This document shows positions 1 through 57,526 of a stretch of DNA of 57,526 nt, one piece after another (position 1 is the stretch's first letter; the number at the start of each line of letters is the position of its first letter). This DNA comes from Patescibacteria group bacterium (GTDB lineage: Bacteria; Patescibacteriota; Doudnabacteria; UBA920; VMFF01), in the NCBI GenBank assembly GCA_038065615.1, contig JBBTQQ010000002.1:1-57526 (forward strand), in the 5' to 3' direction. The position numbers were made by a program, and so were the translations under genes. The notes beneath the pieces are model-generated. The model ran no database searches. It saw nothing but the letters and a program-made list of their open reading frames with translations, and had not been told where the DNA came from.

Positions 1-67
1 CTGTCGGACTTGAACCGACCACCTGCGGTTTACGATACCGCTGCTCTACCAGATGAGCTAAGCCGGC
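1..67 (-). tRNA. tRNA-Thr (anticodon CGU), 3' end cut by window edge
   Basis: Reverse complement reads GCCGGCTTAGCTCATCTGGTAGAGCAGCGGTATCGTAAACCGCAGGTGGTCGGTTCAAGTCCGACAG. It has a D arm GCTC/GAGC, anticodon stem GCGGT/ACCGC with loop AT-CGT-AA, and T arm GTCGG-TTCAAGT-CCGAC. The backbone is nearly identical to the complete tRNA-Thr at 54521-54596. Confidence 0.85.
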
Positions 68-75
68 GTGTTGCT

Positions 76-111
76 CGGGCTCGCGTTGCTTAAAAAGCCA
101 ACGCGAGCCCG
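76..111. other. Strong GC hairpin 8 nt upstream of the tRNA-Thr(CGU) 5' end
   Basis: GGGCTCGCGTTG (77-88) pairs perfectly with CAACGCGAGCCC (99-110) around a 10-nt loop. There is no clear T-run on either side, so a terminator role is uncertain. Confidence 0.6.
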
Positions 112-116
112 TCTTG

Positions 117-410
117 CTACCACCCGAAGGAACTGAAACGCCTGGGCGAAGGATCAACTGGACGGAGCCGTCGCTGATACACCCTCTCAGCGCGAACATG
201 GTTCGCATCCAGACCTTTTGCCTCCTTCCCAGGCTTCGGCACATGGGCCGCGCATTTCACTCGCCACATGAAATCCGAGAAGAACAGAACTCCACCGACC
301 CAAACCATGCTCTCTCCAGGATGCATACGTTTCGCTCCCTTCAGGATCGACTTGCGACGCGCAATGTGTTTCTTGTCGATGTTCCGTTCGGGTTTCTTCG
401 TGTAATACAC
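117..410 (-). CDS. Candidate 97-aa basic protein inside GC-1 (speculative)
   Basis: GTG at 410 is preceded by AAGGGGGA with a 5-nt spacer. The ORF reads YYTKKPERNIDKKHIARRKSILKGAKRMHPGESMVWVGGVLFFSDFMW... and I recognise no family. The opposite strand is equally open, so this call is weak. Confidence 0.2.
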   Translation of the reverse strand: MYYTKKPERNIDKKHIARRKSILKGAKRMHPGESMVWVGGVLFFSDFMWRVKCAAHVPKPGKEAKGLDANHVRAERVYQRRLRPVDPSPRRFSSFGW

Positions 411-462
411 TGCTATCCCCCTTGTCCGTGTGGTCAACCTGAATCCTGCGATTGATGATGGT

Positions 463-491
463 ATGTTAAGGGGAAAATGAAATGAAGTCAA
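463..491 (-). promoter_or_regulatory. Candidate sigma70-like promoter reading into GC-1 and towards tRNA-Thr
   Basis: On the minus strand: TTGACT, 17 nt, TAACAT. Pattern match only. Confidence 0.25.
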
Positions 492-516
492 TAAAACCAC
501 TAGGGTTTGCTAGTGG
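491..516 (-). terminator. Rho-independent terminator of the LD-carboxypeptidase gene
   Basis: Hairpin CCACTAG-GGTTTG-CTAGTGG (497-516), followed on the minus strand by TTTTAT. Confidence 0.6.
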
Positions 517-546
517 CATATGTGCTAATATGTTCAACAATAAAAA

Positions 547-1533
547 CTAATGTTCAAGAATTGTCAGCTCTTTTTTTTCTTTGCTCACGTTCATGGAAAC
601 AATTCCACCAATAGGGAAAGTAATTATTGGACTAGTATGTCCAAAGTCTACATTTCCAACTATTGGAATATTTGCTAATTGTTTTTTTGACTTAATCATT
701 TGTCTGAATAGATCAAGGGTCATATGACTTTCTTTCTGAAATCTACCAATTACAATTCCTTTAACACCTGCAAAACCTGGTTGATGAATTAAAGATTGCA
801 GATCCCTGTCAAAATGATGAGGTTGAGATTCAGAGTCATCTTCAAGGAATAATATTGAATCCTTTAAGTCAGGCATATATTCTGTGCCTTGAAGTAAGTT
901 AAAGGTACAAAGATTAGCTCCTAACAAAACACCTTCAGCACTACCTTCGTTTAATATCCAGAAGCCTTCGTTTTTGAGCAGATTCCTTTCGTCTTGATTT
1001 TTGTACCATTCATCACCACTCCACTCCTTGCTTGGTGTTACTGAATACTTTTCAGAACTCATTAAACATTTCTTAAAAAAATCAAGAGTGTAATCAAAAT
1101 ATAATTTCTGTCCAAAAGTTGAATAATGGGGGCTGGAATATGTTACTAAGCCTGTTTTAGCAAAGATCGCGTTATTCAATGCTGTGATGTCAGAATATCC
1201 GCAAAAAACCTTAGGATTGTTTTTTATGATCTCCCAATCAATTGAGTCTAACAGTTGATTGCTATTAAAACCGCCAACTACTGATATGATGACTTTAACG
1301 TCTTTGTCTAAGAAAGCGCTATGTAAATCAGAAATTCTAGATGCTACAGAGGAAGAGTTGAAATCATTTTTTTCTTCTACGTGTTCCCCAAATGTTAAAG
1401 TCAACCCTATTTCTTCAAAATGGGACTTTGCAATATCTCTAACTTCCTGACTAATAAGCGCAAGCGAACGAGCTGGAGCAATAACTCTGACGATATCGCC
1501 TTTTTTTAATTTTGAAGGATATATCTTTTGCAT
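547..1533 (-). CDS. LD-carboxypeptidase (peptidase S66, LdcA/MccF-like)
   Basis: Family-typical segments GDIVRVIAPA, GGFNSNQLL, nucleophile context GYSDITAL, and C-terminal FGHTSP. ATG at 1533 (MQKIYPS...) is preferred over the track's GTG at 1551, which lies in the upstream hairpin. Confidence 0.8.
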   Translation of the reverse strand: MQKIYPSKLKKGDIVRVIAPARSLALISQEVRDIAKSHFEEIGLTLTFGEHVEEKNDFNSSSVASRISDLHSAFLDKDVKVIISVVGGFNSNQLLDSIDWEIIKNNPKVFCGYSDITALNNAIFAKTGLVTYSSPHYSTFGQKLYFDYTLDFFKKCLMSSEKYSVTPSKEWSGDEWYKNQDERNLLKNEGFWILNEGSAEGVLLGANLCTFNLLQGTEYMPDLKDSILFLEDDSESQPHHFDRDLQSLIHQPGFAGVKGIVIGRFQKESHMTLDLFRQMIKSKKQLANIPIVGNVDFGHTSPIITFPIGGIVSMNVSKEKKELTILEH

Positions 1534-1545
1534 TGTGTACAAACT

Positions 1546-1571
1546 AATCACCCGCTTTTAAAGCGGGTGAT
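1546..1571 (-). terminator. Hairpin terminator after the coiled-coil gene
   Basis: AATCACCCGC (1546-1555) pairs with GCGGGTGATT (1563-1572 region), immediately downstream of the stop at 1576. Confidence 0.5.
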
Positions 1572-1575
1572 TTAA

Positions 1576-2784
1576 TTATCTCTTTCGTTCTATACGTTCT
1601 AGCTCAGATAGAACTGCATGCTCCTTGTCGTGTAAACGATTCCACAAACTGTACATCGTTTTATTTTTTGGCTCTTGAAAAGCATCGTCCCAGCCTTTAT
1701 ATTTACCCACCATTCCTTTGGTCCCTTGTTCATACCTTTCTAAATTCGCAAACTGCTCTACTCGATCTCGGACCCTGGTGTTAATTCCACGCAAATTACC
1801 GATTATAACTGAACTTTCACGTGTTATAACCGCGTTTTCCTTCTCACCTCTTGCAACTTTGGTTACTAACTCTCCACGTGCATAAAATTCGTCAGCTATT
1901 AATACTCCATATTCTGCTTCTAAGGAATCCATTTCTTTTATTAAATCGTCCCTTTCTTTCCTGGCTTTCTCTAAATCAGCTAAAGCTACTTCATTTTGTA
2001 CGACTATTTCTCTGTTCTGAACTATTACATAGTCAATTGCAGCCTTATCTTTGCTAGCAAATAGTCCTAATTTTTTTCTTTTCTCGGCTAAACGTTCAAG
2101 AAACATTGGCTGATCAAACGATTCCAAAACTCTAGTCATATCCTCAACTGTTCTGAATGATCTGCGGGTTTGATCAATAACTTCGCGTAATCTCTCGCGG
2201 GCATGACTCGCCCTTTGCTCAGCTTCTGCTTGTTCTTCTCTTGCCTGCATAGACTTGGGCACAAGCGCTTCCATTCGTAAATAAATAGCGTCAGCCTTTT
2301 TTTCAAGTTCAACGTTTAACTGCTCAACTTCTTTTCTCAACCCTCTTTCTCCATGCTCGACATATGCATCTTTCAAAACTTCATCTTTAACTTCGGGAAT
2401 ACCCATAATTGCATCATATTTCTGTAATGACTCTTCTCTTTGTTGTTGCAAAGATATTATCAACTCTTTTAGCAACCTTAAATCTTCTTGATCTTTAGGG
2501 TCAGTTAGTAATCCGCCCTGTTCTTGGGCTTCAAAAAAAGTTAATGTTTTCTGAGCTTCTGCAAGCATAGAAACCAAACGCCTATCTTCAGCAACCATTG
2601 CTTCACGATCCCCTACCTGCTTTGTTACTTTTGCTGCTTTCTGAGCTTTAATTTCAGCAAAACGTGCTTCTAAATCAACCCTTTGCTGCTTTAAGTCTTC
2701 AACTGTTGGTGTCTCAGGTCTTTGCTCTTGTCCTTCTCCTACATCCTCTGGTCTTGGTCCTCCCTCACCTGGTGGTATAGTCAT
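1576..2784 (-). CDS. Hypothetical coiled-coil protein (402 aa)
   Basis: Long ORF, very E/K/R/Q/L-rich with a heptad-like character. No catalytic motif recognised. Confidence 0.6.
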   Translation of the reverse strand: MTIPPGEGGPRPEDVGEGQEQRPETPTVEDLKQQRVDLEARFAEIKAQKAAKVTKQVGDREAMVAEDRRLVSMLAEAQKTLTFFEAQEQGGLLTDPKDQEDLRLLKELIISLQQQREESLQKYDAIMGIPEVKDEVLKDAYVEHGERGLRKEVEQLNVELEKKADAIYLRMEALVPKSMQAREEQAEAEQRASHARERLREVIDQTRRSFRTVEDMTRVLESFDQPMFLERLAEKRKKLGLFASKDKAAIDYVIVQNREIVVQNEVALADLEKARKERDDLIKEMDSLEAEYGVLIADEFYARGELVTKVARGEKENAVITRESSVIIGNLRGINTRVRDRVEQFANLERYEQGTKGMVGKYKGWDDAFQEPKNKTMYSLWNRLHDKEHAVLSELERIERKR

Positions 2785-2859
2785 AAATGTAAAAATATTA
2801 ATGTTGCTAATCTATATAAATAATACTCTCAGGAACAACGTTATGCAATCTTTAAACTC

Positions 2860-2933
2860 TGGAGCGGGAAACGGGAATCGAACCCGTGTCTCAACCTTGG
2901 GAAGGTCGCGTTCTACCACTGAACCATACCCGC
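2860..2933 (-). tRNA. tRNA-Gly (anticodon CCC)
   Basis: Reverse complement GCGGGTATGGTTCAGTGGTAGAACGCGACCTTCCCAAGGTTGAGACACGGGTTCGATTCCCGTTTCCCGCTCCA. Anticodon stem CGACC/GGTTG with loop TT-CCC-AA, T arm ACGGG-TTCGATT-CCCGT, encoded CCA. There is one U-U mismatch in the acceptor stem. Confidence 0.9.
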
Positions 2934-2951
2934 AAGATTACAAGGTATATT

Positions 2952-3809
2952 TTACCTAACAAGCCTTAAAACAGTATAGCTTGGTTTTTGCGCTATTAGC
3001 CATTGCTCAAAATCAGCCGTCTTTATAAATATCTGCTGAACCTTGTAACGCTTTGAGTCTTTTGGTCCTTTTGAATCACTGGCAAGCACCTTGAATATAT
3101 GAATACCATATCTAGAATATGCGGTATGTACTTTTGTGTCTTTCGCTGATTCAACCTCACTGAAATATTCTGAAATTAAATCTTTGTAACTAACATATCC
3201 CAAATCTCCACCAAGCTGAGCGCTTAGAGCATCTTCACTATATGCTATTGCTACGTCATCTAACCCACTTCCTGAATCCAGCTTGGACATGATTAAGTCA
3301 TATTTTGAAAAAGCATCTTTGTTTAACTTTCTGTTTGAAGCAAGCCAAACAGCAAGCTTTGTTTTAACAACATCTGGATACACAAACCAATCCTTAAACT
3401 GACTTTCCGAGAGTTTGTATTCTTTTGCTAACTCTGATTTTTGTGTTGTCTCTTTAAGCAATGCGTATGCTGAATCTACCTCTTTGCTTGAAACTGTAAT
3501 TCCTTTAGCTGAAAGAAGACTATCTGCAATCTTGTTTAAGACAAGCTGATTTATGAGTAGCCCTTTCTGTTCTGTGCTTAGCTTTGTTTTCTTTACCTCT
3601 TCAGAAACATCAAAACGCGTGAAATATTCTCCAAGTGTTACCACTTTAGAGTTAACAAACATTGCTGGTAGTGGAATATATCTAAAAAGTTTTTTTCCCA
3701 AAACTGAAGAAACTGGCAAGATATATGCTTGTAATATGAAAAGAAGAATTAAACCTAAAATTAAAAACCAGATTCTTTTTTTTGTCTTTGCTTTTATTCT
3801 CTTAGACAT
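2952..3809 (-). CDS. Membrane-anchored peptidyl-prolyl isomerase (parvulin/PpiC type, SurA/PrsA-like)
   Basis: N-terminal TM segment (RIWFLILGLILLFILQAYIL) and a C-terminal parvulin-like stretch GGDLGYVSYKDL...YGIHIFKV. Confidence 0.65.
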   Translation of the reverse strand: MSKRIKAKTKKRIWFLILGLILLFILQAYILPVSSVLGKKLFRYIPLPAMFVNSKVVTLGEYFTRFDVSEEVKKTKLSTEQKGLLINQLVLNKIADSLLSAKGITVSSKEVDSAYALLKETTQKSELAKEYKLSESQFKDWFVYPDVVKTKLAVWLASNRKLNKDAFSKYDLIMSKLDSGSGLDDVAIAYSEDALSAQLGGDLGYVSYKDLISEYFSEVESAKDTKVHTAYSRYGIHIFKVLASDSKGPKDSKRYKVQQIFIKTADFEQWLIAQKPSYTVLRLVR

Positions 3810-3811
3810 GT

Positions 3812-4207
3812 TTAAGGATTACCCCCTCTTAGGAAATATGTCACCCATTTATTAAAATTAGATTGATTTGCATTTTCTTGTTTTGTTGCTTCTTCTTGAT
3901 TAACAATTTCTGTTTGTGGACTTAGGGCTGAGAAAGAATACACAACTTCACCTTCTTTTTTAAGGTTTAACTGTTGTCTTGCTGCTTGTTCTTTGTAACT
4001 ATCTGTTTTCAAATATGCAATGAAGTTCTTAACCTCTTCGTTATTCTTTTGAATCTGGTCTGCTTGTTTAGTTAAAGCATCAATTTCTTTTTGAATGCTA
4101 TGTCTGTTTCTAAACTGACCAAAGCTTACAACTAAAAGAAAAAGCAGGAATATTGATCCGCCTATTACAAACGCCCTGCTCTGGATTATATCTTTAAACT
4201 TAGACAT
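3812..4207 (-). CDS. Septum formation initiator-like protein (FtsB/DivIC family)
   Basis: 131 aa with a single N-terminal TM followed by a coiled coil (IQKEIDALTKQADQIQKNNEEVKNFIAYLK). Typical architecture and cell-division context. Confidence 0.5.
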   Translation of the reverse strand: MSKFKDIIQSRAFVIGGSIFLLFLLVVSFGQFRNRHSIQKEIDALTKQADQIQKNNEEVKNFIAYLKTDSYKEQAARQQLNLKKEGEVVYSFSALSPQTEIVNQEEATKQENANQSNFNKWVTYFLRGGNP

Positions 4208-4210
4208 AGC

Positions 4211-4774
4211 TTAAATACTTCTTTTAGGCTTTATGAAAACCTTAGCAAACTCAGGTTGAGTGTATGCAGTCTTAGTGCTTGAATTTGCACCATACTCTAA
4301 ATGAACTTTCCAGATATAGTCTTTAACCTTTGAAGGATTAGGAATTGCTCTTAAAATTAAAGAATGATCTAACCCAACCACTTCTACTAAAACATCACCA
4401 TAATGAAAGAGGGTTGAGGAAACTCCTGTGGTTCTAAAACTAACATTTAAAATACGATCAAGGGGTGTTTCAATAACTGTTTTTTTAAACAACCCAGTAT
4501 GAACAATGTGTAAAAGTCTTTTTGAAGTAACTATATATACATTAACTGACCAAATGATAAAAGCATGCAACGCAAACATTGCAACAAGAACTGTCCATCC
4601 AATGAAAATCTGAGCGTGGGTGGTTGTTGAAAATATGAAGTCGTACTTTAAACCAAGGAACCAAGGAATGAAAATAAAAAGAAAAATCTGGAAAACTTTA
4701 GGCACAAGTGTAATCTCGTGCTTTCTGTAAACCGCTAAAAGTTGTTCATCACTATGAAGTTGGTGTGAAAACAT
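4211..4774 (-). CDS. Membrane protein with bacterial PH (YdbT-like, bPH_2) domain
   Basis: Two TM helices followed by KRLLHIVHTGLFKKTVIETPLDRILNVSF...GDVLVEVVG, which resembles the membrane-flanked PH fold family. Confidence 0.5.
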   Translation of the reverse strand: MFSHQLHSDEQLLAVYRKHEITLVPKVFQIFLFIFIPWFLGLKYDFIFSTTTHAQIFIGWTVLVAMFALHAFIIWSVNVYIVTSKRLLHIVHTGLFKKTVIETPLDRILNVSFRTTGVSSTLFHYGDVLVEVVGLDHSLILRAIPNPSKVKDYIWKVHLEYGANSSTKTAYTQPEFAKVFIKPKRSI

Positions 4775-4781
4775 TTTTGTT

Positions 4782-4886
4782 TCAATATACTGATGATTGA
4801 GAGAAAAGCATTAAAATCATGGACAAAACAACAAGGAATATGACTATGTTAACTACTATCTGAGCTTTTTTTCTGTTCCTAAACAT
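4782..4886 (-). CDS. Possible 34-aa single-TM micro-protein (below ORF-track cutoff)
   Basis: Hand translation gives MFRNRKKAQIVVNIVIFLVVLSMILMLFSQSSVY. It fills the gap between two genes, but I see no clear SD. Confidence 0.2.
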   Translation of the reverse strand: MFRNRKKAQIVVNIVIFLVVLSMILMLFSQSSVY

Positions 4887-4899
4887 ATATTTAAGTATA

Positions 4900-5460
4900 T
4901 CACAAAGCCTTCATTTTTTTAGCTGCAAGCAAAATACCTACCACAGTGCTAGTGAACGTAATCTTGCTACTTAGAATCATAGAAACAGCTTTTTTCAAAG
5001 GAACAAACTGCATTGAGCTGATTCCTTCTACAAACATATCAGAGCCAGAACCTTGTTTTTTTAAGTCCTGAGCTAAATATATATGGGTTTCTGAATTAGT
5101 ATGGCTTGGCATCGGGTTACAGATACATAACCTTGACCATTTTTTTGCAACCAAACCTGTTTCTTCAAAGAGTTCTTTTTTGGCTGTGAATAAAGGGGTA
5201 TGATTTTTTTCTACTCCGCCTCCTGGTAATTCCAAAAACTTTCTTTTGTAGACATACCTGTACTGTGAAATTAAACAAACTTCTTTTTTGGAATTAAGCG
5301 CAACAATTAAAACACCGTTTGTTAATTTAACGTGGGTGTACTCATGTTTTTTACCGTCTGGCAGATATATTTCATCAAGATAGTAAGTACGGAAAGGATG
5401 TTTATACAAAACTTTCCTAGAAACTCTTTGCCAAGCTTTGAATTTTGGTTTCTTTTTCAT
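4900..5460 (-). CDS. NUDIX hydrolase (ADP-ribose pyrophosphatase-like)
   Basis: Nudix box GGGVEKNHTPLFTAKKELFEETG. Confidence 0.85.
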   Translation of the reverse strand: MKKKPKFKAWQRVSRKVLYKHPFRTYYLDEIYLPDGKKHEYTHVKLTNGVLIVALNSKKEVCLISQYRYVYKRKFLELPGGGVEKNHTPLFTAKKELFEETGLVAKKWSRLCICNPMPSHTNSETHIYLAQDLKKQGSGSDMFVEGISSMQFVPLKKAVSMILSSKITFTSTVVGILLAAKKMKAL

Positions 5461-5462
5461 AG

Positions 5463-7247
5463 CTATTTCTTTAATACTGCAAGAAACGCTTCTTGAGGGA
5501 TTTCTACCCTGCCAACCATTTTCATTCGCTTTTTTCCTTTTTTTTGTTTGTTTAGAAGCTTCATCTTACGAGTAACGTCACCACCATAGAGATATCCAGT
5601 AACATCTTTACGGTATGCTTTGATTGTTTCGCGAGCAATGACCTTACCACCAATTGCTGCTTGTAATGCAATTTCAAACTGTTGTTTAGGAATTAAATCT
5701 TTCAACTTTGCTATTAAATCACGCCCATCTGATTCAGCTGTTGACCTATGAGCAATCATTGATAATGCTTCTACTGGCTCTCCGGAAACAAGAATATCGA
5801 TCTTAGAAAGCTCCCCTGTCCTGCTATCTATGAAATCATAATTTAAAGATGCATAACCAGATGAAACGCTTTTTAGCTTGTCATAGAAATCAACAATAAT
5901 ATTTGCAAGAGGCATTTCAAATTCCATTAAAACCCTGTCTTGTCCTAAATACTTAATGTCCTTGCTTATGGCTCTTCTTTGAATTGAAATATCAAGGATT
6001 GAACCAATGTATTCCGCAGGAGTTAATATTTCAACTTTCATCCAAGGTTCCTGAACACTTCCAATAATCGAAGGATCAGGCCATTCAGCAGGAGTATGAA
6101 TGACTTTTTCCTGTCCATTAGTTAATGTAATGCGATATGCAACGCTTGGCGCTGTTAAAACAAGGTCTAAACCATATTCCCTTGAAAGTCTTTCCTGAAC
6201 AATATCCATGTGCAAAAGACCCAAGAAACCTGTTCTAAAACCAAAACCAATTGAAGGAATGTTCTCTGGTTCAAAAGACAAAGCAGCGTCAGAGAGTTTT
6301 AATTTCTCCATAGCATCTCGCAACTCTGGATAGTCTTCTGCTGAAGTTGGAAAGATTGTTGCGTAAACCATTGGCTTAACCATCTTGTAACCAGGAAGCT
6401 GTTTTACATCTTTAAACTCTTTAAGAGTCACTGTATCTCCTACTCTAGCTTTTGAAACATCACGCAAACCTGTAACAATGTATCCTACTTCCCCAGTTTT
6501 AATTTCTGGTTGAGCTTCAAACTTAGGTCTGAAGAATCCTATCTCCAAAGCTTGTGCTTCAGTGTTTGTTCCAATCATCCTGATGGACTTGTTTTTTGTA
6601 ATACTCCCATCAAATATTCTAATGAAAGAAACAACACCTCTATGATTGTCATAGATTGAATCAAAAATCAAAGCTCTTAAAGGACTATCAGGATTTCCAG
6701 TTGGTGCCGGAACTCTTTCCACAACTGTTTTTAATATCTCATCAACTCCTTCACCGGTTTTTCCAGAAGCATACAAGAGTTCTTCTTCTTTAAATCCAAA
6801 TATCTTAATTATTTCCTCAGCAGTTTTCTTCCTATCAGAGTTTGGTAAATCAATCTTGTTAACCACTGGTATTATTTTCAAGTTATGCTCTAAAGCCAAA
6901 TGAACGTTTGCAAGTGTTTGCGCTTCAATCCCTTGCGTTGAATCAACAACTAAAATAGCCCCTTCGCAACAAGCGAGTGAACGAGAAACCTCATATGTAA
7001 AGTCAACGTGTCCTGGAGTATCAATTAAATTCAAAATATATTCTTTTCCATCCAGTTTGTAATCCATTCTGACAGGCTGCAACTTGATTGTAATCCCGCG
7101 TTCTCTTTCTAGATCCATCTGATCTAAAATCTGATCTTTCATTTCTCTCTTTGAAACAGTATTGGTAAATTCCAAAAGACGGTCTGCTAAAGTAGACTTT
7201 CCGTGGTCAATATGCGCAATAATGCAGAAATTACGTATGTTTTGCAT
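5463..7247 (-). CDS. lepA: Translation elongation factor 4 (LepA)
   Basis: N-terminal GTPase NFCIIAHIDHGKSTLADRLL, DTPGHVDF, NKIDL, and full-length LepA-like C-terminus. Confidence 0.95.
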   Translation of the reverse strand: MQNIRNFCIIAHIDHGKSTLADRLLEFTNTVSKREMKDQILDQMDLERERGITIKLQPVRMDYKLDGKEYILNLIDTPGHVDFTYEVSRSLACCEGAILVVDSTQGIEAQTLANVHLALEHNLKIIPVVNKIDLPNSDRKKTAEEIIKIFGFKEEELLYASGKTGEGVDEILKTVVERVPAPTGNPDSPLRALIFDSIYDNHRGVVSFIRIFDGSITKNKSIRMIGTNTEAQALEIGFFRPKFEAQPEIKTGEVGYIVTGLRDVSKARVGDTVTLKEFKDVKQLPGYKMVKPMVYATIFPTSAEDYPELRDAMEKLKLSDAALSFEPENIPSIGFGFRTGFLGLLHMDIVQERLSREYGLDLVLTAPSVAYRITLTNGQEKVIHTPAEWPDPSIIGSVQEPWMKVEILTPAEYIGSILDISIQRRAISKDIKYLGQDRVLMEFEMPLANIIVDFYDKLKSVSSGYASLNYDFIDSRTGELSKIDILVSGEPVEALSMIAHRSTAESDGRDLIAKLKDLIPKQQFEIALQAAIGGKVIARETIKAYRKDVTGYLYGGDVTRKMKLLNKQKKGKKRMKMVGRVEIPQEAFLAVLKK

Positions 7248-7256
7248 CCCTGAATT

Positions 7257-8816
7257 CTATCTTAAAAACCTTCTACGCACAACACCCAAAGCGCTCTTTG
7301 CTTCCTTAATATCCAAAGCAACAGCAGCTGCAAAATATATTGCTAAACCAGCAATTCCAGCAAGGAAACCTTGAGAGAATATTGTAATGACTGTGTTGTT
7401 ACCAAAATGAGAAGCAAAGACCTGTAAAGAAATATATGTCACAGCAGCAAGCATTGCACTCGCTAGAATAATCTTTGCGCTTGATTTAAAAATGTAATAG
7501 CTATCAAAATCTTTAACCTTGAAAGTTAATAAAAGATACAACAAGAAAGCATTAAGTAAACTGGAAATTGTAAAACCCCAGATAATACCATATGCGCCTA
7601 GAGTTCTTGAAAGAAAAATTGAGAAAAGCACATTCATCCCAAGACTAAACAAACCAACTAAAACCGGGGTTAATGTGTTCTGCCTTGCATAGAAAGCCCT
7701 TGAAAAAAGTGGTGAAAGACCTTGCGCAAAAACACTGACTGCAAATATTCCAAGCATGTTCGCTGTTAACTTGGTTGCTTGCCAATCAAAATTCCCTGAA
7801 CCTAAAACCACACGAACAATCTGAGCACGAAGCAATATTAAAAGAACTGAAATTGGAATTAAGAAAAACAATATATTAACAACTGTTTTACTTAAAGTCT
7901 CTCCGAACTTTTGATGATCCTCTCTTGAGAAATGTTCTGAAAGATCAGGAAAAGCCGCTGTTGCAAAAGAAATACCAAACATCCCAATCGCAACCGCCTG
8001 TATATTATTAGCAAGATTAAAACCAGAAACAGTTCCTGACATCAAAGTTGTTCCAATAATAGACGCGACTAGCAAACTAATCTGCGAGTTATCAATCCCT
8101 AAAATCCTAGGAACAAAAAGCTTCGCGATCTTTCTAACTCCAGGGTTTTTAAAATCCAAATTTGGTTTTAATTTAAACCCTGAAGCAAGAGCACCAAACA
8201 TCTGAATACATAGATGCAACAAGGCTCCAAGGATCACACCATAAGCTAAACCCTTAATTCCATATATTGGATACAGGTATACAACACCAAAAATTATCCC
8301 AAAATTGTATATTATAGGTGCTAAAGAAACTAAAACAAAACGTCTAAGAGCATTTAAAACACTCCCAAAAACACTTGAGATTGTAAAGATAATCGGAGAA
8401 AGCAAGAATATCTTTGTTAGCATTACAGTGTCATCAAACTGCTTGCCACTAAACCCAGGCGCCATTAAATGAGTTATCTGTGGCACAAAGACATACAACA
8501 CCAAACAAACCACAGACATACCAAAAAAAGTAACACTCAAAATTGTATTCGCAATACTGTTTGCTTCTTTTTTGTCTTTAATGAAATAATCTGTAAAAAC
8601 AGGGATGAAAGCAACAGAAAGAGTTCCTAAGATTAGAAGATTAAAAACCAGGTCCGGGAGTCTAAAAGCAACGTAATACGTATCTAGTGTTTCTCCAATG
8701 CTAAACTTTCCTGCAAGCAAGTGGTCTCTGTATAGACCTACTAATCTTGAAAGCAAAGTAAAAAATGCAAGAATAGCTGCTGATTTTAAGATGGTTGTTT
8801 TTTGATTAACGTTCAT
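7257..8816 (-). CDS. murJ: Lipid II flippase MurJ (MviN)
   Basis: 519-aa polytopic membrane protein. N-terminal SRLVGLYRDHLLAGKFSIGETLDTYYVAFRLPD is typical of MurJ. Cell-wall gene context. Confidence 0.85.
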   Translation of the reverse strand: MNVNQKTTILKSAAILAFFTLLSRLVGLYRDHLLAGKFSIGETLDTYYVAFRLPDLVFNLLILGTLSVAFIPVFTDYFIKDKKEANSIANTILSVTFFGMSVVCLVLYVFVPQITHLMAPGFSGKQFDDTVMLTKIFLLSPIIFTISSVFGSVLNALRRFVLVSLAPIIYNFGIIFGVVYLYPIYGIKGLAYGVILGALLHLCIQMFGALASGFKLKPNLDFKNPGVRKIAKLFVPRILGIDNSQISLLVASIIGTTLMSGTVSGFNLANNIQAVAIGMFGISFATAAFPDLSEHFSREDHQKFGETLSKTVVNILFFLIPISVLLILLRAQIVRVVLGSGNFDWQATKLTANMLGIFAVSVFAQGLSPLFSRAFYARQNTLTPVLVGLFSLGMNVLFSIFLSRTLGAYGIIWGFTISSLLNAFLLYLLLTFKVKDFDSYYIFKSSAKIILASAMLAAVTYISLQVFASHFGNNTVITIFSQGFLAGIAGLAIYFAAAVALDIKEAKSALGVVRRRFLR

Positions 8817-10990
8817 TATCTTCCTTCTAATACTAATCCTAAGAATGTGTCCTCTGAAAGACTTGAGTTGTAATTAATCTTTCCTAGGGAGTTTTTCAAA
8901 TTACCAGTGTACCACAAAACCTTAGCATTGGTTTTAAGGGAATAATCAATCTTTAAAGGATTTGCTCCTGGCTGTTTTTGAAGCAAAAGACTATATTTTC
9001 TTGAATCATCTAGATTAAAAGGTAATCTGTATTTTAAGGTCACAACAGCTTCTTCTCCTGGTAAAACCTCAATCCAGTTTGCAAAATATGTTTTCCCTGC
9101 TTCAATCCCCTCTACTGTTCCTGATGTTTGATCTACTACTTTAGAAACTGAATCATATTTTAACAAATCAGAATCTTTTTTAAACTGATTCTTCAAAGCA
9201 TCAATTAAGTTTGCAGTGTATCCACTGCCATCTGACTTGTAATATGGTTTTTTAACAAAACCTTGTGCAGAAACAAATTTGCTCCCTTTTGGAACCAAGA
9301 ATCTGACATAATCAATGTTCTTTGCTTGCTCATACAAATTTAACTGATGTTTTCTTGTGTAAGTTATTGTATTAACAATACTGCCATCTTCTTGCACTTC
9401 AGAATTTAAAACCGCGCTTTGTTGAATACTTAAATCGGTTTTCCTTCCACCAAGATTTGTATTGTAAATTGCTAAATAGTCTCTGTCTGTATCTAAAATT
9501 CTTCCAGCCCAGGAATAGCTTTCAAAAATCTCCTGAACATTTTTGTTTCGATCATAGAACATCAAATTTTTCTTTGACAAAGAACTAAACAAAATACCCA
9601 GTAATTCTGATTTTTGCTCTGGTGTTGCTAAAGATATTTTTTGTAGTAGTAATGGCGCAAAATCAGAAAGTATTTGTTTTGGTTTGTTCTCTTTCTTGTT
9701 ATAACCAATTGAAGTATTTAACTGAACCTGCTCTCTAAAGTTATTAGCATTTAAACTAACATTGTACTTAGGAAGATCAATTGGTCCTAACACAGAAAGC
9801 AAATCAACAAACATATCTGGGGTCATCGCAACAACAGCATCAGGAGTTTGTTTACCTGCCTTTTCATAAAAAGAAATTGCTTTTAGCGCTGACTCCTTAA
9901 AATCAACAAACCAGTTTGAGTCTCTTAAGCCCCAGCTATCTGTTAAATCATGAAAAGGTCCAGGTGGCGCAATCTTTTCTAAAATCTGTCCGTCAAGATC
10001 ATAGACGCTAGATATTTTCTGTGATTCAATCTTCCCATTGTTTAACTTAAAGAAACCATAAGTACCAATGAACCCACCGGTTGCTCTTAACTCATTGTTG
10101 TTTTCAAACAAAACCAACAAAGTCTTAGAACCAGGTCCCAAAAACTGCTGAAAGAGATTAAGGATTGAGGAAATCTGACTTAAAGCAACACTTCCCTGCT
10201 CCAAATTATTTTTGTAATTAACAAACTGATCTCTTAAATCCTCAGGCAAATACTTTGAATCAACCTTGCTTAAGTTTTCTGTTGCTTTCTTAATACCATC
10301 TTCAGCGTCATTCAAATATTTTTTTGTGGCATTAAGTGTTTGATACAAACCATCAGGACTACTAAAGCCATTCTCAGAAACCTGAATTTGCGATGTCATC
10401 GCATAAAAGTTGTTCAAAGCAATACCGCTTGCTGAAAGTTCTGCCCCTGCTTCAAGCAGATTCTGAGCTGCTTGTCCTTCAGGCAAAATCTTGATCGCGC
10501 TTGAAACCAAACCTCCCAAACTACTAATATCTTTTCTTGCTTGCTCAAAATTGTTCTGCGCAAACTCAAGTTGTTTTTGTACTCCAACAAAATCTTTTTC
10601 AGAAGCTAACACCTGCGCTTCTTTTAACTGACTAAGAGCTTGTTTGGCTGTACCAATGACTTGAGAGCGGGTTTGAATTCCCGACGCAACTATTGAAGCG
10701 CTTTTTAAAGAAACAAAACAAAGCAAGGCAAGAACACCAAAAACAAGTGTTTCTTTTTGTATAACAGAGAGCTTTGGATATTTTGCAACAACTTGCTTGT
10801 TTAACAAATTAATATCAGCAGGAAATATTTCAGACTCTAACAAATCCTCTTTGCTTGGAAGTAATATCTTAGGACCTGAAACAATATTTTTAGGTGCAAC
10901 AAAAGACTCTCTCTGAACCACAGGTTTCTCAACCTTCTTCTTCAGAAACTCATCATACCTATTCTTTTTCGGTCTTTTAATTTCTTGCAT
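8816..10990 (-). CDS. Large N-terminally anchored extracytoplasmic protein, DUF4012-like
   Basis: 724 aa with a TM segment near residue 85. The NNELRATGGFIGTYG segment is what I recall as characteristic of DUF4012 (from memory, unverified). Its stop shares position 8816 with the murJ start. Confidence 0.45.
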   Translation of the reverse strand: MQEIKRPKKNRYDEFLKKKVEKPVVQRESFVAPKNIVSGPKILLPSKEDLLESEIFPADINLLNKQVVAKYPKLSVIQKETLVFGVLALLCFVSLKSASIVASGIQTRSQVIGTAKQALSQLKEAQVLASEKDFVGVQKQLEFAQNNFEQARKDISSLGGLVSSAIKILPEGQAAQNLLEAGAELSASGIALNNFYAMTSQIQVSENGFSSPDGLYQTLNATKKYLNDAEDGIKKATENLSKVDSKYLPEDLRDQFVNYKNNLEQGSVALSQISSILNLFQQFLGPGSKTLLVLFENNNELRATGGFIGTYGFFKLNNGKIESQKISSVYDLDGQILEKIAPPGPFHDLTDSWGLRDSNWFVDFKESALKAISFYEKAGKQTPDAVVAMTPDMFVDLLSVLGPIDLPKYNVSLNANNFREQVQLNTSIGYNKKENKPKQILSDFAPLLLQKISLATPEQKSELLGILFSSLSKKNLMFYDRNKNVQEIFESYSWAGRILDTDRDYLAIYNTNLGGRKTDLSIQQSAVLNSEVQEDGSIVNTITYTRKHQLNLYEQAKNIDYVRFLVPKGSKFVSAQGFVKKPYYKSDGSGYTANLIDALKNQFKKDSDLLKYDSVSKVVDQTSGTVEGIEAGKTYFANWIEVLPGEEAVVTLKYRLPFNLDDSRKYSLLLQKQPGANPLKIDYSLKTNAKVLWYTGNLKNSLGKINYNSSLSEDTFLGLVLEGR

Positions 10991-10993
10991 AAC

Positions 10994-12112
10994 TTAAACG
11001 TCCAAATGCTTAGAAATATTCAACAAAACACCAACAGCAGAAAGCAAAACAACCAAGGCTGAGGAGCCAAAAGAAACAAAAGGCAACGGAATGCCCGTTA
11101 AAGGCAAAACTCCGATTATCGCTCCTATATTAATCAAAGCTTGAAAAGAAATCCAAGAGATAATACCGACAGCAAGCATTTTTCCAAATGTATCAGGAGC
11201 GTGATTTGCTATTCTCAACCCCCTAAAAGCAAGGATTAAGAATAGACCGATAATCAATCCAGAACGCAGAAATCCAAGTTCTTCCACTGTTACAGCAAAG
11301 ATTGAATCTCCCATAACCTCAGGAAGATAGTTATACTTTTGTCTTGATTCTGTATATCCTCTACCAAAAAATCCTCCTGACCCAATCGCAACCATTGCTT
11401 GGTTAATCTGATACCCAATCCCTTGTGGGTCTATTCCTGGATTTAAAAACGTAGTTAAACGTTGTAAACGATATGGCTCTAATTTAATCAAAATACCCAT
11501 AGCCACAAGTCCAGCAACAAAAATCCAGAGCAAATGTTTAATCTTTGAACCTCCAACAAAAAGCATTATAAAAGCTGTTACTGTAATAACTAGCATTGTT
11601 CCAATATCAGGTTGTAAGATAATTAAACCCGCGATTGCTCCTATGATTACAAGAGTTGGAATAATGCCATAGTAAAAGTCATCAATCTCTTCCCTCCTTT
11701 TATCAATCCAAGAAGCAATATAGAAAATGAGGGCGAGCTTCGCTATCTCAGCTGGTTGAAAAAACAAAGGTCCAAAATCCAACCAGCGTCTTGCATTACC
11801 AACCTTAAAACCCACACCAGGGACTAAAACTAAAGCAAGCAAAACAATACTAAGAAATATTAAAAGGGGTGCCAGCTTCTGCCATCTGTGATAGTCAATC
11901 TTACTAAAAATATACATACAAAGTAACCCAAGCAAAACTCCTTGAGTTAGCTGATTAAAAAAATAATGGGTGTTATTACCAAACTTTGAAAAAGAAAGAA
12001 CAGTTGACGCAGAATACAAAATAACTAAACCAACGCCAAGCAATATCAAAACAACTGCTGTCAGCTTGTAATCAACTGTTGCTTGTTTAATTCTATTCCT
12101 AACTATTGCCAT
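10994..12112 (-). CDS. ftsW: SEDS-family peptidoglycan polymerase FtsW/RodA
   Basis: About 10 TM helices with family-typical segments QPAEIAKL, LQPDIGT and SRQKYNYLPE. Start moved to MAIVRNR (12112), because the track's 12202 start runs 100 nt into murD. Confidence 0.85.
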   Translation of the reverse strand: MAIVRNRIKQATVDYKLTAVVLILLGVGLVILYSASTVLSFSKFGNNTHYFFNQLTQGVLLGLLCMYIFSKIDYHRWQKLAPLLIFLSIVLLALVLVPGVGFKVGNARRWLDFGPLFFQPAEIAKLALIFYIASWIDKRREEIDDFYYGIIPTLVIIGAIAGLIILQPDIGTMLVITVTAFIMLFVGGSKIKHLLWIFVAGLVAMGILIKLEPYRLQRLTTFLNPGIDPQGIGYQINQAMVAIGSGGFFGRGYTESRQKYNYLPEVMGDSIFAVTVEELGFLRSGLIIGLFLILAFRGLRIANHAPDTFGKMLAVGIISWISFQALINIGAIIGVLPLTGIPLPFVSFGSSALVVLLSAVGVLLNISKHLDV

Positions 12113-13508
12113 ATTTTCTTGCAGCTTCTTTAAATTGATTCCCTCGATCCTTGTAATCTTTAAACATCCCAAAACTTGAAGTCGCGGGCGCAAGCAAAAC
12201 AATATCCCCTTCTAAAGCAATTTCCTTAATCTGCTCAAAAGCTTCAGGCATACTTTTTGCACCAGTATATATTTTTCCAACGAAAAAATTCTTCAAAAGT
12301 GCTTGCTCTAGTATTTCAGATATCTGCCCTATTAAAACAACCCCCTTTATCTGTTTTAACTTAGTTACCTCATATGCAAAAGATTCATAATCAGCACCCT
12401 TGTTAACACCTCCCATTATGACTATTTCTGGTTTACTAAACGCCTTCATAGCTGCAAGCGCGCTTTCAGGAGTTGTTCCAAACGAGTCATCAAAAAACTG
12501 AACACCATTAAATGTTCCAACCTCTTCTAACCTGTGCTCTAAACCTTTGTACTCCCTTATGGTTTGCAATATTACCTGATCAGTAATACCAGGTTCTTCT
12601 TTAGAAACAATCTTTGAAACCATAATTGCAGCACAAACATTCTGAAGATTATGAAAACCAGGCAAAGAAAACTCTTTCGCATCAGCATAAAACTGAGTTT
12701 CTGAATCATTAACAAGATATATATGCTTTTCTAACTCTTCAGCAAATATTCCATCTTTGATCTTTAAAAACTCTTCTGCTTTGTAAATCTTGAAAGGATC
12801 TGCTTTACCAACACTTTCTTCTTGCAATGTCTGAACAAAATATTTCTTCGCGCTTCCCAACTTTCCAATGATCATCGCCTGCTCATAGTCGCTGTTAACA
12901 ATCGCAAAATCATTTTTGGTTTGAAATTTAGTAATGGGACTCTTTGCGTCATAGTATTCTGAAATATCTTTGTGATAGTCAAGGTGCTCTGGAACAACCA
13001 TTAAAACAACCGCAATGTGTGGACTAACATCAACATCAGCTAGTTGAAAACTTGAAAGCTCTAAAACAATGTATGCGTCGTCTTCAGAAAGCAAACTTAA
13101 AACCTCTGAACCAAAGTTACCACCCAAGAAAACTTTTAACCCAGAGTTCTTAAGTATTTCATAAACCAACTTCGCGGTTGTACCCTTTCCTTTTGAACCA
13201 GTAATACCAATTATCTTTGATTTAGTGTTTTGTAGGAAAAACTTCAATTGTGATGTTAAAACAATCCCTTTTTCTCGTGCTTGTAAAAGACTTGGCTCTG
13301 AAAGCTTAATTCCTGGTGATCTAAAAAGAATTTCCCGATCAAAAATCTCTGAGAAATCTTTGGCGTTTGTTTTTACTCTAACCTCTGAATCTTGATCATA
13401 CACTTCAAAAGACAAGCCGTTCTTAGTTAAAAAAGCAGCAACTGCTTGCCCTTCTATACCAAAACCCAAGATACCAATCTTTTTTTCTTGTAAGTCTGTA
13501 ATATTCAT
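12099..13508 (-). CDS. murD: UDP-N-acetylmuramoylalanine--D-glutamate ligase
   Basis: Rossmann-like N-terminus KIGILGFGIEG and Mur ligase P-loop GITGSKGKGTT. Sits between mraY and ftsW, as in dcw clusters. Confidence 0.9.
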   Translation of the reverse strand: MNITDLQEKKIGILGFGIEGQAVAAFLTKNGLSFEVYDQDSEVRVKTNAKDFSEIFDREILFRSPGIKLSEPSLLQAREKGIVLTSQLKFFLQNTKSKIIGITGSKGKGTTAKLVYEILKNSGLKVFLGGNFGSEVLSLLSEDDAYIVLELSSFQLADVDVSPHIAVVLMVVPEHLDYHKDISEYYDAKSPITKFQTKNDFAIVNSDYEQAMIIGKLGSAKKYFVQTLQEESVGKADPFKIYKAEEFLKIKDGIFAEELEKHIYLVNDSETQFYADAKEFSLPGFHNLQNVCAAIMVSKIVSKEEPGITDQVILQTIREYKGLEHRLEEVGTFNGVQFFDDSFGTTPESALAAMKAFSKPEIVIMGGVNKGADYESFAYEVTKLKQIKGVVLIGQISEILEQALLKNFFVGKIYTGAKSMPEAFEQIKEIALEGDIVLLAPATSSFGMFKDYKDRGNQFKEAARKYGNS

Positions 13509-15073
13509 TAGCTATGTTTTCTTAAAACTCTGCCATTTAATTTTTGAGTTAATTCTCCATTAACAAGCGCTTTTCTGCCATTTACTAAAACTAAATCAAT
13601 ACCTGTTGGCTGCTGGAAAGGATTTGAAAAACTTGCCTTAGAATTAACGGATTCATCAAAAACGACAATATCCGCGTAGTTATCAACTGCCAACACCCCC
13701 CTGTGCTTTAACCCTATTTTACTTGCTGGAATTGATGTCATCTTTTGAATCGCCTGTTCAATACTACAAAGCTTTTCTTTCAACACAAGGCTTAAAAACT
13801 TTGGCATTGAACCAAAACATCTTGGATGCACTAAAGAATCTCTTCCTTTAATTGGAAAACCAGCGCCGTCTGTTGCAACAATTCCTAAAGCATGGGAAAG
13901 CAACTCATTTACCTGTTTTTGTTCCAAGTTTCTTTCAAAGACTAAAATCTCACTACCACCGCGCTCAACAATATTTAACAATGCTTCTTCAACATCAACT
14001 CCTTGTCGTTCAGCAATCTCAGCCAATGTTTTTCCATTAACATTTAAAGACATCGTTGTGCTTGCAATGAAGATTGAAGCATAATCAATATTTTTTCCTT
14101 GCAAATATGCTTTAACCTTGTTTCTTTGAATTGGATCCTTAAGATGACGCATCATTGCTTCTCTGCCGCCTTCATAACTCCACTTTGGTAAATATGTATA
14201 AAGAACCTGCCAAACAAAATCATATGGATACACATCAAAATGAACATTGCTTCCTTTTTGATACGCTGTTTCAATGCTATGTAAAGCATCATCAAACAAA
14301 TGCCAATTTTCTTTGTTCCTGACTTTCAAATGCGATATCTTTAAATTAACACCGGTCTTTGAAGCTAAATCAAGCGCTTCATTAATGCTTTCCAAAAGTT
14401 CAGCGCCTTCAGAACGTAAATGCACTGCGAGCATTGCATGATGTTTTTTCAATGTTTCTGAAAGAGTTAAAAGCTCATCTGATGCAATCACAGCTTCATG
14501 AGCATACGACAAACCAGAGGACAAACCAAAAGCTCCTGCTTTCAAACTATGTTCCAAAGCTTTAATTAAAATGACCATTTCCTCTGGTTGAAGAGGACGA
14601 ATCTCATCTTTAACCAATCCTCGACGTAGCGTTGAATATCCAACAAGGCTCCCAATGTTTACCCCAAAGTTTCTTTTGCTTAACTCATTTAAATATTCAT
14701 CAAATGTTAACCAATTAAAATTAACACCTTCTAAATTGTGCCATTTCTGAATTGAAAGAAGAGCGTCTCTTGAAAGCAAAGGCGCTAAAGATGCCCCGCA
14801 ATTACCAATGATTGCTGTTGTAATTCCTTGAGCAACCAAACTATCTAAACTAGGGCTGTCAAAAACAGTCCAATAGACGTCAGAGTGGTTTTGAATATCA
14901 ATGAACCCTGGAGCAATGTATTTCCCGGTTGCGTCATATATTTCCTCTGCATTAGCTTTTTGTAAATTACCGATCTGAACAATTCTGTCCTGTTCAATTG
15001 CAATATCAGCCTTAAACGCAGGCTTCCCTGTTCCGTCAATTATTGTCCCGTTTTTTATGATCTTTGAATACAT
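13508..15073 (-). CDS. Amidohydrolase-superfamily enzyme, N-acyl-D-amino-acid deacylase (D-aminoacylase)-like
   Basis: N-terminal IIDGTGKPAFKADIAIEQDRIVQIG and metal motif GFIDIQNHSD. Length and layout fit the D-aminoacylase family. Its stop shares position 13508 with the murD start. Confidence 0.7.
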   Translation of the reverse strand: MYSKIIKNGTIIDGTGKPAFKADIAIEQDRIVQIGNLQKANAEEIYDATGKYIAPGFIDIQNHSDVYWTVFDSPSLDSLVAQGITTAIIGNCGASLAPLLSRDALLSIQKWHNLEGVNFNWLTFDEYLNELSKRNFGVNIGSLVGYSTLRRGLVKDEIRPLQPEEMVILIKALEHSLKAGAFGLSSGLSYAHEAVIASDELLTLSETLKKHHAMLAVHLRSEGAELLESINEALDLASKTGVNLKISHLKVRNKENWHLFDDALHSIETAYQKGSNVHFDVYPYDFVWQVLYTYLPKWSYEGGREAMMRHLKDPIQRNKVKAYLQGKNIDYASIFIASTTMSLNVNGKTLAEIAERQGVDVEEALLNIVERGGSEILVFERNLEQKQVNELLSHALGIVATDGAGFPIKGRDSLVHPRCFGSMPKFLSLVLKEKLCSIEQAIQKMTSIPASKIGLKHRGVLAVDNYADIVVFDESVNSKASFSNPFQQPTGIDLVLVNGRKALVNGELTQKLNGRVLRKHS

Positions 15074-15095
15074 TTTGTTTTTCCCTCTTTTTTGA

Positions 15096-16142
15096 TTAAG
15101 ACTTTATGCCAACGAAATGAATAATTACACCGAGCATTGCAAAAACCATTGAAATGATCCAAAGCCGCATGGTTACTTTTGCTTCAGGCCAACCAGAAGC
15201 TTCTAGATGATGATGGAGTGGTGATGAAAGCAACAGCTTTCTTCCAAAAACTTTACGCCAAAATATCTGACCAAACAAAGAAAGTGCTTCAATTACAAAA
15301 ACAATTCCAATAATCGGTAAAATTAGTTCACCGTGCAGAAGGAAGGCAATGACAGCTAAAACAGTTCCAAGACCCATTGAACCCGTGTCTCCCATGAAAA
15401 ACATTGCCGGAAAAATATTAAACCAAAGAAAAGCGAGTAAAGCACCTGAAATAACTCCAATGAAAGAAGCTAACTCATAACGTCCTTCTAGATATGCGAT
15501 TAATCCATATGCTAAAAAAGACGTCAACAAAGTTCCACCTGCTAAACCGTCTAAACCATCAGTTTGATTTACAGAAAAACTAGTGCCAACCGCAGCAAGA
15601 ATGAAGAATGGAATGTATAGCCAACCAATATAGAGGTTTCCAAAAAAAGGAACTGAGAGATAGTCAAAGCCGAGTTTGAAATAGAACCAATAAGCACCAA
15701 CTGCTGCTACTAGAGCATAGAAAATTAACTTGTATCTAAAACGAATGCCTCTGTTCTTGTAACCTCTTCCTCTCCAATCTAAATAGTCATCAAACAAACC
15801 AATCAAAGAAGCGCCAAACAAAGCTCCAACAGGAAGTAATGTTTCTTTACGTGTTAAAAAGTTTAATATATGAAAATATTCAATATGTAAAACTCTATCT
15901 AAAAACCAAAACAAAGAGATTAAAAAACATGTTGTTCCCCAAACAAGGATTCCTGCCATAGTTGGTGTTCCCTGCTTCCCAGCATGCATATGACTATACA
16001 CAGGAGTTGAACCATCATTACGGATATTTTTCCCAATTTTGAACTTTAAAAGAAGGTTAGTTAGCAAAGGAGTAGCTGCTAAAGCAACGAAAAAAGAAAT
16101 CCCTGCCAAAATTAAAACTTTTAGGAGATGATAACTGATCAT
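15096..16142 (-). CDS. mraY: Phospho-N-acetylmuramoyl-pentapeptide transferase
   Basis: Polytopic membrane protein with MraY-typical segments GTPTMAG, NQTDGLDGLAGG, MGDTGSMGLG and SSPLHHHLE. Confidence 0.95.
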   Translation of the reverse strand: MISYHLLKVLILAGISFFVALAATPLLTNLLLKFKIGKNIRNDGSTPVYSHMHAGKQGTPTMAGILVWGTTCFLISLFWFLDRVLHIEYFHILNFLTRKETLLPVGALFGASLIGLFDDYLDWRGRGYKNRGIRFRYKLIFYALVAAVGAYWFYFKLGFDYLSVPFFGNLYIGWLYIPFFILAAVGTSFSVNQTDGLDGLAGGTLLTSFLAYGLIAYLEGRYELASFIGVISGALLAFLWFNIFPAMFFMGDTGSMGLGTVLAVIAFLLHGELILPIIGIVFVIEALSLFGQIFWRKVFGRKLLLSSPLHHHLEASGWPEAKVTMRLWIISMVFAMLGVIIHFVGIKS

Positions 16143-16201
16143 AATATGTTTTTACGCTTTTTATTATACCACAAAATGAGTAATATTCTAAATCTAAGCT
16201 C

Positions 16202-16230
16202 TTGCTGATAAAATGTGTTTTCTGTAGAAT
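16202..16230 (+). promoter_or_regulatory. Candidate sigma70-like promoter of the GC-2 cassette
   Basis: TTGCTG (16202-16207), 17-nt spacer, TAGAAT (16225-16230), 26 nt before the ATG at 16257. Confidence 0.4.
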
Positions 16231-16256
16231 ACGAGCACACCTGAATCGGAGGAACC

Positions 16257-16511
16257 ATGGCTGGAGGAAGCATGTCTGTGGAAACGGTGGAAACGAAGCC
16301 AGCGCACATCGAGACTGTGATCGGCGTGGTCGCACTCGTGATTGCAGCGCTCGTTGCAGCTTCGATCCTCGCGATCAACATCAACGCTCATGACGCAATC
16401 AAGGAGGTCGGCTTCTGGACCGGGATGGCCTATCGGGTCATTACCTTCACGTCGTGGCTTCTGGCTGCGGCACTCGCCGGGATCGGCTCACAGCTCGTTC
16501 GTGACGCCTGA
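16257..16511 (+). CDS. 84-aa two-TM small membrane protein, compositionally foreign (GC-2)
   Basis: GGAGG (16248-16252) lies 4 nt before the ATG. Two hydrophobic spans: IETVIGVVALVIAALVAASILAINI and VITFTSWLLAAALAGIGSQLV. Lines 16261-16440 count 55/60/58% G+C. It is the only plus-strand gene in the 547-17616 minus-strand run. No family recognised. Confidence 0.55.
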   Translation: MAGGSMSVETVETKPAHIETVIGVVALVIAALVAASILAININAHDAIKEVGFWTGMAYRVITFTSWLLAAALAGIGSQLVRDA

Positions 16512-16543
16512 GATCAGCAACAGCCCTCCGCAAGAAAGCAAAA

Positions 16544-16604
16544 CCCCGATGACAAAGATGATCATCGGGGTAAGCGTCAATCAAAGCAGTTGCTGCTTTT
16601 TTTT
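16544..16604 (+). terminator. Two hairpins after the GC-2 ORF; the second has a T-run
   Basis: CCCCGATGA/TCATCGGGG (16544-16570), then AGCAG-TTG-CTGCT followed by seven T (16585-16604). The second hairpin abuts the convergent dac gene stop. Confidence 0.55.
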
Positions 16605-17616
16605 AATTCCAGCTGAAATTATCAAACACGTATTTAATCACTTCGAGTGTACTGTCGTTTCTGTCTGGTGTTCCTAAAACAATCGCAATAACTTTATTAC
16701 CGTTATCATTCACTGCTTCAACAATCATGTTGCCCTGAGCTTTTGCTGTATACCCTGTTTTTATGGATTTAATATTTTTGTATTCGAAAACTAAATCATT
16801 ACTGTTTTTAATCTTGTATATTTTACCTAACAACGATTCGAAAGTATAACTTGCTTGCTGACTCCAGATCTGATCATACGGTAATATATCAATCCCATAA
16901 TTAACTAACTTCCTTAAATCCTTTGCTGTTGAATAGTTTGCTTCTGAATCAAAACCAACTGGATTACTGAAATGCGTGTTTTCCATCCCGAGCTCTTTTG
17001 CTTTTGCATTCATCTTTGAAACAAAATCAGCTTTGTTTGGAAAATGGTTGGCAAGAGTTAATGCAGCATCATTTGCGGAACCAAGAAGCATTGCTTTAAG
17101 TAAGTCTTCAGGATAAACTTTGTCTCCTGGAACTAAACCAAGATACGGACTAACTTTCAAAGCGTCCTCTTGAGTTATGGTTATGCTCTCTTTAAAGTTT
17201 GGATCTTCAGAAGCAACGATTGCTGTCATGAATTTTGTTAAAGAAGCAATTGCTACTTGAGCATCTATGTTTTTCTGATACAAAATTGTTTGAACAGCAG
17301 GATCATACACCAAGAAAGCTTTTGCTTTAACATCAGGGACTACCGAGTAATTAGTTTGTTTAACAGCCTGTTCATTATTAACATCGCCTCCCCTTGGCGG
17401 AGTAGCAATAGGTCCTTGAAGTGGGGTAGAAAAATTAAAATCCTGACTTGTATCAGGAGATGTTACGTTAATTGTAGCACCTAAAACCTTTCCAGTCTTT
17501 GCTTGTGGTATTTGCCAATTGAAAGCAAACAACAGCAATGCAACTGCAGGGATTAGGATTGATAGATTTTGCGCTATTTTCCTTGGCACTTTTGTTTTTG
17601 TTTTAAATCCTTGCAA
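16603..17616 (-). CDS. D-alanyl-D-alanine carboxypeptidase (peptidase S11, PBP5-like)
   Basis: SxxK (ASLTKFM), SxN (GSANDAA) and KTG (KTGYT) motifs in the canonical order, plus an N-terminal anchor. Confidence 0.85.
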   Translation of the reverse strand: MQGFKTKTKVPRKIAQNLSILIPAVALLLFAFNWQIPQAKTGKVLGATINVTSPDTSQDFNFSTPLQGPIATPPRGGDVNNEQAVKQTNYSVVPDVKAKAFLVYDPAVQTILYQKNIDAQVAIASLTKFMTAIVASEDPNFKESITITQEDALKVSPYLGLVPGDKVYPEDLLKAMLLGSANDAALTLANHFPNKADFVSKMNAKAKELGMENTHFSNPVGFDSEANYSTAKDLRKLVNYGIDILPYDQIWSQQASYTFESLLGKIYKIKNSNDLVFEYKNIKSIKTGYTAKAQGNMIVEAVNDNGNKVIAIVLGTPDRNDSTLEVIKYVFDNFSWN

Positions 17617-17726
17617 GGATTAATTTATTTTTCTTTGTACTTTCAATATATAGTAGGTTGAGGGCTTTGACAACACCATTTGTTGTGGATAAAATGAAAA
17701 GGTCATTAAAATAATTAGGAAATACA

Positions 17727-18038
17727 ATGGACCTGACAAAAGACAATTTTGACAAAGAAGTGTTACAGACGGAAATGCCTGTAATCGTTGATTTTTGGGC
17801 AGCTTGGTGCGGACCATGCCGCGCAATTAGCCCAATAGTAGAGGAAATTGGCACAGAATACAGTGGCAAAGCAAAAGTCGTTAAAGTAAACGTTGATGAA
17901 GAGGGCGACCTTGCAATGCGCTACGGTGTTATGAGCTTGCCAACCTTAAAATATTTCAAAAATGGACAACAGGTCGGTGAAATAGTTGGAGCTGCTCCTA
18001 AAGCAAGCATTACAGCTGAATTAGACAAACATCTTTAA
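17727..18038 (+). CDS. trxA: Thioredoxin
   Basis: 103 aa with VDFWAAWCGPCR active site. Confidence 0.95.
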   Translation: MDLTKDNFDKEVLQTEMPVIVDFWAAWCGPCRAISPIVEEIGTEYSGKAKVVKVNVDEEGDLAMRYGVMSLPTLKYFKNGQQVGEIVGAAPKASITAELDKHL

Positions 18039-18062
18039 TCAACAAAAAGGAAACAAAAACAA

Positions 18063-18503
18063 ATGAATGATATTAAAAGCTTAAGAAGATCAAAGGAACA
18101 CCGTATTGTTGCCGGAGTTTGCGGAGGAATCGCCGAATATTTTGAAACAGACCCAGTACTAGTTCGTTTAATCTTTCTTGCAATCACTTTAATGGCAGGC
18201 TCTGGTATTGTCCTCTATCTCCTACTCATAGTTGTTATACCTGAACACGGCGACAGAACAAGTATTGTTGAAAAAGAACTTGGTAAATTAAAAGAAGATC
18301 TAAATCGAGAAGAAATGCCAAAGAACAAACACGATCAGCACTACAGTCACACACGAGGCGTCTTTGGTTTCTTTTTGATTATAATTGGTTTGATGGTTTT
18401 GTTGGATAACATGTTCCCAGAACTACACGTTGCTTCTTTCTGGCCAATGATCTTAATCTTCCTTGGTCTTGCAATCATGATGGGAAAACATAGACACCAT
18501 TAA
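18063..18503 (+). CDS. PspC domain-containing membrane protein
   Basis: LRRSKEHRIVAGVCGGIAEYFETDPVLVRLIF is a typical PspC N-terminal domain, followed by TM helices. Confidence 0.8.
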   Translation: MNDIKSLRRSKEHRIVAGVCGGIAEYFETDPVLVRLIFLAITLMAGSGIVLYLLLIVVIPEHGDRTSIVEKELGKLKEDLNREEMPKNKHDQHYSHTRGVFGFFLIIIGLMVLLDNMFPELHVASFWPMILIFLGLAIMMGKHRHH

Positions 18504-18504
18504 A

Positions 18505-18535
18505 AGAAAAAAGCCCCGGCTCGGGGCTTTTTTTA
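18505..18535. terminator. Bidirectional terminator between convergent pspC-like and ybaB genes
   Basis: AAAAAAGCCCCG-GCT-CGGGGCTTTTTTT: a GC stem flanked by an A-run and a T-run. Confidence 0.75.
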
Positions 18536-18811
18536 TTGAAACATACTTCCGTATTTTTCTTGCATCATTTTCTTAAAGTTTTCATTTAAGTCATGCAGCG
18601 CTTCTCTAATATCTTGAGCGATCTTTTTTCTGTCTCCAACAACGCCGTCCATAACTTCAACGCTTTTAATGTCCTGATTCCCATCCATGATTAAACGAAT
18701 CATAGCGTCATTAGACTGTCCTGTAACCTGAACCTGTGCAAGCTGCATTTGCATTTGTTTAGCTTGCTGACGCATTGAATTTAAGTCTTTTAGCTTATCA
18801 AACATTCCCAT
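18533..18811 (-). CDS. ybaB: YbaB/EbfC family nucleoid-associated protein
   Basis: 92 aa. The MQQAKQMQMQLAQVQV...G..VKV-type layout is typical of YbaB. Confidence 0.7.
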   Translation of the reverse strand: MGMFDKLKDLNSMRQQAKQMQMQLAQVQVTGQSNDAMIRLIMDGNQDIKSVEVMDGVVGDRKKIAQDIREALHDLNENFKKMMQEKYGSMFQ

Positions 18812-18849
18812 ATGTGTCCCTTTCTTGATTTAAGGAAATAATATACGAA

Positions 18850-19569
18850 TTAGTGGAAAATCTCAATCTTAACGTCTCGAACGCCCCAGCCCTTTGAAAG
18901 GAGTAATCTTCTTGTATCTTTAATCATTTCAGGAGAACCACAGATATATGCTAAATATCCTGTAAACCTAGAGCTGTTTTCTTCAATATATTTAGTTATT
19001 CTTCCTGTTTCCCCTGTCCAACCTGCTTGTGGTTTCGAAAGCATTGGAATGAAAGTAAAGTTTGGATATTCTTCTGCAAGTTTTGAGAACTCATCGTGGT
19101 AGAAAATATCCTCTTCGTTTCTAACTCCAAAAAATAACGCGATCTTCTTATCAAACCCACTCTTTAACAAATCTGTTATCATTGATCTAAACGGAGCAAT
19201 TCCAGCACCTGTTGCAAGAAACAACAAGTCTCTGGTTTTGTCTGAGACAATGAAACCACCATATGGACCCTCTAGGTTAAACTGAGTACCTGGTTTTGAA
19301 TTAAGCACTAGCTGAGAACCAGGACCCATTGGAGTAACATCAACGCAGAAGCTTAACTCATTACCATGTTCTGGTAATGATGTTAAAGAATACAAACGCT
19401 TTTCTTTGGTTTGAAGATCAGGACCTTCTGTCTCAGGAAGAACGTGGAAACCAACGCACTGCCCTGCTTTAAACTCTAAGTTACTTGAATTAACCAAACG
19501 AACGTTTAATTCATAGATTTTACTGGTCAGCTGTTTTTTAGATACTACTTCTACTTTGTACACTTCCAT
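18850..19569 (-). CDS. FAD/NAD(P)-binding oxidoreductase (ferredoxin-NADP reductase-like fold)
   Basis: FAD motif RLYSLTS and NAD(P) motif LFLATGAGIAPFRS. C-terminal CGSPEM is typical of the FNR family. Confidence 0.8.
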   Translation of the reverse strand: MEVYKVEVVSKKQLTSKIYELNVRLVNSSNLEFKAGQCVGFHVLPETEGPDLQTKEKRLYSLTSLPEHGNELSFCVDVTPMGPGSQLVLNSKPGTQFNLEGPYGGFIVSDKTRDLLFLATGAGIAPFRSMITDLLKSGFDKKIALFFGVRNEEDIFYHDEFSKLAEEYPNFTFIPMLSKPQAGWTGETGRITKYIEENSSRFTGYLAYICGSPEMIKDTRRLLLSKGWGVRDVKIEIFH

Positions 19570-19630
19570 AGTTTGTGTGTTTACACGACTGTTAAGATAT
19601 TATATACTTTTAGGGCTTTTTGATAAACTT

Positions 19631-19705
19631 TGGGGTGTCGCCAAGTGGTAAGGCAGCGGCCTTTGAAGCCGCCATTCGTAGGTTCGAATCCTACCACCCC
19701 AGCCA
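19631..19705 (+). tRNA. tRNA-Gln (anticodon UUG)
   Basis: TGGGGTGTCGCCAAGTGGTAAGGCAGCGGCCTTTGAAGCCGCCATTCGTAGGTTCGAATCCTACCACCCCAGCCA. Anticodon stem GCGGC/GCCGC with loop CT-TTG-AA, T arm GTAGG-TTCGAAT-CCTAC, encoded CCA. Confidence 0.9.
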
Positions 19706-19724
19706 AGTCGTGATAGGTTCGGCT

Positions 19725-19734
19725 TCCGAGGAGG
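19725..19734 (+). repeat. Direct repeat copy 1 (TCCGAGGAGG), 20 nt after tRNA-Gln
   Basis: Exact 10-mer, repeated at 20261-20270. A degenerate copy TCCGAGGTG lies at 20337-20345. Confidence 0.7.
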
Positions 19735-19761
19735 ATTAGTTTTTGATATAATAAATTAAAC

Positions 19762-19989
19762 ATGAACAATAAATATTTATACATCCTATTCCTGTCTATT
19801 ATATTGATTTCGGGACTTTCTTTCTATTGGTTTTCGTGGAGACCAACAGAGATTCGTAAGGATTGTTTTCAGAAAGAGTATAGCTATGTTTATTATCCGA
19901 CATCCGAAAGTGATAGGGCCGTAGGAAATTCGGTAGACTTTAACTATAAATATTTAGAGTGTGTTCGTTTCTACGGATTGCCGGATTGA
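19762..19989 (+). CDS. Hypothetical small protein with N-terminal TM/signal anchor (75 aa)
   Basis: The ORF starts with a hydrophobic segment YLYILFLSIILISGLSFYWF. No family recognised. Confidence 0.4.
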   Translation: MNNKYLYILFLSIILISGLSFYWFSWRPTEIRKDCFQKEYSYVYYPTSESDRAVGNSVDFNYKYLECVRFYGLPD

Positions 19990-20249
19990 TAATCCTTAAT
20001 GGTCTTACCTTGAATACGATTTTTCTTAATATAGTTGGGTTGGTTCTAAATACAATAGCTGCCATTGTTTTATTATTTCCGAATTTGAGGAAAACTAGGA
20101 ATGTTGATGATGACTATATCGTTTCAATGAATAAAGAGACGGGAGAATACGCTCAGAAAAAGCATCTAGTAGAAAAGAGGGTTAGTCTTGTAGGATTGAT
20201 GTTACTAACATTAGGGTTTGCATTACAACTTATTGCGGTCTTATTTTAA
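19959..20249 (+). CDS. Hypothetical small membrane protein (start uncertain)
   Basis: ORF with two hydrophobic spans. It overlaps the previous ORF by 31 nt, so the true start may be internal. Confidence 0.35.
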   Translation: MCSFLRIAGLIILNGLTLNTIFLNIVGLVLNTIAAIVLLFPNLRKTRNVDDDYIVSMNKETGEYAQKKHLVEKRVSLVGLMLLTLGFALQLIAVLF

Positions 20250-20260
20250 AAAGTCTTTTG

Positions 20261-20270
20261 TCCGAGGAGG
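20261..20270 (+). repeat. Direct repeat copy 2 (TCCGAGGAGG)
   Basis: Exact copy of 19725-19734. Together the two copies bracket the small membrane ORFs. Confidence 0.7.
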
Positions 20271-20402
20271 GTCGAAATCAAGATTAAAAATACGCCTCAA
20301 AAACCCTTATGGGGTCTAGCTTTTCAAAAATCCTAGTCCGAGGTGTCCAGCCAAGGTTGGAAGTATCGAGGTGACCTATGTGCCTCGAAAAAATACATTA
20401 TT

Positions 20403-20822
20403 ATGAACACACACTCCCTAAAGCTTAATTATATATGGAATAGAATAATTCCAAATTTTTCTTTTGAATCATGGCGAAGTATTCCAAGTGAATATATGGC
20501 TCCCGGTGTTTATCGCTGGAGTATTACTCGTGCCAACGGAGATACCTCTTACTATATTGGAGAGTCTGTAAATCTAAGGCGTAGAATAAGAAATTATTCA
20601 GTGCCCGGCCCAAACCAGATGACTAGTCTGCGCATCAATAAACTTTTTAAAACCGAGCTTAAGAGAAAAAGTAAAATCTTGCTCGAGCTCATAGATCTTA
20701 AAGAACTGAGAGTTGATAATAAAGTATTTTCTAAAAAAGATTTGAAAAGTTCTTACACACGAAAGCTAATCGAAAATTTAGTCCTAGTTGAGCACAGCGA
20801 TCTCAAAGTTCATAATCTTTAA
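20403..20822 (+). CDS. GIY-YIG domain nuclease-like protein
   Basis: GVYRWSI...YYIGESVNLRRRIRNY matches the GIY-(10-11 aa)-YIG-x-S-x-NL-xx-R pattern. ATG at 20403 (MNTHSLKL) is preferred over the track's GTG at 20343. Confidence 0.65.
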   Translation: MNTHSLKLNYIWNRIIPNFSFESWRSIPSEYMAPGVYRWSITRANGDTSYYIGESVNLRRRIRNYSVPGPNQMTSLRINKLFKTELKRKSKILLELIDLKELRVDNKVFSKKDLKSSYTRKLIENLVLVEHSDLKVHNL

Positions 20823-20877
20823 ACAAATATGTCGGAAATTTATAATCAAAATCCAAAACTTGCCAATTCAAAAAAAT

Positions 20878-21170
20878 ATTATCGCTGTATTTAACTTGCC
20901 CTCCACTTGACGATACACGAGCAAACTACGATTTGGTTGGAGGATTCAAAATCAAATCCGACCTTTCACTTCTCGAAAAAAACTGCAACAATATACATTT
21001 GTTTTTCTCAGCTGATGATGATGTTGTTCCAGTATCTCACGCAAAAAATATTCTAAAAAACTTAAAAACGCAAAAATCACTATATACAAGAGCAAAAACG
21101 GGAATTTCAAAATATCTAAATTCCCGGAGATTATAACAATAATTAAAAAAGATATAAAAGCTATTAAATA
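20878..21170 (+). pseudogene. Remnant of an alpha/beta serine hydrolase (YdeN/RBBP9-like C-terminal half), frameshifted
   Basis: One frame gives ...IHLFFSADDDVVPVSHAKNILKNL.... A +1 shift near 21095 continues as KNGNFKISKFPEIITIIKKDIKAIK*. The N-terminal nucleophile half is absent, and an isolated 21-codon ATG ORF at 20829 precedes it. Confidence 0.4.
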
Positions 21171-21175
21171 AATCA

Positions 21176-21949
21176 ATGAATTTAAACAACAACTTTTTAG
21201 AAATCGCTCTTCAAGCAGCAAAAGAAGCCGGCAATATTTTGATGACATACTACGGGAATACTGAAGAAAAGTTTAAAAACTCAAGCTATGATATTGGATC
21301 TGTAGTTACCGAAGCTGATCTAGCATCTGAAAAGAAAATCGTGGAGATTTTAAAAGCTGCTTTTCCTGACCATGGTTTTCACCTTGAAGAAAATGGAATA
21401 GATAACGAATCTGCAGAATACATTTGGTATATTGATCCTCTAGATGGTACTTCGAACTTTGTTAGAAGCATCCCGTTATTTGGCATATCAATTGGGTTAG
21501 CCCAAAAAGGAGTACCAATACTCGGGGTTCTGTATTTTCCAGCATTAAATCTATTAGTCCACGCAACGAAAGATCAAGGGGCTTTTGCTAACAACAAAAA
21601 GATAGAAGTTTCCAAAAGACCTCTAGAGAAAACCCTCTATTATTCTGGTGGTAAATTTAATGGGAAGATGCTTCTTAACCAAGCGCTAGTCAATAGTGTT
21701 GCGATGATTAAAATAATCGATTCTAGTTCATACGAGTTTGCACAAATAGCTATGGGAAACGCAGAAATATACTCTTTAATAAACATCCCTCATGATGTTG
21801 TTGCTGGTGTATGCATAGTCAGAGAAGCAGGCGGTAAAGTTACTGATGGTAGTGGAAAACCATGGGCTATTCATTCTGATACGATCCTGGCTACAAATGG
21901 GATTGTACACGATCAAGTCTTAAAGTTGATACAGACACAAAAGGATTAA
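21176..21949 (+). CDS. suhB: Inositol monophosphatase family protein
   Basis: Motifs LEENG..., WYIDPLDGTSNF and DSSSYEF... are typical of the IMPase/SuhB family. Confidence 0.85.
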   Translation: MNLNNNFLEIALQAAKEAGNILMTYYGNTEEKFKNSSYDIGSVVTEADLASEKKIVEILKAAFPDHGFHLEENGIDNESAEYIWYIDPLDGTSNFVRSIPLFGISIGLAQKGVPILGVLYFPALNLLVHATKDQGAFANNKKIEVSKRPLEKTLYYSGGKFNGKMLLNQALVNSVAMIKIIDSSSYEFAQIAMGNAEIYSLINIPHDVVAGVCIVREAGGKVTDGSGKPWAIHSDTILATNGIVHDQVLKLIQTQKD

Positions 21950-21968
21950 ACTTAGATTAAACAACAGC

Positions 21969-23216
21969 ATGGATAAAAAGAAACTATTTCTGTGGAGCAT
22001 GTACGATTTCGCTAACTCCATTATTTGGATTATCTTTTTTCTATACTTTTCTCAATGGCTAACAATAGAAAGAGGGGTTTCAGATTTCTGGTACAACTTT
22101 ATCTTCACAGCATCTAGTATTCTACTTGTACTAACTGCTCCTGTCGCTGCTTCTATTGCTGACAAAAAAAGAGTTAAATTGCCTGGTTTAAGAATTACAA
22201 CTGTACTTTCTTTTATATTCTTCTTCTTAACCGGTGTAATAGCCGCTTTCTATCCTGATCACTATGTTCTTGCTTTAGTCTTTGCAACTTTAGCAATGTA
22301 TCTTTATCTTTTCTGTTTTACTTACTACCATCCCCTGCTTTCAGATATAGCCCCTCCTGAAAAACAAGGATTGGCATCTGGTTGGGGAATTTTTGGAAAC
22401 GAGACAGGACAAATATTCGCTCTGTTAGCCAGCATACCTTTGGCGTCTGGAACCATAATATTATTTCACTCATCTTTACGCGCCCAGACCCTTATTCCAG
22501 CGGCAATCCTCTTTTTTGTGTTCTCTCTTCCAATGCTGATTTTCTTTAAAGAAAAAAATACCAAACTCGAAGTCAAAGCAAACCTTAAATCCGAATACAA
22601 AAGCATAGTTAAGTCCACTGTAAAGATGTTCAAACTACCTGGACTAGGACGTTTTTTTCTGGCTTACTTCTTTTTTAATGACGCGATAATCACTGCTTCA
22701 AATAATTTTGCAATCTATTTAGAAAGAGTCTTCAAAGTAAACGATACAACAAAATCCCTGGTGCTAGTAGGCATAATATTCGTAGGTGCTATTGGCGCAC
22801 CAATCAGCGGCTGGATTTCAGATAAATATGGATGGAAGAGAACTCTGATGTGGCTTTTAATCGGGTTCGCGGTAATATTCCCTCTTCTCTCAGTGCTTTC
22901 TAATTTTTATGCTTTCCTTGCAGTCGTTATTATTATGGGTCTTTGGTGGGGTGGCATTTGGTCTGTTACAAGAGCTATAGTCCTAGATTTAACTCCAGAA
23001 CATGACTTAAACCAAGCCTTTACTTTCTACACCCTTATGGAAAGATTTTCAACTTTGATAGGGCCTATCTCATGGGGACTAATCGTTGCTTTTGTAACAC
23101 AAACAAATTCTTTGAATTACAAGATAGCCATAGCTAGCATGACAGTCTTTATCCTAATTGGTTTGTACATAGCTAGAAAATTACCGGATAAAAAGAAGCT
23201 TCTTCCGAACACATAA
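21969..23216 (+). CDS. MFS transporter (UMF1/Atg22-like)
   Basis: About 12 TM helices. The N-terminal WSMYDFANS resembles the hallmark of the UMF1 family. Confidence 0.7.
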   Translation: MDKKKLFLWSMYDFANSIIWIIFFLYFSQWLTIERGVSDFWYNFIFTASSILLVLTAPVAASIADKKRVKLPGLRITTVLSFIFFFLTGVIAAFYPDHYVLALVFATLAMYLYLFCFTYYHPLLSDIAPPEKQGLASGWGIFGNETGQIFALLASIPLASGTIILFHSSLRAQTLIPAAILFFVFSLPMLIFFKEKNTKLEVKANLKSEYKSIVKSTVKMFKLPGLGRFFLAYFFFNDAIITASNNFAIYLERVFKVNDTTKSLVLVGIIFVGAIGAPISGWISDKYGWKRTLMWLLIGFAVIFPLLSVLSNFYAFLAVVIIMGLWWGGIWSVTRAIVLDLTPEHDLNQAFTFYTLMERFSTLIGPISWGLIVAFVTQTNSLNYKIAIASMTVFILIGLYIARKLPDKKKLLPNT

Positions 23217-23252
23217 ATCGCCTGTCTGGCGATTTTTTGTTATGCTTCCATC

Positions 23253-23951
23253 ATGAATCCAGAGAAAACTAAAAACGTCTTCAAGCTTCTCTCTATCCCT
23301 TTGCTCCTCTTAGGGATATATCTTCTCCTTGCCTTGATCTGGAGAATATTCCATCTACCGACAGACAAAGCTTTGTTTGAAGTTCTGAGAGGCTACTTTA
23401 CTGAATACGGTCTTTGGCTTATCTTCTTTGGTGCAATCATTGAAGGTTTTTTGCTCTTAGGGCAGTACTTTCCGGGTGGTTTAATAATCTTTCTAGGAGT
23501 CATTACTGCAGGACAAGATTTAAAAAGAGTTGTCTTAGTTGTTTCCATTGTTTCGTTATCCTTTTTAATCTCATATTCTCTAAACTACATTGTTGGAAAA
23601 TATGGTTGGTACAAACTACTAGTTAAGTTTGGTTTAAGAGAATCACTTGAAGATGCAAAAATAAAACTCATAAAACATGAGTTTAACGCAATCTTCTTAA
23701 GTTACTGGGAACCTAATCTAGCTTCAATTACTGCAACAGCGGCTGGGGTTTTGTTTATGCCTTTTAAACGCTTTTTATTGTATTCCCTGCTTGGAGTTAT
23801 CTTCTGGAATACTTTCTGGGGAACATTAGTAGCTTCTCTTGGTGAGAATGCCATAAAGATTATGGGCATTAAGTATGTCCTTGTAATCTTTGGTGCTTGG
23901 ATTTGTATAATCTTGATAAAAAAGTTTTTCTTCGAAAAGAAAACTACTTAA
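23253..23951 (+). CDS. DedA/VTT-domain family membrane protein
   Basis: 232-aa polytopic protein with LWLIFFGAIIEGFLLLGQYFPGG, similar to the DedA core. Confidence 0.55.
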   Translation: MNPEKTKNVFKLLSIPLLLLGIYLLLALIWRIFHLPTDKALFEVLRGYFTEYGLWLIFFGAIIEGFLLLGQYFPGGLIIFLGVITAGQDLKRVVLVVSIVSLSFLISYSLNYIVGKYGWYKLLVKFGLRESLEDAKIKLIKHEFNAIFLSYWEPNLASITATAAGVLFMPFKRFLLYSLLGVIFWNTFWGTLVASLGENAIKIMGIKYVLVIFGAWICIILIKKFFFEKKTT

Positions 23952-24552
23952 GAAAATCTAAAGGATCAATCCAATTTTTTAGATCGTCTTGTTTCTGAAC
24001 ATATCCTAAGATATTTATGCTATTTCCTTTGTGGATTCCAAGGTGCAAATGTTTTCTTTCACCGTCTGTTTCAGAAGAATACCCTTTTCCTAAAACACCG
24101 ATTACATCTCCTGTTTTAAACGAGCCTTCTGCTTTGACGCTGGAAACCTTTAAATGCCCATATATGACAGTTACAATCTGTTCCTTGATATTACAGGCCT
24201 GAACAACAACTCCACCATAACCTGTGGCGATCTTCTTTAACACCAGATCCCCTTCACAGATTGCTCGAACCTGAATGTCTTTGTTTTGCTCATTTGCAAA
24301 TGTTTCAAAATCAGCTCCTGTGTGATATCCACTAAACTTTTCGGGTTGCACCGGTGAAGTTGCTTTTGATATCTGTATACCAAAAGGTTTTTTAGTTATC
24401 CTCTCTTTCCCATTTTCTAAAGGAATGTTAGAAGCATTCGTTGTCTGTTCTGTAGGAGCAGTTGCTTTATTATTCATTAAAAAGAAAAAACCCACAATTA
24501 ACAAAAAAGCTGAAAAGAACAATATCTTCTTGTTTCGTGGGTGTACAATCAT
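23944..24552 (-). CDS. M23 family metallopeptidase (peptidoglycan endopeptidase)
   Basis: HTGADFE (HxxxD) and HLHLGIH (HxH) motifs with an N-terminal anchor. Confidence 0.8.
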   Translation of the reverse strand: MIVHPRNKKILFFSAFLLIVGFFFLMNNKATAPTEQTTNASNIPLENGKERITKKPFGIQISKATSPVQPEKFSGYHTGADFETFANEQNKDIQVRAICEGDLVLKKIATGYGGVVVQACNIKEQIVTVIYGHLKVSSVKAEGSFKTGDVIGVLGKGYSSETDGERKHLHLGIHKGNSINILGYVQKQDDLKNWIDPLDFLK

Positions 24553-24562
24553 AGGGTTATGA

Positions 24563-25456
24563 TTAAACTTTTAGGTTTTTTATATATTCAGCAAGGTCTG
24601 ATCCGAGCTCTTGATCTTTTAATCCTAACTCAATGTTTGCCTTCATGTATTCAAGCTTGCTGCCACAGTCATAGTATTTACCGTTTTGAATTTCTTTTGC
24701 GTAGAGCTGTTTTCCTTGAGCAAGAAGTTTGTTTACTCCTTCCCAGATAACGAACTCATCTTTTCTTCCAGAGGCATCAAATTCTGTTCTTGCTTCTTGA
24801 AGTGCTTGAAAAAGGTCAGGAGTAAAAATGCCGCTAAAAACAACCGCCATTTGTGAGGTTGTTTTTCCTGGTCCTGGCTTTTCAACGATTTTTGTTACTT
24901 TAATCAAACCTGGTTCTACTTCCTCGCCTTCTACAAAACCATAACGCTTGTAATCATCTGGCTCGTTTTTTCTTTGAGTTGCAATTACTGGAGCATTGTA
25001 TTTTTCATAGACCTCAACCAATTGCTGACAACGTGTTGGAGTTGCTTCAAAAATATCATCTGCTGAAAGCAAAAAAAATGGTTCATCTCCAATCAAATCC
25101 TTTGCATTTAAAACAGGCGTACCATTACCTAATGGTCCACGTTGGCGAAGATAGAAGAAATCAGCAATATCAGCAATCTTTCTGATGCTTTCTAATTCCT
25201 TAGTTTTACCTGCTTCTAAAAGTCTTGTTTCTAATTCAAAAGGGTAATCAAAATGATCTTCTAATGCTTTCTTAAACCAACCTGTGACTATGATTATATC
25301 TTCAGCTCCTGCTGAAACCGCATCCTCAACAATGTATTGGATGACTGGTTTGTCTACTACAGGAAGCATTTCTTTAGGAAGTGCTTTGGTTGCAGGCAAG
25401 AATCTTGTACCATAACCTGCTGCGGGAATTAAAGCTTTTCTTACTTTTTGTGCCAT
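24563..25456 (-). CDS. galU: UTP--glucose-1-phosphate uridylyltransferase
   Basis: KALIPAAGYGTRFLPATKALPKEMLPVVDKPVIQYIVEDA is the canonical GalU N-terminus. Confidence 0.9.
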   Translation of the reverse strand: MAQKVRKALIPAAGYGTRFLPATKALPKEMLPVVDKPVIQYIVEDAVSAGAEDIIIVTGWFKKALEDHFDYPFELETRLLEAGKTKELESIRKIADIADFFYLRQRGPLGNGTPVLNAKDLIGDEPFFLLSADDIFEATPTRCQQLVEVYEKYNAPVIATQRKNEPDDYKRYGFVEGEEVEPGLIKVTKIVEKPGPGKTTSQMAVVFSGIFTPDLFQALQEARTEFDASGRKDEFVIWEGVNKLLAQGKQLYAKEIQNGKYYDCGSKLEYMKANIELGLKDQELGSDLAEYIKNLKV

Positions 25457-25501
25457 AGTTTTAGTTAATTAATCTTTGGAAAGTATATTACAAGGTTTTA
25501 A

Positions 25502-26980
25502 TTAAGACAACTCAGAACCAAACACCTCAAATGCAACAGCAGAAGTATCAACTCCTTGTGCAGTGTCTTTTTTCTGAAGTGTCATTTCCAAGGAAAACTC
25601 CGTTTCAAAGGTATTCCTTAAAATATTAAGCAAAACTTCTTTGTTCTTTGCATTCTCGAGCGCGTCTTTATGGAACTTAAAATCACATTGTAAAACCAGA
25701 TGATTATTCTCAGCAGATTGTAAGTAAACGTTTTTCATGACAGCAAAAAGAGTGCTTGCTTGTTCTTTTAGCTCAAGCAAAATCTTTGGCCAAGCTGCGA
25801 AAACATCAGCTTCTAATACCGCTTTATCTACCAATGGCTTTTTTTTTACTTCTTTCTCTGTTTCTTTAACCGCCTCAGTAACAACTAAAGGTGCTTTTAC
25901 AGCAGTACCCTGCTCTGTTAAACATGCTTCCGCAGCAGCAATCTCAACTGGTAACTCAACGTTTGGACTTATTGCAAAATCTTTGTTAGCTCTTAAGAAC
26001 AACCTTATTACATACATTAAATGTTGTGGTTTTACTTCTTGGGCTTGTCTTGTTAGATTTTCTTTTTGAGTTTGGTCTAGCGCAAAATCCATGTCTGCGC
26101 CAAGGGAAATCATTAAGACCTTTCTTAAGTACTCAAGGAAGTCTTTGTTAAACTGAATTGGATCTACTCCGGAATTAAAGATCTCTGAAAGAAAGTTTAA
26201 AGCATCAGCAGCATTTTTCTTGTTTAATAGGTCTAAAAATTTCTGTGATGCAATTACATTAGTTATACCAAGCAGTGCTTCTGCTTGCGCAAGGTCTATT
26301 TTTTCAAATGTAGAAAGCTTGTCTAATATTGAAAGCGCGTCTCTAACACTTCCTTCTGCTGAATTAACAACAAGCTCTAAGCTCTCTTTATCGATCTTAA
26401 TTTTCTCTTTTTTAGAGACTTCCTCTAAGTATTCTAAAAGTCTTGCGTTATCTATTTTTTTAAAATCAAAACGCTGAGTTCTTGAAATGATGGTTGCAGG
26501 AACTTTGTGAACCTCTGTTGTTGCGAGGATGAAGACTGCGTGTGCTGGAGGCTCTTCTAATGTCTTAAGAAGCGCATTAAAAGCACCCTTAGAAAGCATG
26601 TGAACCTCATCAATGATGAAAACCTTGTACTTAGCGCTTGTTGGACTGAATTTAAGATGTTCCGTAATTTCTCTAATATTTTCAACACCTGTATTTGATG
26701 CTGCGTCTATTTCTACTAAATCTAAACCAGTGCTGTTTAAAAACTGTCTGCAGTTATCACAGTTGTTGCAAGGTTCTCCGTTTTTTTGTTTCACGCAGTT
26801 TATTGCCCTAGCTAATATTCTTGCAACCGATGTCTTACCTGTACCTCTTGTTCCTGTGAACAGATAGGCATGCGCAAAAGAACCTGCTGCAATTGCTTTT
26901 TGCAGGGTTGTCTTTATGTGCTCCTGGTTTATAACCTCGGAAAAAGACTTTGGTCTGTAATCTCTGTATAGGACTGGCAT
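25502..26980 (-). CDS. dnaX: DNA polymerase III subunit gamma/tau
   Basis: Walker A GTRGTGKTS, Zn module CNNCDNC, Walker B IIDEVHMLS, and sensor SRTQRF. Confidence 0.9.
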   Translation of the reverse strand: MPVLYRDYRPKSFSEVINQEHIKTTLQKAIAAGSFAHAYLFTGTRGTGKTSVARILARAINCVKQKNGEPCNNCDNCRQFLNSTGLDLVEIDAASNTGVENIREITEHLKFSPTSAKYKVFIIDEVHMLSKGAFNALLKTLEEPPAHAVFILATTEVHKVPATIISRTQRFDFKKIDNARLLEYLEEVSKKEKIKIDKESLELVVNSAEGSVRDALSILDKLSTFEKIDLAQAEALLGITNVIASQKFLDLLNKKNAADALNFLSEIFNSGVDPIQFNKDFLEYLRKVLMISLGADMDFALDQTQKENLTRQAQEVKPQHLMYVIRLFLRANKDFAISPNVELPVEIAAAEACLTEQGTAVKAPLVVTEAVKETEKEVKKKPLVDKAVLEADVFAAWPKILLELKEQASTLFAVMKNVYLQSAENNHLVLQCDFKFHKDALENAKNKEVLLNILRNTFETEFSLEMTLQKKDTAQGVDTSAVAFEVFGSELS

Positions 26981-27024
26981 GAATAGAGTATATCAAAAAA
27001 CCGGTGGTTCGGCGATTGATATTA

Positions 27025-27687
27025 TTATGATTTTAATACGATCTTTTTAAGGTCTAAAAGGTTGGTTATGATGTAGTCTGGCTTGTGCTTAACAAGTAGT
27101 TTTCTGCTGTGATATCCACCTATAATTGCGGCTGTTTTAGCTTTAATCTCCTTCCCTATCTGTATTTCCTCAACAGTATCACCAACAAGTAAAACTTCTT
27201 TTGCTTTGAAGCCTTTCTTTTTGATGTATGATGCTAGTTTATCTTTTTTGCTTCTTCCGTTGAAAGAACCACCTCTTCCATCATTACCGATTAAAATATC
27301 AAAGTATTCCCCTATCCCCAAACGTTTCATCTGTCTGTCTAGACCATCCAAGCTATGATTGCTAAAAATTATAACGGTTATTTTTTGTTTTTTAAGCCAC
27401 TTCAAAATGTCTCTTGTGCCTGTTCTGGTTCTTGCTTTAACTGCCCAGGCCTCATAGGCATCATGGAAAGCATGAACAATGTAATCAGCATTTTCATCTA
27501 TCTCTTCTTGGGTAAAACCATGCGCTAAAAACATTTTTGAAATAGGGATATCAAAAATCTCTTGATATCCCTTGAAAGGCAAAAATGGTTTGTTTAAGAC
27601 CTCAAAAATGTCGTTGTCTATTTTCCAACAAATAACGGCGTCTGCTAATAATGTTCCGTTCCAGTCAAAAGCTACTAATTTAATCAT
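27025..27687 (-). CDS. HAD-superfamily hydrolase
   Basis: Motif I-like VAFDWNGTL and motif IV LLVGDTVEEI. Size is typical of phosphatase-type HADs. Confidence 0.65.
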   Translation of the reverse strand: MIKLVAFDWNGTLLADAVICWKIDNDIFEVLNKPFLPFKGYQEIFDIPISKMFLAHGFTQEEIDENADYIVHAFHDAYEAWAVKARTRTGTRDILKWLKKQKITVIIFSNHSLDGLDRQMKRLGIGEYFDILIGNDGRGGSFNGRSKKDKLASYIKKKGFKAKEVLLVGDTVEEIQIGKEIKAKTAAIIGGYHSRKLLVKHKPDYIITNLLDLKKIVLKS

Positions 27688-27713
27688 ACGGTTCTTTTAA
27701 TATCCAGAGTATA

Positions 27714-27740
27714 TCAAAAAACCCGACGCTTGTCGGGTTT
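27714..27740 (-). terminator. Rho-independent terminator after gtrA-like gene
   Basis: AACCCGAC-GCTT-GTCGGGTT, with a T-run on the minus strand (plus-strand AAAAAA at 27714-27720). Confidence 0.7.
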
Positions 27741-27753
27741 AAAATGTCTTCAA

Positions 27754-28194
27754 TTATTTTCCTTTTTTCTCGAAAACTATGACCTTGTAACCTATGAAGT
27801 TCCAAACAAGACCAAAGGCTGTTCCGAACAAAGCGCCAATACTTGGCCAGACTGCTGGAGAAACAATGATTGGTGGAATGTAGTTAACAACAAGGCTTGA
27901 AACAGCAACGTTTATAACGAAACCTACTAAACTAACAATGGTGAACTCACTGACTTCTATAACTCTATTGCTTGTTCCTTTGCCTGCAAAGGTCCAGTAC
28001 TTGTTCATGAAGTAGCTGTTTGTTAGAGCAGCAACAAATGATATTGATTTAAAGACCGTGTAGAAGAAGCCTTTTTCTCCTACATGACTTACTGTGATTA
28101 AAAGATTTAATACAACCAAATCAACGCCTGTGTTTATGACACCAACGATTGCAAACCTGATTATTTGTTTAATTAATACTTTGCTAAATTTCAT
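27754..28194 (-). CDS. GtrA family membrane protein
   Basis: 146 aa, 4 TM. The N-terminal IIRFAIVGVINTGVDLVVLNLL is typical of GtrA-like proteins. Confidence 0.75.
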   Translation of the reverse strand: MKFSKVLIKQIIRFAIVGVINTGVDLVVLNLLITVSHVGEKGFFYTVFKSISFVAALTNSYFMNKYWTFAGKGTSNRVIEVSEFTIVSLVGFVINVAVSSLVVNYIPPIIVSPAVWPSIGALFGTAFGLVWNFIGYKVIVFEKKGK

Positions 28195-28811
28195 TAGATT
28201 TCATCCATTTCATGTTCTTCTGCCGGTTTTCCATTTTTAGAAACCGCGCCTACAACTTCATGGTCCTGAGGAACTCCGCCTTTAATGACGTTTTCAACTG
28301 CAGCCCAGGAAGAATCATGGTCTGCAGGAACAACTATTGTAACCTGATCACCATTTTCTGCTTTAAAATAAGTTAATGAAGCAAGCAAAACTCTAAAAGT
28401 CTTGCTATCAGCAATTACTTTGTAATTACCAGTATCATCTTTTGTTAATAATCCGATTATCTTTCTTCTTTCAACTGGTCCTATTTGTTTGTAGATGAAA
28501 GAACCGTCTTCTGAAATTGTTAACTTTAAAACATCCCCTTCTACAAGCTTGCTCTTTGAAGCATAGTTTGCAGGAACAGGATATTGTTTTCCGTCTGGTC
28601 CGATCATGTTTTGACCGTCAAAGACTCCTTCGATTATTTTACCGCCCTCAGTTACTGAAAGCATCTGTGCTTTCTCTGAAAGCTTTGCGCTGTTATCTGT
28701 TATATCTCTACCGCCTAGCATTTCTCTTAGAAGTTGCTTTGCGGATCTGATGTTCTTCTCTGCAGAATCAATCATCTGCATAGCAAGAGCCAAATTTGCT
28801 AATTTGTCCAT
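28194..28811 (-). CDS. Hypothetical protein (205 aa)
   Basis: Clean ORF whose stop shares position 28194 with the gtrA-like start. No motif recognised. Confidence 0.6.
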   Translation of the reverse strand: MDKLANLALAMQMIDSAEKNIRSAKQLLREMLGGRDITDNSAKLSEKAQMLSVTEGGKIIEGVFDGQNMIGPDGKQYPVPANYASKSKLVEGDVLKLTISEDGSFIYKQIGPVERRKIIGLLTKDDTGNYKVIADSKTFRVLLASLTYFKAENGDQVTIVVPADHDSSWAAVENVIKGGVPQDHEVVGAVSKNGKPAEEHEMDEI

Positions 28812-28909
28812 TTTTCCCCTTAACTTTTATTTTTGTATTTAATGACCTTTTGTTTCAATCGAAATTAACTATATATATTATATCACACTATAGTTTTCCC
28901 CTGCTGTGG

Positions 28910-31432
28910 TTAAACGGTTTTCTCTGTATTAAAGCCTGCTTTTGCCATATATTCAGCGACTTGGCTAGCCTCTAGAATTTCTGCTTCAACCTCTTCTCTT
29001 AAACGACCGTACTTGAGTCTTGAAAGCTCCCTTATTGCTGAAGCCGTCTCTCTTTGACCCCCAGGAAGCGGTGGCATGGTCTGCATATTAAAAGGTTTTG
29101 ACCCTGTCCCATTTATCATCAACTTAACGTATGCGCTAAACCTATCAATGTTAACAAGATCAAAATCACTAAATACTGGAGAAAATTCTTTTGCCATAGT
29201 TTCTGCATCTTCAACACCGATTCTAAAACAGATTTCTGTACCAGCGTTTCCAAAGACAGCGTCTCTAATATCTTTGCTGCCAGCGCCTTGCGCGCCTGCT
29301 TGTTGTTCAAGCTGACCTAAGTATTGATGCGCTATGACTAAGTTCAAACGGTATTTTCTTGCTTCTGAAAGAATCGAAGAAAAAGCATCTGTAATGAAGT
29401 TTTGAAACTCATCAACATATAGATAGAAGTCACGACGATCTTGTTCTCTTGGAATGTCTGAACGTGAAAGAGCTGCCATTTGAATCTTAGAAACAAGGAT
29501 TAAACCAAGCAATTTTGAGTTAATCTCCCCTGTTTTTCCTTTTGCAAGATTAACTAACAATATTTTCCCGTTATCCATAATATCTCTAAAATCAAAACCT
29601 GACTTTGCTTGTCCTATGATATTGCGCATTGTTGCGTTTTCAACAAAACGTCCTACTTTAGAAATTAAGTACCCAAGCATTTCTGATTTGTGAAAATCAG
29701 ATGTTTTTGCCATTTCTTTTTCCCAAAAATTTCTAACAACTAAATCTTTAACTTTAGAAACCTTGTACTTTTGAAATTCCGTATCTGTAAAGATTCTTGG
29801 AATATCAACGATTGTTCCCGGATGTTCTTGGTCAGCCATTAAAGTTAGCATGGCATTCCTCATGTTGTGCTCAAACATCGGACCAAGCATTGAAGGGTCA
29901 GTAACAAGTTTGTAAAAAATTGAGATCATTTCCTGAACAGCAAAATCTTTTTGTTCTTCGCTTCTGACCTCTAGGATGTTTAATCCAACAGGTCTGTCTG
30001 TATCAAATGGTTCAAAGAGGATGACATCTTCAGCACGTTCTTTTGGAATGTGTTCAAGAATCCCTTCTACTAAATCACCATGGGGATCAATTAAACACAA
30101 ACCTTCGCCGTTTTTAATGTCCTGTATTGCCATGTTTTTCAAGAGCTCTGATTTACCAGAACCAGTTCGCCCAATCATATACACGTGCCTTCTACGATCA
30201 TCACGAGCAATACGAATGTCTGTAACTACGTTTCTGTAAATATTTTTACCTAAAAGAATTCCTTCGGTTGGAATATTTACAGGTGCTGGAGCTCTCTTAG
30301 ATAACAGCCATTTAATGTTTGGCGTTTCAGTAAATGGAGTTGGTAAATGCCAGATGCTTGCAAGTTCTTCAGTGTTTAAAATGAATCTATTTCCATAATC
30401 ATTGAAAGCTCTAAATATGTAATCTAATAGGATTTTGTTGTCATTTCTTTTCTTGATCTTAAAACCATTAAACGGCAGGATGGTATATTGCATAAATGAT
30501 GCAATGATATTGCGCATGTGCACATCAGCGCTGGTTGCGTCTTTTGCAGAAGTTATGATCCTAACGTTTGCTTTATAACCTGGTCTGCTTGCTTTCTCCT
30601 CTAAACGCTTAACAATCTCTTGTTGCATTGGCGTTAGATTTATAGGGTTATCCAAACCAGAAAGGTCTCTTGAAGAACGGCTTGGATTTTTCTTACCAGC
30701 ATTGCTTCTAAAGATTAAGTCATGAAAAGCACGAGCAATGATTCCCTTTTCAACAACTGCGGGGTTTTTCCCTTGCTGAATATCCAAAGCCATATGTCTT
30801 GGTTTTTTCTGCCAACGATCTCCAGCTGGACTTATGATTAACTGGATTACAGCGCCTTCGTTTTCATCTAGTTTAGACATTGCATTAGTAATCGCATTCA
30901 ACGGATCTGTTTCCATCAATTTGTAAGTTCTGAAAGGATATACGTATTTCTTTTGCAAGATTAATTCAGTTGTTGCTTGAACTGCTCCTTGAACAAAAGG
31001 GTTATATCCAGCTATTTGTTCAATCTGCGCTGTTGGATATTGCGCATGAATTTGTTTTTCAATGATATCTTTTAATGTTGCCGGACAGTTTATATAGAAG
31101 GATATCTTTTTTTCAAAAGCAGCGATTTCAAAAGAAATATAATCGCTTTTACCAAAAAAGGTTTGTTTTGATCCTGCCTCAGAAAGTGTTGTGAAAATCT
31201 GTTCAGCAACAGAGATGAGCTGTTTCTTTTGTTCTAAGTCTTTGTAATTTTCCTGATCAGCTGTTTCTTTAGGAATTTGCAATTCAAAGAAGACCGAGTT
31301 CTTTATTCTCGGAACAACATCTTTAGAATATTTTCTGTTTCTTAGCCAATAATGTAAAAACACAGCTACAAAAGCTGCAACAAGAACAACTAGAACTAAG
31401 TATGATCCTAAAAGTATGTTTTGCCCTGTCAT
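28910..31432 (-). CDS. Membrane-anchored P-loop ATPase resembling type IV secretion coupling proteins (VirD4/TraG/TraD family)
   Basis: N-terminal TM (ILLGSYLVLVVLVAAFVAVFL), Walker A GRTGSGKS, Walker B-like FYLYVDEFQNF. The C-terminal half is laid out like the T4SS DNA-transfer ATPases. Confidence 0.65.
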   Translation of the reverse strand: MTGQNILLGSYLVLVVLVAAFVAVFLHYWLRNRKYSKDVVPRIKNSVFFELQIPKETADQENYKDLEQKKQLISVAEQIFTTLSEAGSKQTFFGKSDYISFEIAAFEKKISFYINCPATLKDIIEKQIHAQYPTAQIEQIAGYNPFVQGAVQATTELILQKKYVYPFRTYKLMETDPLNAITNAMSKLDENEGAVIQLIISPAGDRWQKKPRHMALDIQQGKNPAVVEKGIIARAFHDLIFRSNAGKKNPSRSSRDLSGLDNPINLTPMQQEIVKRLEEKASRPGYKANVRIITSAKDATSADVHMRNIIASFMQYTILPFNGFKIKKRNDNKILLDYIFRAFNDYGNRFILNTEELASIWHLPTPFTETPNIKWLLSKRAPAPVNIPTEGILLGKNIYRNVVTDIRIARDDRRRHVYMIGRTGSGKSELLKNMAIQDIKNGEGLCLIDPHGDLVEGILEHIPKERAEDVILFEPFDTDRPVGLNILEVRSEEQKDFAVQEMISIFYKLVTDPSMLGPMFEHNMRNAMLTLMADQEHPGTIVDIPRIFTDTEFQKYKVSKVKDLVVRNFWEKEMAKTSDFHKSEMLGYLISKVGRFVENATMRNIIGQAKSGFDFRDIMDNGKILLVNLAKGKTGEINSKLLGLILVSKIQMAALSRSDIPREQDRRDFYLYVDEFQNFITDAFSSILSEARKYRLNLVIAHQYLGQLEQQAGAQGAGSKDIRDAVFGNAGTEICFRIGVEDAETMAKEFSPVFSDFDLVNIDRFSAYVKLMINGTGSKPFNMQTMPPLPGGQRETASAIRELSRLKYGRLREEVEAEILEASQVAEYMAKAGFNTEKTV

Positions 31433-31464
31433 TTTGTTTTTATTTTTGTTTCTGGATTAGTTTT

Positions 31465-31800
31465 CTATTCTCTTCTATTTATCAATCCATTTACTAGATC
31501 AGCAGCACTTAATTCACCAGTACTCTTTTTTTCAAGTAATTGTCCTGCTGTTATTTTTCCAGCCAAGAAATCAGGGACTGCTGTGTTTACTCTTACAGAT
31601 TCTTGAGTCGCTTGTATTTGCTCTGGGGTTTGTTCAACAGCATCAGTAACTGAAACATCACCAGTAGTAACTGCTGGCATTTCAGGTATTGGTGCCTGTT
31701 CTGATCCTGGAATCTGTGAAGCGCCCTGTCTTTCGACTGTTTCGAAAGCACTTTCTGCTCTTCTCTCTGGTTCTGGAATTAGTTGTTCTGGTGTGGACAT
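31465..31800 (-). CDS. Hypothetical acidic protein (111 aa)
   Basis: ORF directly upstream of the ATPase gene. Low complexity, E/P/T-rich. Confidence 0.45.
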   Translation of the reverse strand: MSTPEQLIPEPERRAESAFETVERQGASQIPGSEQAPIPEMPAVTTGDVSVTDAVEQTPEQIQATQESVRVNTAVPDFLAGKITAGQLLEKKSTGELSAADLVNGLINRRE

Positions 31801-31935
31801 ATCTTTATATATCTAAATATATCTAAATTATACCATTTATTTGCTATATCGTTAACAAACGATTATAATACAAACACGCAAAAATGTAAAGGAGCTAAGG
31901 AAGGCTCCTGAAACCAAAACAAAGCTAAGACAAAA

Positions 31936-32856
31936 ATGAGCCTTAAAATAATCCACACTAAAAATCTTCGTTGGATTGATGTCGTAAAACCACAAACAGA
32001 GGAAATCAATTACTTAAGAACAAATTTTGATTTCCATCCTCTTGATTATGAGCAAATACAGATTTCTTCTCAGCATGCCAAGATGGAAAGCCATCCAGAA
32101 TACCAGCATATCGTCTTAATATTTCCTATTTTTAACAGAAAAACCAGAGAAATACTTCCTTCTGAAGTAGATTTTTTTGTTGGCAAAGATTTCGTTGTTA
32201 CAGTCCATGATGGATCAATGTACACAATGCTGCACATTTTTGAGAATGTTCACAAGATTGCGACTGAACGGCAAGAATTCATGTCTAAAAACTCTGGATA
32301 TCTTTTGTATCAAATATTAGAATCACTTTTCAGGAGAAGTTTTCCAATTCTTGATCATATAACTAAAGATATGACCGAAATAGAAAAAGATATCTTCGAC
32401 GATCTTAGTTTACCGATGCTTGAAAAGATTTCTTTGATGAAAAGAAACATTATAGATTTCAGAAGAATAATGAAAACTCACCACCTTGTTTTGAAGAAAA
32501 TTATGGTCAAAAAAGAAGCTTACATGGTCTTTCCTGAAAACAAATCATATTACAATGCTCTTTTAGAACACGCTGAAAACATTTGGGATATTCTTTCGAT
32601 CCAAAAAGAAACCATCGAAGCTCTTGCTGAAGCAAACACATCTCTTGCAACAAATCACCTAAACCAAACAACAAAAATTGTCACAGTTCTTTCTGCGCTG
32701 TTTTTACCAGCATCTTTTGTTATGTTCTTCTTTGCGCTTCACCTTCCAGGACGACCTTTTGAAAATACACCTAATGGTTTCTGGATCATCTTTGCAATCG
32801 CTGTAGGTGGATCAATCACTTTGTTTGCATTTTTCAAATCCAAAAAATGGTTTTAA
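31936..32856 (+). CDS. CorA-family divalent cation transporter-like protein lacking the GMN motif
   Basis: CorA-like length and cytoplasmic domain with two C-terminal TM helices. The position of YGMNF reads FALHL. Confidence 0.65.
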   Translation: MSLKIIHTKNLRWIDVVKPQTEEINYLRTNFDFHPLDYEQIQISSQHAKMESHPEYQHIVLIFPIFNRKTREILPSEVDFFVGKDFVVTVHDGSMYTMLHIFENVHKIATERQEFMSKNSGYLLYQILESLFRRSFPILDHITKDMTEIEKDIFDDLSLPMLEKISLMKRNIIDFRRIMKTHHLVLKKIMVKKEAYMVFPENKSYYNALLEHAENIWDILSIQKETIEALAEANTSLATNHLNQTTKIVTVLSALFLPASFVMFFFALHLPGRPFENTPNGFWIIFAIAVGGSITLFAFFKSKKWF

Positions 32857-32895
32857 CCTTTAGATTCTTTAGTAATTGTGTGATAACATAGGGGT

Positions 32896-34323
32896 ATGAA
32901 TTTAAAGATTTACAATACTTTAAAGCACTCTGTAGAAGACTTTAAACCATCAGACAAAAACAAGGTAAAGTTATACACTTGTGGTCCGACCGTGTATAAC
33001 AATGTGCATATCGGAAATCTACGATCATACATCAATGCCGATGTTTTAAAACGCACCCTTGAGTTTAATGGCTATGCTGTTGATTGGGTAATGAACATTA
33101 CGGATGTTGATGACAAAACCATAAACAACACTATAAAAGAGTTTGGCAGTGAGGCAAACACAGAACAATTAAAAACCTTTACCGCCAGGTATTTTGAAGG
33201 TTTTCTTGAGGACTTGGGAAAGATAAACGTCAATCAAAAGGATATTAGTTTTGTTAAGGTTACTGACAAAATTCCTGATATCCAAGACTTCATCCTTGCC
33301 CTCATAAAAAAGGGTTATGCATACAAAGCTGATGATGGTTCAACATATTTCAGTATTGAAAAATATCAAAAAGATTTTGGTGATTACGGAAATCTTGTTG
33401 GAGAAAAGTTTCTAGAAGGTAAAAAGATTGGAGCGAGAGTTAAAGTTGATGAATACGACAAGGAAAATCTTTCTGATTTTGCACTTTGGAAAGCACACGA
33501 GGATGACAACGCTAAGATATTCTGGGAACACAAAGACCTAGGTCCAGGACATCCTGGATGGCACATTGAGTGCAGCTTAATTAACTATCTAAAGTTTCCT
33601 GAAGGCACTGATATTCATACTGGCGGTGTTGATTTAATATTTCCTCACCACACTAATGAAATTGCTCAGGCTCAACCAATCTACAAACCATTTGTAAATT
33701 ACTGGGTTCATTCAGAACACATTATGGTTAATGGTGCGAAGATGGCAAAATCTACTGGTAATTACTTTGTTTTAAAAGATCTTGAAGAAGAGAAAATCGC
33801 TGGTGGTCTTGCTTTGAGATATTTGGTTTTACAATCACACTACAGGAGCAGATTAAATATAACTAAAGAAAGCTTGCTAGCTGCGAAAAATGGATACGAA
33901 AACATTCTTAAGGAAGTTTCTCTTTTAAAAAACAAGCTTCAAGACTTTGATCCAAATGTTGGAACAGTTAATGATATTTACCATGGAAAGTTTAAAGATG
34001 CGCTTAATGATGATATAGACACACCGGCTGCGCTTGCGGTTTTCCATGAGTTACTTAAATCAAAAGTTCCTGACAATGAAAAACTACAAACAATTTACAA
34101 GATGGATGAAGTTTTAGGTCTTAGCTTAGAAAGCGCTTCTAATTCGGAAAAAGAGTTAAAACAAGACCAATTCCCTGCTGACTTAAAGGATCTCTACACA
34201 AAACGCCTTGCTGCAAGAACAAGCAAAGACTTTACGCTCTCTGATCAATTAAGAAAAGATATTGAAAAACTTGGTTACAAAGTCATTGATACAAAAGATA
34301 ACATCAGAATATACGTATGTTAA
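32896..34323 (+). CDS. cysS: Cysteine--tRNA ligase
   Basis: Class I motifs HIGN (VHIGNLRS) and KMSKS variant KMAKS. Zn and anticodon-binding regions are in the typical layout. Confidence 0.9.
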   Translation: MNLKIYNTLKHSVEDFKPSDKNKVKLYTCGPTVYNNVHIGNLRSYINADVLKRTLEFNGYAVDWVMNITDVDDKTINNTIKEFGSEANTEQLKTFTARYFEGFLEDLGKINVNQKDISFVKVTDKIPDIQDFILALIKKGYAYKADDGSTYFSIEKYQKDFGDYGNLVGEKFLEGKKIGARVKVDEYDKENLSDFALWKAHEDDNAKIFWEHKDLGPGHPGWHIECSLINYLKFPEGTDIHTGGVDLIFPHHTNEIAQAQPIYKPFVNYWVHSEHIMVNGAKMAKSTGNYFVLKDLEEEKIAGGLALRYLVLQSHYRSRLNITKESLLAAKNGYENILKEVSLLKNKLQDFDPNVGTVNDIYHGKFKDALNDDIDTPAALAVFHELLKSKVPDNEKLQTIYKMDEVLGLSLESASNSEKELKQDQFPADLKDLYTKRLAARTSKDFTLSDQLRKDIEKLGYKVIDTKDNIRIYVC

Positions 34324-34336
34324 TGTTGGTCCAATA

Positions 34337-34364
34337 ATTTTAGTTAACATATGTTAACTAAAAT
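34337..34364. terminator. Perfect 28-bp AT-rich palindrome after cysS
   Basis: ATTTAGTTAACAT|ATGTTAACTAAAT-type perfect dyad centred between 34350 and 34351. It could act as a terminator or as a protein-binding site. Confidence 0.45.
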
Positions 34365-34382
34365 GTATACGCCACGCTTAAC

Positions 34383-34412
34383 AAAAATATGGCTTACTTA
34401 AGCCATATTTTT
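34383..34412. terminator. Bidirectional hairpin terminator downstream of the 34417-35466 gene
   Basis: 13-bp stem AAAAATATGGCTT / AAGCCATATTTTT with a 4-nt loop. Confidence 0.6.
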
Positions 34413-34416
34413 GATT

Positions 34417-35466
34417 TTAACGTTCAGTTAGCAATCCTCTATTAATCATAGATTCAACCTCTCTGCTAGCATTAGTATATTGAATTGTTACGTCTGGATG
34501 TTCATTTTTATATACTCGGAACACCTCATCAACAAAAGCCTGTCCTACTTCTGAGACTCCTCTAAAATCTAAGATTATTTTCTTAAACTTCTCTAAGCCC
34601 ATAAGAAGCCTTTTTGCTTGCGAACGAGAATTATGTGGATCGTTTGGATCTGCACTCAAAGCAACTGCCACAATTGTCTTACCAAACCCAATCTCCAGAT
34701 CCGAATATTCGTCCATCACCTGTTTTGTTGTTCTTTTCGAATCAAGTGAAAATACCATTTTTATCAAAGTACCTTTCCCAAACGATTCTTGTTTTTCTGA
34801 AGACAAAAACCAATCTTGATTCTTAAATGTATAGTACAAATCATCAGAAAGTATTGAAAACCTATCACAAATCCTTGATGTAAAAAATATTCCCTCTCCA
34901 GAATGATGGGATGGGTCAGTAGTAAATTTACCTTTAGACAAATGTAGCAAGGACTCACGCATTGATGATAATCTCAATGCTTTTTGGATTTTACTAAAAA
35001 TACCAACACCATTATCCATAACTATTATTGTCATATCTTTGTCTCCGATGTCCACTTCAATAAAAATGTCTTTCCCTGTTGAATGATCCTTTGCGTTATT
35101 AACAATTTCAGTGAAAGCGTAATTTGACATACTCCTTATATTTTCAGGAAAACGCAAAACGACAGGTTTAATATATTTCGCCCAAATCTCATATTCATCT
35201 AACTTCTTTTTTACTTTAGGTATTTTTAAACTGAACTCAATATGTTTACCATCAGCAAGAAAATAACGAGTCCATCTCGTGTTCCCTATTTTAACCAAAT
35301 TGCCCTTGCTTACCTCTCTTAATACATAAATATGAGCCCTTTGCCTAGAAAATCCAAATTCCTTAGCTAAAAGAGGAGCTATATCAGCTCCGTGACTTTC
35401 GACATTATCCAATACAAACTGGGTTATTTTACTAGGATCTCTTTTCATAGCTTTATTGTAAACCAT
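34417..35466 (-). CDS. wHTH + GHKL (histidine kinase/RsbW-like) ATPase + STAS-like (DUF4325-like) fusion protein
   Basis: N-terminal HTH-like FGFSRQRAHIYVLREVSKGNLVKIG. ATPase N-box/G-box-like EIVNNAKDHS...IIVMDNGVGIF...GEGIFF. C-terminal ILDFRGVSEVGQAFVDEVFRVY is what I recall for DUF4325 (from memory, unverified). Confidence 0.6.
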   Translation of the reverse strand: MVYNKAMKRDPSKITQFVLDNVESHGADIAPLLAKEFGFSRQRAHIYVLREVSKGNLVKIGNTRWTRYFLADGKHIEFSLKIPKVKKKLDEYEIWAKYIKPVVLRFPENIRSMSNYAFTEIVNNAKDHSTGKDIFIEVDIGDKDMTIIVMDNGVGIFSKIQKALRLSSMRESLLHLSKGKFTTDPSHHSGEGIFFTSRICDRFSILSDDLYYTFKNQDWFLSSEKQESFGKGTLIKMVFSLDSKRTTKQVMDEYSDLEIGFGKTIVAVALSADPNDPHNSRSQAKRLLMGLEKFKKIILDFRGVSEVGQAFVDEVFRVYKNEHPDVTIQYTNASREVESMINRGLLTER

Positions 35467-35512
35467 TGAATAGCTCTTTGTAAACCCCTAAGGTAGTCTT
35501 TGTAAACCCCTA
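35456..35512 (-). promoter_or_regulatory. Three phased direct repeats (operator-like) over the start of the wHTH-ATPase gene
   Basis: TTGTAAACC at 35456-35464, 35478-35486 and 35500-35508, exactly 22 bp apart. The two upstream copies extend to an identical 16-mer TCTTTGTAAACCCCTA (35475-35490, 35497-35512). The proximal copy overlaps the ATG. Confidence 0.6.
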
Positions 35513-35616
35513 CTTATCCTTGGCTACACTTGTTTATTCCTAAAGTATTATCAATTTCAACCTAGTCTAACCACTTCCTTGAAAATACCCTGTTTTTCCG
35601 CTAATATTAACAAGTT

Positions 35617-36594
35617 ATGGATTTTTCCTGGAATCAAATTAAAAAACCAGTAGTAGCACTAGCGCCAATGTCTGGGGTCTCAGACTCCCCTATGCGCCTA
35701 ATGGCCAAAAAACTTGGCTCTGATTTAGAATTTTCAGAGTTCATTTCTGCAGCAAGTCTTTTCTACAAAAAAGAAAACGAAAAAAGCTTTAATCTAGCTC
35801 GTTTTGAAGAAACAGAAAGACCATACATCATTCAGCTCTTTGGTAATGTTCCAGAACACTTTGAAGTAGCAACAAAAATCTTAAACGAACGCTTTAACCC
35901 TGATGGCTTTGATATTAATTTTGGTTGTCCGGCTAGATCAGTTGTAAATTCAGGAGCCGGCTCTGCTTTGTTCTGTGAACCAGAAAAAGCAATAGCAATA
36001 ATCGAAGCTGTAAAAAAAGCGAGCAATGGTAAACCAACGTCCATAAAGATTAGGGCGGCTTTTAAAAATATTTCAGCGCTAGAGTTCATTGAGAGTATAA
36101 AAGGGGCACCTTTTGAAAATGTAACTCTTCACATGCGCACATATGAACAATTACACACCGGTGAACCAAACTGGGAAATTGCAAAACAACTAAAAGAAAA
36201 GCTGAAACCATTGGGTATTCCTTTAATCATCAATGGCGGATTAAACACAGCTGAAAAAGCAAAAGCTGCATTAGAATACACAGGAGCTGATGGAGTTATG
36301 ATTGCCCAAGCTTCTTTAGGGAATCCTTTCATCTTCAGAGAAATCAAAGCAGCTCTAAATAACGAAGCAATTCCAACTGTTACTCTAGAAGAAAGAATTC
36401 AAACAGCACTTGAACATGCAAAACTAATGGTTCAGATAAAAGGCGAACATTATGGAATCCTTGAAATGAGAAAACACCTTGCTTGGTATTTTAAAGGTAT
36501 GCCAAATGTTTCTGAATTAAGAGCTAAGCTTGTTAAGATTGACTCTCTTAAAGAACTTGAGGAAATATTACGTAATATACAATTCCAGACTTAA
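35617..36594 (+). CDS. dus: tRNA-dihydrouridine synthase
   Basis: VALAPMSGVSDSPMR, DINFGCPA and catalytic-region layout are typical of the Dus family. Confidence 0.85.
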   Translation: MDFSWNQIKKPVVALAPMSGVSDSPMRLMAKKLGSDLEFSEFISAASLFYKKENEKSFNLARFEETERPYIIQLFGNVPEHFEVATKILNERFNPDGFDINFGCPARSVVNSGAGSALFCEPEKAIAIIEAVKKASNGKPTSIKIRAAFKNISALEFIESIKGAPFENVTLHMRTYEQLHTGEPNWEIAKQLKEKLKPLGIPLIINGGLNTAEKAKAALEYTGADGVMIAQASLGNPFIFREIKAALNNEAIPTVTLEERIQTALEHAKLMVQIKGEHYGILEMRKHLAWYFKGMPNVSELRAKLVKIDSLKELEEILRNIQFQT

Positions 36595-37280
36595 TCAAAA
36601 AGGTCTGGTGCAAATTCTCGTATACTGGTATATTCATCTGCACAAACAACAATGTGATCAACCAGCTCAATACCCATTAACTTCCCTGCATCATATATCT
36701 GTTTAGTTACTTCAATATCAGGATCACTTGGAGTGCTTGAACCTGATGGATGATTATGCGCAAGCAAAATCTGTGCAGCATGAGCTTTAATTGCTGTTTC
36801 AAAGACCTCTCTTGGATGAATCAAAGAACCAACCAAAGTCCCTATTGAAATGACTTCTGGCTCTGAACAAAGACGCATTCGTGAATCAAGACAAAAGAGC
36901 ATAAGATGCTCTTTCTTTTTATGTCTTAAGTACCCGATGCACAGCCTGTACGCTTCTAGAACATTAAAAATGCTCTTAGAAAGCGGTTTGCTGCTTTCAA
37001 GGTGCAAACGGCTCCCCAGCTCCAACCCCGCCTTTATCTGGGCTGCTTTTGCAAATCCAATACCTTTAATCTGCTGAAGGTCTTTTAAGCTTGCTTGGTG
37101 CAAACTTTCTAGGGTTGGGTACTTAGAAACTAAATCTTGAGCAACAGTTAAAACAGAACTATTACCACTTCCCTTTGCCATAACTATTTCTAATAGCTCC
37201 CTTAAAGACAAAGAAGCACACCCAAGCGCTTCTAAGCGTTCTCTTGGTCTTTCAAACTTCGGTAAATCTTGTATTGTCAT
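36591..37280 (-). CDS. radC: RadC-like JAB domain protein
   Basis: N-terminal PRERL, HhH region IKGIGFAKA, and JAMM motif LAHNHPSG. Confidence 0.85.
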   Translation of the reverse strand: MTIQDLPKFERPRERLEALGCASLSLRELLEIVMAKGSGNSSVLTVAQDLVSKYPTLESLHQASLKDLQQIKGIGFAKAAQIKAGLELGSRLHLESSKPLSKSIFNVLEAYRLCIGYLRHKKKEHLMLFCLDSRMRLCSEPEVISIGTLVGSLIHPREVFETAIKAHAAQILLAHNHPSGSSTPSDPDIEVTKQIYDAGKLMGIELVDHIVVCADEYTSIREFAPDLFD

Positions 37281-37295
37281 ACTCCTCCTAAAACT

Positions 37296-37544
37296 CTAAC
37301 CTTCTGTATACACTTCTTCCAATTTCCACTGCAAACTTTTAGTATTAAAAGCTAATTTGAAAAAATTAGAATCATCAGAAACTGAAAAATAGTGGATAAG
37401 AGAAGAGCCATCATTCGCTTGATGGCGCATATTAATACTCTTAATTTTGTATACTCGCCCATTCCACTTTAAAAGCTTTGGCCAAACTAGGTTCTTTTTA
37501 AAGACAACCACAACGTCTACTAACTCATCTACTTCTGAAAGCAT
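37296..37544 (-). CDS. Hypothetical protein (82 aa) in the lexA-radC operon
   Basis: Clean ORF 15 nt upstream of radC and 4 nt downstream of the 59-aa ORF. No family recognised. Confidence 0.5.
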   Translation of the reverse strand: MLSEVDELVDVVVVFKKNLVWPKLLKWNGRVYKIKSINMRHQANDGSSLIHYFSVSDDSNFFKLAFNTKSLQWKLEEVYTEG

Positions 37545-37548
37545 ATAG

Positions 37549-37728
37549 TTATCTAAAAATTACGCCACGAAATTCATCATTTACAATCAAAGGAACTCCA
37601 CGAATCCCTGATATTTGTTCTGTAATCTTTCGCACTGGACAATCATGTTCAACACCATTAACACAATGTGCGCAAAGCCTTTGAATGTTCTTTATTATTA
37701 TATTTTTTGTTTTTTCTAACTCTGACAT
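37549..37728 (-). CDS. 59-aa Cys-containing small protein (below ORF-track cutoff)
   Basis: Hand translation gives MSELEKTKNIIIKNIQRLCAHCVNGVEHDCPVRKITEQISGIRGVPLIVNDEFRGVIFR. SD AGAGGGA lies 3 nt before the ATG. It sits 17 nt after the lexA stop. Confidence 0.5.
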   Translation of the reverse strand: MSELEKTKNIIIKNIQRLCAHCVNGVEHDCPVRKITEQISGIRGVPLIVNDEFRGVIFR

Positions 37729-37745
37729 ATATCCCTCTTAAATTA

Positions 37746-38360
37746 TTACTCTAAATTACGAATGACTCCGACCACTTTTCCTTGAACAGTCCACTCACTT
37801 TGCGGATAGATGTTCTTGTAACTATCATTCTCTGGTTTTAAATACACTCTGTTCTGTATTTTTATGAACCTTTTAACCGTTGCTTCATCTCTCAACAACG
37901 CCACCACTATGTCGTTATTCTTAACATCCTTTGTTGGCTTAACAATAACAAGATCTCCTTCTAAAATTCCCGCATTCTTCATGCTGTCACCTCTGACTCT
38001 TAGTAAAAACACATCTTGTCTGTTTCTAACTAATGTCTGGGGTAAATTAATCCAGTCTTCAATATGCTCTTCAGCAAGCATTGGCATACCAGCTTGGATA
38101 TTCCCTAAAATCGGAACTGAAAACATTCCTTTCTGAATTGATTTGCCAAGTGTTTCTAAAACCTTAATTCCTCTGGCTTTTCCTGAAATCTGAATATATT
38201 CTTTTTCTTCTAGTTGATCTAACAATTTAGAAACCGCGTTCTTTGACTTAACCTTTAAAAACACTGCCATCTCTGAAATTGAAGGCGGTAAACTATGCTC
38301 CCGTATTTCTGAAATAATGAAGTTTAAGAGACTGGCTTGTTTTTCTGTTAACTGGTCCAT
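37746..38360 (-). CDS. lexA: LexA repressor
   Basis: wHTH N-domain, Ala-Gly cleavage site (NIQAGMP), and S24 catalytic Ser (RGDSM) and Lys (ATVKRF). Start moved to MDQLTEKQ (38360) from the track's 38420. Confidence 0.9.
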   Translation of the reverse strand: MDQLTEKQASLLNFIISEIREHSLPPSISEMAVFLKVKSKNAVSKLLDQLEEKEYIQISGKARGIKVLETLGKSIQKGMFSVPILGNIQAGMPMLAEEHIEDWINLPQTLVRNRQDVFLLRVRGDSMKNAGILEGDLVIVKPTKDVKNNDIVVALLRDEATVKRFIKIQNRVYLKPENDSYKNIYPQSEWTVQGKVVGVIRNLE

Positions 38361-38401
38361 AATTTTTGGTTTGATCCCAGCCGGTTGGCTGGGATACATA
38401 T

Positions 38402-38430
38402 ATAGTAAACGAACGTTCACCTAGTGTCAA
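38402..38430 (-). promoter_or_regulatory. lexA promoter with embedded LexA-box-like dyad
   Basis: Minus strand: TTGACA (38425-38430), 17 nt, TACTAT (38402-38407). The spacer contains GAACGTTCGTTT (38407-38418), which matches GAAC-N4-GTTT against the Gram-positive Cheo-box core GAAC-N4-GTTC. Confidence 0.5.
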
Positions 38431-38483
38431 AATTAAAAATCCCTTTGAAAAACAAAGAGATTTAAAAACCCTGGTTAAGTTAT

Positions 38484-38515
38484 CCACAAAAAGACACTGC
38501 CTAAGCAGTATCTTT
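38484..38515 (-). terminator. Terminator after the zinc-ribbon micro-gene
   Basis: Minus strand AAAGATACTGC-TTAG-GCAGTGTCTTT (one mismatch), followed by TTTTTG. Confidence 0.6.
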
Positions 38516-38522
38516 ACAATAT

Positions 38523-38657
38523 TTAATCAGCCCCTTCGGCTTCCCCAGCGCATTCCTTGCACAATTCCTGCTGGGTTGTCGAACGGTTAGTTGGATTCAG
38601 ATGCCTGCCACATACAGCGCAGGTATCTTCTAAGTCCTCATCTTCGTAATCAACCAT
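38523..38657 (-). CDS. 44-aa zinc-ribbon-like micro-protein in GC-richer patch GC-3 (below ORF-track cutoff)
   Basis: Hand translation gives MVDYEDEDLEDTCAVCGRHLNPTNRSTTQQELCKECAGEAEGAD, with two CxxC pairs. SD AAGGGGG lies 5 nt before the ATG. Lines 38521-38640 count 53% and 48% G+C. Confidence 0.5.
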   Translation of the reverse strand: MVDYEDEDLEDTCAVCGRHLNPTNRSTTQQELCKECAGEAEGAD

Positions 38658-38687
38658 ACTTACCCCCTTGCCCCTCCCGGGTCTTAG

Positions 38688-38930
38688 TTATTTTTTAGAT
38701 AAGAGGAAGTTAATAATGTTAACCACAGACTCCCAGATATTCTTCAAAATCGGTAACGAAGCTGGCAGTAAAACCACCAAAACTATGATATAAACAAACT
38801 CTTTTTGAATTACCTTAATTATTCCGTAAACCAACAGAATAGCCAGTAAAAACGAAACTATTGGATGTAGGCTTGTTGGAAAATAATTAAGAAACTGTGT
38901 GTATATCTTAAATATGCTATCCATACCCAA
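38688..38930 (-). CDS. Hypothetical small membrane protein (80 aa, 2 TM)
   Basis: ORF with two hydrophobic spans. The zinc-ribbon ORF follows 30 nt downstream. Confidence 0.5.
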   Translation of the reverse strand: MGMDSIFKIYTQFLNYFPTSLHPIVSFLLAILLVYGIIKVIQKEFVYIIVLVVLLPASLPILKNIWESVVNIINFLLSKK

Positions 38931-38941
38931 AGTATATCAAA

Positions 38942-39502
38942 TTAAGCTATTTTTTCCAAAATAATAGAATGTCGGTTATCAAACACGTCTTTCATAAAGC
39001 GGTCAAAGATGTTTTTCCTGTACTGGTATTCAGAAGAGTCAAACAAAGCATAATTAACTTCTCCACCAACCATATCCTCAACCTTAGATATCAGATTGTC
39101 TAAGCTTCTTTGAGAAACAGGACCAGCAAGCAACAAATCACATGTAGCATTCAAATCTCCGACAAACAAACCTGACAAAACCGCAACCTTCAGCCCCTTA
39201 ACCTTTAAAATTGCTTTTTCCAATGGATCAGTTATTTGTTTAGTCTTAATTCTCTGCTTTGAAATGATACTTTTAAAATCAGCGATCAAAGAACTCTTAG
39301 AATTCAAGATGTAAAACTTTGAAGACTTCTTAGAAAAGCTTTTTAAAAATCCTACTTTAACAAGATCATTCAAATGCGGACTCAGATTCCTGCTATGAAG
39401 TATCTTTTCTAATTCACGGACATTAAAACCACGTTCTTGATGGTTCAAGAAAAATATAATGGCTTTTGCCTTAACTTTGTTCTCTAAAAAATTGGCTACC
39501 AT
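38942..39502 (-). CDS. Hypothetical protein with N-terminal winged-helix (ArsR-like) region
   Basis: The pattern FNVRELEKILHSRNLSPHLNDLVKVGFL resembles a wHTH. The C-terminal half is unassigned. Confidence 0.4.
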   Translation of the reverse strand: MVANFLENKVKAKAIIFFLNHQERGFNVRELEKILHSRNLSPHLNDLVKVGFLKSFSKKSSKFYILNSKSSLIADFKSIISKQRIKTKQITDPLEKAILKVKGLKVAVLSGLFVGDLNATCDLLLAGPVSQRSLDNLISKVEDMVGGEVNYALFDSSEYQYRKNIFDRFMKDVFDNRHSIILEKIA

Positions 39503-39587
39503 ACTGATCTAAAAATTATATCACAGCCCTGCTCTTAATTGAATTTTAGCACTTTTTGTGCTATTTTTATACAGGTAAGAAAACAGA

Positions 39588-41552
39588 ATGAGCGCTCTAG
39601 AAACACAAGTCGGACAGATATTCATAAGTGATAAAAGGCTTTCAAAAAGCTTTGTTTCTTTGCTGTCAGAAAAAGTTCCAGAAACTAACGCTGAAATATA
39701 CTCCCTAATTGAACTACCAGTGGCAGGAGCTACTGCATGGAACGAATACGAACGACTTTCCAAGCTCATCCAGACAATCCTTAGAAAAAACTTCAGAAGT
39801 GAAAACATCAACTCCTTTGAAAACTCAATAGCACAAATAAACGACGAATTTGCAAAACTAGCTGCATCAGGACAAACATCCTGGGTTGGAAAATTAAACG
39901 CCTGTCTCGCTGTTAGGCAAAACTCTGACCTTTATGTAGCAACCAGCGGTAAAATCCACGCTTTCCTTTTAAGGGAACGACAACTTTCAGACATAGCAGA
40001 TTCCCCTGCTAAACCAAACCCTTTAAAAACCTTTGAAAACTTTGCCTTGGGCAAAGTTATTAAAAAGGATTTTTTAATTTTCAGCACAACCCAGCTATTC
40101 AACTACATCTCCATTGAACGTTTTAAAGACATCATCAGCTCAGCATCACTTGCTGCTGCTTGTCAAACAATCGCGGAAATAATCAAAAACTTAGCTGATG
40201 ACAGCATTGCTTTTGGAACATTCATTCTAGAACTAGGCACTACTAGCGAATTTGGTGGTGAACAAATAATAAACCTTTCTCCAATCCGAGAAAACACTTC
40301 TCTAAAAAAATTCAGTAATGTGACATCAACTAGTTTCATCATGGCTATAAATGGTTCTAAGAAAATCATCTCTAAACTAAGAAGCATTAATTTAAGAGAC
40401 GTTGATCTAAATAACTTTAGACCAGTAAACATCAGAAACAGAGTTTCTGAAAAAGCAAGACAGTTCTCTGAAATGAAAAGAATAAAAGAACTGCCAAGGG
40501 CAAAAAAGTTCTTCCTTTTTTCCTCAATCATCTTTGGCATCATCCTCATAGTCAACATTTTTGTTGCAATCCATGTCCACAACAAAAACAGTGCAAACAC
40601 AAAATATTCTTTAATGCTAGATGACGTTCAAAGCAAACTAAACCAAAGCGCGTTTGCGTATTCTGATCAATCAAAAGCATTAAGTTTACTTGCTGATGCA
40701 AAAACAGAACTAGCATCAATCCCAGACAAGGGTTTCAAAGAACAAAAAGACACACTATCTTCTCAAATCATTGAACTACAAAACAACATTGGTGGATTAA
40801 AAACAATAGATCCAAAGGAACTTACAACATACAAAGAAGCAAACTTTGACCGGATACGATTTAATAACGGAGGTCTTTGGTTAATAAACTCAAGTGGTAA
40901 TTCAATGATCCAGTATGATTTAAAAAACAAAGCTTTTGGTTCTGTGTTTAGTATTTCTAACTCAACCCAAAACGCAAGCGCATCATTTGAACAAAACCTC
41001 TACTATTCAAACAAAGATGGTGATCTTTTCTTAATAGACCAAACAAACAAAGCAAGCGTTCAACAAGCTGGTAGACTAGCATCTAACACAACAGGACTTG
41101 TCCTTTACGGCTCACCTGCTAAAGCATATGCCTTAGACAAAGCAAAAAACGCCATATCCTCTGTCACAGTTGATGCCCAAGCTCCTGCAACAAACTACTT
41201 CAAACAAAGCGTAAACCTCTCTGATGCTCAAGATCTTGCCATAGACGGCTCTGTATACATCTTAACCAAGACAAGCGTCCTAAAGTTCACCAGTGGCCTC
41301 CAAAAGCCATTTAGCGCTTCAGGCTTAAGCTTTAGCGATAACTCAAAGATTCTAGCATCCAAAGCTTGGAACTACATCTATGTGCTTGATTCTGGAAACC
41401 ACAAAGTAATAGTCTACGACAAAACCGGCAAACTAAAAGCACAGTACGACTCTTCAAAGTTTAACGACTTAAAAGACTTTACCATTGATGACTCTGGGAA
41501 AAATGCTTACATCTTAAACAACCAAACAGTCTATCAAATCAGCGTACCATAA
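39588..41552 (+). CDS. Hypothetical single-pass membrane protein; C-terminal beta-propeller-like repeats
   Basis: 654 aa with a TM near residues 305-330 (FFLFSSIIFGIILIVNIFVAI). C-terminal NHL-like repeat YVLDSGNHKVIVYDKTGK. The N-terminal 300 aa is vaguely PP2C/SpoIIE-like (weak). Confidence 0.5.
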   Translation: MSALETQVGQIFISDKRLSKSFVSLLSEKVPETNAEIYSLIELPVAGATAWNEYERLSKLIQTILRKNFRSENINSFENSIAQINDEFAKLAASGQTSWVGKLNACLAVRQNSDLYVATSGKIHAFLLRERQLSDIADSPAKPNPLKTFENFALGKVIKKDFLIFSTTQLFNYISIERFKDIISSASLAAACQTIAEIIKNLADDSIAFGTFILELGTTSEFGGEQIINLSPIRENTSLKKFSNVTSTSFIMAINGSKKIISKLRSINLRDVDLNNFRPVNIRNRVSEKARQFSEMKRIKELPRAKKFFLFSSIIFGIILIVNIFVAIHVHNKNSANTKYSLMLDDVQSKLNQSAFAYSDQSKALSLLADAKTELASIPDKGFKEQKDTLSSQIIELQNNIGGLKTIDPKELTTYKEANFDRIRFNNGGLWLINSSGNSMIQYDLKNKAFGSVFSISNSTQNASASFEQNLYYSNKDGDLFLIDQTNKASVQQAGRLASNTTGLVLYGSPAKAYALDKAKNAISSVTVDAQAPATNYFKQSVNLSDAQDLAIDGSVYILTKTSVLKFTSGLQKPFSASGLSFSDNSKILASKAWNYIYVLDSGNHKVIVYDKTGKLKAQYDSSKFNDLKDFTIDDSGKNAYILNNQTVYQISVP

Positions 41553-42042
41553 CTTCAGCTGACAAATGTTTTAACGCCCGATTAATTCTTTGTTTAACAG
41601 AACTAATCGGCGTTTTTGTTTTCTTTGCAATCTGCTCCGCGCTTAAACCTTGAAAATACACAAATTCTAAAATCTCCCGATCAATATCTTTTAAACTAGC
41701 CAGAGCGCGTTTAATACTCTGGCGCTCAAAAACCAACTCAGGATTCTCTTGGTTGTAATACGCAAATAGCTGTACGTCAGAAACAGCGTTCAAAGGCTCA
41801 AAGAAGTTATACTTCCATCTTTTAGCTGTGTTTATCCCGATCGCAAACAACCAAGCCTTAAAGCTTCTAGTCTGATCAAACTTTTCAAACTTTATATATG
41901 CTTTAACAAAAGTCTCTTGAACAATATCCTCAACATTCTCCTTGTCAAAACTAAAACGAGAAACAAGAAAATTACGCAAAGACTTACTATGCTGACGCAT
42001 TAAAGACTCAAACTGTTTTTCTTTAGATAACATAAAAAGCAC
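41539..42042 (-). CDS. RNA polymerase sigma factor, ECF (sigma-70 group 4) type
   Basis: Region 2 VEDIVQETFVKAY and region 4 HTH LSAEQIAKKTKTPISSVKQRINRALKHL. The exact start among the N-terminal Met codons is uncertain. Confidence 0.8.
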   Translation of the reverse strand: MLFMLSKEKQFESLMRQHSKSLRNFLVSRFSFDKENVEDIVQETFVKAYIKFEKFDQTRSFKAWLFAIGINTAKRWKYNFFEPLNAVSDVQLFAYYNQENPELVFERQSIKRALASLKDIDREILEFVYFQGLSAEQIAKKTKTPISSVKQRINRALKHLSAEVMVR

Positions 42043-42101
42043 TTAATAATCTAAGTGCTCTTTATTCTACTCCTAAGAGATTAAGAAATTCTTAACTTAG
42101 G

Positions 42102-42476
42102 TTATTTCAATGTTACTTTACCACCTGCATCTTCCAATTTCTTCTTCATTTCTTCAGCTTCTGCTTTAGCAACATTTTCCTTAACTGCTTTTGGCGCGCC
42201 ATCTACCAAGTCCTTAGCTTCTTTTAAGCCAACTCCTGTGATTTCGCGAACTACTTTAATGACGCCAATCTTGTTTGCGCCACTTTCAGTTAATTCAACT
42301 GTAAATTCTGACTTTTCTTCTGAAGCTACAACTGCTGCTGGTGCTACTCCACCCATCATTACTGGAGCTGCTGCTGAAACGCCGAACTTCTCTTCTAAAG
42401 CTTTAACAAGCTCTGAAAGTTCTAAGACGCTCAATTTTTCAATTTCGGAGATAATACTTTGAAATTTCTCTGACAT
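42102..42476 (-). CDS. rplL: 50S ribosomal protein L7/L12
   Basis: [23 protein letters not shown], an Ala-rich hinge, and C-terminal [23 protein letters not shown]. Confidence 0.95.
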
Positions 42477-42492
42477 GATTGTCCTTTCTTAA

Positions 42493-43014
42493 TTATTGTT
42501 TACTTACTTGAATTGCATTAACAACATACACAAGCTTGCGTAGATTACCTGCCAAAACATTAACAAAGCCTGAAACAGGAGCATTGATTGTACCAACAAC
42601 CATGCCCAATAATTCATGCTTGCTTGGTAATGCTGCCAAGGCGCCAACTTCTGCTGAGGTGATTACTTTGTTATTCATCACACCCAATAAAATCTGGACA
42701 TTCTTGTTTTCTTTAGCAAAAGCGCTTAAAACGCGAGCTGGACCAACTTCGTCTTCTTTAGATACAGCAATGGCAACTGGTGCCTTAAAATCCATCGCAG
42801 AAATATCAACACCATGCTTTTGCAAAGCTTTCTTAATCAAAGAAATCTTCGCAACCTTAGCAAAAATGTTTTCCTTACGCAATGAACGACGCAACTGCTC
42901 AATTTTCTTAACAGTTGTGCCTCTGTAATCAGCAAAGACAATTGCTTTAGCATTTTCAAACTGATTTTCTAAATCAGTTAAAATCTGCTCTTTTTCTTTT
43001 CTTGTAACAGCCAT
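42493..43014 (-). CDS. rplJ: 50S ribosomal protein L10
   Basis: 173 aa immediately upstream of rplL. N-terminal KEKEQILTDLENQFENAKAIVFADYRGTTV is typical of L10. Confidence 0.9.
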   Translation of the reverse strand: MAVTRKEKEQILTDLENQFENAKAIVFADYRGTTVKKIEQLRRSLRKENIFAKVAKISLIKKALQKHGVDISAMDFKAPVAIAVSKEDEVGPARVLSAFAKENKNVQILLGVMNNKVITSAEVGALAALPSKHELLGMVVGTINAPVSGFVNVLAGNLRKLVYVVNAIQVSKQ

Positions 43015-43200
43015 GAGGTTTTTCCTTTATGACTTATATCTGAATAGACCGACCGGTATTCCTGTTAAAAAATAAATCTCGGTTATTAACCGAGTGAAAT
43101 TAGCACTTAAGATGATCTTGAAATGCTTTTCCTCGGTAGGCTTACTGCTCTCACAGATTATGCCCTAAAAGGGCGCCGACTTTCTTTGGAATATTCTATT
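43015..43200 (-). promoter_or_regulatory. Structured rplJ 5' leader with attenuator-like hairpin (possible L10 leader)
   Basis: About 190-nt untranslated leader. On the minus strand it ends in CTCGGTTAATAACCGAG followed by ATTTATTTTTT (plus 43066-43094), about 50 nt before the rplJ ATG. Assignment to the L10 leader class is by position and analogy only. Confidence 0.4.
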
Positions 43201-43207
43201 CACCAAC

Positions 43208-43236
43208 AATATACCAGAAACAATAAAAACAGTCAA
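43208..43236 (-). promoter_or_regulatory. Candidate sigma70-like promoter for rplJ-rplL
   Basis: Minus strand: TTGACT (43231-43236), 17 nt, TATATT (43208-43213). Confidence 0.45.
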
Positions 43237-43327
43237 CAAAACTGTTTTTAATTCTAATCTGAAGTGCAACCGCCAACCGAACAAGCGATTTTTATCTTTG
43301 TTTGATAAACTTTTTGTTTATCTAAAC

Positions 43328-43792
43328 TTATCTTGCAATTTCTTTTAGTAATCTTGCATTTTGTAAAGCAGCCTCGACTGCCGCACCGCCAACGCTTGTC
43401 CGTGCTTGGGCTTGTTTAATATTGTCGGTCGTAAGTATCCCAAAACCGACTGGAATGCCAAAATTAAGCATAATTTTAAGTATCCCTTCTGAAACTATTT
43501 TAGCCACGTAGTCAAAATGAGGAGTTTCTCCTCGCACTACAGCACCTATAGCAACCAGACAATCATATTGTTTGTTCTCTGCTAAACCTTTTAGAATAAC
43601 CGGAATCTCGACGCAACCTGCGACTCGATAAATTTTAATCAAACTATCTTGGAGCTTGTAAGTCTTAAACATTTTTAGGGCACCCTCTAGTAAACGCTCG
43701 GTAACCTCCCTGTTAAACTGCGATACCACGATGGCGACTCGATAATCGCTAGCATTAAATTTTTCAAACTGGACTTGTTCAGCATTGTGCAT
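43328..43792 (-). CDS. ribH: 6,7-dimethyl-8-ribityllumazine synthase (B. subtilis nomenclature ribH)
   Basis: 154 aa. RVAIVVSQFNREVTERLLEGAL and VAGCVEIPV are typical of lumazine synthase. Confidence 0.9.
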   Translation of the reverse strand: MHNAEQVQFEKFNASDYRVAIVVSQFNREVTERLLEGALKMFKTYKLQDSLIKIYRVAGCVEIPVILKGLAENKQYDCLVAIGAVVRGETPHFDYVAKIVSEGILKIMLNFGIPVGFGILTTDNIKQAQARTSVGGAAVEAALQNARLLKEIAR

Positions 43793-43793
43793 A

Positions 43794-44378
43794 TTATTTT
43801 TTTAAAATTAGTGTTTTTAAATATTTTGCAAGCATATCAAACTCTAAATTAACCATATCCCCCGGCTGTTTACTGCCTAAGGTCGTATGACTTAAGGTAT
43901 AGTCCACCAGTGAGACGCTAAAGCATTGTTTAGAAACCGAGACAATAGTTAGGCTGATCCCGTCCACGGCTATTGAACCTTTCTCCGTAACCAGTTTCCT
44001 AAATTTACGAGGAAAACTAATTTTATAGATTTTCGCACGTCCTGCTGGTTTAACCGTTTCAATTTTTCCAAACGCATCTACGTGGCCAAACACAAAATGC
44101 CCATCCATTCTGTCCGACAAACGTAAGGACTGTTCTAAATTCAACTCTTTAGGAACGATCTTGCTGAAATAAGTTTTTTTTAATGTTTCTGGCATCAATT
44201 CGGTTATATAACTATTTTTATTAACTTTCTTAACGGTCAAACATACGCCATCCGTGGCTATTGAATCACCTGATTTAATTACCCAGTCCTTTGGCGTTGC
44301 AATGGTCAAAAATAAGTTTCCATCCTTACTTTCAACTTTTTTAACTAGGGCTTTGGCTTTAATTATTCCGGTAAACAT
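43794..44378 (-). CDS. ribE: Riboflavin synthase alpha chain (B. subtilis nomenclature ribE)
   Basis: MFTGIIKA N-terminus, and duplicated lumazine-binding halves (GDSIATDGVCLTV / GSIAVDGISLTI). Confidence 0.9.
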   Translation of the reverse strand: MFTGIIKAKALVKKVESKDGNLFLTIATPKDWVIKSGDSIATDGVCLTVKKVNKNSYITELMPETLKKTYFSKIVPKELNLEQSLRLSDRMDGHFVFGHVDAFGKIETVKPAGRAKIYKISFPRKFRKLVTEKGSIAVDGISLTIVSVSKQCFSVSLVDYTLSHTTLGSKQPGDMVNLEFDMLAKYLKTLILKK

Positions 44379-44415
44379 ATGGGTGGTTTAATTGTGTACA
44401 GTTAAACAAACAAAA

Positions 44416-45270
44416 CTATTTCAAATATTTTCGTTTGTTAATATTATGCTCATCCAAAGTTTTGGCATAAACTGCTGTACCGTCTTTCATAGTTAAGAAA
44501 TACAAGTAATCTGTTTTCTTGTAATATATCGCGGCTTTAATTGCAGACAAAGACGGATTAGAAATTGGTCCAGGAGGTAAACCACGATACTTGTAAGTGT
44601 TGTATGGTGAATCAATTAATAAATCAGCAGAACTTGTTTGCGGGTTATTTTTCTTTGTAATATATCCAATCGTAGCATCACTTTGCAAAGCCATGTTAAT
44701 TCTCAAGCGATTCATAAATATCCCGGCAACTGTTTCTCTTTCTTCTTGAAGTGCCTGTAAATCTTCAGAAGAAACCTTTGAAGTATTTCTCCCAACTTCT
44801 TTTTCAATAATTGAAGCTAAAGTTAAAACCTCATAAATACTTCTATCTTGTTTAGCAATATCAACTCGCATCTGTGTTGTCATCTTTCCTTCCAGGTTAT
44901 CCATCATTTTTTTAACAACGCTTGATGCTGTTGGTTTAGAAGCTATGAAATATGTATCAGGAAAAAGATAACCTTCTAAAGAACTAGGCTTTGATTTTAA
45001 ATCTTTAAGCTCTCCAAGAAAATCATAGTCAGTTAAAACAACTTTTAATTCTGCATTAAAATCTTTCTCAGTAACTAAACCGCGTTTATCTAAATCAGAA
45101 GCAATGTCAGAAACAGTCCAACCCTCAACAGCACGCCAAGAGACCTGTGACGCTTTCATATTTGCAAGCTGTTCTCTTCTTGTTTCCCTATCTGACAGCA
45201 ACTTTGCTCCCACCAAAGCCAAACCAATGGCTGAAAGTATAAAGATGGCTCCAAAAATCTTGTATTTCAT
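44416..45270 (-). CDS. mltG: Endolytic murein transglycosylase MltG (YceG-like)
   Basis: N-terminal TM. LASIIEKE and the C-terminal SPYNTYKYRGLPPGPISNP motif are typical of MltG. Confidence 0.85.
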   Translation of the reverse strand: MKYKIFGAIFILSAIGLALVGAKLLSDRETRREQLANMKASQVSWRAVEGWTVSDIASDLDKRGLVTEKDFNAELKVVLTDYDFLGELKDLKSKPSSLEGYLFPDTYFIASKPTASSVVKKMMDNLEGKMTTQMRVDIAKQDRSIYEVLTLASIIEKEVGRNTSKVSSEDLQALQEERETVAGIFMNRLRINMALQSDATIGYITKKNNPQTSSADLLIDSPYNTYKYRGLPPGPISNPSLSAIKAAIYYKKTDYLYFLTMKDGTAVYAKTLDEHNINKRKYLK

Positions 45271-45465
45271 ATATCCATACTTTAACAGACAGCAAAGGTA
45301 TTTACAAAATGCAAAATATCTGATATACTTAGTTTAATAAAGATCGAATTGAAACAAAAACAAAGAAAAACTAAATATACACACTGATTCTCTAGAAAAG
45401 GAATTATTTTTTCTGTCTGATAATGTTAATCCCCTAACCTTAGACAACTAAATATGTAGGCTCCA

Positions 45466-45499
45466 AAACAACAACCCCGCTAAATCGGGGTTGTTGTTT
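45466..45499 (-). terminator. Rho-independent terminator after the 45531-46226 gene
   Basis: 14-bp stem AAACAACAACCCCG / CGGGGTTGTTGTTT with a 6-nt loop. Confidence 0.7.
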
Positions 45500-45530
45500 A
45501 ATATTCCCACCAAAGGGATTTTTGTTTTAG

Positions 45531-46226
45531 TTATCTATCGCTGGTTAAGTCTCTCTCAAGAGAGTCCAAAACCTTTTTTGCATGATCCCTACCACCCAAA
45601 CCAAAGGCTAAGCCTCCAGCTAGAGCAAGCATGGCAACGACTGCTGTAAACAAGCTCTGGATGAATTGAGTATTTACTTTCAACTGATCCAATGCTGTTA
45701 AGAAAGCTAAAATCAAAATTGACCAGCGTGTTATAGCGCCTAGTGCATCTGCGCCGTGCAATTGACCTGCTGCAACTACTCCTTTAACAAGAGCTGACAA
45801 GAAGTTTGCTGCAATCATACCGATCAACAAAATTGCACAAGCAACAATTACGTTTCCAAAATATGGAAATACTGTTGTGTACAAAAACTGACTGACTTGG
45901 TTTAATCCCAAAATGTCAGCTGCCGCGATAAATGAACCGATCAGGAAGAACCATTTTACTAACCATTCACCGAAATTGGAAATGCTTAGATTCCTACCTG
46001 TTCGGTGTGACAAATGATCAAGACCCAAACGATTTGCTAGCGTATCAATTTTTACTGCAAGCAAAACTTTCTGGACAATCTTGCCCAAGAAAATAGCTAC
46101 CATCCAACCTAAAATTAAGAAGATGATTGCTGCTAAAATATTTGGCAAGTAGCCAACTACTTTAAACCAAAGATTCTGCATGGAGTCTAAAAGACTTGCC
46201 TGATATGTTCCATTGTAATAATTCAT
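45531..46226 (-). CDS. Membrane protein with repeated conserved-TM-helix motifs (MscS N-terminal-like)
   Basis: Polytopic, with repeats such as LPNILAAIIFLILGWMVAIFLGKIV. Start set to MNYYNG (46226, AAGGAAA upstream) rather than the track's 46271. Confidence 0.45.
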   Translation of the reverse strand: MNYYNGTYQASLLDSMQNLWFKVVGYLPNILAAIIFLILGWMVAIFLGKIVQKVLLAVKIDTLANRLGLDHLSHRTGRNLSISNFGEWLVKWFFLIGSFIAAADILGLNQVSQFLYTTVFPYFGNVIVACAILLIGMIAANFLSALVKGVVAAGQLHGADALGAITRWSILILAFLTALDQLKVNTQFIQSLFTAVVAMLALAGGLAFGLGGRDHAKKVLDSLERDLTSDR

Positions 46227-46337
46227 ATGTGTTTCCTTGTTTAGTTCTTTCGAACTATATATTAAATCCAAATCGACCAGTTGGATCTTTTAAATTAATT
46301 AACAAGCTAAATTAATATAGATGTGCGAAAAAATAAA

Positions 46338-46378
46338 GCGAACCTCTCAACTCCCAAAGATTTTGGGTTTAGGTTCGC
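46338..46378 (-). terminator. Terminator after the DoxX-like gene
   Basis: GCGAACCT...AGGTTCGC outer stem with an inner CCCAAA/TTTGGG stem, followed by a T-run on the minus strand. Confidence 0.6.
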
Positions 46379-46443
46379 GAATCAATTATTATTTCTGTGT
46401 AATTAGTTATACACATCTTAAACCTATTATATCAAATCCCCTC

Positions 46444-46797
46444 CTAAACCGCAAAGAATAACGCAATAGCAGCCAAACCAAGCCCAATATCCCTGAAAGT
46501 TATATCCAACACCCCTAAACCAGGAGCCAAAGCAATGACAAACAACAAAACAGCGGCTACCAGAGAAAAGAACTTAACCTTAACATTACCTAAAAATAAA
46601 AGACCAAGAGCAATATCAAGCAAAGCATGGGCAAAGAGCGCGTTCTCCCTTGTAAAACCAAAATTAGAAACCCACATAGGAACAAAACCAACCCAATCAT
46701 TTGGATTAATCAAAGACCTAACCCCAGCATAGATAAAGACAAAGGCTAGAGATATTCTTAACAACAAGACGGTTTTTTGAACCTGTTCTGCTCTCAT
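46444..46797 (-). CDS. Small DoxX-like membrane protein
   Basis: 117 aa, 4 hydrophobic spans. The N-terminal LLLRISLAFVFIYAGVRSL resembles the DoxX family. Confidence 0.45.
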   Translation of the reverse strand: MRAEQVQKTVLLLRISLAFVFIYAGVRSLINPNDWVGFVPMWVSNFGFTRENALFAHALLDIALGLLFLGNVKVKFFSLVAAVLLFVIALAPGLGVLDITFRDIGLGLAAIALFFAV

Positions 46798-46815
46798 CCC
46801 CTAAATTATACACCA

Positions 46816-46844
46816 TTGCAGACTCATTTTCGCAGTGCTACGAT
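46816..46844 (+). promoter_or_regulatory. Candidate promoter of the GC-4 cassette
   Basis: TTGCAG (46816-46821), 17 nt, TACGAT (46839-46844). The roughly 75-nt leader that follows contains the small hairpins CCTGG-AAAGC-CCAGG and CCACC-CAGGC-GGTGG. Confidence 0.3.
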
Positions 46845-46918
46845 GAACTTACCTGGAAAGCCCAGGAGACTTCCACCCAGGCGGTGGGGCAACATCCTTT
46901 TGAAAGGGAGAGTCTACT

Positions 46919-47281
46919 ATGGGGCCGAAGATCGTCGCACGCCAGTATGTCTGCATTAGAGCAATCGAAGCGCTGCTCCTGCAGATCACTCAGAGGTTCA
47001 CTCCCGGGGTAGCTTACAGGGTCTCGTCTATGGACATTCCCAGCTCAGCTAGCTCAACAGCGGAAAGGATCAAAGGAAAGGTCCTGAAGTTCTCCACTGT
47101 GAAGGACACTAACGGGAAGTTTGAGGTAAGCTTCTCCTGCACACTGCAGCTGTACAGGATACTGGGACTCTGGAACCCAGCGTCCTTCAAGCTTTCCCTG
47201 AATGGCGAGGACTATGAAGGGAGTTTTGGTGCTTCAAGCACCTACAACATCCTGGTCCAGGACGTGATCAAGAAGAGCTAG
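46919..47281 (+). CDS. 120-aa protein of unknown function, compositionally foreign (GC-4)
   Basis: It is the only 60-aa-or-longer ORF the track lists over the body of this patch (just a short upstream ORF, 46777-46959, clips its 5' end). GGGAGAG lies 7 nt before the ATG. Line 46921-46980 counts 58% G+C. Codon usage differs from the host: Lys 8 AAG to 1 AAA; Arg 4 AGG, 1 AGA, 1 CGC. It is plus-strand inside the 41539-47772 minus-strand run. Confidence 0.55.
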   Translation: MGPKIVARQYVCIRAIEALLLQITQRFTPGVAYRVSSMDIPSSASSTAERIKGKVLKFSTVKDTNGKFEVSFSCTLQLYRILGLWNPASFKLSLNGEDYEGSFGASSTYNILVQDVIKKS

Positions 47282-47311
47282 CACCAAGGAGGCACAACTG
47301 AAAAAAAGCAA

Positions 47312-47341
47312 AAGCCAATGGCAAAGCTTGACCATTGGCTT
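47312..47341. other. Hairpin 1 of a triple-hairpin cluster
   Basis: AAGCCAATGG / CCATTGGCTT, 10-bp stem, 10-nt loop. The T-run is on the minus-strand side only. Confidence 0.6.
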
Positions 47342-47343
47342 GA

Positions 47344-47376
47344 GACGTCAACAGAAATGTTGATGTCTTTTGATTT
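47344..47376 (+). terminator. Likely terminator of the GC-4 ORF
   Basis: GACGTCAACA-GAAA-TGTTGATGTC (one G-U pair), followed by TTTTGATTT. Confidence 0.6.
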
Positions 47377-47391
47377 CTGAGGGATATATAA

Positions 47392-47415
47392 AACCTCCTG
47401 GCATATCAGGAGGTT
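47392..47415 (-). terminator. Likely terminator of hup
   Basis: AACCTCCTG-GCATAT-CAGGAGGTT, followed on the minus strand by TTATATAT. It is the first hairpin downstream of the hup stop. Confidence 0.55.
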
Positions 47416-47487
47416 GTATATATTTCTTTAAACACAGAAAACAGTTTGCACCCGTTTGCTATGTTCTTTTGTTTCGCTAGAAGCTAG

Positions 47488-47772
47488 TTAAAGAATTGAA
47501 TCCTTAGCTGCTTTTGCGACTCTAAACTTAACTACTGTTTTGGCAGGAATTGAGATTTGGGCGCCGGTTGCAGGATTTCGGCCCATGCGAGCTGCACGAT
47601 CCTTTTTCTGCAATTTACCCAAGCCAGGGATGGTGAATTCACCATTTCTCTTAGCTTCGCTGTATGCGGTGCTTACGAGAATTTCTAGCATTTCTGCCAC
47701 TTCTTTACGGCTCTTGCCTGTCTTTTCTGCTAATGCTTGTAGCAGTTGAGACTTGTTCATTGGTTTTGCCAT
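47488..47772 (-). CDS. hup: HU family DNA-binding protein
   Basis: MNKSQLLQALAEKTGKSRKEVAEMLE...GRNPATGAQISIPAKTVVKFRVAKAAKD is the canonical HU/IHF fold signature. Confidence 0.9.
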   Translation of the reverse strand: MAKPMNKSQLLQALAEKTGKSRKEVAEMLEILVSTAYSEAKRNGEFTIPGLGKLQKKDRAARMGRNPATGAQISIPAKTVVKFRVAKAAKDSIL

Positions 47773-47987
47773 AAGTATTTGTTAATTATCTTTCTTGAGA
47801 TAGTATAGCACAGGGATTAAAAAAAGCTAGTAAAATCAAGGGTTTTGTCAATGGTCTAAGATACAGGGGCAAAAAAGGCTTAAACTACACCCTAATATAT
47901 CTGTTAAAAAATCAATACTTTTTAATCATTGCTCCCCTTGTTTTCCAAGAGTATACTTCAATATGGTGTGCAATTAAACGCAAAAAT

Positions 47988-49469
47988 ATGCAGACAACCC
48001 TAACCCCAAAAGAACAACAACAAGTAAACGCATACTTAAAAAGCAAAGGATTACCTGTTGATTTCGCGGTTACTTTCTCAGATGTAACTTTACCCGAGAA
48101 ATACTCAGAAATACGTTCTAGAAGCGAAATACACGACTTTAAGACCCGTGTGGTTTCAAACATACACTTAGATATCCCCATCTGTAGCGCGAACATGGAA
48201 TCAGTTACTGGGGCTGAAATGGTGATTGCACTTGAACGTGAAGGCGGTATGGGTTTCATCCCTCAAACAATTCCAATAGAAGAAAGGTTGGATATGATTC
48301 AGAAAATCAAAAGAACTGATTCAGCGTACATAGATAACCCATTAACAGTATCCCCTGCTCAAACACTGAAACAAGCAAAAGAGATCATGGATAAGTATAA
48401 AATATATTCTCTTGTTGTTGTAGACAAAAACAAAAAACCAGTTGGTATTCTTTCAACACGCGATTGGCTCTATGAAACCAATGAAAACAAAAAGATCAAA
48501 GACTTAATGGGCGGAAAAAACAAGGTTGTCGTTGCTCCTGCAAATACTAGCTTTGAAGACGCGGAAAAAATACTTAGAGAAAATAAAATAGAGAAACTTC
48601 CACTTGTTAACAAAGCTGGTCATTTAGCTGGACTCATAACAGCGCATGGGCTGTTCTACAAAAACCATAATCCTAGAGCAACCAGAAACAGCAAAGGAAA
48701 CTTTCTGATAGCTGGATCAATTGGTGTTGGAAAAGAATTCACCACAAAACACATGCGTGAAGTAGAACTGCAGGTCAAAACAGGAATAGACATTCTAATG
48801 ATTGATACGGCCAGAGCTTTTTCCATAAACACAAAAGAAGCTCTAAAAGCAGTTAAAAAGAAATACCCAAAACTTCCAGTGATTGTTGGTAATGTTTCAA
48901 CACCAGAAGGCGCTAAATTCCTTTTTGAAAACGGAGCTGATGGAGTCAAAGTAAACCAAGGACGCGGTCATGTTTGTAGAACATCTGAGGTTGGAATTGG
49001 AATCCCTCAACTAACAGCAATCGCAAAAGCCTCCGCTATAGCAAAAAACTACAATGGTACAGTCTTTGCTGATGGTGGCATGAAAAACGCTGGAGATATG
49101 GTTAAAGCAATAGCAGCAGGTGCTGACATTGTTTTTACGGGTTACCTCTTAATTGGTTCTAAAGAATCAGCAGCACAACTTTACTTCAACAAAAAAGGAC
49201 TCCCTGTTAAAAACTACGAGGGTTCTGCTTCAATCGCATCGCAATCAAAAAGAATCGCCAAAGGAAATCTTGATCGAATGCGCAGACCAGAAGGAGTTAC
49301 AGAGGAGGTTGTTGTTACTGGAACAGTTGCAGAAATCGTTAATGACCTTTTAGATGGTTTTAAATCAGCAATGAGCTATCAAGGTGTTCGAACCCTAAAA
49401 GAACTTCGTGAAAAGACAAAGTTCCAGTTACAAACAAGCGCAGGATCTTTTGAGGGTTTAAAGAAATAG
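47988..49469 (+). CDS. guaB: IMP dehydrogenase family protein (with CBS pair)
   Basis: SANMESVTG, a CBS region, catalytic-loop Cys in NQGRGHVCRTSEVGIGIPQ, and ADGGMKNAGDMVKAIAAGAD. The catalytic loop diverges from the usual GIGPGSICTTR. Confidence 0.8.
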   Translation: MQTTLTPKEQQQVNAYLKSKGLPVDFAVTFSDVTLPEKYSEIRSRSEIHDFKTRVVSNIHLDIPICSANMESVTGAEMVIALEREGGMGFIPQTIPIEERLDMIQKIKRTDSAYIDNPLTVSPAQTLKQAKEIMDKYKIYSLVVVDKNKKPVGILSTRDWLYETNENKKIKDLMGGKNKVVVAPANTSFEDAEKILRENKIEKLPLVNKAGHLAGLITAHGLFYKNHNPRATRNSKGNFLIAGSIGVGKEFTTKHMREVELQVKTGIDILMIDTARAFSINTKEALKAVKKKYPKLPVIVGNVSTPEGAKFLFENGADGVKVNQGRGHVCRTSEVGIGIPQLTAIAKASAIAKNYNGTVFADGGMKNAGDMVKAIAAGADIVFTGYLLIGSKESAAQLYFNKKGLPVKNYEGSASIASQSKRIAKGNLDRMRRPEGVTEEVVVTGTVAEIVNDLLDGFKSAMSYQGVRTLKELREKTKFQLQTSAGSFEGLKK

Positions 49470-50171
49470 CTAAAAAAGCTTAAACACAAAGTCCCCGCTT
49501 CTATCAATCAAGCTATTTCTAAAATAGTACGCATTGCCCTGATGAACAAAGGCAACAGATTTTGCATACCTTAAATTTTGAAAAGTAATTACTTGTGTTG
49601 AAAACATATTATTCTCAACAACCAAACTATTCTCAGGGTTTGCAAACATCTCTTGCTTCAATGATTCATAACTTTGATTAGTACCTAGAAAAACTTCAAT
49701 ACTACCAATTTCTATTGAATCTAAATAAAAGACAAGAGCATTACCATTTCTTTCCTCAAGACTGCATGTCCAAGCAACAGGAACTGAAATACTAAAACGC
49801 AACTCAGAAACCCCACAAGCTTTAAAGCCTGGGATTTCTTTTATTTCTGAAGTCAAAGGATTAGTTGTGCTAGGACCCTTGGGTTGTTCTGTAATCTTGT
49901 TTGTTTCAACACCAACAACAGTTGCAACTGGAGGCGGTGGGGTTATTATATCCGCTTTTTTCTCAGGAGGAAATGATGTTCCTAGAAGTGGAAAAACACC
50001 TTCTCCAGAAGGAAACTGTTGGGTTACAGTCTGTTGTTTTGGTTTTGTCTTTAACTTTGAAATGAAATACATACCAGCAACAACAATGATTGTAAGCAGC
50101 AAAATTAAAATTATTGCTCTTTTCATATATCTATTCAGTATACCACTTTTAACCTTTTCATTTGAAAACAA
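49470..50171 (-). CDS. Hypothetical N-terminally anchored protein (233 aa)
   Basis: ORF with a TM (AIILILLLTIIVVAGMYFI) followed by a Pro/Thr-rich linker. No family recognised. Confidence 0.5.
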   Translation of the reverse strand: MFSNEKVKSGILNRYMKRAIILILLLTIIVVAGMYFISKLKTKPKQQTVTQQFPSGEGVFPLLGTSFPPEKKADIITPPPPVATVVGVETNKITEQPKGPSTTNPLTSEIKEIPGFKACGVSELRFSISVPVAWTCSLEERNGNALVFYLDSIEIGSIEVFLGTNQSYESLKQEMFANPENSLVVENNMFSTQVITFQNLRYAKSVAFVHQGNAYYFRNSLIDRSGDFVFKLF

Positions 50172-50213
50172 AGCAACCCCATCCTACCAAGGAGGGCTAC
50201 CTCAATTTAACAA

Positions 50214-51446
50214 CTATTCTTCAATATATTCCGGAGAAGTTTTGTTCCTAATTGATTTACTAACATAAAAGAAACAAATCCCTGCTAAAAAAACAAAAAT
50301 TGTTACAAACTCCAAACCATGACGAAGTCCTCCGTCCCCACCAAACCTTGATTGACTTAAATCAGAAATTCTTCCTACAACTGCCGGAGCAGCTGTGTCT
50401 CCAAACAAATGGATTATTAATACATAAAAAGCAAAAGCAGTAGCGCGCATATGCTTAGGAACAACATCATGAATAACGGCGGTGGCAGGAGAGTGATATG
50501 CGCTTAAAAACATTGAACCCAAAAAAAACAACAAAAGAAAATACTTTCCATGTGCTTGTAAGCCCAAAAACATCAAAGGCGCGGCAATCAACAAAGACCA
50601 TGCGATTGTATCACTTCTACCCCAAGCAAACTTTTTATGCAATCTATCAGCAACATAACCCCCGATGAAAACACCTAACACACCAGCAATCATCATAGTA
50701 AGCCCAAGGATTATTGAAGCTTCCTGAATATTATACCCCTTGTACCTTCTAACAAACTCAACACCCCAGGCAATATATCCCCCACCTGCAAAAGCAGTTA
50801 AAGTTCCACCAACAATTGCCCATAGCAAGGCCGGATTCTTAAGAAGTTGTTTGAAAGGAATTTTAGGATGAACGCTCTTCTCTGTTTTGTCATACAAACG
50901 ACTACTTAAAAAAGCCAACAAAAATCCTGGAGCAGAAACAAAAAAGAAAGCATAACGCCAATTAAAATGATAAGCAATAATACCGCCTAAAGCAGCACCA
51001 AGCGTTCCACCTATAAACATACCAGCATTAAAATACCCCTGAGCCATGGCTCTTTCTTCTTGCGGAAAATTATCTGAAATCATGGCCGTTGCAGCAGGAG
51101 CATAACTTGCCTCCCCTATACCAACCAAAGATCTAATTCCAAGCAAAGCTTTAAAGCTTGTAGCCATTCCTGAAAAGAAAGAAGCAAAACTCCAAAACGT
51201 AACCCCCGCAGTTATCAAGAGCTTTCTTGAATACTTGTCAGCAAGCATTCCCAAAGGAACGCTGGCTAAAGAATGAACCAACATAAAAACACTGCCTAAC
51301 AACCCAAGCTGCGTATCTGACACGCCAAACTCTGCTTGAATGTTATGAAACAGCGGGAAAATTACTTGTCTATCTACGTAATTAAAAAAATTAATCAAGG
51401 CCAGAACCCAAACGATTTGTGTCTGTTCTCTAGTAAACTTATGCAT
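50214..51446 (-). CDS. MFS transporter
   Basis: 410 aa, about 12 TM. The MFS loop motif GMLADKYSRK lies between TM2 and TM3. Confidence 0.75.
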   Translation of the reverse strand: MHKFTREQTQIVWVLALINFFNYVDRQVIFPLFHNIQAEFGVSDTQLGLLGSVFMLVHSLASVPLGMLADKYSRKLLITAGVTFWSFASFFSGMATSFKALLGIRSLVGIGEASYAPAATAMISDNFPQEERAMAQGYFNAGMFIGGTLGAALGGIIAYHFNWRYAFFFVSAPGFLLAFLSSRLYDKTEKSVHPKIPFKQLLKNPALLWAIVGGTLTAFAGGGYIAWGVEFVRRYKGYNIQEASIILGLTMMIAGVLGVFIGGYVADRLHKKFAWGRSDTIAWSLLIAAPLMFLGLQAHGKYFLLLFFLGSMFLSAYHSPATAVIHDVVPKHMRATAFAFYVLIIHLFGDTAAPAVVGRISDLSQSRFGGDGGLRHGLEFVTIFVFLAGICFFYVSKSIRNKTSPEYIEE

Positions 51447-51838
51447 TATTCTACCAAACCTCCCTGGATACCTTTAATCGCTTCAACAATTTCACTCCTA
51501 ACGCGTTCCTCGATCATACCTACTCCATTAGAAGATTCTTCGCCGTCTCTAATTAGCTGTTCTAAATGCTCAAGCGTTTCCTTAGAAGCAATGCCTGGGT
51601 CTGAAGCATGAGCGCTCCAGATCATCTTTAAAACATGCATTGCATAATATATCCATTCTCTATCAGACATACCTAAGGACTCATCCAATCCATTTTGATG
51701 CGATAAAAAATCAATATAATCAAGTAATGACCTTGAAAGATTCGCTCTTAACTCTGGGTTTGGAAGAATTTCAACCTGTTCTTGCTTCCAAGCATCAGGA
51801 TCTTGTGACTCCCAAGGATTTGTTTCAGAATCAGTCAT
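51446..51838 (-). CDS. Hypothetical acidic protein (130 aa)
   Basis: Clean ORF whose stop shares position 51446 with the downstream MFS start. Confidence 0.5.
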   Translation of the reverse strand: MTDSETNPWESQDPDAWKQEQVEILPNPELRANLSRSLLDYIDFLSHQNGLDESLGMSDREWIYYAMHVLKMIWSAHASDPGIASKETLEHLEQLIRDGEESSNGVGMIEERVRSEIVEAIKGIQGGLVE

Positions 51839-51859
51839 AGATATATGATATCACACTGT

Positions 51860-53119
51860 TTAAATATGCCTATGCATTTTTTTGTGCAAGACATCTGTTG
51901 CAACAACTTTACTAAAATCAAACTTTGATTTTAACGTGTACGCTATTCCAACCAAAATAATCATCAGGACTGACATAACAACATACGCAAACTTAATTCC
52001 TTGTGAGTCTATAATCACACCAACAATCAAAGGACCAACCAAGGCTCCAATATCATAGATAAGGGACATCATACTGCCTACCCTGCCAAAGTGTTCAGGC
52101 TGTGCGCATACTGTAATAAGCTCGTTATTTCCAACAGAAATTAACTCTAAAACAAGCCCAACACAGAAAGCAACAAGAGCCTGCCACCAGAAGGACCCAA
52201 TGAAGACTAAAGAAATAACCAATAATGCCATTGCAACAAGCCCATACGCGAAAGTCTTCAATCCCTGGTTATCAAACCACTTTCCAAGCCACCAACCAAA
52301 AATATATGGCAGAGCAAACATCACACCAATCAAAATTGCTTTACTTAAACCAGCGCCTTCTGTATATGCTTGAATTGGAAGAAAAAACGCCAACACTGAA
52401 CTAACCAAAGCAATGAAAAAATTAAACATTGCGACAGCTTTTAACTTCCAATCCCAACGGATGAGATCCCTAAAAGCTAAACCATAGACCTGATTAAAAT
52501 TCTCAGGTTCTCCACTTTGTTTAAATACCTCTGGAGTCTTCTGAAAATACCAGATGATGAAAAACGCAATCAAAGATGTTGGTGTAATAAGGAACAGGAG
52601 TTGATGGATAGAAAAATATTGAATAAGCCACATACCAGACAAAGCAGCAACAACCCACCAGAAATTAGCAATCGTATCAAAATACCCAAAAATCGTTGCC
52701 AGCTTACCATCAGAAGCATTTCTTCTGAAATATGTTCCCCTACCAACAGAATCCATTGCAAAAGTAATACCATTTAAGAAACGCCCCAACACAACAAACA
52801 CAACCATTCCTGTAACTCCAGCAAGAAAATATGATGCCCCAATAAAGGTGTACAACAAAAGCCCAACCAGAATTATACTGGTTGCTTTAAAACGATCAGC
52901 AGCCATCCCTATTATAGGGAGCGCAAGAATGAAAGAAACATCATAAGCAGCACGGATTAAACCAGCTTCAGCATAGTTTCTGGAAAAAGAAAAGATAAAC
53001 ACGGGGAGCAAAGATTCAGCAAATCCCCAACCAGCCCAACGAACAGCAGTTGCAAACGTAACAATTCTAATCCCTAATGGAGCTGAAAACTCAGAGAAAC
53101 CAAAAAGCCTTTTAATCAT
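51860..53119 (-). CDS. MFS transporter
   Basis: 419 aa, about 12 TM, with MFS-like GMAADRFK after TM2. Confidence 0.7.
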   Translation of the reverse strand: MIKRLFGFSEFSAPLGIRIVTFATAVRWAGWGFAESLLPVFIFSFSRNYAEAGLIRAAYDVSFILALPIIGMAADRFKATSIILVGLLLYTFIGASYFLAGVTGMVVFVVLGRFLNGITFAMDSVGRGTYFRRNASDGKLATIFGYFDTIANFWWVVAALSGMWLIQYFSIHQLLFLITPTSLIAFFIIWYFQKTPEVFKQSGEPENFNQVYGLAFRDLIRWDWKLKAVAMFNFFIALVSSVLAFFLPIQAYTEGAGLSKAILIGVMFALPYIFGWWLGKWFDNQGLKTFAYGLVAMALLVISLVFIGSFWWQALVAFCVGLVLELISVGNNELITVCAQPEHFGRVGSMMSLIYDIGALVGPLIVGVIIDSQGIKFAYVVMSVLMIILVGIAYTLKSKFDFSKVVATDVLHKKMHRHI

Positions 53120-53134
53120 ATTTTAGCAAAAAAA

Positions 53135-54100
53135 TTATTTCAAAACTCTAATTTTTTCAAAATTCTTACCGGTTAACCCTTTAATAGAAACGTTTACCCA
53201 TTCGTATTCTGAATTTGCTAACTGAGACGGTGAGAGTACATATTCTACGTATCCATCTTCCTTTTGTTTTAAAGCCCCTACCCCAACCCAAAATTTAGCC
53301 ACAGAAGTCTTTGTGGTTCCCACTGGAATACAGTTTCCTATCTGTGTGCTAAATACCAAAACCTTATCCCTATCTCTAGTGTATGGTCTTCTACGGCTCA
53401 CAGTATAGTAAGCTTGATGCATTAATTCTGTTTTTTCACGCCACAAAGGATCGCTATCTTGACCTGGTTTTAATCGGACATTCATCTCAACCATCCTTTT
53501 GCGTCTTTCATCTAAAGTTGGCAAACCACCCAACTGTTTTTCCATTAAACTAATTTTGTCTTTCAAATCTTCATCAAATTCTTCGGGTGTATAATGCGAA
53601 CCAACTGGGGTCAATGTAAACTTCATGTTTCCTGGCAAATAGCCACTAAGGGAACCAAGAAGTTCTCTAAAACCATTAGTATAACTTTCAGTCTCCGCCT
53701 TAGAAATATTATTCATTCTTTCAACGATTACATCATCAGAGCTAAAATCAAAAACCAACCCCGACTTATACACCTCCGCAATTGGCTTTAACCATTTTGC
53801 ATAGTACATCAGTGTAAATAGCTCTGCCCAGTCAACATCTGGAGATTCATCTAAACGCCATAACTTGTAACCACCAAAAACAAAAACGAATTGGATAGGT
53901 TCATTTTTACTAACGCTCCTATCTATCGCCTCTCTTACTTGTTTTTGGTACTCATCTGAAACACTAAACTTTCTGAACTTTTTAGACATGATTGTCTTAA
54001 AAATAAACTCAGAAAGCTGATCTTGTGATGAAAAACTCATTTCTAATTTTTCAGGTTTCAGCTGTTGTAATCTTTTCTCAATAAATTCTTGTGGTGTCAT
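53135..54100 (-). CDS. Hypothetical protein (321 aa); weak resemblance to Dit1/PvcA-type enzymes
   Basis: Clean ORF. The segment PIQFVFVFGGYKLWRLDESPDVDWAELFTLMYY...VYKSGLVFDFSSDD loosely recalls the Dit1/PvcA core pattern (from memory, unverified). Confidence 0.5.
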   Translation of the reverse strand: MTPQEFIEKRLQQLKPEKLEMSFSSQDQLSEFIFKTIMSKKFRKFSVSDEYQKQVREAIDRSVSKNEPIQFVFVFGGYKLWRLDESPDVDWAELFTLMYYAKWLKPIAEVYKSGLVFDFSSDDVIVERMNNISKAETESYTNGFRELLGSLSGYLPGNMKFTLTPVGSHYTPEEFDEDLKDKISLMEKQLGGLPTLDERRKRMVEMNVRLKPGQDSDPLWREKTELMHQAYYTVSRRRPYTRDRDKVLVFSTQIGNCIPVGTTKTSVAKFWVGVGALKQKEDGYVEYVLSPSQLANSEYEWVNVSIKGLTGKNFEKIRVLK

Positions 54101-54105
54101 GATTT

Positions 54106-54179
54106 TGGAGATGTGGGCAGGATTTAAACCTACCTATTCCACCTTGCGGGTAGACGCCTAGACACTCGGCCACCACATC
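54106..54179 (-). tRNA. tRNA-Cys (anticodon GCA), non-canonical loops
   Basis: Reverse complement GATGTGGTGGCCGAGTGTCTAGGCGTCTACCCGCAAGGTGGAATAGGTAGGTTTAAATCCTGCCCACATCTCCA. Anticodon stem TCTAC/GTGGA with loop CC-GCA-AG, discriminator U73 as expected for tRNA-Cys, and encoded CCA. Oddities: C at position 33, no GG in the D loop, and T loop TTTAAAT. Confidence 0.7.
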
Positions 54180-54224
54180 AGAATAAGCATAACAAAAAAC
54201 ACTAGCTATCGCTAATGTTCTTTG

Positions 54225-54298
54225 TGGCAGGGGTGCTAGGAGTTGGACCCAGTCTAAATCTTTTGGAGAGATTTGTGCGACCGTTACACTACACCCCC
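54225..54298 (-). tRNA. tRNA-Trp (anticodon CCA)
   Basis: Reverse complement GGGGGTGTAGTGTAACGGTCGCACAAATCTCTCCAAAAGATTTAGACTGGGTCCAACTCCTAGCACCCCTGCCA. Anticodon stem AATCT/AGATT with loop CT-CCA-AA and encoded CCA. The T loop reads TCCAACT, which is unusual at position 55. Confidence 0.8.
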
Positions 54299-54299
54299 A

Positions 54300-54338
54300 A
54301 GAAAAACAGCTCATAAGCCCAAGGCTTACAAGCTGTTT
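54300..54338 (-). terminator. Terminator after rpmG
   Basis: Long hairpin AAACAGCT..TAAGCC-CAA-GGCTTA..AGCTGTTT, followed on the minus strand by TTTTTC. Confidence 0.65.
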
Positions 54339-54341
54339 GAA

Positions 54342-54497
54342 CTACTTGGTTTCCTTGTGCATTGTCATCTTCTTGCAATGCTTACAAAACTTCTTAAGTT
54401 CCAAGCGCTTCGGTGTTAACTTCTTGTTTTTTCTGGAATGATAGTTTAAGTTCTTGCACTCTGTGCATTCCAGTTTAATCAAATTATCTTGAGACAT
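54342..54497 (-). CDS. rpmG: 50S ribosomal protein L33 (below ORF-track cutoff)
   Basis: Hand translation gives [51 protein letters not shown], a CxxC...CxxC zinc-ribbon L33 signature. It lies within a tRNA cluster, as in many bacteria. Confidence 0.9.
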
Positions 54498-54520
54498 TGA
54501 TATTATCCTTTATGCGATTA

Positions 54521-54596
54521 TGGAGCCGGCTGTCGGACTCGAACCGACCACCTACGGTTTACAAAACCGTTGCTCTACCGGATGAGCTAAGCCGGC
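54521..54596 (-). tRNA. tRNA-Thr (anticodon UGU)
   Basis: Reverse complement GCCGGCTTAGCTCATCCGGTAGAGCAACGGTTTTGTAAACCGTAGGTGGTCGGTTCGAGTCCGACAGCCGGCTCCA. Anticodon stem ACGGT/ACCGT with loop TT-TGT-AA, T arm GTCGG-TTCGAGT-CCGAC, encoded CCA. Confidence 0.92.
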
Positions 54597-54664
54597 AAGA
54601 GATAAAATTAACTATTAAAATTTAACATAAAGACCGTAAAAAGTAAAGGGCCTTGGGTTGCTAG

Positions 54665-54950
54665 ATATGAATCCAGCGCGCCAAGGCACCTTTGCTTGTA
54701 TGGTTCTTGCGTTTCTTCATCAATGTTCTGATGGTATACGCAAAACCAGATATCTTTCCTCCTGTTTTAACTACCGTTGAAACTGTGCGAATCGAGCGCC
54801 CTGCGACGCACAACCACACGGGTGCGCTCGTGCATGATCAGTGTACGCTCGTTGTACCCCTGGATATCGTGTACAGCGCTGTACTCGAACCCAGGGTGCT
54901 GCAGGAGCGACGAATCAGGCTCGACGCGGTAATGACTGACCGGCTAACCC
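54665..54950. other. GC-rich patch GC-5 (gene-fragment-like, no complete ORF)
   Basis: Line 54781-54840 counts 62% G+C. The minus strand has a 58-codon stop-free frame (54767-54943) with no start codon, ending ...HERTRVVVRRRALDSHSFNGS*. An orphan AGGAGG (54758-54763) follows that stop. There is a perfect 14-bp palindrome GTACAGCGCTGTAC (54871-54884) and a 7-bp stem CGAGCGC/GCGCTCG (54792-54830). Confidence 0.6.
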
Positions 54951-57526
54951 AACTTCAATTACAGAACTAAGATTAACGCCTGATAAAACATACTCCGCTA
55001 TCTTATTTGTCGGTGCGCTTAAAATACCATCCCAACCTGAATCACCAGTTATAACTAAACCAGCAGGTAAAGTAACATTAACGTCTCCACTATCACCAGT
55101 TGAAGAATTGATAGTTAATTCTGCTGATGTTGTTACAGTCTTGTTATCTCCAGAAGTTTCTAACAAAGCAGCAAAGTTAATCGTTGGTTCTGTAACACTT
55201 TCAGGAATCGTAATAGTGGCATCTTCTGAGTTATCTCCAACAACAACTTCAGTGTGAGAACTGTCTAAATCAGTATCAGCGTCTAGAATAACTTGCTGTG
55301 CTTCAAGAGGAAAGACATGAACTAATCTAGTTACCCTCGCCGCTAGTCCTGCTGCATTAGTAACGTCATATGTTACGGTAGAGTCACCTGGGTCATCTGT
55401 GTTATCAATGTTATTAGTAACCATTGAAGTAGTTAAATCACCATCCACAGGATCAGATGCTGTTGCACCTAAATCTGTGTATACACTACCCACATAAATA
55501 ATTAATTCACTTGGACCATTCATTGTGATTACTGGAGTTGAGCTGGTAATTGCGTTGCTATAATCTACTGTTTCTCCTGAAATGACAGAGGTGAAATCTG
55601 GACTTACACTACCCCACCAATTATTTTGTGCATCGATTGAAATACTGGATACTCCTGTCCAATTACCATAACCTGTACCACTTGGTGTTCCATTCGTTCC
55701 ACCTATAGCAATAGCTTTGCCTGTGACGTTAAAGGAATTGTAATTAATATTAAAGGTTCCGCTAGACATACGATCAAAAATAAAACCATCTGATGTATTT
55801 GTGATTGTGTTATGTTGACCTGTTAAAACAAGTGGTAAGTTCTGAGAAGTAAGAGCCGCGTAAAACTTGTTTCTAATTTTGTTATTATTAAAAACCAAAT
55901 TTGAAGTTCGGTTAGACGAACCGATCAACTGCGAGCCGTGTCCTCGGTCACTTCTACTTGCTAAACCATCTGTATCAACTGTGTTGTTAGTAAAGTTTAC
56001 ATCGCCAGCATCCCAAGCATTTAAACCCCAACCATATGCGCCATAAATAGTGTTACCTGAAGCTGTACCGTTTGCACCAAAGAAATAATAGATTCCATAG
56101 AACAAGCTGTTCCAAAAAGTACCAGCAATAGGTCTAGTTGTAGTACCAGCATAAATAATGTTATTAGTAACATCTACATTTGGATGATACGTACCGGTTG
56201 GTAATATTCTGTCTAAACCAAGAATATGTACACCAAAAGCAGATCCGTTCAAACGAAGAGTATTACCGCTTACTGTCACTGTAGCCTGCCCTATAATCTT
56301 AATTGCACTAAGTGCATCTAGGGTATTTTCCCCATCAACAAGGTTATTACTTATTAATATGCCTGTAAGCGCAACAGGAGTCGCACCGCCTACATGATCT
56401 ACTAAGATTCCTACTCCAGAGTACGGCGATGAAAAAGACGCTAATATCTGATTATTAGCTGTCACATGAAAATTCTGAAAAGTGACATTTGAAGCAGTAA
56501 TTCGCACAATTGCCTTATTTTTGCCACGAGTTGAACTACTCCCTGCTAAATATACTGATTGGTCTGAGACTGTCATCAAACTTGGGTCAGGAGCTTGGAT
56601 TGTTGTTGAACTAGTACCTGAACCTGTAACCGTCAACTCCTTATCAATATTAACTTGTTCAATATATGTCCCTGTTCCGACTTTAATAGTATCTCCAGCC
56701 GTGGCACGAGTAATGCTTTCCTGAATATCAGTTCCTATCATTCGAAGATAAACTTCTTTCAAAGGATAGTTAATGGATTCATATGTAAGATCATTAACCC
56801 AACCCAATCGTTCAAAAGCATTCATGCGTGCATCATTGTCAGGGGTAAGAGTTAATACAGCTTTATCAAATGTATTGTTAGCAAGGAAACCTGTCCAATA
56901 ACCAGCAGGGTTAGCATAATCACTACCACGAGCAATAATTTGAAAAGCATTATCATTAAAAGTATTGCCAGAAATAGTAACATCACCGATTGGTTGTGTT
57001 GTCCAACCAGAACCAGTCATGCCCATCAAGCTTACAGCACCCCAGTCAGTTATATGTTCAATTAAGTTGCCGGTAATATTTCTTCCTGAAGCTGGACCAG
57101 TCTGTCCAACACCATTAGTTATAGTGATCTCACCGTAGAGAAATTGGTTGTTCTGAATCGAAAAATTATTAACATGCACACCGCCACGCTCGTCACTTAA
57201 ATAGAGACCAGAATATCCGAGTTCTATATTGTCTACAACAGAGTTTTTTAAAGTAAAGTTTTCCCCTGTAGCAAAAACATTTTTATTTCCACCAACCGGT
57301 AAATTAGCTAATTCAAACCTCAAACCGCTAATAGTAACATTGTCACCTGTGATGACAGTGTCTCCTAATGATGCATCACGTTGTATTGCTTTAACAGTCG
57401 CAACAACACTTGCACGATTAGTTATTGGGTTACCAGAACCATCTACGCCTTGAATTGTCAATCCGTTTTTAAGTAAGTTCAACAAGTAAGCGCAACACCG
57501 TAAGGGTAAACTTAGAACATGAAGCA
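54915..57526 (-). CDS. Large secreted/surface protein with right-handed parallel beta-helix repeats and a C-terminal Ig-like domain; N-terminus outside window
   Basis: Repeated N/G/T-rich beta-helix-type turns (NNxF..NxI...GxxI). An Ig-like segment PVITMNGPSELIIYVGSVYTDLGATASDPVDGDLT resembles DUF5011-type domains. The frame stays open from the track's TTG (57485) to the window edge. The last roughly 10 codons and the TGA lie in GC-5. Confidence 0.75.
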   Translation of the reverse strand, partial: LHVLSLPLRCCAYLLNLLKNGLTIQGVDGSGNPITNRASVVATVKAIQRDASLGDTVITGDNVTISGLRFELANLPVGGNKNVFATGENFTLKNSVVDNIELGYSGLYLSDERGGVHVNNFSIQNNQFLYGEITITNGVGQTGPASGRNITGNLIEHITDWGAVSLMGMTGSGWTTQPIGDVTISGNTFNDNAFQIIARGSDYANPAGYWTGFLANNTFDKAVLTLTPDNDARMNAFERLGWVNDLTYESINYPLKEVYLRMIGTDIQESITRATAGDTIKVGTGTYIEQVNIDKELTVTGSGTSSTTIQAPDPSLMTVSDQSVYLAGSSSTRGKNKAIVRITASNVTFQNFHVTANNQILASFSSPYSGVGILVDHVGGATPVALTGILISNNLVDGENTLDALSAIKIIGQATVTVSGNTLRLNGSAFGVHILGLDRILPTGTYHPNVDVTNNIIYAGTTTRPIAGTFWNSLFYGIYYFFGANGTASGNTIYGAYGWGLNAWDAGDVNFTNNTVDTDGLASRSDRGHGSQLIGSSNRTSNLVFNNNKIRNKFYAALTSQNLPLVLTGQHNTITNTSDGFIFDRMSSGTFNINYNSFNVTGKAIAIGGTNGTPSGTGYGNWTGVSSISIDAQNNWWGSVSPDFTSVISGETVDYSNAITSSTPVITMNGPSELIIYVGSVYTDLGATASDPVDGDLTTSMVTNNIDNTDDPGDSTVTYDVTNAAGLAARVTRLVHVFPLEAQQVILDADTDLDSSHTEVVVGDNSEDATITIPESVTEPTINFAALLETSGDNKTVTTSAELTINSSTGDSGDVNVTLPAGLVITGDSGWDGILSAPTNKIAEYVLSGVNLSSVIEVGLAGQSLPRRA

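Follow-up and report, generated by a model that had tools for sequence, protein, structure and literature searches.

The window, by which we mean the whole 57,526-nt stretch of DNA analysed here, has a mean GC of 37.1% and contains five short GC-rich patches, delimited by a 100-bp GC of at least 50%: GC1 (1–457, 55.8% GC), GC2 (16211–16600, 54.9%), GC3 (38512–38689, 49.4%), GC4 (46785–47304, 51.5%) and GC5 (54725–54990, 51.1%). All ten 60-base GC values quoted in a preliminary description of this DNA were reproduced exactly. Of the five compositional outliers it listed, GC1, GC2, GC4 and GC5 stand out most strongly, lying 4.3–6.1 standard deviations above the window mean in 300-bp windows and taking the top ranks by tetranucleotide distance within the window, whereas patch GC3 is marginal (2.1 standard deviations). 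The GC excess of these four lies mainly in third codon positions and represents a foreign-type codon style. Third-position GC is 0.62 in GC1, 0.69 in GC2, 0.70 in GC4 and 0.71 in the GC5 remnant, as compared with 0.24–0.30 in ordinary neighbouring genes, 0.38 in the HU gene and ~0.27 in the genome. Comparison of all five patches with one another gave no similarity in DNA or protein, as had been stated before. L-numbers in what follows label comparison sequences from relatives or other assemblies.

The window start cuts a tRNA-Thr(CGU) gene (1..67, minus strand; Rfam tRNA, 47 bits, and ARAGORN on L014); the complete gene is L014:2834–2909 and positions 1–67 are identical to L014. A perfect 13-bp hairpin (76..111, minus strand; arms 76–88 and 99–111, 100% complementary in a repeat search) sits between this tRNA gene and the GC1 stop codon; L018 and L021 both retain it, with changes that compensate. 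The GC1 gene (117..410, minus strand; 55% GC) encodes 97 amino acids from a GTG start preceded by AAGGGGGA. Its ORF is kept in L018 and L021, with amino acid identities of 92% and 52%, respectively, and with indels that are all multiples of three. The protein has a basic N-terminus followed by a short hydrophobic stretch, and no match to it was found in Pfam, NCBIfam, PHROG or PADLOC. The motif TTGACT-17-TAACAT upstream of the gene (463..491, minus strand), read from the sequence and seen in alignment to be kept in L018 and L021, may act as its promoter. GC1 forms one end of a GC-rich block of 1.07 kb (ORF, tRNA and a candidate RNA of ~520 nt) that extends past the window start. This candidate new structured RNA lies just outside the window and adjoins GC1.

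The GC2 gene (16257..16511, plus strand; 84 amino acids, 59% GC) has a GGAGG Shine–Dalgarno sequence, and the exact protein is called on three independent contigs. Its product, with a hydropathy maximum of 2.94, is predicted to be a two-helix membrane protein and is 90% identical in L018. A weak promoter-like element, TTGCTG-17-TAGAAT (16202..16230, plus strand), was read from the sequence upstream and falls below threshold in the consensus promoter scan. Two terminator-like hairpins found by the promoter/terminator scan (16543..16599; 16543–16571 and 16583–16599) close both GC2 and the S11 peptidase gene that converges on it.

Patch GC3 holds a conserved zinc-ribbon gene of ordinary kind, and its composition is not foreign. 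The gene (38523..38657, minus strand) lies upstream of lexA, has its own hairpin and T-run (~38484–38509) and encodes a 44-residue CxxC...CxxC protein with weak zinc-ribbon Pfam matches. It is conserved in relatives (84–98% amino acid identity in L038, L040 and L041) and is called as a 44-residue gene in L041; in the annotation of the window's own contig, both it and GC2 are uncalled. Its GC of 50% reflects amino acid content, third-position GC being 0.36–0.48 (0.47 in the window), so the foreign origin envisaged earlier is not supported for this patch.

The GC4 gene (46919..47281, plus strand; 120 amino acids) has a syntenic homologue, flanked by HU and DoxX, in every one of 10 lineages and, as noted previously, is like GC2 the sole plus-strand gene within a minus-strand run. 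Upstream lies a promoter-like element, TTGCAG, 17 nt, TG-n-TACGAT (46816..46844, plus strand), kept in ten lineages with a −10 that varies only as TAnnAT. The promoter matches reported before for GC2 and GC4 are weak and none was returned by the plus-strand consensus scan, a strict scan that missed the GC4 element, but this element with its extended −10 TG is conserved. The 5′ leader (46851..46918, plus strand; defined from alignments) contains hairpins at 46852–46866 and 46873–46887 and a GGGAG Shine–Dalgarno sequence, has no Rfam match and is nearly invariant across lineages, while protein identity of the ORF is 45–58%. Three hairpins identified by terminator scan and repeat search (47312..47415; 47312–47341, 47342–47369 with a T-run and 47392–47415, bidirectional) follow the gene and are shared with the convergent HU gene; the first shows compensatory changes in L011 and L013. 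The strong hairpins described earlier are borne out as terminator-like at GC1, GC2 and GC4.

With leader and terminators conserved, divergence at GC4 is limited to the ORF. Between the window and L042, flanking DNA is 91–99% identical and the ORF 65–73%; identical amino acids use different codons in 51% of cases (4–21% in flanking genes) and dS is 1.9, as against 0.06–0.38 in flanking genes. Alleles fall into at least five types that share 58% protein identity or less, and the allele tree roughly follows the flank tree at its deepest split. Judged from these alignments, the coding sequence behaves as an exchangeable allele that would have been replaced, or have diverged far beyond its flanks. 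The gene at 51446–51838 is also hypervariable, yet has ordinary GC. The AlphaFold model of the GC4 protein, of moderate confidence (pLDDT 72.7), predicts a compact fold with a conserved core, in which a long N-terminal helix packs on a six-stranded antiparallel sheet. Its top Foldseek matches (VirB8, NTF2, CaMKII hub and cystatin-like; E 0.05–0.25, TM 0.35–0.47) weakly suggest an NTF2-like fold.

GC5 is a start-less 3′ remnant of 58 codons plus stop (54767..54943, minus strand; by frame translation). A hairpin, GCCTTGG...CCAAGGC (54650..54687, minus strand; from sequence reading and the fold of 54640–54925), separates it from tRNA-Thr(UGU) (54521..54596, minus strand; ARAGORN and Rfam). As first described, GC1 and GC5 both flank a tRNA-Thr gene at its 5′ side; the two tRNA genes, then thought near-identical, are different isoacceptors, CGU and UGU, matching at 70/76 positions. 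The full GC5 gene, of 88–90 amino acids, is intact in L042 (L042:2553–2825), L044 and L038 (L038:1403–1669), as part of a GC-rich island of 0.7–1.0 kb with 2–3 small genes upstream of tRNA-Thr(UGU); by lineage the island holds 3, 2 or 0.6 genes. The remnant has a dN/dS of 0.75 against L042, whose DNA homology (97%) ends at a breakpoint at ~54930. Beyond it the gene for an 856-residue beta-helix/Ig-like surface protein (54915..57485, minus strand; Pfam Beta_helix and Bact_surface_Ig-like) has its last codons and stop (54915) inside the remnant, in another frame, in GC-rich sequence homologous to another gene. The preliminary description, which had GC5 supplying the end of the neighbouring ORF at a junction, was right in substance: a gene has been truncated and its neighbour runs into it.

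This junction, seen in no other assembly and 2.6 kb from the contig end, is the one place that suits the proposal that reads from high-GC organisms were joined into a CPR contig. L042, L044 and L038 bear out the GC5 sequence on its tRNA side. Elsewhere full patches, boundaries included, recur base for base in independent assemblies from other samples and assemblers (GC1 in two, GC2 in four, patch GC3 in one and GC4 in four), and diverged copies occupy the same loci in other lineages. This recurrence rules out GC1–GC4 as chimeras, and we regard a chimeric origin of the patches as scarcely credible.

Although the patches had been described as intergenic, every one of them is a small protein gene or gene remnant, and neither an RNA gene nor a repeat. 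Values of dN/dS are 0.15–0.20 for GC1, 0.17 for GC2 (against L018), 0.01–0.17 for patch GC3, 0.08–0.33 for GC4 and 0.16–0.18 for the GC5-island genes, a range (0.01–0.33) that places all intact patch genes under purifying selection. Since GC spikes in AT-rich genomes are usually RNA genes, we considered whether the patches could be structured non-coding RNA genes or cis-regulatory RNAs with incidental ORFs. The RNA candidate in the block beside GC1, the conserved two-hairpin leader of GC4 and the GC5 region, whose predicted folds are far more stable than those of shuffled sequence (z = −5.4 and −5.8 for the two strands), would all be in keeping with this. However, no patch matches Rfam at its gathering threshold or at relaxed ones; the reading frames persist, with in-frame indels and dN/dS far under 1; and at GC4 it is the untranslated parts alone that are conserved, the ORF varying freely. 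The RNA elements suggested before are therefore very improbable.

The patch genes are confined to one narrow, roughly genus-level clade and their proteins evolve faster than those of their neighbours, with dN 5–10 times higher. Searches of Pfam, NCBIfam, PHROGs and PADLOC, and tblastn against phages and plasmids, gave no donor or outside homologue for any patch gene in the window. For GC4 there was none among 5.8 billion clustered proteins, and an HMM search recovered only two other clusters of its family among 1.84 billion representative proteins; the host-DNA source envisaged earlier is not supported. The spacing of the tRNA-Gly(CCC) and tRNA-Thr(CGU) genes is 2.8 kb in the window and 870 bp with GC1 in L021, and in the more distant relatives L026 and L027 the empty GC1 site is just 40 bp between the two tRNA genes. 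Likewise, between the S11 peptidase gene and mraY the window has a ~460-bp spacer that holds GC2, whereas L053 and L055 have 31–49 bp; beyond the GC2 site, the promoter and start of mraY are conserved. Empty sites were obtained for GC1 and GC2 only, both in fairly distant relatives (65–72% DNA identity for GC2), and because these orthologous sites are empty we take GC1 and GC2 to be insertions.

Of the readings weighed, the best is that GC1, GC2, GC4 and the GC5 island are probably foreign-DNA islets from GC-richer sources. The third positions, the empty sites and the net GC-to-AT decay of GC4 all favour the higher-GC origin first proposed, and the unrelated patches fit several separate acquisitions rather than one repeat family: they are independent single-gene islets that do not form one system. 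A further islet, of 84 amino acids, is present in L040, L041 and L009 and absent from the window. The earlier word 'recent' does not fit, since patch GC3, GC4 and the GC5 island occur in all sampled clade lineages and GC1 is shared with a relative that has only 81% DNA identity in the adjacent genes.

Composition also bears on a rather unlikely alternative, that these are native small genes whose third-position GC is kept up by GC-biased gene conversion where recombination is frequent, or by selection on the structure or stability of their mRNA. Outgroup-polarised third-position changes in GC4 number 23 GC-to-AT and 4 AT-to-GC, against 19 and 35 in DoxX, IMPDH and HU controls (Fisher p = 2e-5); a first parsimony count was biased, IMPDH giving a mirror-image result. 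This net loss of GC runs against active maintenance and would be consistent with an old foreign origin, though the count is not proof of decay, because in most bacteria recent changes are biased from GC to AT even at equilibrium. Conversely, third-position GC in GC4 is 0.61–0.75 in all ten lineages despite synonymous sites near saturation between the deepest pairs, which could mean active upkeep. The strong constraint on the GC-rich GC4 leader and terminator hairpins, the apparent replacement of GC4 alleles by recombination, the GC5 fold scores and the lack of a donor for any patch lean the same way. Against this, GC1 and GC2 are missing where more distant relatives have the orthologous spacer; recombination cannot explain the GC of GC1, GC2 and the GC5 region, because none of them is hypervariable, and the hypervariable gene noted above has ordinary GC.

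It is improbable that the ORFs were born de novo, on inserted or structural DNA that was rich in GC, and that their proteins are young orphans rather than products of transferred genes. In GC-rich DNA stop codons are few, and long ORFs therefore turn up by chance, as they do on both strands of GC1 and of GC5; strict clade restriction, the lack of homologues anywhere searched and the GC-rich non-coding RNA candidate beside GC1 are also as expected. However, all intact genes are under purifying selection, each has a proper Shine–Dalgarno sequence and terminator, and GC4 has a predicted compact fold with a conserved core. As the GC-rich DNA would still need a source, de novo birth supplements foreign insertion and does not replace it.

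For foreign insertion we envisage that GC-richer DNA entered short spacers, some separating housekeeping genes and others tRNA genes, in the ancestry of this clade of groundwater CPR bacteria, perhaps by recombination after DNA uptake, tRNA-adjacent spacers being tolerated. Each unit has, or once had, a promoter-like element, a Shine–Dalgarno sequence, one ORF of 44–120 amino acids and at least one terminator hairpin. Purifying selection would then have kept the genes as small accessory proteins, their GC slowly worn down by AT-biased mutation. Some islets would later have been lost or truncated, as at GC5, where the last 58 codons persist and the surface-protein ORF runs in; at GC4 the coding part would have been exchanged, or have diverged, between a constant structured leader and constant terminators.

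Among known systems, the patches most resemble ameliorating, compositionally atypical genes acquired horizontally, 'genomic islets' in the sense of Lawrence and Ochman. They share with these a base and codon composition that departs sharply from that of the genome, clade restriction, empty orthologous sites, tRNA-gene neighbours, presence that varies among close lineages and a substitution flux towards host composition. They differ in being tiny (a single small gene, 0.3–0.5 kb), in having no known donor or outside homologue and in being GC-rich DNA within an AT-rich genome, acquired DNA in bacteria being more often AT-rich. No integrase, att-like repeat, target duplication, terminal inverted repeat or other mobility gene was found at any patch, and GC1 and GC5 lie 5′ of the adjacent tRNA gene, the 3′ end being the usual place for integrase-mediated elements. 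Like ORFans, the taxonomically restricted orphan genes for small proteins, the patch genes are short, family-less, clade-restricted, fast-evolving and often missed by gene callers; unlike them they are strongly GC-richer at silent sites, ORFans usually being AT-richer than, or similar to, their own genome. NTF2-like and cystatin-like alpha+beta cone proteins, which include VirB8 domains and some immunity proteins, share the predicted helix-on-sheet arrangement of GC4, but the structural matches are weak, model confidence is moderate and there is no sequence-family match. Allelic-cassette loci (competence pherotype, immunity or specificity genes) have conserved flanks around deeply divergent coding alleles. 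GC4 bears a resemblance to these in that its coding part alone is replaced or divergent (dS 1.9 as against ~0.2 in the flanks) between a nearly invariant leader and terminators; it differs in having no toxin, receptor or kinase gene next to it as a partner and in that its allele tree still roughly tracks the flanks at the deepest split. The patches are thus a familiar kind of foreign-DNA islet, of which one member, GC4, is unusually variable.

The sequence derives from a Hainich groundwater sample (well H41) and represents, in reversed orientation, the first 57.5 kb of a 325-kb contig; its close relatives go under the names Candidatus Saccharibacteria or Patescibacteria. Its overall GC content is 37.1%. 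When the extent of each GC-rich patch is set by 100-bp GC reaching 50%, GC1 covers positions 1–457 (55.8% GC), GC2 16211–16600 (54.9%), patch GC3 38512–38689 (49.4%), GC4 46785–47304 (51.5%) and GC5 54725–54990 (51.1%), and all the GC values quoted in the preliminary description were reproduced exactly. Of the five supposed compositional outliers, four proved to be so: GC1, GC2, GC4 and GC5 lie 4.3–6.1 standard deviations over the mean in 300-bp windows and also head the ranking by tetranucleotide distance, and patch GC3, at 2.1 standard deviations, is marginal. Third-position GC is 0.62 in GC1, 0.69 in GC2 and 0.70 in GC4, the four outliers together spanning 0.62–0.71, compared with 0.24–0.30 in ordinary genes and 0.38 in the gene for HU. 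The excess in GC1, GC2 and GC4 is thus one of codon style rather than an amino-acid effect. The gene in patch GC3 has a third-position GC of 0.36–0.48 (0.47 in the window) and a first-position GC of 0.60, so that its modest GC content comes from an acidic, Gly/Ala/Cys-rich peptide. Base and codon composition unlike that of the host is therefore found in GC1, GC2, GC4 and GC5 but not in patch GC3.

The patches had been described as intergenic, with RNA elements as one possible explanation. Each in fact carries a small gene or gene remnant, and no patch has an Rfam match at the gathering score, GC1 and GC4 having none at E values up to 10 either. The GC1 ORF, of 97 aa, runs on the minus strand (117–410). 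The strand was settled by comparison with two related contigs, L018 and L021, where start and stop are kept and every indel leaves the frame intact; the protein is 92% and 52% identical, respectively, and dN/dS is 0.15–0.20. A 113-aa ORF on the plus strand of GC1 was rejected because the indels keep the minus-strand frame. The GC2 gene (16257–16511, plus strand) encodes 84 residues with two predicted hydrophobic helices, and has a GGAGG Shine–Dalgarno sequence and two terminator hairpins. Patch GC3 holds a 44-aa ORF of the CxxC...CxxC zinc-ribbon type (38523–38657, minus strand) directly upstream of lexA, and GC4 a 120-aa ORF (46919–47281, plus strand). Such small GC-rich genes are inconsistently annotated: the stored gene calls of the window's own contig miss GC2 and patch GC3, both of which are called in other assemblies, and those of a contig from the same strain (L014) miss GC1. 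The sequence GTGAACGTTCGTTTAC (38405–38420, minus strand) is similar to the LexA box of Gram-positive type (GAAC-N4-GTTC); it follows the patch GC3 gene and its terminator and immediately precedes the likely lexA start. Upstream of rplJ–rplL, at 43062–43207 on the minus strand, there is a ribosomal protein L10 leader of the usual kind (Rfam RF00557, 50 bits).

GC5 is a remnant. In related contigs, a GC-rich island lies upstream of tRNA-Thr(UGU), measuring 1.04 kb with three small genes (95, 98 and 90 aa) in L042 and L044, and 0.72 kb with two genes in L038. What is left in the window (54767–54943, minus strand) comprises the last 58 codons and stop of the third island gene, without a start codon, and the DNA homology to L042 (97%) stops at 54930. 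An ORF of 856 aa for a beta-helix surface protein (recorded as an 869-aa call in the protein collection) ends at 54915, inside the remnant and in a different frame, and the earlier view of GC5 as a junction that supplies the end of the neighbouring ORF was therefore right in substance. Two other ORFs in GC5, one of 92 aa on the plus strand (54692–54970) and one of 52 aa on the minus strand, were discarded because in the relatives genes are called on the opposite strand or in another frame, and the protein likeness reflects DNA conservation only.

Assembly chimeras had been offered as one source of the patches. Whole patches together with their boundaries recur identically in contigs from other samples and assemblers, twice for GC1, four times for GC2, once for patch GC3 and four times for GC4, which disposes of this explanation for these four; the junction of GC5 with the 856-aa gene, 2.6 kb from the contig end, was seen in one assembly and not found in a second. 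Nor are the patches recent. Eight further lineages were gathered by exact match to the invariant HU protein (an exact look-up of the thioredoxin protein returned the same strain only), and in all eight a GC4 homologue, 45–58% identical to the window protein, lies between HU and DoxX and is always GC-rich, with a third-position GC of 0.61–0.75. Patch GC3 is present, at 84–98% identity, in all three of these lineages that extend to the lexA region, and the GC5 island in all three that extend to tRNA-Thr(UGU). GC1, its tRNA and the RNA beyond are shared with L021, in which the neighbouring genes are 81% identical to the window at the DNA level.

For GC1 and GC2, orthologous sites that are empty can be identified. 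The S11-peptidase and mraY genes are separated in the window by ~460 bp, which hold GC2, and beyond GC2 the promoter and start codon of mraY are conserved. Among three more distant relatives, with MraY proteins 77–82% identical, the spacing is 31 and 49 bp in two (L053 and L055), and in the third a different gene occupies the position. Similarly, the distance between tRNA-Gly(CCC) and tRNA-Thr(CGU) is 40 bp in L026 and L027, 870 bp in L021, where GC1 lies between them, and 2.8 kb in the window, where GC1 is accompanied by two further genes. These two, an S66 peptidase and a 402-aa gene (547–2784, between GC1 and tRNA-Gly(CCC)), have exchanged places in L018, where they are 79% and 71% DNA-identical to the window against 93.5% elsewhere, and both are absent from L021; the swapped order and the absence mark a variable segment adjoining GC1. 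A further small gene, encoding a membrane protein of 84–86 aa (47–49% GC), sits between an MFS transporter and a 214-aa gene in three related contigs (L040:4830–5084, L041:3376–3630 and L009:3898–4158), is truncated in L038 and is represented by a 42-bp spacer (50172–50213) in the window. Islets are thus gained and lost between lineages. They are not confined to the clade of the window when they adjoin a tRNA gene, as shown by a more distant genome of 36% GC in which tRNA-Glu(CUC) is directly followed by a patch of 57% GC that contains a 124-aa ORF (L025:2252–2787). The more distant relatives from JGI metagenomes (L022–L037) had only the tRNA-Cys and 321-aa gene pair in common with the window and none of its patches.

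Signs of mobility were sought in two ways. A repeat search gave only short, chance-level repeats, with no att-like or direct repeat, terminal inverted repeat or target duplication, and the ORFs scanned included no integrase or other member of a mobility-related family. A dispersed family of repeats or cassettes (MITEs or integron cassettes) was rejected: the patches show no similarity to one another or to the rest of the window, as had been noted at the outset, no second copy occurs in the window, and shared end motifs (attC or terminal inverted repeats) are lacking. That the patches are unrelated fits the earlier suggestion of several donors and points to several separate sources. The donors themselves did not emerge from database searches. 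GC4 has no outside homologue among 5.8 billion clustered proteins, where it is limited to four cluster representatives including itself, and a profile search of 1.84 billion representatives gave two clusters besides its own. Neither Pfam, NCBIfam, PHROGs nor PADLOC yielded a match for GC1, GC2, GC4 or the island genes; with GC1–GC4 and the island genes as queries, tblastn found nothing among phage and plasmid records. Homologues in a donor lineage were not found in these searches. The sole gene with actinobacterial-looking best matches belongs to a relative: in L043 (2581–3078), a 165-aa RNHCP-domain protein (52% GC), with best plasmid-record matches in Nonomuraea and Streptomyces (44–47% identity), stands in the position of the tRNA cluster upstream of the homologue of the 321-aa gene. 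An AlphaFold model of GC4 (pLDDT 72.7, pTM 0.67) predicts an N-terminal helix on a six-stranded sheet, for which Foldseek returned weak similarities to NTF2, VirB8 and cystatin-like proteins (best E ~0.05, TM 0.35–0.47), with no Pfam match.

From the composition, we infer a GC-rich foreign source for this DNA. An alternative is that the GC content of GC4 could be actively maintained, as its third-position GC is still 0.61–0.75 even though synonymous divergence is near saturation between the deepest GC4 lineages. The direction of recent substitutions speaks to the contrary. Counting GC-to-AT and AT-to-GC changes by Fitch parsimony over the whole tree was of no use, since the method leans toward the majority base, as the mirror-image result for IMPDH showed; it was replaced by a count of outgroup-polarised changes on four terminal branches only. 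At third positions of GC4 this gives 23 GC-to-AT and 4 AT-to-GC changes, against 19 and 35 for the controls DoxX, IMPDH and HU together (p = 2 × 10⁻⁵), and GC4 is therefore losing GC. The loss fits amelioration of foreign DNA but falls short of proof, since recent changes are AT-biased in most bacteria.

GC4 is also hypervariable. Between the window and L042, the flanking DNA is 91–99% identical and the GC4 ORF 65–73%; dS is 1.9 for GC4 and 0.06–0.38 in eight of nine neighbouring genes, and codons for identical amino acids differ in 51% of cases in GC4 compared with 4–21% in flanking genes. The ninth neighbour, a 130-aa gene of ordinary GC (51446–51838, minus strand), is likewise hypervariable (protein 67% identical, dS 1.0, against ~0.2 for the genes around it). 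The drop in identity coincides with the GC4 reading frame, from start codon to stop codon; on either side of it, the 68-nt leader, which forms two hairpins, and the three hairpins downstream hardly vary in any lineage. In the other subclade (L009, L011 and L041), the divergence of GC4 keeps pace with that of its flanks. The simplest reading of these alignments is an exchange of the coding sequence for divergent alleles, which would have come about by recombination within the conserved flanks. A target of a diversity-generating retroelement was rejected; the variation covers the whole ORF and not one C-terminal block, and the window contains no template repeat or second GC4 copy and no reverse transcriptase, as judged by the lack of a large YxDD-containing ORF.

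A second element deserving attention adjoins GC1. About 60 nt past window position 1, on the window minus strand and downstream of tRNA-Thr(CGU), lies a GC-rich unit of ~520 nt (L014:2966–3492). A TGnTAnnAT promoter-like element and a terminator belong to the unit itself; no ORF in it is conserved, and Rfam gave no match at E values up to 10. In three sequences, compensatory changes occur in 36 of 143 predicted base pairs, against 13.7 ± 2.8 in shuffles and 2–6 in shifted-partner controls, and we consider the unit a candidate for a new, unclassified structured RNA. Elsewhere, tRNA-Leu(UAA) in L042 (1437–1725) is apparently split in the anticodon loop by a group I intron (RF00028, 54.5 bits, E = 4.6 × 10⁻¹¹), on which the gene caller had placed a 58-aa ORF.

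Of the foreign-DNA interpretation in the preliminary description, the GC-rich foreign origin is probably right, and the recent, intergenic, RNA and chimeric parts are not. In a genome of this kind, most sharp GC spikes turn out to be small protein genes that gene callers overlook; they would be single-gene insertions beside tRNA or housekeeping genes, long-lived and slowly decaying in composition, and provide a compositional handle for spotting accessory small proteins in AT-rich reduced genomes. Saccharibacteria and other CPR bacteria have tiny genomes and depend on host cells, so that any gene gained and kept may hint at what such a way of life requires. Apart from this, GC4, a variable ORF in an invariant frame of leader and terminator, and the structured RNA candidate are worth attention alone. 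It is conceivable, though we think it improbable as a whole, that GC4 would determine specificity in an epibiotic CPR cell through hypervariable, swapped alleles, its product having an NTF2-like fold and serving, for instance, in an immunity-like role or in interaction with the host, that its invariant structured leader would control translation, that its codon style would be the trace of acquisition from the GC-rich host or its mobile elements, that the block at the window start would add an undescribed structured RNA, and that tRNA-adjacent GC-rich islets of one gene would be a recurrent route by which reduced genomes gain small proteins.

The hydrophobic product of GC2 may recall the toxins of type I toxin–antitoxin systems, for which 84 aa would be long. 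More generally, atypical composition is a well-known mark of acquired DNA, and as separate single-gene islets the patches belong to a familiar class. Our literature search turned up no earlier account of GC-rich islets in Saccharibacteria. Within the class, the patches are unusual for how small they are, for being orphans, for bringing GC-rich DNA into an AT-rich genome and for how the GC4 alleles behave.

Follow-up and report, generated by a model that had tools for sequence, protein, structure and literature searches.

The GC-rich block that precedes the tRNA-Thr(CGU) gene at the start of this contig is a protein gene under purifying selection, and the whole layout of promoter, gene, hairpin and tRNA is conserved across one genus. 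These elements probably form one compact transcription unit, which would run on the minus strand from position 491 to position 1 of the window and continue on a neighbouring contig (C8), with read-through from the gene into the tRNA, a cut by RNase P and a hairpin that protects the end of the mRNA. The window is the whole stretch of DNA that was analysed, 57,526 nucleotides in length; it is contig C2, taken from the first base of the contig, in an assembly of 0.72 Mb with 38% G+C and 13 contigs. The elements of the unit, together with the upstream gene that borders it, are the following:

547-1551, minus strand: LD-carboxypeptidase gene (Pfam Peptidase_S66 match), upstream of the small gene
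496-517, minus strand: intrinsic terminator of the LD-carboxypeptidase gene (terminator scan; 8-bp stem, then a T run)
463-491, minus strand: sigma-70-type promoter, TTGACT-17-TAACAT (consensus scan)
428-462, minus strand: start of the 5'UTR, the first 35 nt past the -10 box (mean pairwise identity)
416-423, minus strand: ribosome-binding site AAGGGGGA, 5 nt ahead of the start codon (sequence reading)
117-410, minus strand: protein-coding gene of 97 codons, with a GTG start at 410-408 and a TAG stop at 119-117
77-110, minus strand: GC-rich hairpin (111-76 with one more C-G pair), with a lower stem of 12-13 bp, a 1-nt bulge and 2 further pairs
68-76, minus strand: single-stranded 5' leader of the tRNA, 8-9 nt (sequence and alignment), with a putative RNase P cut at 67/68
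1-67, minus strand: tRNA-Thr(CGU), first 67 of 76 nt, cut at the 3' end (Rfam tRNA match, 47 bits)

The original prediction had placed the promoter, the ribosome-binding site, the GTG at 410, the 97-codon frame, the hairpin and the tRNA at these same positions, and each of them was found there.

Conservation of the module in the genus

In a DNA search of 60 relatives the block was present in all four of the other genomes of the genus, with 70-91% identity, and in no other genus. Another 3 metagenome contigs carry it as well, and in every one of these genomes and contigs tRNA-Thr(CGU) follows directly. The eight loci of the genus come from independent assemblies and share a single order: the terminator of the upstream gene, TTGACTTC-17-TAACAT, a leader of about 50 nt, a purine-rich ribosome-binding site, the open frame, the hairpin, tRNA-Thr(CGU) and a terminator. 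The promoter hexamers are present at all 8 loci and invariant in 5 genomes. According to a sigma-70 consensus scan, which an atypical internal promoter could escape, 491-463 is the sole promoter-like site on the minus strand inside the block. The terminator at 496-517 insulates this promoter from the upstream gene. All orthologues have a purine-rich run, GGAGG or GGGGG, in a conserved position 5-8 nt ahead of the start codon.

The beginning of the leader (428-462) has a mean pairwise identity of 0.89, compared with 0.60 for the coding sequence, and it is near-invariant across species whose synonymous sites are saturated. This stretch folds weakly, with an invariant 6-bp hairpin predicted, and no second copy of its motif was found in the genome within 3-6 mismatches. 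It may be an operator or a translation signal. An origin as the relic of a tRNA fragment was considered and discarded: 12 of 15 positions match the anticodon arm, but 11% of shuffles reach the same score.

The hairpin between the gene and the tRNA

A spacer of 49 nt, filled by the hairpin, lies between stop codon and tRNA; the hairpin starts 5-6 nt after the stop and ends 8-9 nt before the tRNA 5' end. This hairpin is a selected RNA structure. In the alignment 93% of its cells pair, whereas controls with slid partners reach 27-39%; 6 of the 15 pairs have changed on both sides, a degree of covariation that none of 500 shuffles reached. It is also the sole element kept in the centroid fold of the block. 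One of the loci (L018) is without the 3' arm; either the hairpin is dispensable or that contig carries an error. Among the 43 tRNA genes of the genome, tRNA-Thr(CGU) has both the most stable fold in the 50 nt upstream (-28.3 kcal/mol) and the highest G+C in the 60 nt upstream (0.60).

Like an intrinsic terminator, the hairpin is a GC-rich stem-loop placed directly after a stop codon. Unlike one, it has no U tract, and the tRNA begins 8-9 nt further on: the stem is followed by AGCAACAC and then by the tRNA, and the terminator scan makes no call here. The terminators that flank the unit on both sides, in contrast, carry a T run.

Expression of the tRNA

The tRNA was recognised by ARAGORN, as tRNA-Thr(cgt), in 7 orthologous loci, and its first 67 nt are identical in all eight. 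The original prediction held that no AT-rich space remained for a promoter of the tRNA. The sigma-70 consensus scan of the minus strand gave no -35/-10 pair between 462 and 68, and the last 30 nt before the tRNA contain no TAnnnT word, unlike the corresponding stretch of most stand-alone tRNAs of the genome. The identity of the tRNA across all eight loci implies that it is expressed, and 491-463 is the sole conserved promoter. On the other side of the tRNA, a stem and T-run terminator follows in all loci.

From the lack of a promoter between gene and tRNA, from the hairpin without U tract and from the terminator that follows the tRNA, we infer that an mRNA-tRNA co-transcript cut by RNase P is the best reading of the locus. 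Co-transcription had been one of several possibilities put forward originally; in its mRNA form it stands as the best supported of them, on indirect evidence that also includes the conserved promoter. A single RNA would start from the promoter at 491-463 and would comprise a 5'UTR of about 50 nt, the ORF, the hairpin, the leader and the tRNA, ending at the terminator on C8. RNA polymerase would read through the hairpin, the tRNA having no promoter of its own. RNase P, the RNA of which is encoded at C4:5059-5432 (170 bits), would then cut at 67/68, the 5' end of the tRNA, and would thereby free the tRNA and separate it from the mRNA. On the mRNA, the new 3' end would then lie 8-9 nt beyond the hairpin, which would act there as a block to 3'-to-5' exonucleases; stable hairpins in this position are a standard barrier to exonuclease decay.

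Alternatively, the gene and the tRNA could be two independent units, the hairpin acting as a terminator without U tract or as a strong pause, and the tRNA being transcribed from an unrecognised promoter in the end of the ORF or in the hairpin loop. The hairpin is indeed very stable for a stretch of 50 nt (the -28.3 kcal/mol given above), and its loop is rich in A and T and contains, in several orthologues, words that resemble TAnnnA. Moreover, two other genera of the taxonomic family have AT-rich DNA upstream of the same tRNA: one genus has a perfect TATAAT 8 nt before it, and another a promoter-like site about 90 nt upstream. However, the loop words lack the last T of a -10 box and have no -35 partner, and the 3' part of the ORF is the least conserved stretch, with no conserved promoter visible there; the region from 462 to 68 as a whole yields no promoter pair. 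The flanking terminators of this organism carry U tracts, and a tRNA with the same sequence in two genera has to be expressed, for which 491-463 is the sole conserved promoter. Two separate units are thus an unlikely arrangement, although one that keeps some weight.

The comparison with relatives, which had been proposed as a check on the tRNA upstream region, gives the same block within the genus and AT-rich DNA in two other genera. It also bears on the earlier suggestion that the block is an insertion which displaced the native tRNA promoter. With AT-rich upstream DNA in other genera, and a TATAAT in one of them, such an insertion agrees with the observations, but it is compatible with the co-transcript and does not compete with it. 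Six RNA runs contain only a small share of the words of the stretch. In one of them contigs cover positions 1-70 only, with unrelated flanks; this apparent signal of expression was rejected because the contigs continue into unrelated sequence and come from the identical tRNA of another organism.

Known systems with a tRNA at the end of an mRNA

A mixed mRNA-tRNA operon is an uncommon but already known kind of unit; what is particular here is the unannotated protein family and the neatly placed hairpin. In animal mitochondria, tRNAs punctuate the polycistronic transcripts, and their excision by RNase P makes the 3' end of the upstream RNA. The MALAT1-mascRNA transcript likewise has a 3' end made by RNase P, which is protected by a triple helix. 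In both systems, as proposed for the present locus, the excision of a tRNA or tRNA-like element by RNase P sets the upstream 3' end. Both are, however, eukaryotic or organellar, and the triple helix of MALAT1 has as its counterpart here a simple hairpin, predicted from the sequence.

In Escherichia coli, the secG-leuU transcript is split into mRNA and tRNA by a single cut, which RNase P makes at the 5' end of the tRNA (Mohanty and Kushner, 2008, PMC2241853). After the cut the secG mRNA has an unstructured tail of 14 nt and is lost to exonuclease decay in under 30 s (PMC2241853), which shows what a 3' hairpin would prevent. The two loci resemble each other in having a small protein gene, a single tRNA on the same strand, a Rho-independent terminator and one promoter upstream of the gene. 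They differ in the spacer, which consists of 14 unstructured nt in E. coli and of 49 nt with a covarying GC hairpin of 15 pairs here, and in the protein, which is unrelated to SecG. Co-transcription has been shown in E. coli, whereas here it is deduced from the arrangement.

The frame as a protein gene

An ORF of 113 aa on the plus strand (114-455) and one of 127 aa on the minus strand (117-500) overlap as the original prediction described. From this overlap it had been concluded that ORF length carries little coding information in the block, a doubt that does not apply to the 97-codon frame, which is a real gene. The 127-aa ORF is the same frame extended upstream through the promoter, and the extension is out of frame or stopped in 3 of 5 genomes of the genus. 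The antisense frame of the 113-aa ORF is open in only 4 of the 8 orthologues. The sense frame, on the contrary, is the sole frame open in all 8 loci, every other one being interrupted in at least half of them. Its start column alternates between GTG, ATG and TTG from species to species, and the indels inside it are multiples of three. The dN/dS ratio lies at 0.14-0.52 over all pairs and at 0.15-0.17 in the three closest ones, and changes are most frequent at third positions; the closest pair differs at 5, 3 and 14 sites in the first, second and third codon positions, respectively. A codon-periodicity test on homologues had been suggested for this block, and it speaks clearly for coding, since the substitution pattern is codon-periodic and dN/dS lies below 1.

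The block could also be a structured non-coding RNA, or a long structured leader of the tRNA, the frame being a by-product of the GC-rich composition. In AT-rich genomes a GC-rich island is often the sign of a structural RNA; several frames of the block are stop-poor, and an RNA-like element of about 0.5 kb without a conserved ORF lies just downstream of the tRNA. Nevertheless, a search of Rfam at E<=1 with the block of the window and four orthologous loci matched only tRNAs, and the fold z-score of the block is -1.74, with 6 of 100 shuffles folding equally well; only the terminal hairpin stands out. Together with the codon-periodic substitutions and with protein homologues that extend beyond DNA similarity, these results make a structured RNA, which had been offered as an alternative from the start, very improbable. 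RNase P RNA and tmRNA are encoded elsewhere in the genome, so that the block is neither of the two. The small SRP RNA (RF00169) was not found anywhere in the genome, and the scan with all Rfam families was empty in the block.

A family of small basic proteins

The product has 97 residues and is basic, with a pI of 10.8; across the eight orthologues of the genus, the length ranges over 97-104 residues and the pI over 10.8-11.8. Only seven matches came from a word-indexed search of 5.8 billion proteins. A profile search of 1.84 billion cluster representatives gave 183 matches at E<=0.001, of which 50 had E<=1e-10; nearly all have 56-150 residues, and a few are longer. At the protein level, homologues reach far beyond DNA similarity. 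The members share a core that reads roughly RKRL.KKA.R.YPG....W.GG.LYF, followed by VPGV..VPKPG and then by a variable, polar and basic tail that usually ends in or near an aromatic residue. The protein matched no family in Pfam, NCBIfam or PHROGs, and the family members come without a source name. The best profile match in the PDB had an E-value of 0.21, to an antibody chain, which is not significant. A search of the ESM Atlas by features gave no usable match, and a phage origin of the gene was rejected, tblastn against 50,697 phage records having found no match to the protein. Judging by these searches, the gene belongs to an unannotated, lineage-restricted family of small basic proteins with about 180 sequence clusters.

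Members of the family were found in 10 of 146 whole genomes of the order, and a draw of 401 genomes spread evenly over the phylum gave no family match outside this genus. The distant members stand alone, in varied contexts and with their own terminators, and have no adjoining tRNA. The link with the tRNA is therefore an arrangement at the level of the genus and not a property of the protein.

An AlphaFold2 model built from 46 sequences has a mean pLDDT of 85, with residues 11-70 at 90-98. It comprises a helix (13-29), a beta-hairpin (35-44), extended segments and a short helix. Comparison of the deeper model with the PDB gave E-values of 2.7 or worse in Foldseek and a best Z of 3.3 in VIA, restricted to the PDB; this is a weak search, and a new fold is unproven by it. 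When two models were compared with the PDB (Foldseek), with the ESM Atlas and in a wide VIA search, nothing rose above Z 3.5 or fell below E 2. The pI of about 11, the compact core of helix and beta-hairpin in the model and the disordered basic tail suggest that the protein may bind nucleic acid.

Base composition and the contig end

The G+C content of positions 68-460 is 0.552, compared with 0.371 for the whole window. The ORF itself has 0.551 and the adjoining 84 nt (463-546) only 0.321. A GC-rich block had been described at about 60% G+C; the block is certainly there, but the figure was slightly high, since even its peak 200-nt windows reach only 0.59. The six orthologues measured have a G+C content at third codon positions (GC3) of 0.62-0.69, against a genome median of 0.30 (sd 0.09), even though most pairs are saturated at synonymous sites. 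Distant homologues have a GC3 of 0.56-0.72 inside loci of 0.37-0.49 G+C. As the GC3 is high despite saturated dS, and also in distant members, it would be a maintained trait and not the fading mark of an import; on these comparisons, the entire protein family keeps a stably high GC3, which is no sign of recent acquisition. A tie between the gene and tRNA-Thr(CGU) through rare GC-ending codons was discarded, because the genome has a nearly full set of C34 tRNAs and none is singled out.

Other parts of the genome show similar composition. When 200-nt windows with a G+C content of 52% or higher are joined, about fifty GC-rich islands measuring 300 nt or more emerge in this genome of 38% G+C, and several of them lie at the ends of contigs. 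A GC3 above 0.55, compared with the median of 0.30, is found in about 30 of the ORFs that have 150 codons or more.

The tRNA at 1-67 is incomplete because the window begins at the end of a contig. One end of contig C8 is an exact repeat of window positions 1-55 and supplies the last 9 nt of the tRNA, followed by the stem and T-run terminator; C2 and C8 are therefore neighbours. The same tRNA sequence is found, identical, in another genus of the taxonomic family, and in the source metagenome run tRNA-Thr(CGU) has 7-16 times the depth of the block, on contigs with many unrelated flanks. The assembly graph consequently branches at this tRNA, which is why the contig breaks inside it. The sequencing runs that hold the stretch are, where labelled, groundwater or aquifer metagenomes.

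A window that begins inside a tRNA at a contig end, and a block that departs by 18 points from the composition of its flanks, could suggest a chimeric assembly, contamination or foreign DNA that became joined at the tRNA very recently, but the chance of this is minute: the junction of tRNA and block and position 455, where an artefact had been contemplated, are bridged without differences by DNA contigs from the source run and from a run of another study, the same junctions recur in 8 independent assemblies, the orthologues are deeply diverged with saturated dS and a GC3 that is still high, and the tRNA accounts for the break. These observations exclude an artefact or contamination.

Neighbouring and related loci

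Between tRNA-Gly(CCC) and the small gene, the content of the chromosome (window 547-2860) varies within the genus. Here it consists of the LD-carboxypeptidase gene (547-1551) and a gene for a coiled-coil-like protein of 402 aa (1576-2784). One metagenome contig has the carboxypeptidase and a 130-aa gene, and another the 130-aa gene only; in three genomes of the genus the stretch measures about 0.5-1.5 kb. On the plus strand, window 1485-1576 gives a weak Rfam match to the Trp operon leader, with 30.6 bits against a gathering score of 41 and an E-value of 0.0015. What is conserved in it is a hairpin with a stem and a T run, located between two genes of the minus strand, so the match probably reflects no more than a terminator-like hairpin.

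Right after the terminator of tRNA-Thr, at about 82070-82690 of C8 on the minus strand (about 2070-2690 of L032), a conserved TGTGCTAnnAT promoter is followed by a GC-rich element of about 560 nt. It consists of short invariant islands between indel-rich stretches and has its own terminator before atpI-atpB-atpE. No conserved ORF and no Rfam match was found in it, and it looks like a large structured RNA. The co-occurrence of this element with the small gene was rejected as a sign of joint function: both are confined to the same genus by DNA similarity, which makes it uninformative.

A second junction of gene, hairpin and tRNA exists in the same genome. At about 57720-58122 of C5, on the plus strand, a gene for an HU/IHF-like DNA-binding protein is followed by a hairpin of 11 pairs without a T run, 6 nt and tRNA-Pro(UGG). 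In the window itself, a hairpin of 16 pairs with a T run (54299-54345, minus strand) stands 5 nt before tRNA-Trp(CCA) (54225-54298). Since this hairpin leaves no room for a promoter, tRNA-Trp may also depend on read-through. It can be speculated, at rather long odds, that the hairpin-tRNA junction is a recurrent device of the lineage for mRNA 3' ends, which RNase P would make and the hairpin would guard, and that the basic protein, with a new fold, is at the same time a partner of tRNA-Thr(CGU) or of the downstream RNA of about 0.5 kb.

Implications

What appeared to be an odd compositional patch becomes an annotated unit with a promoter, a small protein gene, a candidate processing hairpin and a tRNA, and it would add one well-supported case to the few mRNA-tRNA operons known in bacteria. 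In contrast to secG-leuU, a hairpin under selection sits precisely at the place where the mRNA would end after the RNase P cut, which provides a testable idea of how such an mRNA may escape rapid decay. The gene is also one more example of a habit of these genomes, in which some small genes are kept GC-rich over long times. Among the genomes searched, its protein family is restricted to a single order of ultra-small bacteria from groundwater, and it has a confidently modelled core without a detectable structural relative. If both the recurrent device and the protein partnership were true, the locus would encode a lineage-specific ribonucleoprotein.

Follow-up and report, generated by a model that had tools for sequence, protein, structure and literature searches.

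An inherited, GC-rich orphan gene for a predicted small membrane protein between dac and mraY in Candidatus Doudnabacteria

Introduction

The closest described relatives, in architecture, of the small gene that we report here are the phage morons. Gene 15 of phage HK97, for example, is a moron that encodes a membrane superinfection-exclusion protein. Other kinds of small proteins and compact genes also invite comparison. Type I toxins are small hydrophobic peptides with a single transmembrane (TM) segment, and are typically under about 60 amino acids. Class II holins have two TM segments in about 65–95 amino acids, with a charged hydrophilic C-terminal domain, an adjacent endolysin or lysis cassette, and a dual-start motif. 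The WXG100 proteins, such as EsxA, are soluble helix-turn-helix proteins of about 100 amino acids with W-x-G at the turn (PF06013). In an integron cassette, an attC site follows an ORF that lacks a promoter, and the cassette lies in or near an integron. As for local shifts in base composition, the genome-wide differences in GC3 that have been reported for GC-biased gene conversion in bacteria are modest. GC-biased gene conversion is said to act at recombining loci in bacteria, as Lassalle et al. reportedly described in 2015.

We use the term moron as it is defined in PMC3594210. Small orphan genes have been surveyed as well: on average, the G+C of prokaryotic ORFans is about 4% below that of genes with homologues, and their GC3 is 12.5% below. 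The same survey found that in GC3-poor genomes, ORFans have equal or higher GC3.

We analyzed a stretch of 57,526 nucleotides (the window) from an assembly of a Patescibacteria group bacterium in the Doudnabacteria. The original prediction, which was made from the sequence alone, was that a GC-rich island in the window (GC-2) is an acquired, stand-alone gene, transcribed antisense to the cell-wall genes on either side, whose product is a small membrane protein that fits no recognized family.

Results

The small gene (16257–16511, plus strand; 84 amino acids) lies between dac and mraY, which are co-oriented on the minus strand. The upstream flank, dac (16603–17616), encodes a DD-carboxypeptidase (Peptidase_S11; PF00768 in its orthologues), and the downstream flank, mraY (15096–16142), encodes a protein of 348 amino acids (PF00953 in its orthologue). 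Besides dac and mraY, the neighbors include murD, ftsW, murJ, and thioredoxin. If we count only credible genes, then the small gene is the only plus-strand gene between 547 and 17616, as the original prediction had it, and the promoter-like hexamers, the Shine-Dalgarno sequence (SD), the ORF with its translation, and the two hairpins are also all where they had been placed.

The putative promoter (16202–16230, plus strand) can be read from the sequence as TTGCTG (16202–16207), a 17-nt spacer, and TAGAAT (16225–16230). These hexamers match the consensus at 8 of 12 positions and were not called by a consensus scan, which gave 1 promoter-like site in the region, with 2.2 expected by chance. In 9 relatives, CTTGC and TGTAGAAT are kept and the spacer varies. 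It is this conservation in relatives, rather than the consensus score, that makes the signals of the small gene credible. The 5' UTR (16231–16256) contains a conserved GCACACCTGAA and the SD, GGAGGA (16248–16253), which is 3–4 nt upstream of the ATG at 16257. In a quick scan with ORF-derived starts, a 5-mer SD preceded just 2 of the 46 host genes in the window.

Both of the hairpins that had been described 3' of the small gene exist, but the T-tract of the first one (ACCCCGATGA/TCATCGGGGT at 16543–16571) belongs to the minus strand, which makes this hairpin a predicted terminator for dac and not for the small gene. This intrinsic terminator (16533–16571, minus strand) was found by a terminator scan and consists of the hairpin, read from 16571 to 16543, followed by TTTTGCTTTC. 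It is kept in relatives, and one of them (L093) has a compensatory change in the stem (GATGA/TCATC to GGTGA/TCACC). We expect that it stops transcription from dac before it enters the small gene in antisense. The small gene's own predicted terminator (16583–16607, plus strand) is the second hairpin (16583–16599) with a run of eight T, and this run overlaps the stop codon of dac. The hairpin and the T-run are retained in relatives, with variable sequence.

On the other side, the predicted mraY promoter (16163–16192, minus strand: TTTAGA, 18 nt, and a TG-extended TATAAT) and the small gene's own promoter stand back to back, in support of the divergent transcription that the original prediction had considered. 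The mraY promoter motif TGGTATAAT is invariant in the relatives that have the island, and it is also present in L012 and L013, which lack the island; in L014, which also lacks it, the motif is TGTTATAAT.

In these three outgroup Doudnabacteria (MraY is 81% identical in L012 and 77% identical in L013), the junction is empty, in line with the original reading of an acquired gene: the dac stop codon, TG-TATAAT, and the mraY ATG follow each other within 25–50 bp, with no terminator between dac and mraY. Because the empty junction already contains the mraY promoter, the comparison indicates that one insertion of about 405 bp brought in the small gene, antisense to both flanks, and that the mraY promoter is ancestral and outside of the insertion. 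The inserted segment (16196–16602, plus strand) would run from the dac stop codon (16603–16605, minus strand) to the ancestral -35 box of mraY, with the left boundary accurate to about 5 bp. Judging from its conserved signals, this segment is autonomous, with its own promoter, a strong SD, its own terminator, and an opposed terminator for dac; this agrees with the stand-alone antisense unit that had been proposed. Together, the divergent promoters and the new dac terminator would uncouple mraY from read-through from dac.

As for how the segment was inserted, we found neither a conserved TSD or TIR nor another copy of its ends elsewhere. Neither a 17-nt direct repeat (16191/16579) nor a 12-nt inverted repeat (16198/16513) rises above chance or is conserved in relatives, so we rejected both as the ends of a mobile element. 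We also considered whether the conserved hairpin is a repeated element, but a 21-mer scan of metagenome contigs matched this locus only (5 loci), aside from 12 chance matches to coding sequence in unrelated contigs, most of which are more GC-rich. There were 0 matches in viral contigs.

The window contains further GC-rich islands, at ~68–460, 46800–47370, and ~54640–54930. The second of these (GC-3) has the same architecture as GC-2 and adjoins unrelated genes, for HU and DoxX; it contains a 120-amino-acid ORF at 46919–47281. At their 3' ends, the two islands GC-2 and GC-3 look alike by eye (AAAGCAAAA-stem-CAAAG), but blastn-short found only 9–10-mers with E ≥ 0.2, so a shared origin is not supported. 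Neither long ORF in the island at 68–460 is on record as a protein. No integrase-like ORF was noticed in the window.

An initial search for homologues of the small protein found 8 proteins, and an exhaustive profile search, which covered 1.84e9 representatives, yielded 3 clusters. All copies whose context could be recovered are in the same slot, between mraY and dac, in a narrow subclade of Candidatus Doudnabacteria. These searches indicate that the family is a genus-level orphan within the Patescibacteria. In agreement with the earlier statement that the family was not recognizable, there was nothing significant in Pfam (no match at E up to 1), PHROGs, PADLOC, NCBIfam, or a profile search of the PDB. 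The PHROG matches were weak and inconsistent (best E 0.006–0.008, for 2–3 of 12 members). With tblastn, there was nothing in 50,697 phage records or in a plasmid collection, and IMG/VR viral contigs contain no relative of either protein family (from GC-2 or GC-3). With no relatives in phage, plasmid, or viral collections, we rejected a phage or plasmid origin.

Members of the family have 83–87 amino acids. AF2 models the small protein as a helical hairpin (mean pLDDT 74.5) with helices at residues 16–51 and 53–83 and a C-terminal tail of 3–6 residues. The invariant core is E19, G52, W54, T55, and Y59. Two clear hydrophobic helices had been predicted: the first is strongly hydrophobic (Kyte-Doolittle peak 2.94), but the second is only moderately so (1.43). 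We infer that the hairpin is inserted in the cytoplasmic membrane and that its conserved turn, G-x-W-T-x-x-A-Y, lies at the surface of the membrane; a small membrane protein is what had been proposed. A Foldseek search with the model returned only generic helical hairpins, all with E > 1; as the PDB profile search was empty as well, we rejected any assignment of function from the fold.

The small gene is syntenic in at least 6 diverged lineages (dS of the flanking genes 0.25–1.06), and its dS follows that of the neighboring genes, except in L009. Its dN/dS is 0.16–0.5, versus 0.01–0.04 for mraY and 0.04–0.12 for dac. These comparisons indicate that the small gene is inherited with its flanks and that its protein changes about 2–10 times faster than theirs. 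Some lineages show more drastic changes. In L009, MraY is 99% identical, versus 52% for the small protein, and the small gene is present as a two-gene tandem version (a paralogue). In L004 and L009, the flanks are 89–98% identical and the similarity collapses over the ORF, and L099 has a mosaic allele. Given these alignments, the coding part behaves as an exchangeable allele between conserved ends, subject to duplication, mosaicism, and replacement, the last of these within flanks that otherwise remain ~92–98% identical.

Because this evolution is rapid, recombining, and restricted to one lineage, and because the architecture is moron-like, we tentatively suggest that the small protein has a role in envelope conflict or interaction, such as exclusion or immunity, rather than in housekeeping.

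Another explanation is that the hairpin binds MraY, the DD-carboxypeptidase, or another enzyme of the lipid-II pathway and tunes peptidoglycan synthesis, so that its position reflects its function. The small gene is under purifying selection, has a fixed place between dac and mraY in all of the genomes that contain it, and has a back-to-back promoter region in common with mraY, all of which would fit. However, the nearest relatives have the same cluster without the small gene, and the small protein evolves about 6–10 times faster than MraY, which is a poor fit for the partner of a near-invariant enzyme. Also, GC-3 lies between the unrelated HU and DoxX, so the position may reflect tolerance of insertions instead. 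We consider such a modulator of envelope synthesis to be unlikely.

The small protein could also be toxic, like a type I toxin or a holin, and be silenced at the RNA level, either by a 3'-UTR motif that pairs with the SD or by transcription that runs on from dac in antisense. The protein is small and hydrophobic, and its gene has a strong SD and converges with dac. The 3'-UTR motif, CCCTCCG (16524–16530, plus strand), is complementary to the SD (CGGAGG). Most relatives have CCCTCCG, GCCTCCG, or CCCTCCC, and the motif is weaker in L004, L009, and L093; it may sequester the SD or it may be incidental. The SD is indeed paired in the MFE fold, but with an internal UCCUCG instead of this motif, and the z-score of the fold is insignificant (-0.9). 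In the strain studied, a tandem 15-nt duplication (GGAGGAACCATGGCT/GGAGGAAGCATGTCT; 16248–16277, plus strand) creates a second SD and an ATG at Met6, so that there are two SD-ATG units, with starts at Met1 and Met6. This duplication is confined to that strain: relatives read MAGGSISVE, with Ile6, so they lack the dual start. The proposed antisense RNA would be blocked by the dac terminator, and we found no separate minus-strand promoter inside the island from which a type I antitoxin could be made. With 83–87 amino acids and two helices, the protein is unlike typical type I toxins; its very short tail and the lack of a lysis partner nearby are unlike holins, so the earlier suggestion of a holin is not supported. 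Nothing significant emerged from PADLOC or PHROGs. Overall, a toxin of either kind seems quite improbable to us.

The island was described as GC-rich, and it is: about 56–59% G+C overall and 59.2% in the ORF, with GC3 of 0.69. In the same genome, mraY and dac are 36–37% G+C with GC3 of 0.27–0.28, and ORFs of at least 100 amino acids in the window have a mean GC3 of 0.318 (standard deviation 0.082). The original prediction took this to be a mark of foreign DNA. That the small gene was recently transferred, with the un-ameliorated G+C of its donor, would also fit with its unusual SD and its absence from the outgroups. But across 8 lineages, including the diverged ones in which the gene is syntenic, its GC3 is 0.65–0.78 throughout, versus 0.25–0.35 for mraY and dac. 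Neutral decay should have left GC3 at about 0.5–0.6, even from a starting value of 1.0. The original prediction had raised AT-rich homologues in relatives as the sign of an ordinary lineage gene; conserved homologues do exist, but they are GC-rich as well.

The direction of substitutions also argues against recent transfer. We polarized changes with triplets; a test based on singletons was set aside because of a rooting bias. In the small gene, we counted 24 GC-to-AT changes at 296 sites and 12 AT-to-GC changes at 70 sites. The implied equilibrium GC3 is 0.68, whereas that of dac is 0.33, and the departure from the host process has a binomial P of 0.003. These values were estimated by parsimony from few events (36), with a method that overestimates the equilibrium for mraY (0.45 versus the actual 0.28). 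As third positions are biased from AT to GC and are near their own equilibrium (GC3 of about 0.7), the high G+C content does not appear to be a leftover of foreign composition, but rather the gene's own equilibrium. Either of two forces might uphold it: GC-biased gene conversion, at a locus prone to recombination, or selection, acting on the mRNA or the DNA. Since neither the 1.84e9 representatives nor the sets of phages, plasmids, and viruses contained a donor or mobile relative, we think that recent transfer is very unlikely and already largely refuted.

Is the island a protein-coding gene at all? Where a genome is AT-rich, its GC-rich islands are often RNA genes; the other frames of this island contain several open, overlapping ORFs (45–111 amino acids), so the length of the ORF is by itself no evidence of coding; and the island at 68–460 has no called protein. 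The variation among relatives, however, is that of a protein: variable columns by codon position number 24, 25, and 48, which is an excess at the third position; the length differences imply whole-codon indels; and dN/dS is below 0.5. Antisense ORFs are open in some relatives and broken in the genome studied, so we rejected an overlapping antisense protein. A search of all four islands against Rfam 15 gave nothing at the gathering threshold and only chance-level matches at E up to 10, ARAGORN found nothing at GC-2, and the z-scores for the folds of GC-2 are -0.9 and -1.7. From these patterns, we conclude that 16257–16511 is a genuine protein-coding gene; a structured RNA, or a GC-rich spacer with an ORF that is open by chance, is extremely unlikely. 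There were no RNA runs containing the stretch, and three metatranscriptomes (from a study with the organism at about 2–3x) yielded no contigs on it.

Finally, despite the abrupt switch in composition at both ends, an assembly chimera or bin contamination has a negligible probability and can be considered refuted: identical DNA, including the junctions, is contiguous in three independent assemblies, contigs from four runs in two studies cover 15900–16900 at depths of 8–85 without the joints that the original prediction had warned of, and orthologous islands are present in MAGs of other species.

Discussion

Our best explanation is that the small gene is a real orphan gene that arrived as an autonomous insertion of about 405 bp and has since been inherited, evolving rapidly with a GC3 at its own equilibrium, and that it may have a role in envelope conflict. 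As a whole, we hold this to be somewhat more likely than not.

A broader and more doubtful reading, which we offer as speculation, is that these Doudnabacteria contain a class of autonomously transcribed small orphan genes that lie antisense between co-oriented genes. Their coding parts would be swapped, duplicated, and recombined between conserved ends, and a local force (either selection on the mRNA or, at hot spots of recombination, GC-biased gene conversion) would keep GC3 at about 0.7, versus about 0.3 for the genome. This would be a so-far undescribed kind of hypervariable cassette that maintains its own composition, plausibly for phage or host conflict in an episymbiotic bacterium. GC-2 and GC-3 would be the clear cases, and the islands at 68–460 and 54640–54930 may be others.

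Deviant G+C is routinely taken as a mark of recent transfer, yet the small gene keeps its GC3 near 0.7, versus near 0.3, with GC-biased substitutions, in lineages that are near synonymous saturation. If this is true genome-wide, then nature would offer a clean case in which biased gene conversion and selection can be told apart in bacteria, and attention would be drawn to a pool of small, rapidly evolving proteins in the Patescibacteria, a group that is little understood. As regards annotation, the result shows that the ORF of the small gene and the 120-amino-acid ORF in GC-3 are real genes and not GC-rich artefacts.

Comparison with known systems

The small protein has W54-T-G56 at its turn, which recalls the WXG100 proteins, but G56 is Ala in three variants, the helices are hydrophobic, no Pfam family matches at E up to 1, and EsxA appears in the Foldseek search with E of 1.5 or worse. 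Similarly, the island resembles an integron cassette in being a compact single-ORF unit with foreign-looking composition and an imperfect hairpin on its 3' side. But the small gene has a conserved promoter, the 3' hairpins are two opposed intrinsic terminators, and its place is one fixed slot instead of an array; by eye, the island has no attC-like site.

With type I toxins and class II holins, the small gene has in common its size class, hydrophobic helices, a strong SD that is possibly sequestered, and convergent transcription. Its two helices and 83–87 amino acids do not fit a type I toxin peptide. They do fit the two TM segments and the size of a class II holin, with helix 2 moderately hydrophobic, but the tail is not highly charged, the neighbors are housekeeping genes with no endolysin among them, and the dual start is not conserved.

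Like orphan small membrane proteins in general, the small protein is short, evolves fast, and has no homologues outside of a narrow clade. Unlike ORFans, its gene maintains a GC3 of 0.69 where the host mean is near 0.3. The locally raised GC3, along with the recombination at this locus (allele replacement and a mosaic allele), resembles what GC-biased gene conversion is said to do, as Lassalle et al. reportedly described in 2015, but here the effect, both in its size and in being confined to about 400 bp, goes beyond the modest genome-wide differences in GC3 that have been reported for bacteria.

The closest likeness is to the phage morons. At the level of sequence, the small gene has its own promoter and terminator around a single ORF; its G+C content differs from that of its neighbors (59% versus 36–37%; GC3 of 0.69 versus 0.27–0.28); it was inserted between adjacent genes and is absent from that junction in relatives (L012, L013, and L014); and, like HK97 gene 15, it is predicted to encode a small membrane protein. 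Unlike a moron, it has no viral relative and is not part of a phage or prophage: it lies in a core cell-wall cluster of the chromosome, where it is stably inherited at the level of the genus and its composition is at equilibrium.

A GC-rich unit between dac and mraY

The small gene (16257-16511, plus strand, 84 amino acids) lies between mraY (15096-16142) and the DD-carboxypeptidase gene dac (16603-17616), both on the minus strand. The unit is not an assembly artefact: in three independent assemblies, including one from Hainich groundwater, the protein and the DNA are identical to those here and have mraY and dac on either side, and contigs from four runs (two studies, depth 8-85) extend over 15900-16900 and show no joints. 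None of these contigs has the chimeric boundaries that the original prediction had named as a way for it to fail.

The GC-rich island was correctly seen: G+C climbs from about 0.33 to 0.52-0.60 over 16200-16600 and then drops again. The small gene has a G+C of 59% and a third-codon-position G+C (GC3) of 0.69. Across the window's ORFs of at least 100 amino acids, the mean GC3 is 0.318 (sd 0.082), and host ribosomal genes are at 0.27 (L7/L12) and 0.30 (L10).

All of the predicted sequence elements are present. A -35 hexamer (TTGCTG, 16202-16207) and, after a 17-nt spacer, a -10 hexamer (TAGAAT, 16225-16230) can be read on the plus strand, as can a Shine-Dalgarno sequence (GGAGGA, 16248-16253); an ORF scan finds the ORF, with its ATG at 16257. 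A terminator scan finds both hairpins that had been noted downstream, but only one of them serves the small gene. The T-tract of the first (10 bp, 16543-16571) is on the minus strand, which makes this hairpin a dac terminator; the second (16583-16599, then T8 on the plus strand) is the sole terminator of the small gene.

Some of these elements are no evidence by themselves. The hexamers are not called by a consensus scan, and promoter-like sites are fewer than in shuffled sequences. Similarly, other frames of the island are also open (overlapping ORFs of 45-111 amino acids), so the length of the ORF says little. Among nine relatives compared, the -35 core CTTGC, TGTAGAAT, the leader GCACACCTGAA, CGGAGGA, and the dac-facing hairpin are all kept while the spacers vary. 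In one relative (L093), the stem of the dac-facing hairpin has a compensatory change, from GATGA/TCATC to GGTGA/TCACC. The strong Shine-Dalgarno sequence is a further departure from the host: in a quick scan of 46 host genes in the window, with ORF-derived starts, just 9 have a match of 4 nt or longer and 2 have a 5-mer.

The 5' end of the ORF (16248-16295) contains tandem duplications. A 15-nt unit with the Shine-Dalgarno sequence and ATG is doubled in this strain only and provides both Met1 and Met6; the 9-nt GTGGAAACG is also duplicated, giving VETVET. Both suggest a slippage-prone sequence. A 19-nt exact inverted copy of the terminator hairpin (16584-16602) lies at the 5' end of murD (13429-13447), where it encodes QAVAAF; it also appeared as a second piece in the read layout, and is probably due to chance (blastn E = 5e-4).

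Distribution and insertion

Homologs of the 84-residue protein are rare: we found 8 among 5.8 billion clustered proteins, and 3 clusters when 1.84 billion representatives were searched exhaustively with an HMMER profile. Every copy with recoverable context is in the slot between mraY and dac. Of the 80 species representatives that have a relative of MraY, only those with 95-99% identical MraY (L009, L010, and L011) have the small gene.

The next relatives (L012, L013, and L014, with MraY at 81%, 77%, and 67% identity) have an empty junction, which the original prediction had suggested looking for: dac is followed directly by mraY on the same strand. The mraY promoter's TG-extended -10 box is already present in the gap of 25-50 bp. 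These tight junctions imply that the unit, about 405 bp long (about 16196-16602), was inserted. The comparison places it after the dac stop codon and ahead of the ancestral mraY promoter, antisense to both genes and, as predicted, divergent from that promoter. It breaks up a once tight junction and brings a dac terminator that is missing at the empty site. We conclude that the small gene is an autonomous, conserved unit that was inserted once and retained over a genus-level time span.

In several host genes, such as mraY and a DoxX-like gene, just 7-20 nt separate a TG-extended -10 box from the start codon, which suggests that this organism may use short-leader or leaderless mRNAs. Two members of the cell-wall cluster (7257-15073) are unusual, and both are kept in relatives: mraY and murD are separated by an amidohydrolase gene (13508-15073), and ftsW and murJ by one for a DUF4012 protein (8816-10990).

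A new family of membrane hairpin proteins

The small ORF is a genuine gene for a membrane hairpin protein. Orthologs have dN/dS of 0.16-0.5, variable alignment columns number 24/25/48 at codon positions 1, 2, and 3, and protein length differences among relatives imply whole-codon indels. AlphaFold2, given the family alignment, predicts a helical hairpin (helices 16-51 and 53-83, mean pLDDT 74.5), and the Kyte-Doolittle peak is strong for helix 1 (2.94) and moderate for helix 2 (1.43). Ten residues are invariant in 12/12 variants (E19, A26, A44, I48, G52, W54, T55, Y59, L69, and L73), with a conserved turn motif G-x-W-T-x-x-(A/S)-Y. The first reading had recognized no family, and we likewise found no match in Pfam, PHROGs, PADLOC, NCBIfam, or PDB sequences; Foldseek with the hairpin model returned only generic hairpins (all E > 1). 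This is a new orphan family.

An exchangeable coding part

Synonymous divergence in the small gene (dS 0.22-0.89) roughly follows that in mraY (0.25-1.06) and dac, or is somewhat lower, which indicates that the gene was inherited jointly with its flanks. At nonsynonymous sites it changes faster than both: dN is about 6-10 times the mraY value and about twice the dac value.

The exception to the dS tracking is L009. Its MraY and that of the window are about 99% identical (98.6% in the dS comparison), and its 600-bp island has two tandem hairpin-protein genes, whose products (87 and 85 amino acids) are 34% and 51% identical to the window's protein. These paralogs (L009 3362-3902, minus strand of that locus, in the genome Gr01-1014_77) are 28% identical to each other, and each has its own GGAGGA. 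L004 and L009 share 89-98% identity in the flanks and lose similarity only from the -10 box to the dac-facing hairpin. The L099 allele is a mosaic, with an N-terminal half of the window's type and a C-terminal half like the extra L009 paralog. Together, these alleles imply that the coding part is exchanged and recombines like an allele, between ends that are conserved.

Persistence of the high G+C

In 8 lineages, the GC3 of the small gene is 0.65-0.78, versus 0.25-0.35 for mraY and dac of the same genomes. A two-state decay model (host equilibrium of 0.30, and 0.4-0.5 GC-AT substitutions per site in each lineage) predicts that even a gene that began at GC3 1.0 would by now have dropped to about 0.5-0.6.

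We also polarized third-position changes with outgroups, by parsimony. The small gene has 24 GC-to-AT changes per 296 site-branches and 12 AT-to-GC changes per 70, which implies an equilibrium GC3 of 0.68. The corresponding values are 14 per 114, 25 per 414, and 0.33 for dac (actual 0.25-0.29) and 21 per 282, 51 per 826, and 0.45 for mraY. AT-to-GC changes make up 12/36 of the island's changes versus 14% expected under the host process (P = 0.003), but these are few events, and mraY (0.45 versus an actual 0.27-0.35) shows that parsimony is biased. The case that a local force favoring G and C maintains the GC-richness is good but not conclusive. Both the GC3 across lineages and the implied equilibrium contradict the idea of a recent foreign fragment.

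Folding of the island found no exceptional RNA structure as a cause. The two candidates are GC-biased gene conversion (PMC4450053), in view of the recombination at this locus, and selection on the mRNA or DNA. The lasting GC-richness and the cassette-like turnover of alleles are the unexplained, interesting parts.

Other GC-rich islands in the window

A second unit, GC-3 (46798-47487, with the GC-rich island at 46800-47370), has the same layout, including two downstream hairpins. Its ORF (46919-47281, plus strand, 120 amino acids, GC3 0.70) has its own TTGCAG-17-TACGAT and is antisense between HU (47488-47772) and the DoxX-like gene (46444-46797), both on the minus strand. Its homologs are just 51-55% identical, and all are in the same slot with GC3 of 0.70-0.74. 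The product is a soluble protein whose AlphaFold2 model is alpha+beta (pLDDT 72.7), with weak matches to NTF2/VirB8-like folds (E ~ 0.05).

Two more GC-rich stretches, each just upstream of a tRNA-Thr gene, contain no recognized protein or RNA. The first (68-460, about 56-58% G+C) is on the minus-strand upstream side of tRNA-Thr(CGT), which is truncated at the window edge. It ends in a 13-bp GC hairpin (78-113), has fold z-scores of -2.1 and -2.6, has no Rfam match, and neither of its long ORFs is on record as a protein; it may be an unrecognized RNA or a degraded cassette. The second (about 54640-54930, about 53% G+C) lies between tRNA-Thr(TGT) (54521-54596, minus strand) and a minus-strand gene (54915-57485) for an 856-residue, repeat-rich, surface-type protein; its best Rfam hit has E = 0.65. 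Comparing the islands with one another found no significant shared sequence. Nearby, a 51-residue ORF (54342-54497, minus strand), which we take to be ribosomal protein L33, has a GC3 of 0.57, well above other host genes, in a small sample.

Possible roles and comparison with known systems

Genes involved in conflict or interaction are usually marked by lineage restriction, fast protein evolution, duplication, mosaicism, and allele replacement. Because the small gene has all of these, we prefer, tentatively, the reading that it is such a gene. It might act in exclusion or immunity against phage or toxins, or in cell-cell contact, which would be relevant for an episymbiont. That the protein regulates MraY or PBP activity, as a modulator of envelope synthesis would, seems improbable. 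A toxic type I or holin-like peptide is slightly less probable still, with nothing in favor of a holin. The original interpretation is thus supported in part: the unit is genuinely acquired and its family is an orphan, but it is no recent foreign fragment.

Read from sequence alone, the unit fits the definition of a phage moron: its own promoter and terminator, a G+C unlike its neighbors, and evident addition relative to related genomes (PMC3594210). Unlike a phage moron, it has no relative in the phage, plasmid, and viral-contig collections that we searched, and it sits in a core cell-wall cluster.

Follow-up and report, generated by a model that had tools for sequence, protein, structure and literature searches.

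The GC-rich patch next to hup in this AT-rich genome probably holds a resident, independently transcribed protein-coding gene with a hypervariable cassette exchanged by recombination and a maintained high GC3. The gene, of 120 aa, occupies positions 46919-47281 of the plus strand of the window (the whole 57.5-kb stretch of DNA that was analysed), between the genes of a DoxX-like protein and of HU, in a clade of tiny groundwater Candidatus Doudnabacteria (CPR/Patescibacteria). The CPR/Patescibacteria as a whole are an abundant group, most members of which have never been grown in culture, and half of their genes have no known function. We found nothing on this gene in the published literature.

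The GC-rich patch and its gene

The ORF is intact, and its position, length and translation agree with those of the earlier note on this DNA. So do its codon counts: AAG encodes 8 of the 9 Lys, CTG 8 of the 11 Leu, TTC 4 of the 6 Phe and TCC 4 of the 15 Ser, and Arg is encoded four times by AGG and once each by AGA and CGC. Codon usage is alien relative to the host, since GC3 is 0.70 in the ORF vs a mean of 0.300 in the 43 host ORFs of at least 150 aa (sd 0.033, maximum 0.364), about 12 sd away, and G+C is strongly codon-periodic (0.46/0.42/0.70 at the three positions). The patch is less extreme than the "roughly 58% G+C" once given for it: the value is 53.1% over 46851-47281 and 52.6% in the ORF, 58% being reached in the best 100-nt window only, and the whole window has 37.1%. 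The sole other ORF of at least 60 aa over this one is 46777-46959 (plus strand), which clips its 5' end, as had been reported, and the longest antisense frame has 58 aa. The strand of the flanking genes was checked as well; all are on the minus strand, and the ORF is indeed a plus-strand gene within a minus-strand run. The locus has the following features.

46816..46821, plus strand: -35-like hexamer TTGCAG, read from the sequence; TTG invariant in 9 loci
46836..46844, plus strand: putative extended -10 element TGc-TACGAT, with the form TGnTAYNAT among relatives; 9 loci agree in the TG, the TA and the closing AT
46851..46918, plus strand: predicted 5' UTR of 68 nt, near-invariant in 8 alleles
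46919..47281, plus strand: protein-coding gene of 120 aa, from substitution pattern, intact ORFs, start and Shine-Dalgarno sequence, and AF2 model
46919..46974, plus strand: conserved 5' segment, codons 1 to ~18, which behaves as left flank (dN 0-0.14)
46975..47278, plus strand: hypervariable cassette, codons ~19-120 (pi 0.35-0.48)
47286..47292, plus strand: AAGGAGG, just past the stop codon; AGGAGG core invariant in 8 alleles
47312..47341, minus strand: hairpin 1, terminator-like (T-run on the minus strand), from terminator scan and compensatory changes
47342..47369, plus strand: hairpin 2, likely terminator of the small gene, from terminator scan
47392..47415, no assigned strand: hairpin 3, invariant, terminator-like on both strands, common to the small gene and convergent hup

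In an AT-rich genome, a GC-rich island usually marks a structured non-coding RNA gene, and a fortuitous ORF within such a gene would fit the intergenic position of the patch, the conservation of the non-coding blocks that flank the ORF, and the folding of a 621-nt region, which on either strand is better than that of shuffled versions (z about -5). We nevertheless hold this to be extremely improbable. The low z stems from the terminator block and not from the ORF, the body of which is less conserved than any other part of the locus, and the ORF has the strong codon periodicity of G+C given above. Rfam gave no match over 46800-47300 at its gathering score, nor when E was relaxed to 10, the sole chance-level matches sitting on the terminator hairpins; ARAGORN found no tmRNA at the patch. 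Close alleles differ at 10, 9 and 46 sites in codon positions 1, 2 and 3, with dN/dS of 0.08-0.15. The frame is intact in all 8 very divergent alleles (120-128 aa); indels keep it, and an ATG/GTG start column is conserved with a Shine-Dalgarno sequence ~8 nt upstream. These patterns bear out the earlier note's view that the patch is a genuine protein-coding gene. The other part of that view did not hold up, namely that the gene was recently acquired from a donor of distinct composition, with a contaminant or a chimera as further options; such a donor might have been a GC-rich bacterium or a eukaryote-like or virus-like source. Atypical codon composition is routinely taken as a sign of recent horizontal transfer, and the large departure from host GC3, the strand of the gene and the lack of homologues outside the clade in two very large protein databases all favour an import. 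Against it, the gene is present in every relative recovered, always in the order DoxX-like gene, ORF, hup, IMPDH gene (an MscS-like gene is a further neighbour), and GC3 stays at 0.69-0.75 across the 8 alleles compared, the synonymous sites of which are saturated (dS 1-2). Contigs from independent assemblies of several studies span both junctions with 0 mismatches, which speaks against a contaminant or a chimera. There were no viral relatives among IMG/VR contigs or, by fold, in BFVD, no mobility genes nearby and no flanking repeats of more than 12 nt, and a second gene of the window with the same composition is equally resident. A recent import is therefore barely credible.

The gene thus shares with acquired genomic islets its strongly atypical codon usage, but differs from them in its fixed site, in the lack of a mobility signature and in a composition that is stationary instead of decaying toward the host. 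Because GC3 is constant at saturated dS, we regard the composition as a maintained equilibrium and not as un-ameliorated foreign DNA. This points to a resident gene restricted to the clade. Relatives sharing both its composition and its purifying selection had been expected, in the earlier note, to mean an ordinary conserved gene; they do share both, but the gene is far from ordinary, as it contains a hypervariable cassette.

The second gene, at 16257-16511, encodes 84 aa and is conserved, with the same GC3 anomaly and without hypervariability; it lies in a patch (GC-2) for which the earlier note had seen less sign of real coding. Two resident genes thus hold GC3 near 0.70 in a 0.30 genome through saturated synonymous divergence, and therefore a force other than ancestry must set this gene-specific composition. 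The high GC3 of the 120-aa gene is best read as maintained in the gene and not as left over from an import, and probably reflects selection that acts on the mRNA or the rate of translation, which would hold the third positions GC-rich. Two more specific causes fared poorly. Selection for mRNA structure within the ORF was not adopted, since permutation of synonymous codons in the 8 alleles gave z from +0.1 to -3.8, with no consistent extra structure. GC-biased gene conversion at a recombination hotspot is weakened by the second gene, which has the same GC3 and is not hypervariable.

Predicted transcription signals at both ends

The arrangement TTGCAG-17-TACGAT is found where the earlier note had placed it (46816-46821 and 46839-46844), and a TG at 46836-46837 extends the second hexamer. 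We infer that these hexamers are a promoter. The middle positions of the -10 element vary among the 9 loci, and the 17-nt spacer varies freely, with a pi of 0.23 in a 60-column sliding window over it vs 0.09 in the leader. A simple scan for the sigma-70 consensus did not call the promoter, as 7 of 12 consensus positions match. Transcription from the extended -10 element would be independent of the neighbours and would begin near 46851; the resulting 5' UTR would carry a hairpin at its very 5' end and a Shine-Dalgarno sequence that is partly occluded. A transcriptome had been proposed to settle the 5' end; contig-level data of three metatranscriptomes, from a study in which the organism occurs, contained no matching contig. 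An alternative GTG start in the leader, used in database gene models of 131-139 aa, was rejected, the frame being broken in the window (by a 1-nt deletion) and in L006, a locus from a Candidatus Doudnabacteria MAG through which the host of the gene was identified.

The leader has two short GC hairpins, one 5'-terminal (46852-46856/46862-46866) and one further in (46873-46877/46883-46887), and a third in which UCCUUU (46895-46900) pairs with the Shine-Dalgarno region AAGGGA (46904-46909). Changes among the 8 alleles either lie within hairpin loops or affect one side of a pair and keep it; none are compensatory. The folding energy is unremarkable relative to shuffles (MFE z -0.3 and -0.9), and the description of the leader as structured in the earlier note therefore rests on conservation and not on thermodynamics. 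A search of metagenome_contigs found the leader motif at the DoxX-hup locus only.

Past the stop codon, 47286-47292 reads AAGGAGG in 7 of the 8 alleles and TAGGAGG in L006. No conserved start codon follows the AGGAGG core in the 8 alleles, and the core is complementary to CCUCCU in hairpin 3. The three strong hairpins described for 47312-47415, common to convergent hup, are present, and the folding of this block is well beyond that of shuffled sequence (z -7.9 on the plus strand and -7.7 on the minus strand). Hairpin 1 has compensatory changes at 7 of its 11 pairs, a value reached by 0 of 500 shuffles. The variation in hairpin 2 is one-sided, through G-U pairs, and keeps pairing in plus-strand RNA only; two tail variants occur among relatives. 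Hairpin 3 is part of a longer, imperfect inverted repeat of 37 nt (47364-47443). A terminator scan gave 4 sites vs 1.8 ± 1.4 expected. With GC-containing stems, T-runs and compensatory change, the hairpins have the marks of intrinsic (Rho-independent) terminators, and the transcript of the small gene would end at hairpins 2 and 3.

A hypervariable cassette and its alleles

We compared eight alleles, drawn from different samples and studies, and saw a ninth in raw contigs. For most pairs, protein identity is 39-66%. Within the ORF, dN is low in the conserved 5' segment vs 0.25-0.78 in the rest, and pi in the cassette far exceeds the 0.02-0.15 of the flanking genes. Differences affect 40-65% of cassette positions, with indels in addition, and strains whose flanks are 97-99% identical have cassettes of 35-60% identity. 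Loci L009 and L013, for example, have flanks that are 98.2/98.8% identical and ORFs identical at 57% in DNA and 42% in protein, though over the initial 55 nt they differ at 2 sites; L002 and L008 have flanks identical at 98.0/96.7% and ORFs at 55% and 44%. In both pairs the similarity of the alleles is incongruent with that of the flanks. The boundaries are abrupt, identity falling after about codon 18 and recovering at the stop codon, and they recur in independent runs: in runs X16 and X19, a contig has 354 unlike letters in place of 46963-47313. Strains with a common allele show 0 differences in the ORF and 5-15 in the flanks.

The locus thus looks like a mosaic, with a divergent core, sharp edges, near-identical flanks and alleles that are stable within a lineage, and the old alleles appear to have been swapped by homologous recombination. 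Many old allele types would coexist within the clade and would be moved between closely related strains by crossovers, on the left in the conserved stretch from the promoter through the leader to codon ~18 and on the right in the conserved block of 3' hairpins. Some strains have likely gained their allele recently from a related strain in this way, which amounts to an exchange within the family and involves no foreign type of donor. Loci of this sort are known elsewhere: the agr specificity groups of Staphylococcus, the comQXP and comCD pherotypes of Bacillus and Streptococcus, the target-recognition domains of type I hsdS and the centre of fliC are polymorphic, subject to frequency-dependent selection and recombining. 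They have in common with the present locus the conserved flanks around a sharply bounded divergent centre, the incongruence of alleles and flanks, the stable old alleles and an off-genome composition. Here, however, the variable gene encodes one small, predicted-soluble protein and has no adjacent co-varying receptor, toxin or modification enzyme, and the shift in composition is upward in GC and common to a non-variable gene. No neighbour co-varies with the cassette: the adjacent genes are conserved and of housekeeping type, with the DoxX-like protein 87-95% identical between distinct strains and HU 99-100%.

Such variability could also arise inside each genome, through a diversity-generating retroelement (DGR), conversion from silent cassettes as in pilE/pilS or vlsE, or local hypermutation. 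CPR genomes are rich in DGRs, and the variable segment, like the targets of these elements, runs to the 3' end of the gene and stops at a sharp edge, followed by conserved hairpins. Its variation is, however, of another kind: it is not limited to adenine-templated sites, it includes indels, and it is greatest at third positions, where it is mostly synonymous. No template-like repeat or silent copy of the cassette was found in the 57.5-kb window or the fetched loci, and there was no paralogue among the predicted proteins of the two very large databases. Since strains with a common allele have 0 ORF differences, hypermutation does not account for the diversity; alleles are static within strains, and programmed diversification in any of these forms is very improbable. 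A less exotic account, that of an ordinary fast-evolving orphan, under weak constraint, drifting quickly and recombining occasionally, with an allelic diversity that has no special role and owes nothing to balancing or diversifying selection, deserves more weight, though we think it unlikely. Like young orphans, the gene has a narrow distribution, within one clade; dN/dS nowhere reaches 1; and in some pairs the dS of the ORF is close to that of IMPDH (0.56 vs 0.54 for L004-L007, 1.36 vs 1.12 for the window and L004). Relaxed constraint and recombination could produce much of the cassette pattern, and the dN/dS of the cassette, at 0.18-0.74, stays below the level that would indicate positive selection. 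On the other side, drift cannot yield a DNA divergence of 43-45% with saturated dS between flanks that differ by 1-3%, identical alleles have remained unchanged while their flanks gained changes, and every allele keeps the core residues, the fold and the reading frame. A cassette of old alleles exchanged by recombination remains the reading that we prefer.

Predicted fold and possible roles

An AF2 model built from a 6-sequence alignment (pLDDT 83.1, pTM 0.78) predicts a helix at residues 4-26 followed by six beta strands, the helix packing on a curved antiparallel sheet. The earlier note had described the protein as beta-rich and without a recognised motif. Searches of Pfam, NCBIfam, PADLOC, PHROGs and PDB sequences returned nothing at E up to 1 or chance-level matches. 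One profile match, to the 704-aa protein P0007 (E 6e-5), was rejected as a repeat-inflated chance match through five copies of KFSTYxDE...W. P0007 looks like a helical repeat protein with a probable transglutaminase-like C-terminus, and it occurs in a different context. Foldseek, run with two models against the PDB, gave no significant match (best E 0.05, TM at most 0.47), and nothing significant in BFVD. With the pLDDT-83 model (best E 0.05, TM at most 0.41), the top 50 matches were mostly NTF2-like or cystatin-like, all weak. The profile and structure searches proposed earlier thus yielded weak resemblances and no family, and the protein is, by these searches, an orphan.

A helix on a curved antiparallel sheet is found in NTF2-like and cystatin-like proteins, among them VirB8-like and Imm-NTF2 proteins, and all the best, albeit weak, structural matches belong to this fold group. 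Pfam "Imm-NTF2" denotes immunity families of polymorphic toxin systems, and the size and solubility of the protein would suit a small immunity or inhibitor protein. It differs from the group in having no profile match, in structural E-values of at least 0.05 with TM of at most 0.47, and in one predicted long helix in place of the three typical of NTF2; in addition, no toxin gene lies near the ORF. In the AF2 model, conserved residues are core-like, and the variable positions and the indels lie in loops or on the surfaces of strands. The protein might be a small soluble alpha+beta binding module, and the combination of conserved core and variable surface would make it a determinant of specificity on which diversifying, frequency-dependent selection acts, a proposal that we put forward with low confidence. 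By analogy, one candidate of low confidence would be an orphan immunity-type or inhibitor-type protein directed against a variable toxin or phage factor.

A broader idea, which we consider doubtful, is that the lineage keeps a class of mRNA-selected, GC-recoded, small monocistronic genes, one of them a traded hypervariable specificity determinant. Within 57 kb there would be at least two members, 46919-47281 and 16257-16511; we found nothing published on GC-recoded small genes in CPR. If true, the recoding might confer, e.g., resistance to AU-specific ribonucleases, or provide a translational switch based on rare tRNAs, and the hypervariable member might act in the recognition of self and non-self, of hosts or of phages, and be traded among episymbiont strains.

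Identification of the force that sets such gene-specific composition, be it mRNA stability, tRNA-dependent control or biased conversion, would bear on how compositional detectors of horizontal transfer are to be read. The presence of wholly different versions of one small protein in near-identical genomes suggests an arms race or a recognition system, the partners of which may be hosts, phages or the bacteria themselves, and this is the least understood part of the biology of CPR episymbionts.

A coding, resident gene in a GC-rich stretch

Between a DoxX-like gene and hup, the window (37.1% GC overall) has a stretch that reaches 52-54% GC in 300-nt windows and that contains a small gene.

Features of the locus
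46444-46797, minus strand: DoxX-like gene, left neighbour of the GC-rich stretch
46919-47281, plus strand: small gene, ORF of 120 aa inside the stretch
47488-47772, minus strand: hup, right neighbour of the stretch

The feature is real, and the earlier note described it correctly apart from two points. The 120-aa ORF with the quoted translation is present at 46919-47281 (+), and TTGCAG-17-TACGAT, two small leader hairpins and three 3' hairpins are all where they had been placed. The patch is GC-rich, but the proposed value of around 58% is only its 100-nt peak (46851-47281 has 53.1%). The leader called structured does have its two small hairpins, but its folding energy is no better than that of shuffled sequences (z -0.3, -0.9). 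The codon usage of the gene is extreme for the host genome: GC3 is 0.70, versus 0.300 ± 0.033 and a maximum of 0.364 among the 43 window ORFs of at least 150 aa, with AAG in 8/9, CTG in 8/11 and CAG in 5/5 cases, and arginine encoded by AGG (x4), AGA (x1) and CGC (x1).

GC islands in AT-rich genomes are usually structured RNAs. Rfam had no match over this patch, whether at the gathering score or with E relaxed to 10, and no tmRNA was detected by ARAGORN. No competing ORF of at least 60 aa was found over the body of the gene. Three homologues came from a search of 5.8 billion proteins, and two more (plus one spurious repeat protein) from profile searching of 1.84 billion cluster representatives; genome and DNA-pattern scans provided further loci, for a total of eight distinct alleles. 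Their comparison consistently indicates a protein-coding gene. Differences between closer alleles concentrate at third codon positions (10/9/46, 12/8/45 and 11/11/32 for positions 1/2/3), with dN/dS of 0.08-0.15. The frame is intact at 120-128 codons in all eight alleles, indels are in frame, GC is codon-periodic (0.46/0.42/0.70), and the ATG/GTG start column is conserved, as is a Shine-Dalgarno (SD) sequence ~8 nt upstream. Public gene models of 131-139 aa (database entries P0002, P0004, P0005 and P0006; relatives' loci L007 and L013) begin at a GTG within the leader, which adds 11-12 residues (MGQHPFEEDKS...) from the 5' UTR. In both the window and locus L006, the added part is not in frame with the gene; it is thus not real, and the database starts are probably mis-annotated.

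Given this composition, the earlier note had favoured a recent acquisition from a distinct donor, with contamination, a chimera or a virus-like source as further options. The full 681-nt stretch is present in runs of several independent studies, and both junctions are spanned by metagenome contigs of 34 kb (X3), 5.5 kb (X5) and 1.1 kb (X1), the first two with zero mismatches over their whole match, which argues against contamination and chimerism. Every homologue has the same context (MscS-like, DoxX-like (-), ORF (+), hup (-), IMPDH (+)), and one locus belongs to the MAG Candidatus Doudnabacteria bacterium Gr01-1014_77. GC3 is 0.69-0.75 across all alleles and 0.26-0.45 in flanking genes. Synonymous divergence among alleles is saturated or nearly so (dS ~1 to >2), and GC3 has not decayed toward 0.30 as mutation pressure alone predicts; therefore, the composition is actively maintained. 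No relative was found in viral contigs, PHROGs or BFVD, contrary to a virus-like source. Since the junctions are spanned, the context is constant, GC3 is maintained and viral relatives are absent, we reject recent import along with contamination and chimerism: the small gene is a resident, lineage-restricted orphan gene, not foreign DNA.

A hypervariable allelic cassette

Proteins of the neighbouring genes share 87-100% identity among strains. The small protein is 39-66% identical in most allele pairs and 83-85% identical inside one subgroup. We computed nucleotide diversity in sliding windows over eight loci, taking the hup-IMPDH spacer as the local yardstick of unconstrained divergence. In that spacer (47865-47960), diversity reaches 0.36 and relatives also differ in length.

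Nucleotide diversity (pi) across the locus
Flanking genes: 0.02-0.15
Leader: 0.09
Unconstrained spacers: 0.2-0.36
ORF body (46980-47280): 0.35-0.48

Two pairs of relatives' loci are decisive for hypervariability. L009 and L013 have flanks 98.2% (left) and 98.8% (right) identical, versus 57% for the ORF DNA and 42% for the protein; for L002 and L008 the values are 98.0% and 96.7%, versus 55% and 44%. In pairwise alignments, identity is ~100% from the promoter through the leader to about codon 18, falls abruptly to 35-60% over about 300-330 nt, and is back at ~100% once the stop codon and the AAGGAGG behind it are reached. A 2.5-kb contig from two further runs carries a ninth allele with the same boundaries: it matches 46862-46962 and 47314-47795, and the intervening 351 nt are replaced by 354 unlike letters. 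From 0-0.14 in codons 2-19, dN rises to 0.25-0.78 in the cassette, where omega is 0.18-0.74. The small gene is thus a hypervariable allelic cassette.

How might this variation arise? Strains sharing an allele (L002/L007/L003; L004/5/10/11/12) have 0 differences in the ORF and 5-15 in the flanks, so the cassette is not hypermutating. The strong local diversity could recall DGR-type diversification, but the cassette differs from DGR targets: indels are part of the variation, which shows no specificity for adenines, affects third positions most often, and is therefore not DGR-like. Moreover, no template-like repeat, paralogue or silent copy was found in the window or the fetched loci, nor any paralogue or silent copy in the protein databases (5.8 billion proteins; 1.84 billion cluster representatives). 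The simplest reading of the pattern is allele exchange by homologous recombination, in which old, stable alleles would be swapped among strains through the conserved flanks. The locus would then be of a known kind, that of mosaic polymorphic genes traded by recombination.

Among the relatives, the hup ORF of L006 (VMFF01000017.1, 4508-4729) has 73 aa instead of 94 and unrelated residues in its C-terminal third; the 3' end of hup may carry a deletion or a frameshift here, or be misassembled.

Promoter, leader and 3' hairpin block

A consensus promoter scan does not call TTGCAG-17-TACGAT. Across nine loci, no change occurs in the TTG of the -35, in the TG of the extended -10 or in TAYNAT, and the spacer between them varies, which is the pattern of a functional promoter, here a predicted one. 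In three metatranscriptomes, covered as assembled contigs and taken from a study in which the organism occurs, no contig matched the locus. The predicted 68-nt 5' UTR is nearly invariant, its changes falling in hairpin loops or keeping pairs through G-U. In its consensus fold, one hairpin lies 1 nt away from where the transcript is predicted to begin, and the SD is paired with UCCUUU. No compensatory changes were seen in the leader hairpins among the compared alleles, so this structure is plausible but unproven. In the metagenome collection, the leader motif occurs at the small-gene locus only.

The 3' hairpin block is well supported. Hairpin 1 has compensatory changes at 7/11 pairs, a value reached by none of 500 shuffles, and a T-run on the minus strand. 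Hairpin 2, which has a T-run behind it on the plus strand, varies through G-U pairs, and these can form only in the plus-strand RNA. Hairpin 3 (47392-47415) does not vary and resembles a terminator on either strand. Among strains that share an ORF allele (L004 around 880-900, versus L005, L010 and L011), there are two versions of the hairpin 2 3' arm and tail, equivalent to 47355-47375 of the window: TGTTGGCGTTTTAAAATTC versus TGTTGATGTCTTTTGTTTTTC. The latter, the type carried by the window, is the better terminator, and the occurrence of both behind one ORF allele means that the terminator block is itself mosaic. A few bases past the stop, AAGGAGG (47286-47292; TAGGAGG in L006) has an AGGAGG core invariant in all eight alleles, and no conserved start codon follows it. 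The motif is complementary to the CCUCCU arm of hairpin 3; alternative pairing with this hairpin or ribosome binding are both possible.

Protein fold and the composition shared with a second gene

The small protein has no match in Pfam, NCBIfam, PADLOC, PHROGs or PDB sequences. An AlphaFold2 model from six sequences (pLDDT 83.1, pTM 0.78) predicts a helix (4-26) followed by six antiparallel strands. Foldseek against the PDB gave nothing significant (best E 0.05, TM at most 0.41), the weak top matches being mostly NTF2-like or cystatin-like: VirB8 domains, NTF2, the CaMKII hub and SnoaL-type enzymes. The N-terminal helix and core-like residues are conserved (including Y10, R14, E17, F27, Y33, R34, G53, K54, F58, F72, C74, W85, P87 and Y109); variation falls in loops and strand surfaces, which also bear the indels. 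A conserved scaffold, a variable surface and alleles traded between strains together mark a specificity determinant. By analogy, and with low confidence, we propose that the protein has a binding or immunity-type role, which claims no family membership.

The window has other features of composition and RNA structure. Its 37% GC compares with ~41 to 52 in the NCBI names of Doudnabacteria MAGs, numbers that we take to be GC percentages, so this lineage may be richer in AT than is usual in its phylum. A third GC-rich island (68-470, 57% GC) adjoins a truncated tRNA (1-67, -). It has no Rfam match at E up to 1, no codon periodicity, and a 97-aa minus-strand ORF without homologue and absent from the protein database. 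It contains a strong 13-bp hairpin (77-113), with fold z of just -2.1/-2.6, and could be an RNA not yet described or what is left of an element. The sole non-tRNA Rfam family in the window is the ribosomal protein L10 leader (RF00557; 43062-43207, -), at 50 bits versus a gathering score of 44.

When every ORF in the window was scanned, only two real genes had GC3 ~0.70: the small gene and one in the second GC-rich island, GC-2.

Features of GC-2
16203-16610: island, 58% GC
16257-16511, plus strand: ORF of 84 aa

The earlier note had doubted that GC-2 is coding. Its protein is nonetheless 69-92% identical across Doudnabacteria/Patescibacteria MAGs, in a fixed synteny between a glycosyltransferase-4 gene and a peptidase S11 gene, and looks like a two-helix membrane protein. 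The gene has its own promoter-like TTGCTG-17-TAGAAT, SD (GGAGGAA) and two 3' hairpins (terminators). GC3 is 0.70 in the window and 0.70-0.75 across three genomes, and divergence is ordinary, not hypervariable. Neither hypervariability nor local recombination therefore accounts for the high GC3, and biased gene conversion is weakened as its cause. Nor is it the usual translational optimisation, because CAG is used in 5/5 cases even though the window's single tRNA-Gln gene carries anticodon UUG. Synonymous-permutation tests revealed no consistent extra mRNA folding in the small-gene ORF. Our best guess is that selection acts on the mRNA of particular genes, favouring either resistance to nucleases or a translation rate set by rare codons. 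The gene family and its presence in CPR bacteria are new, as is a stable compositional anomaly that it has in common with a second gene.
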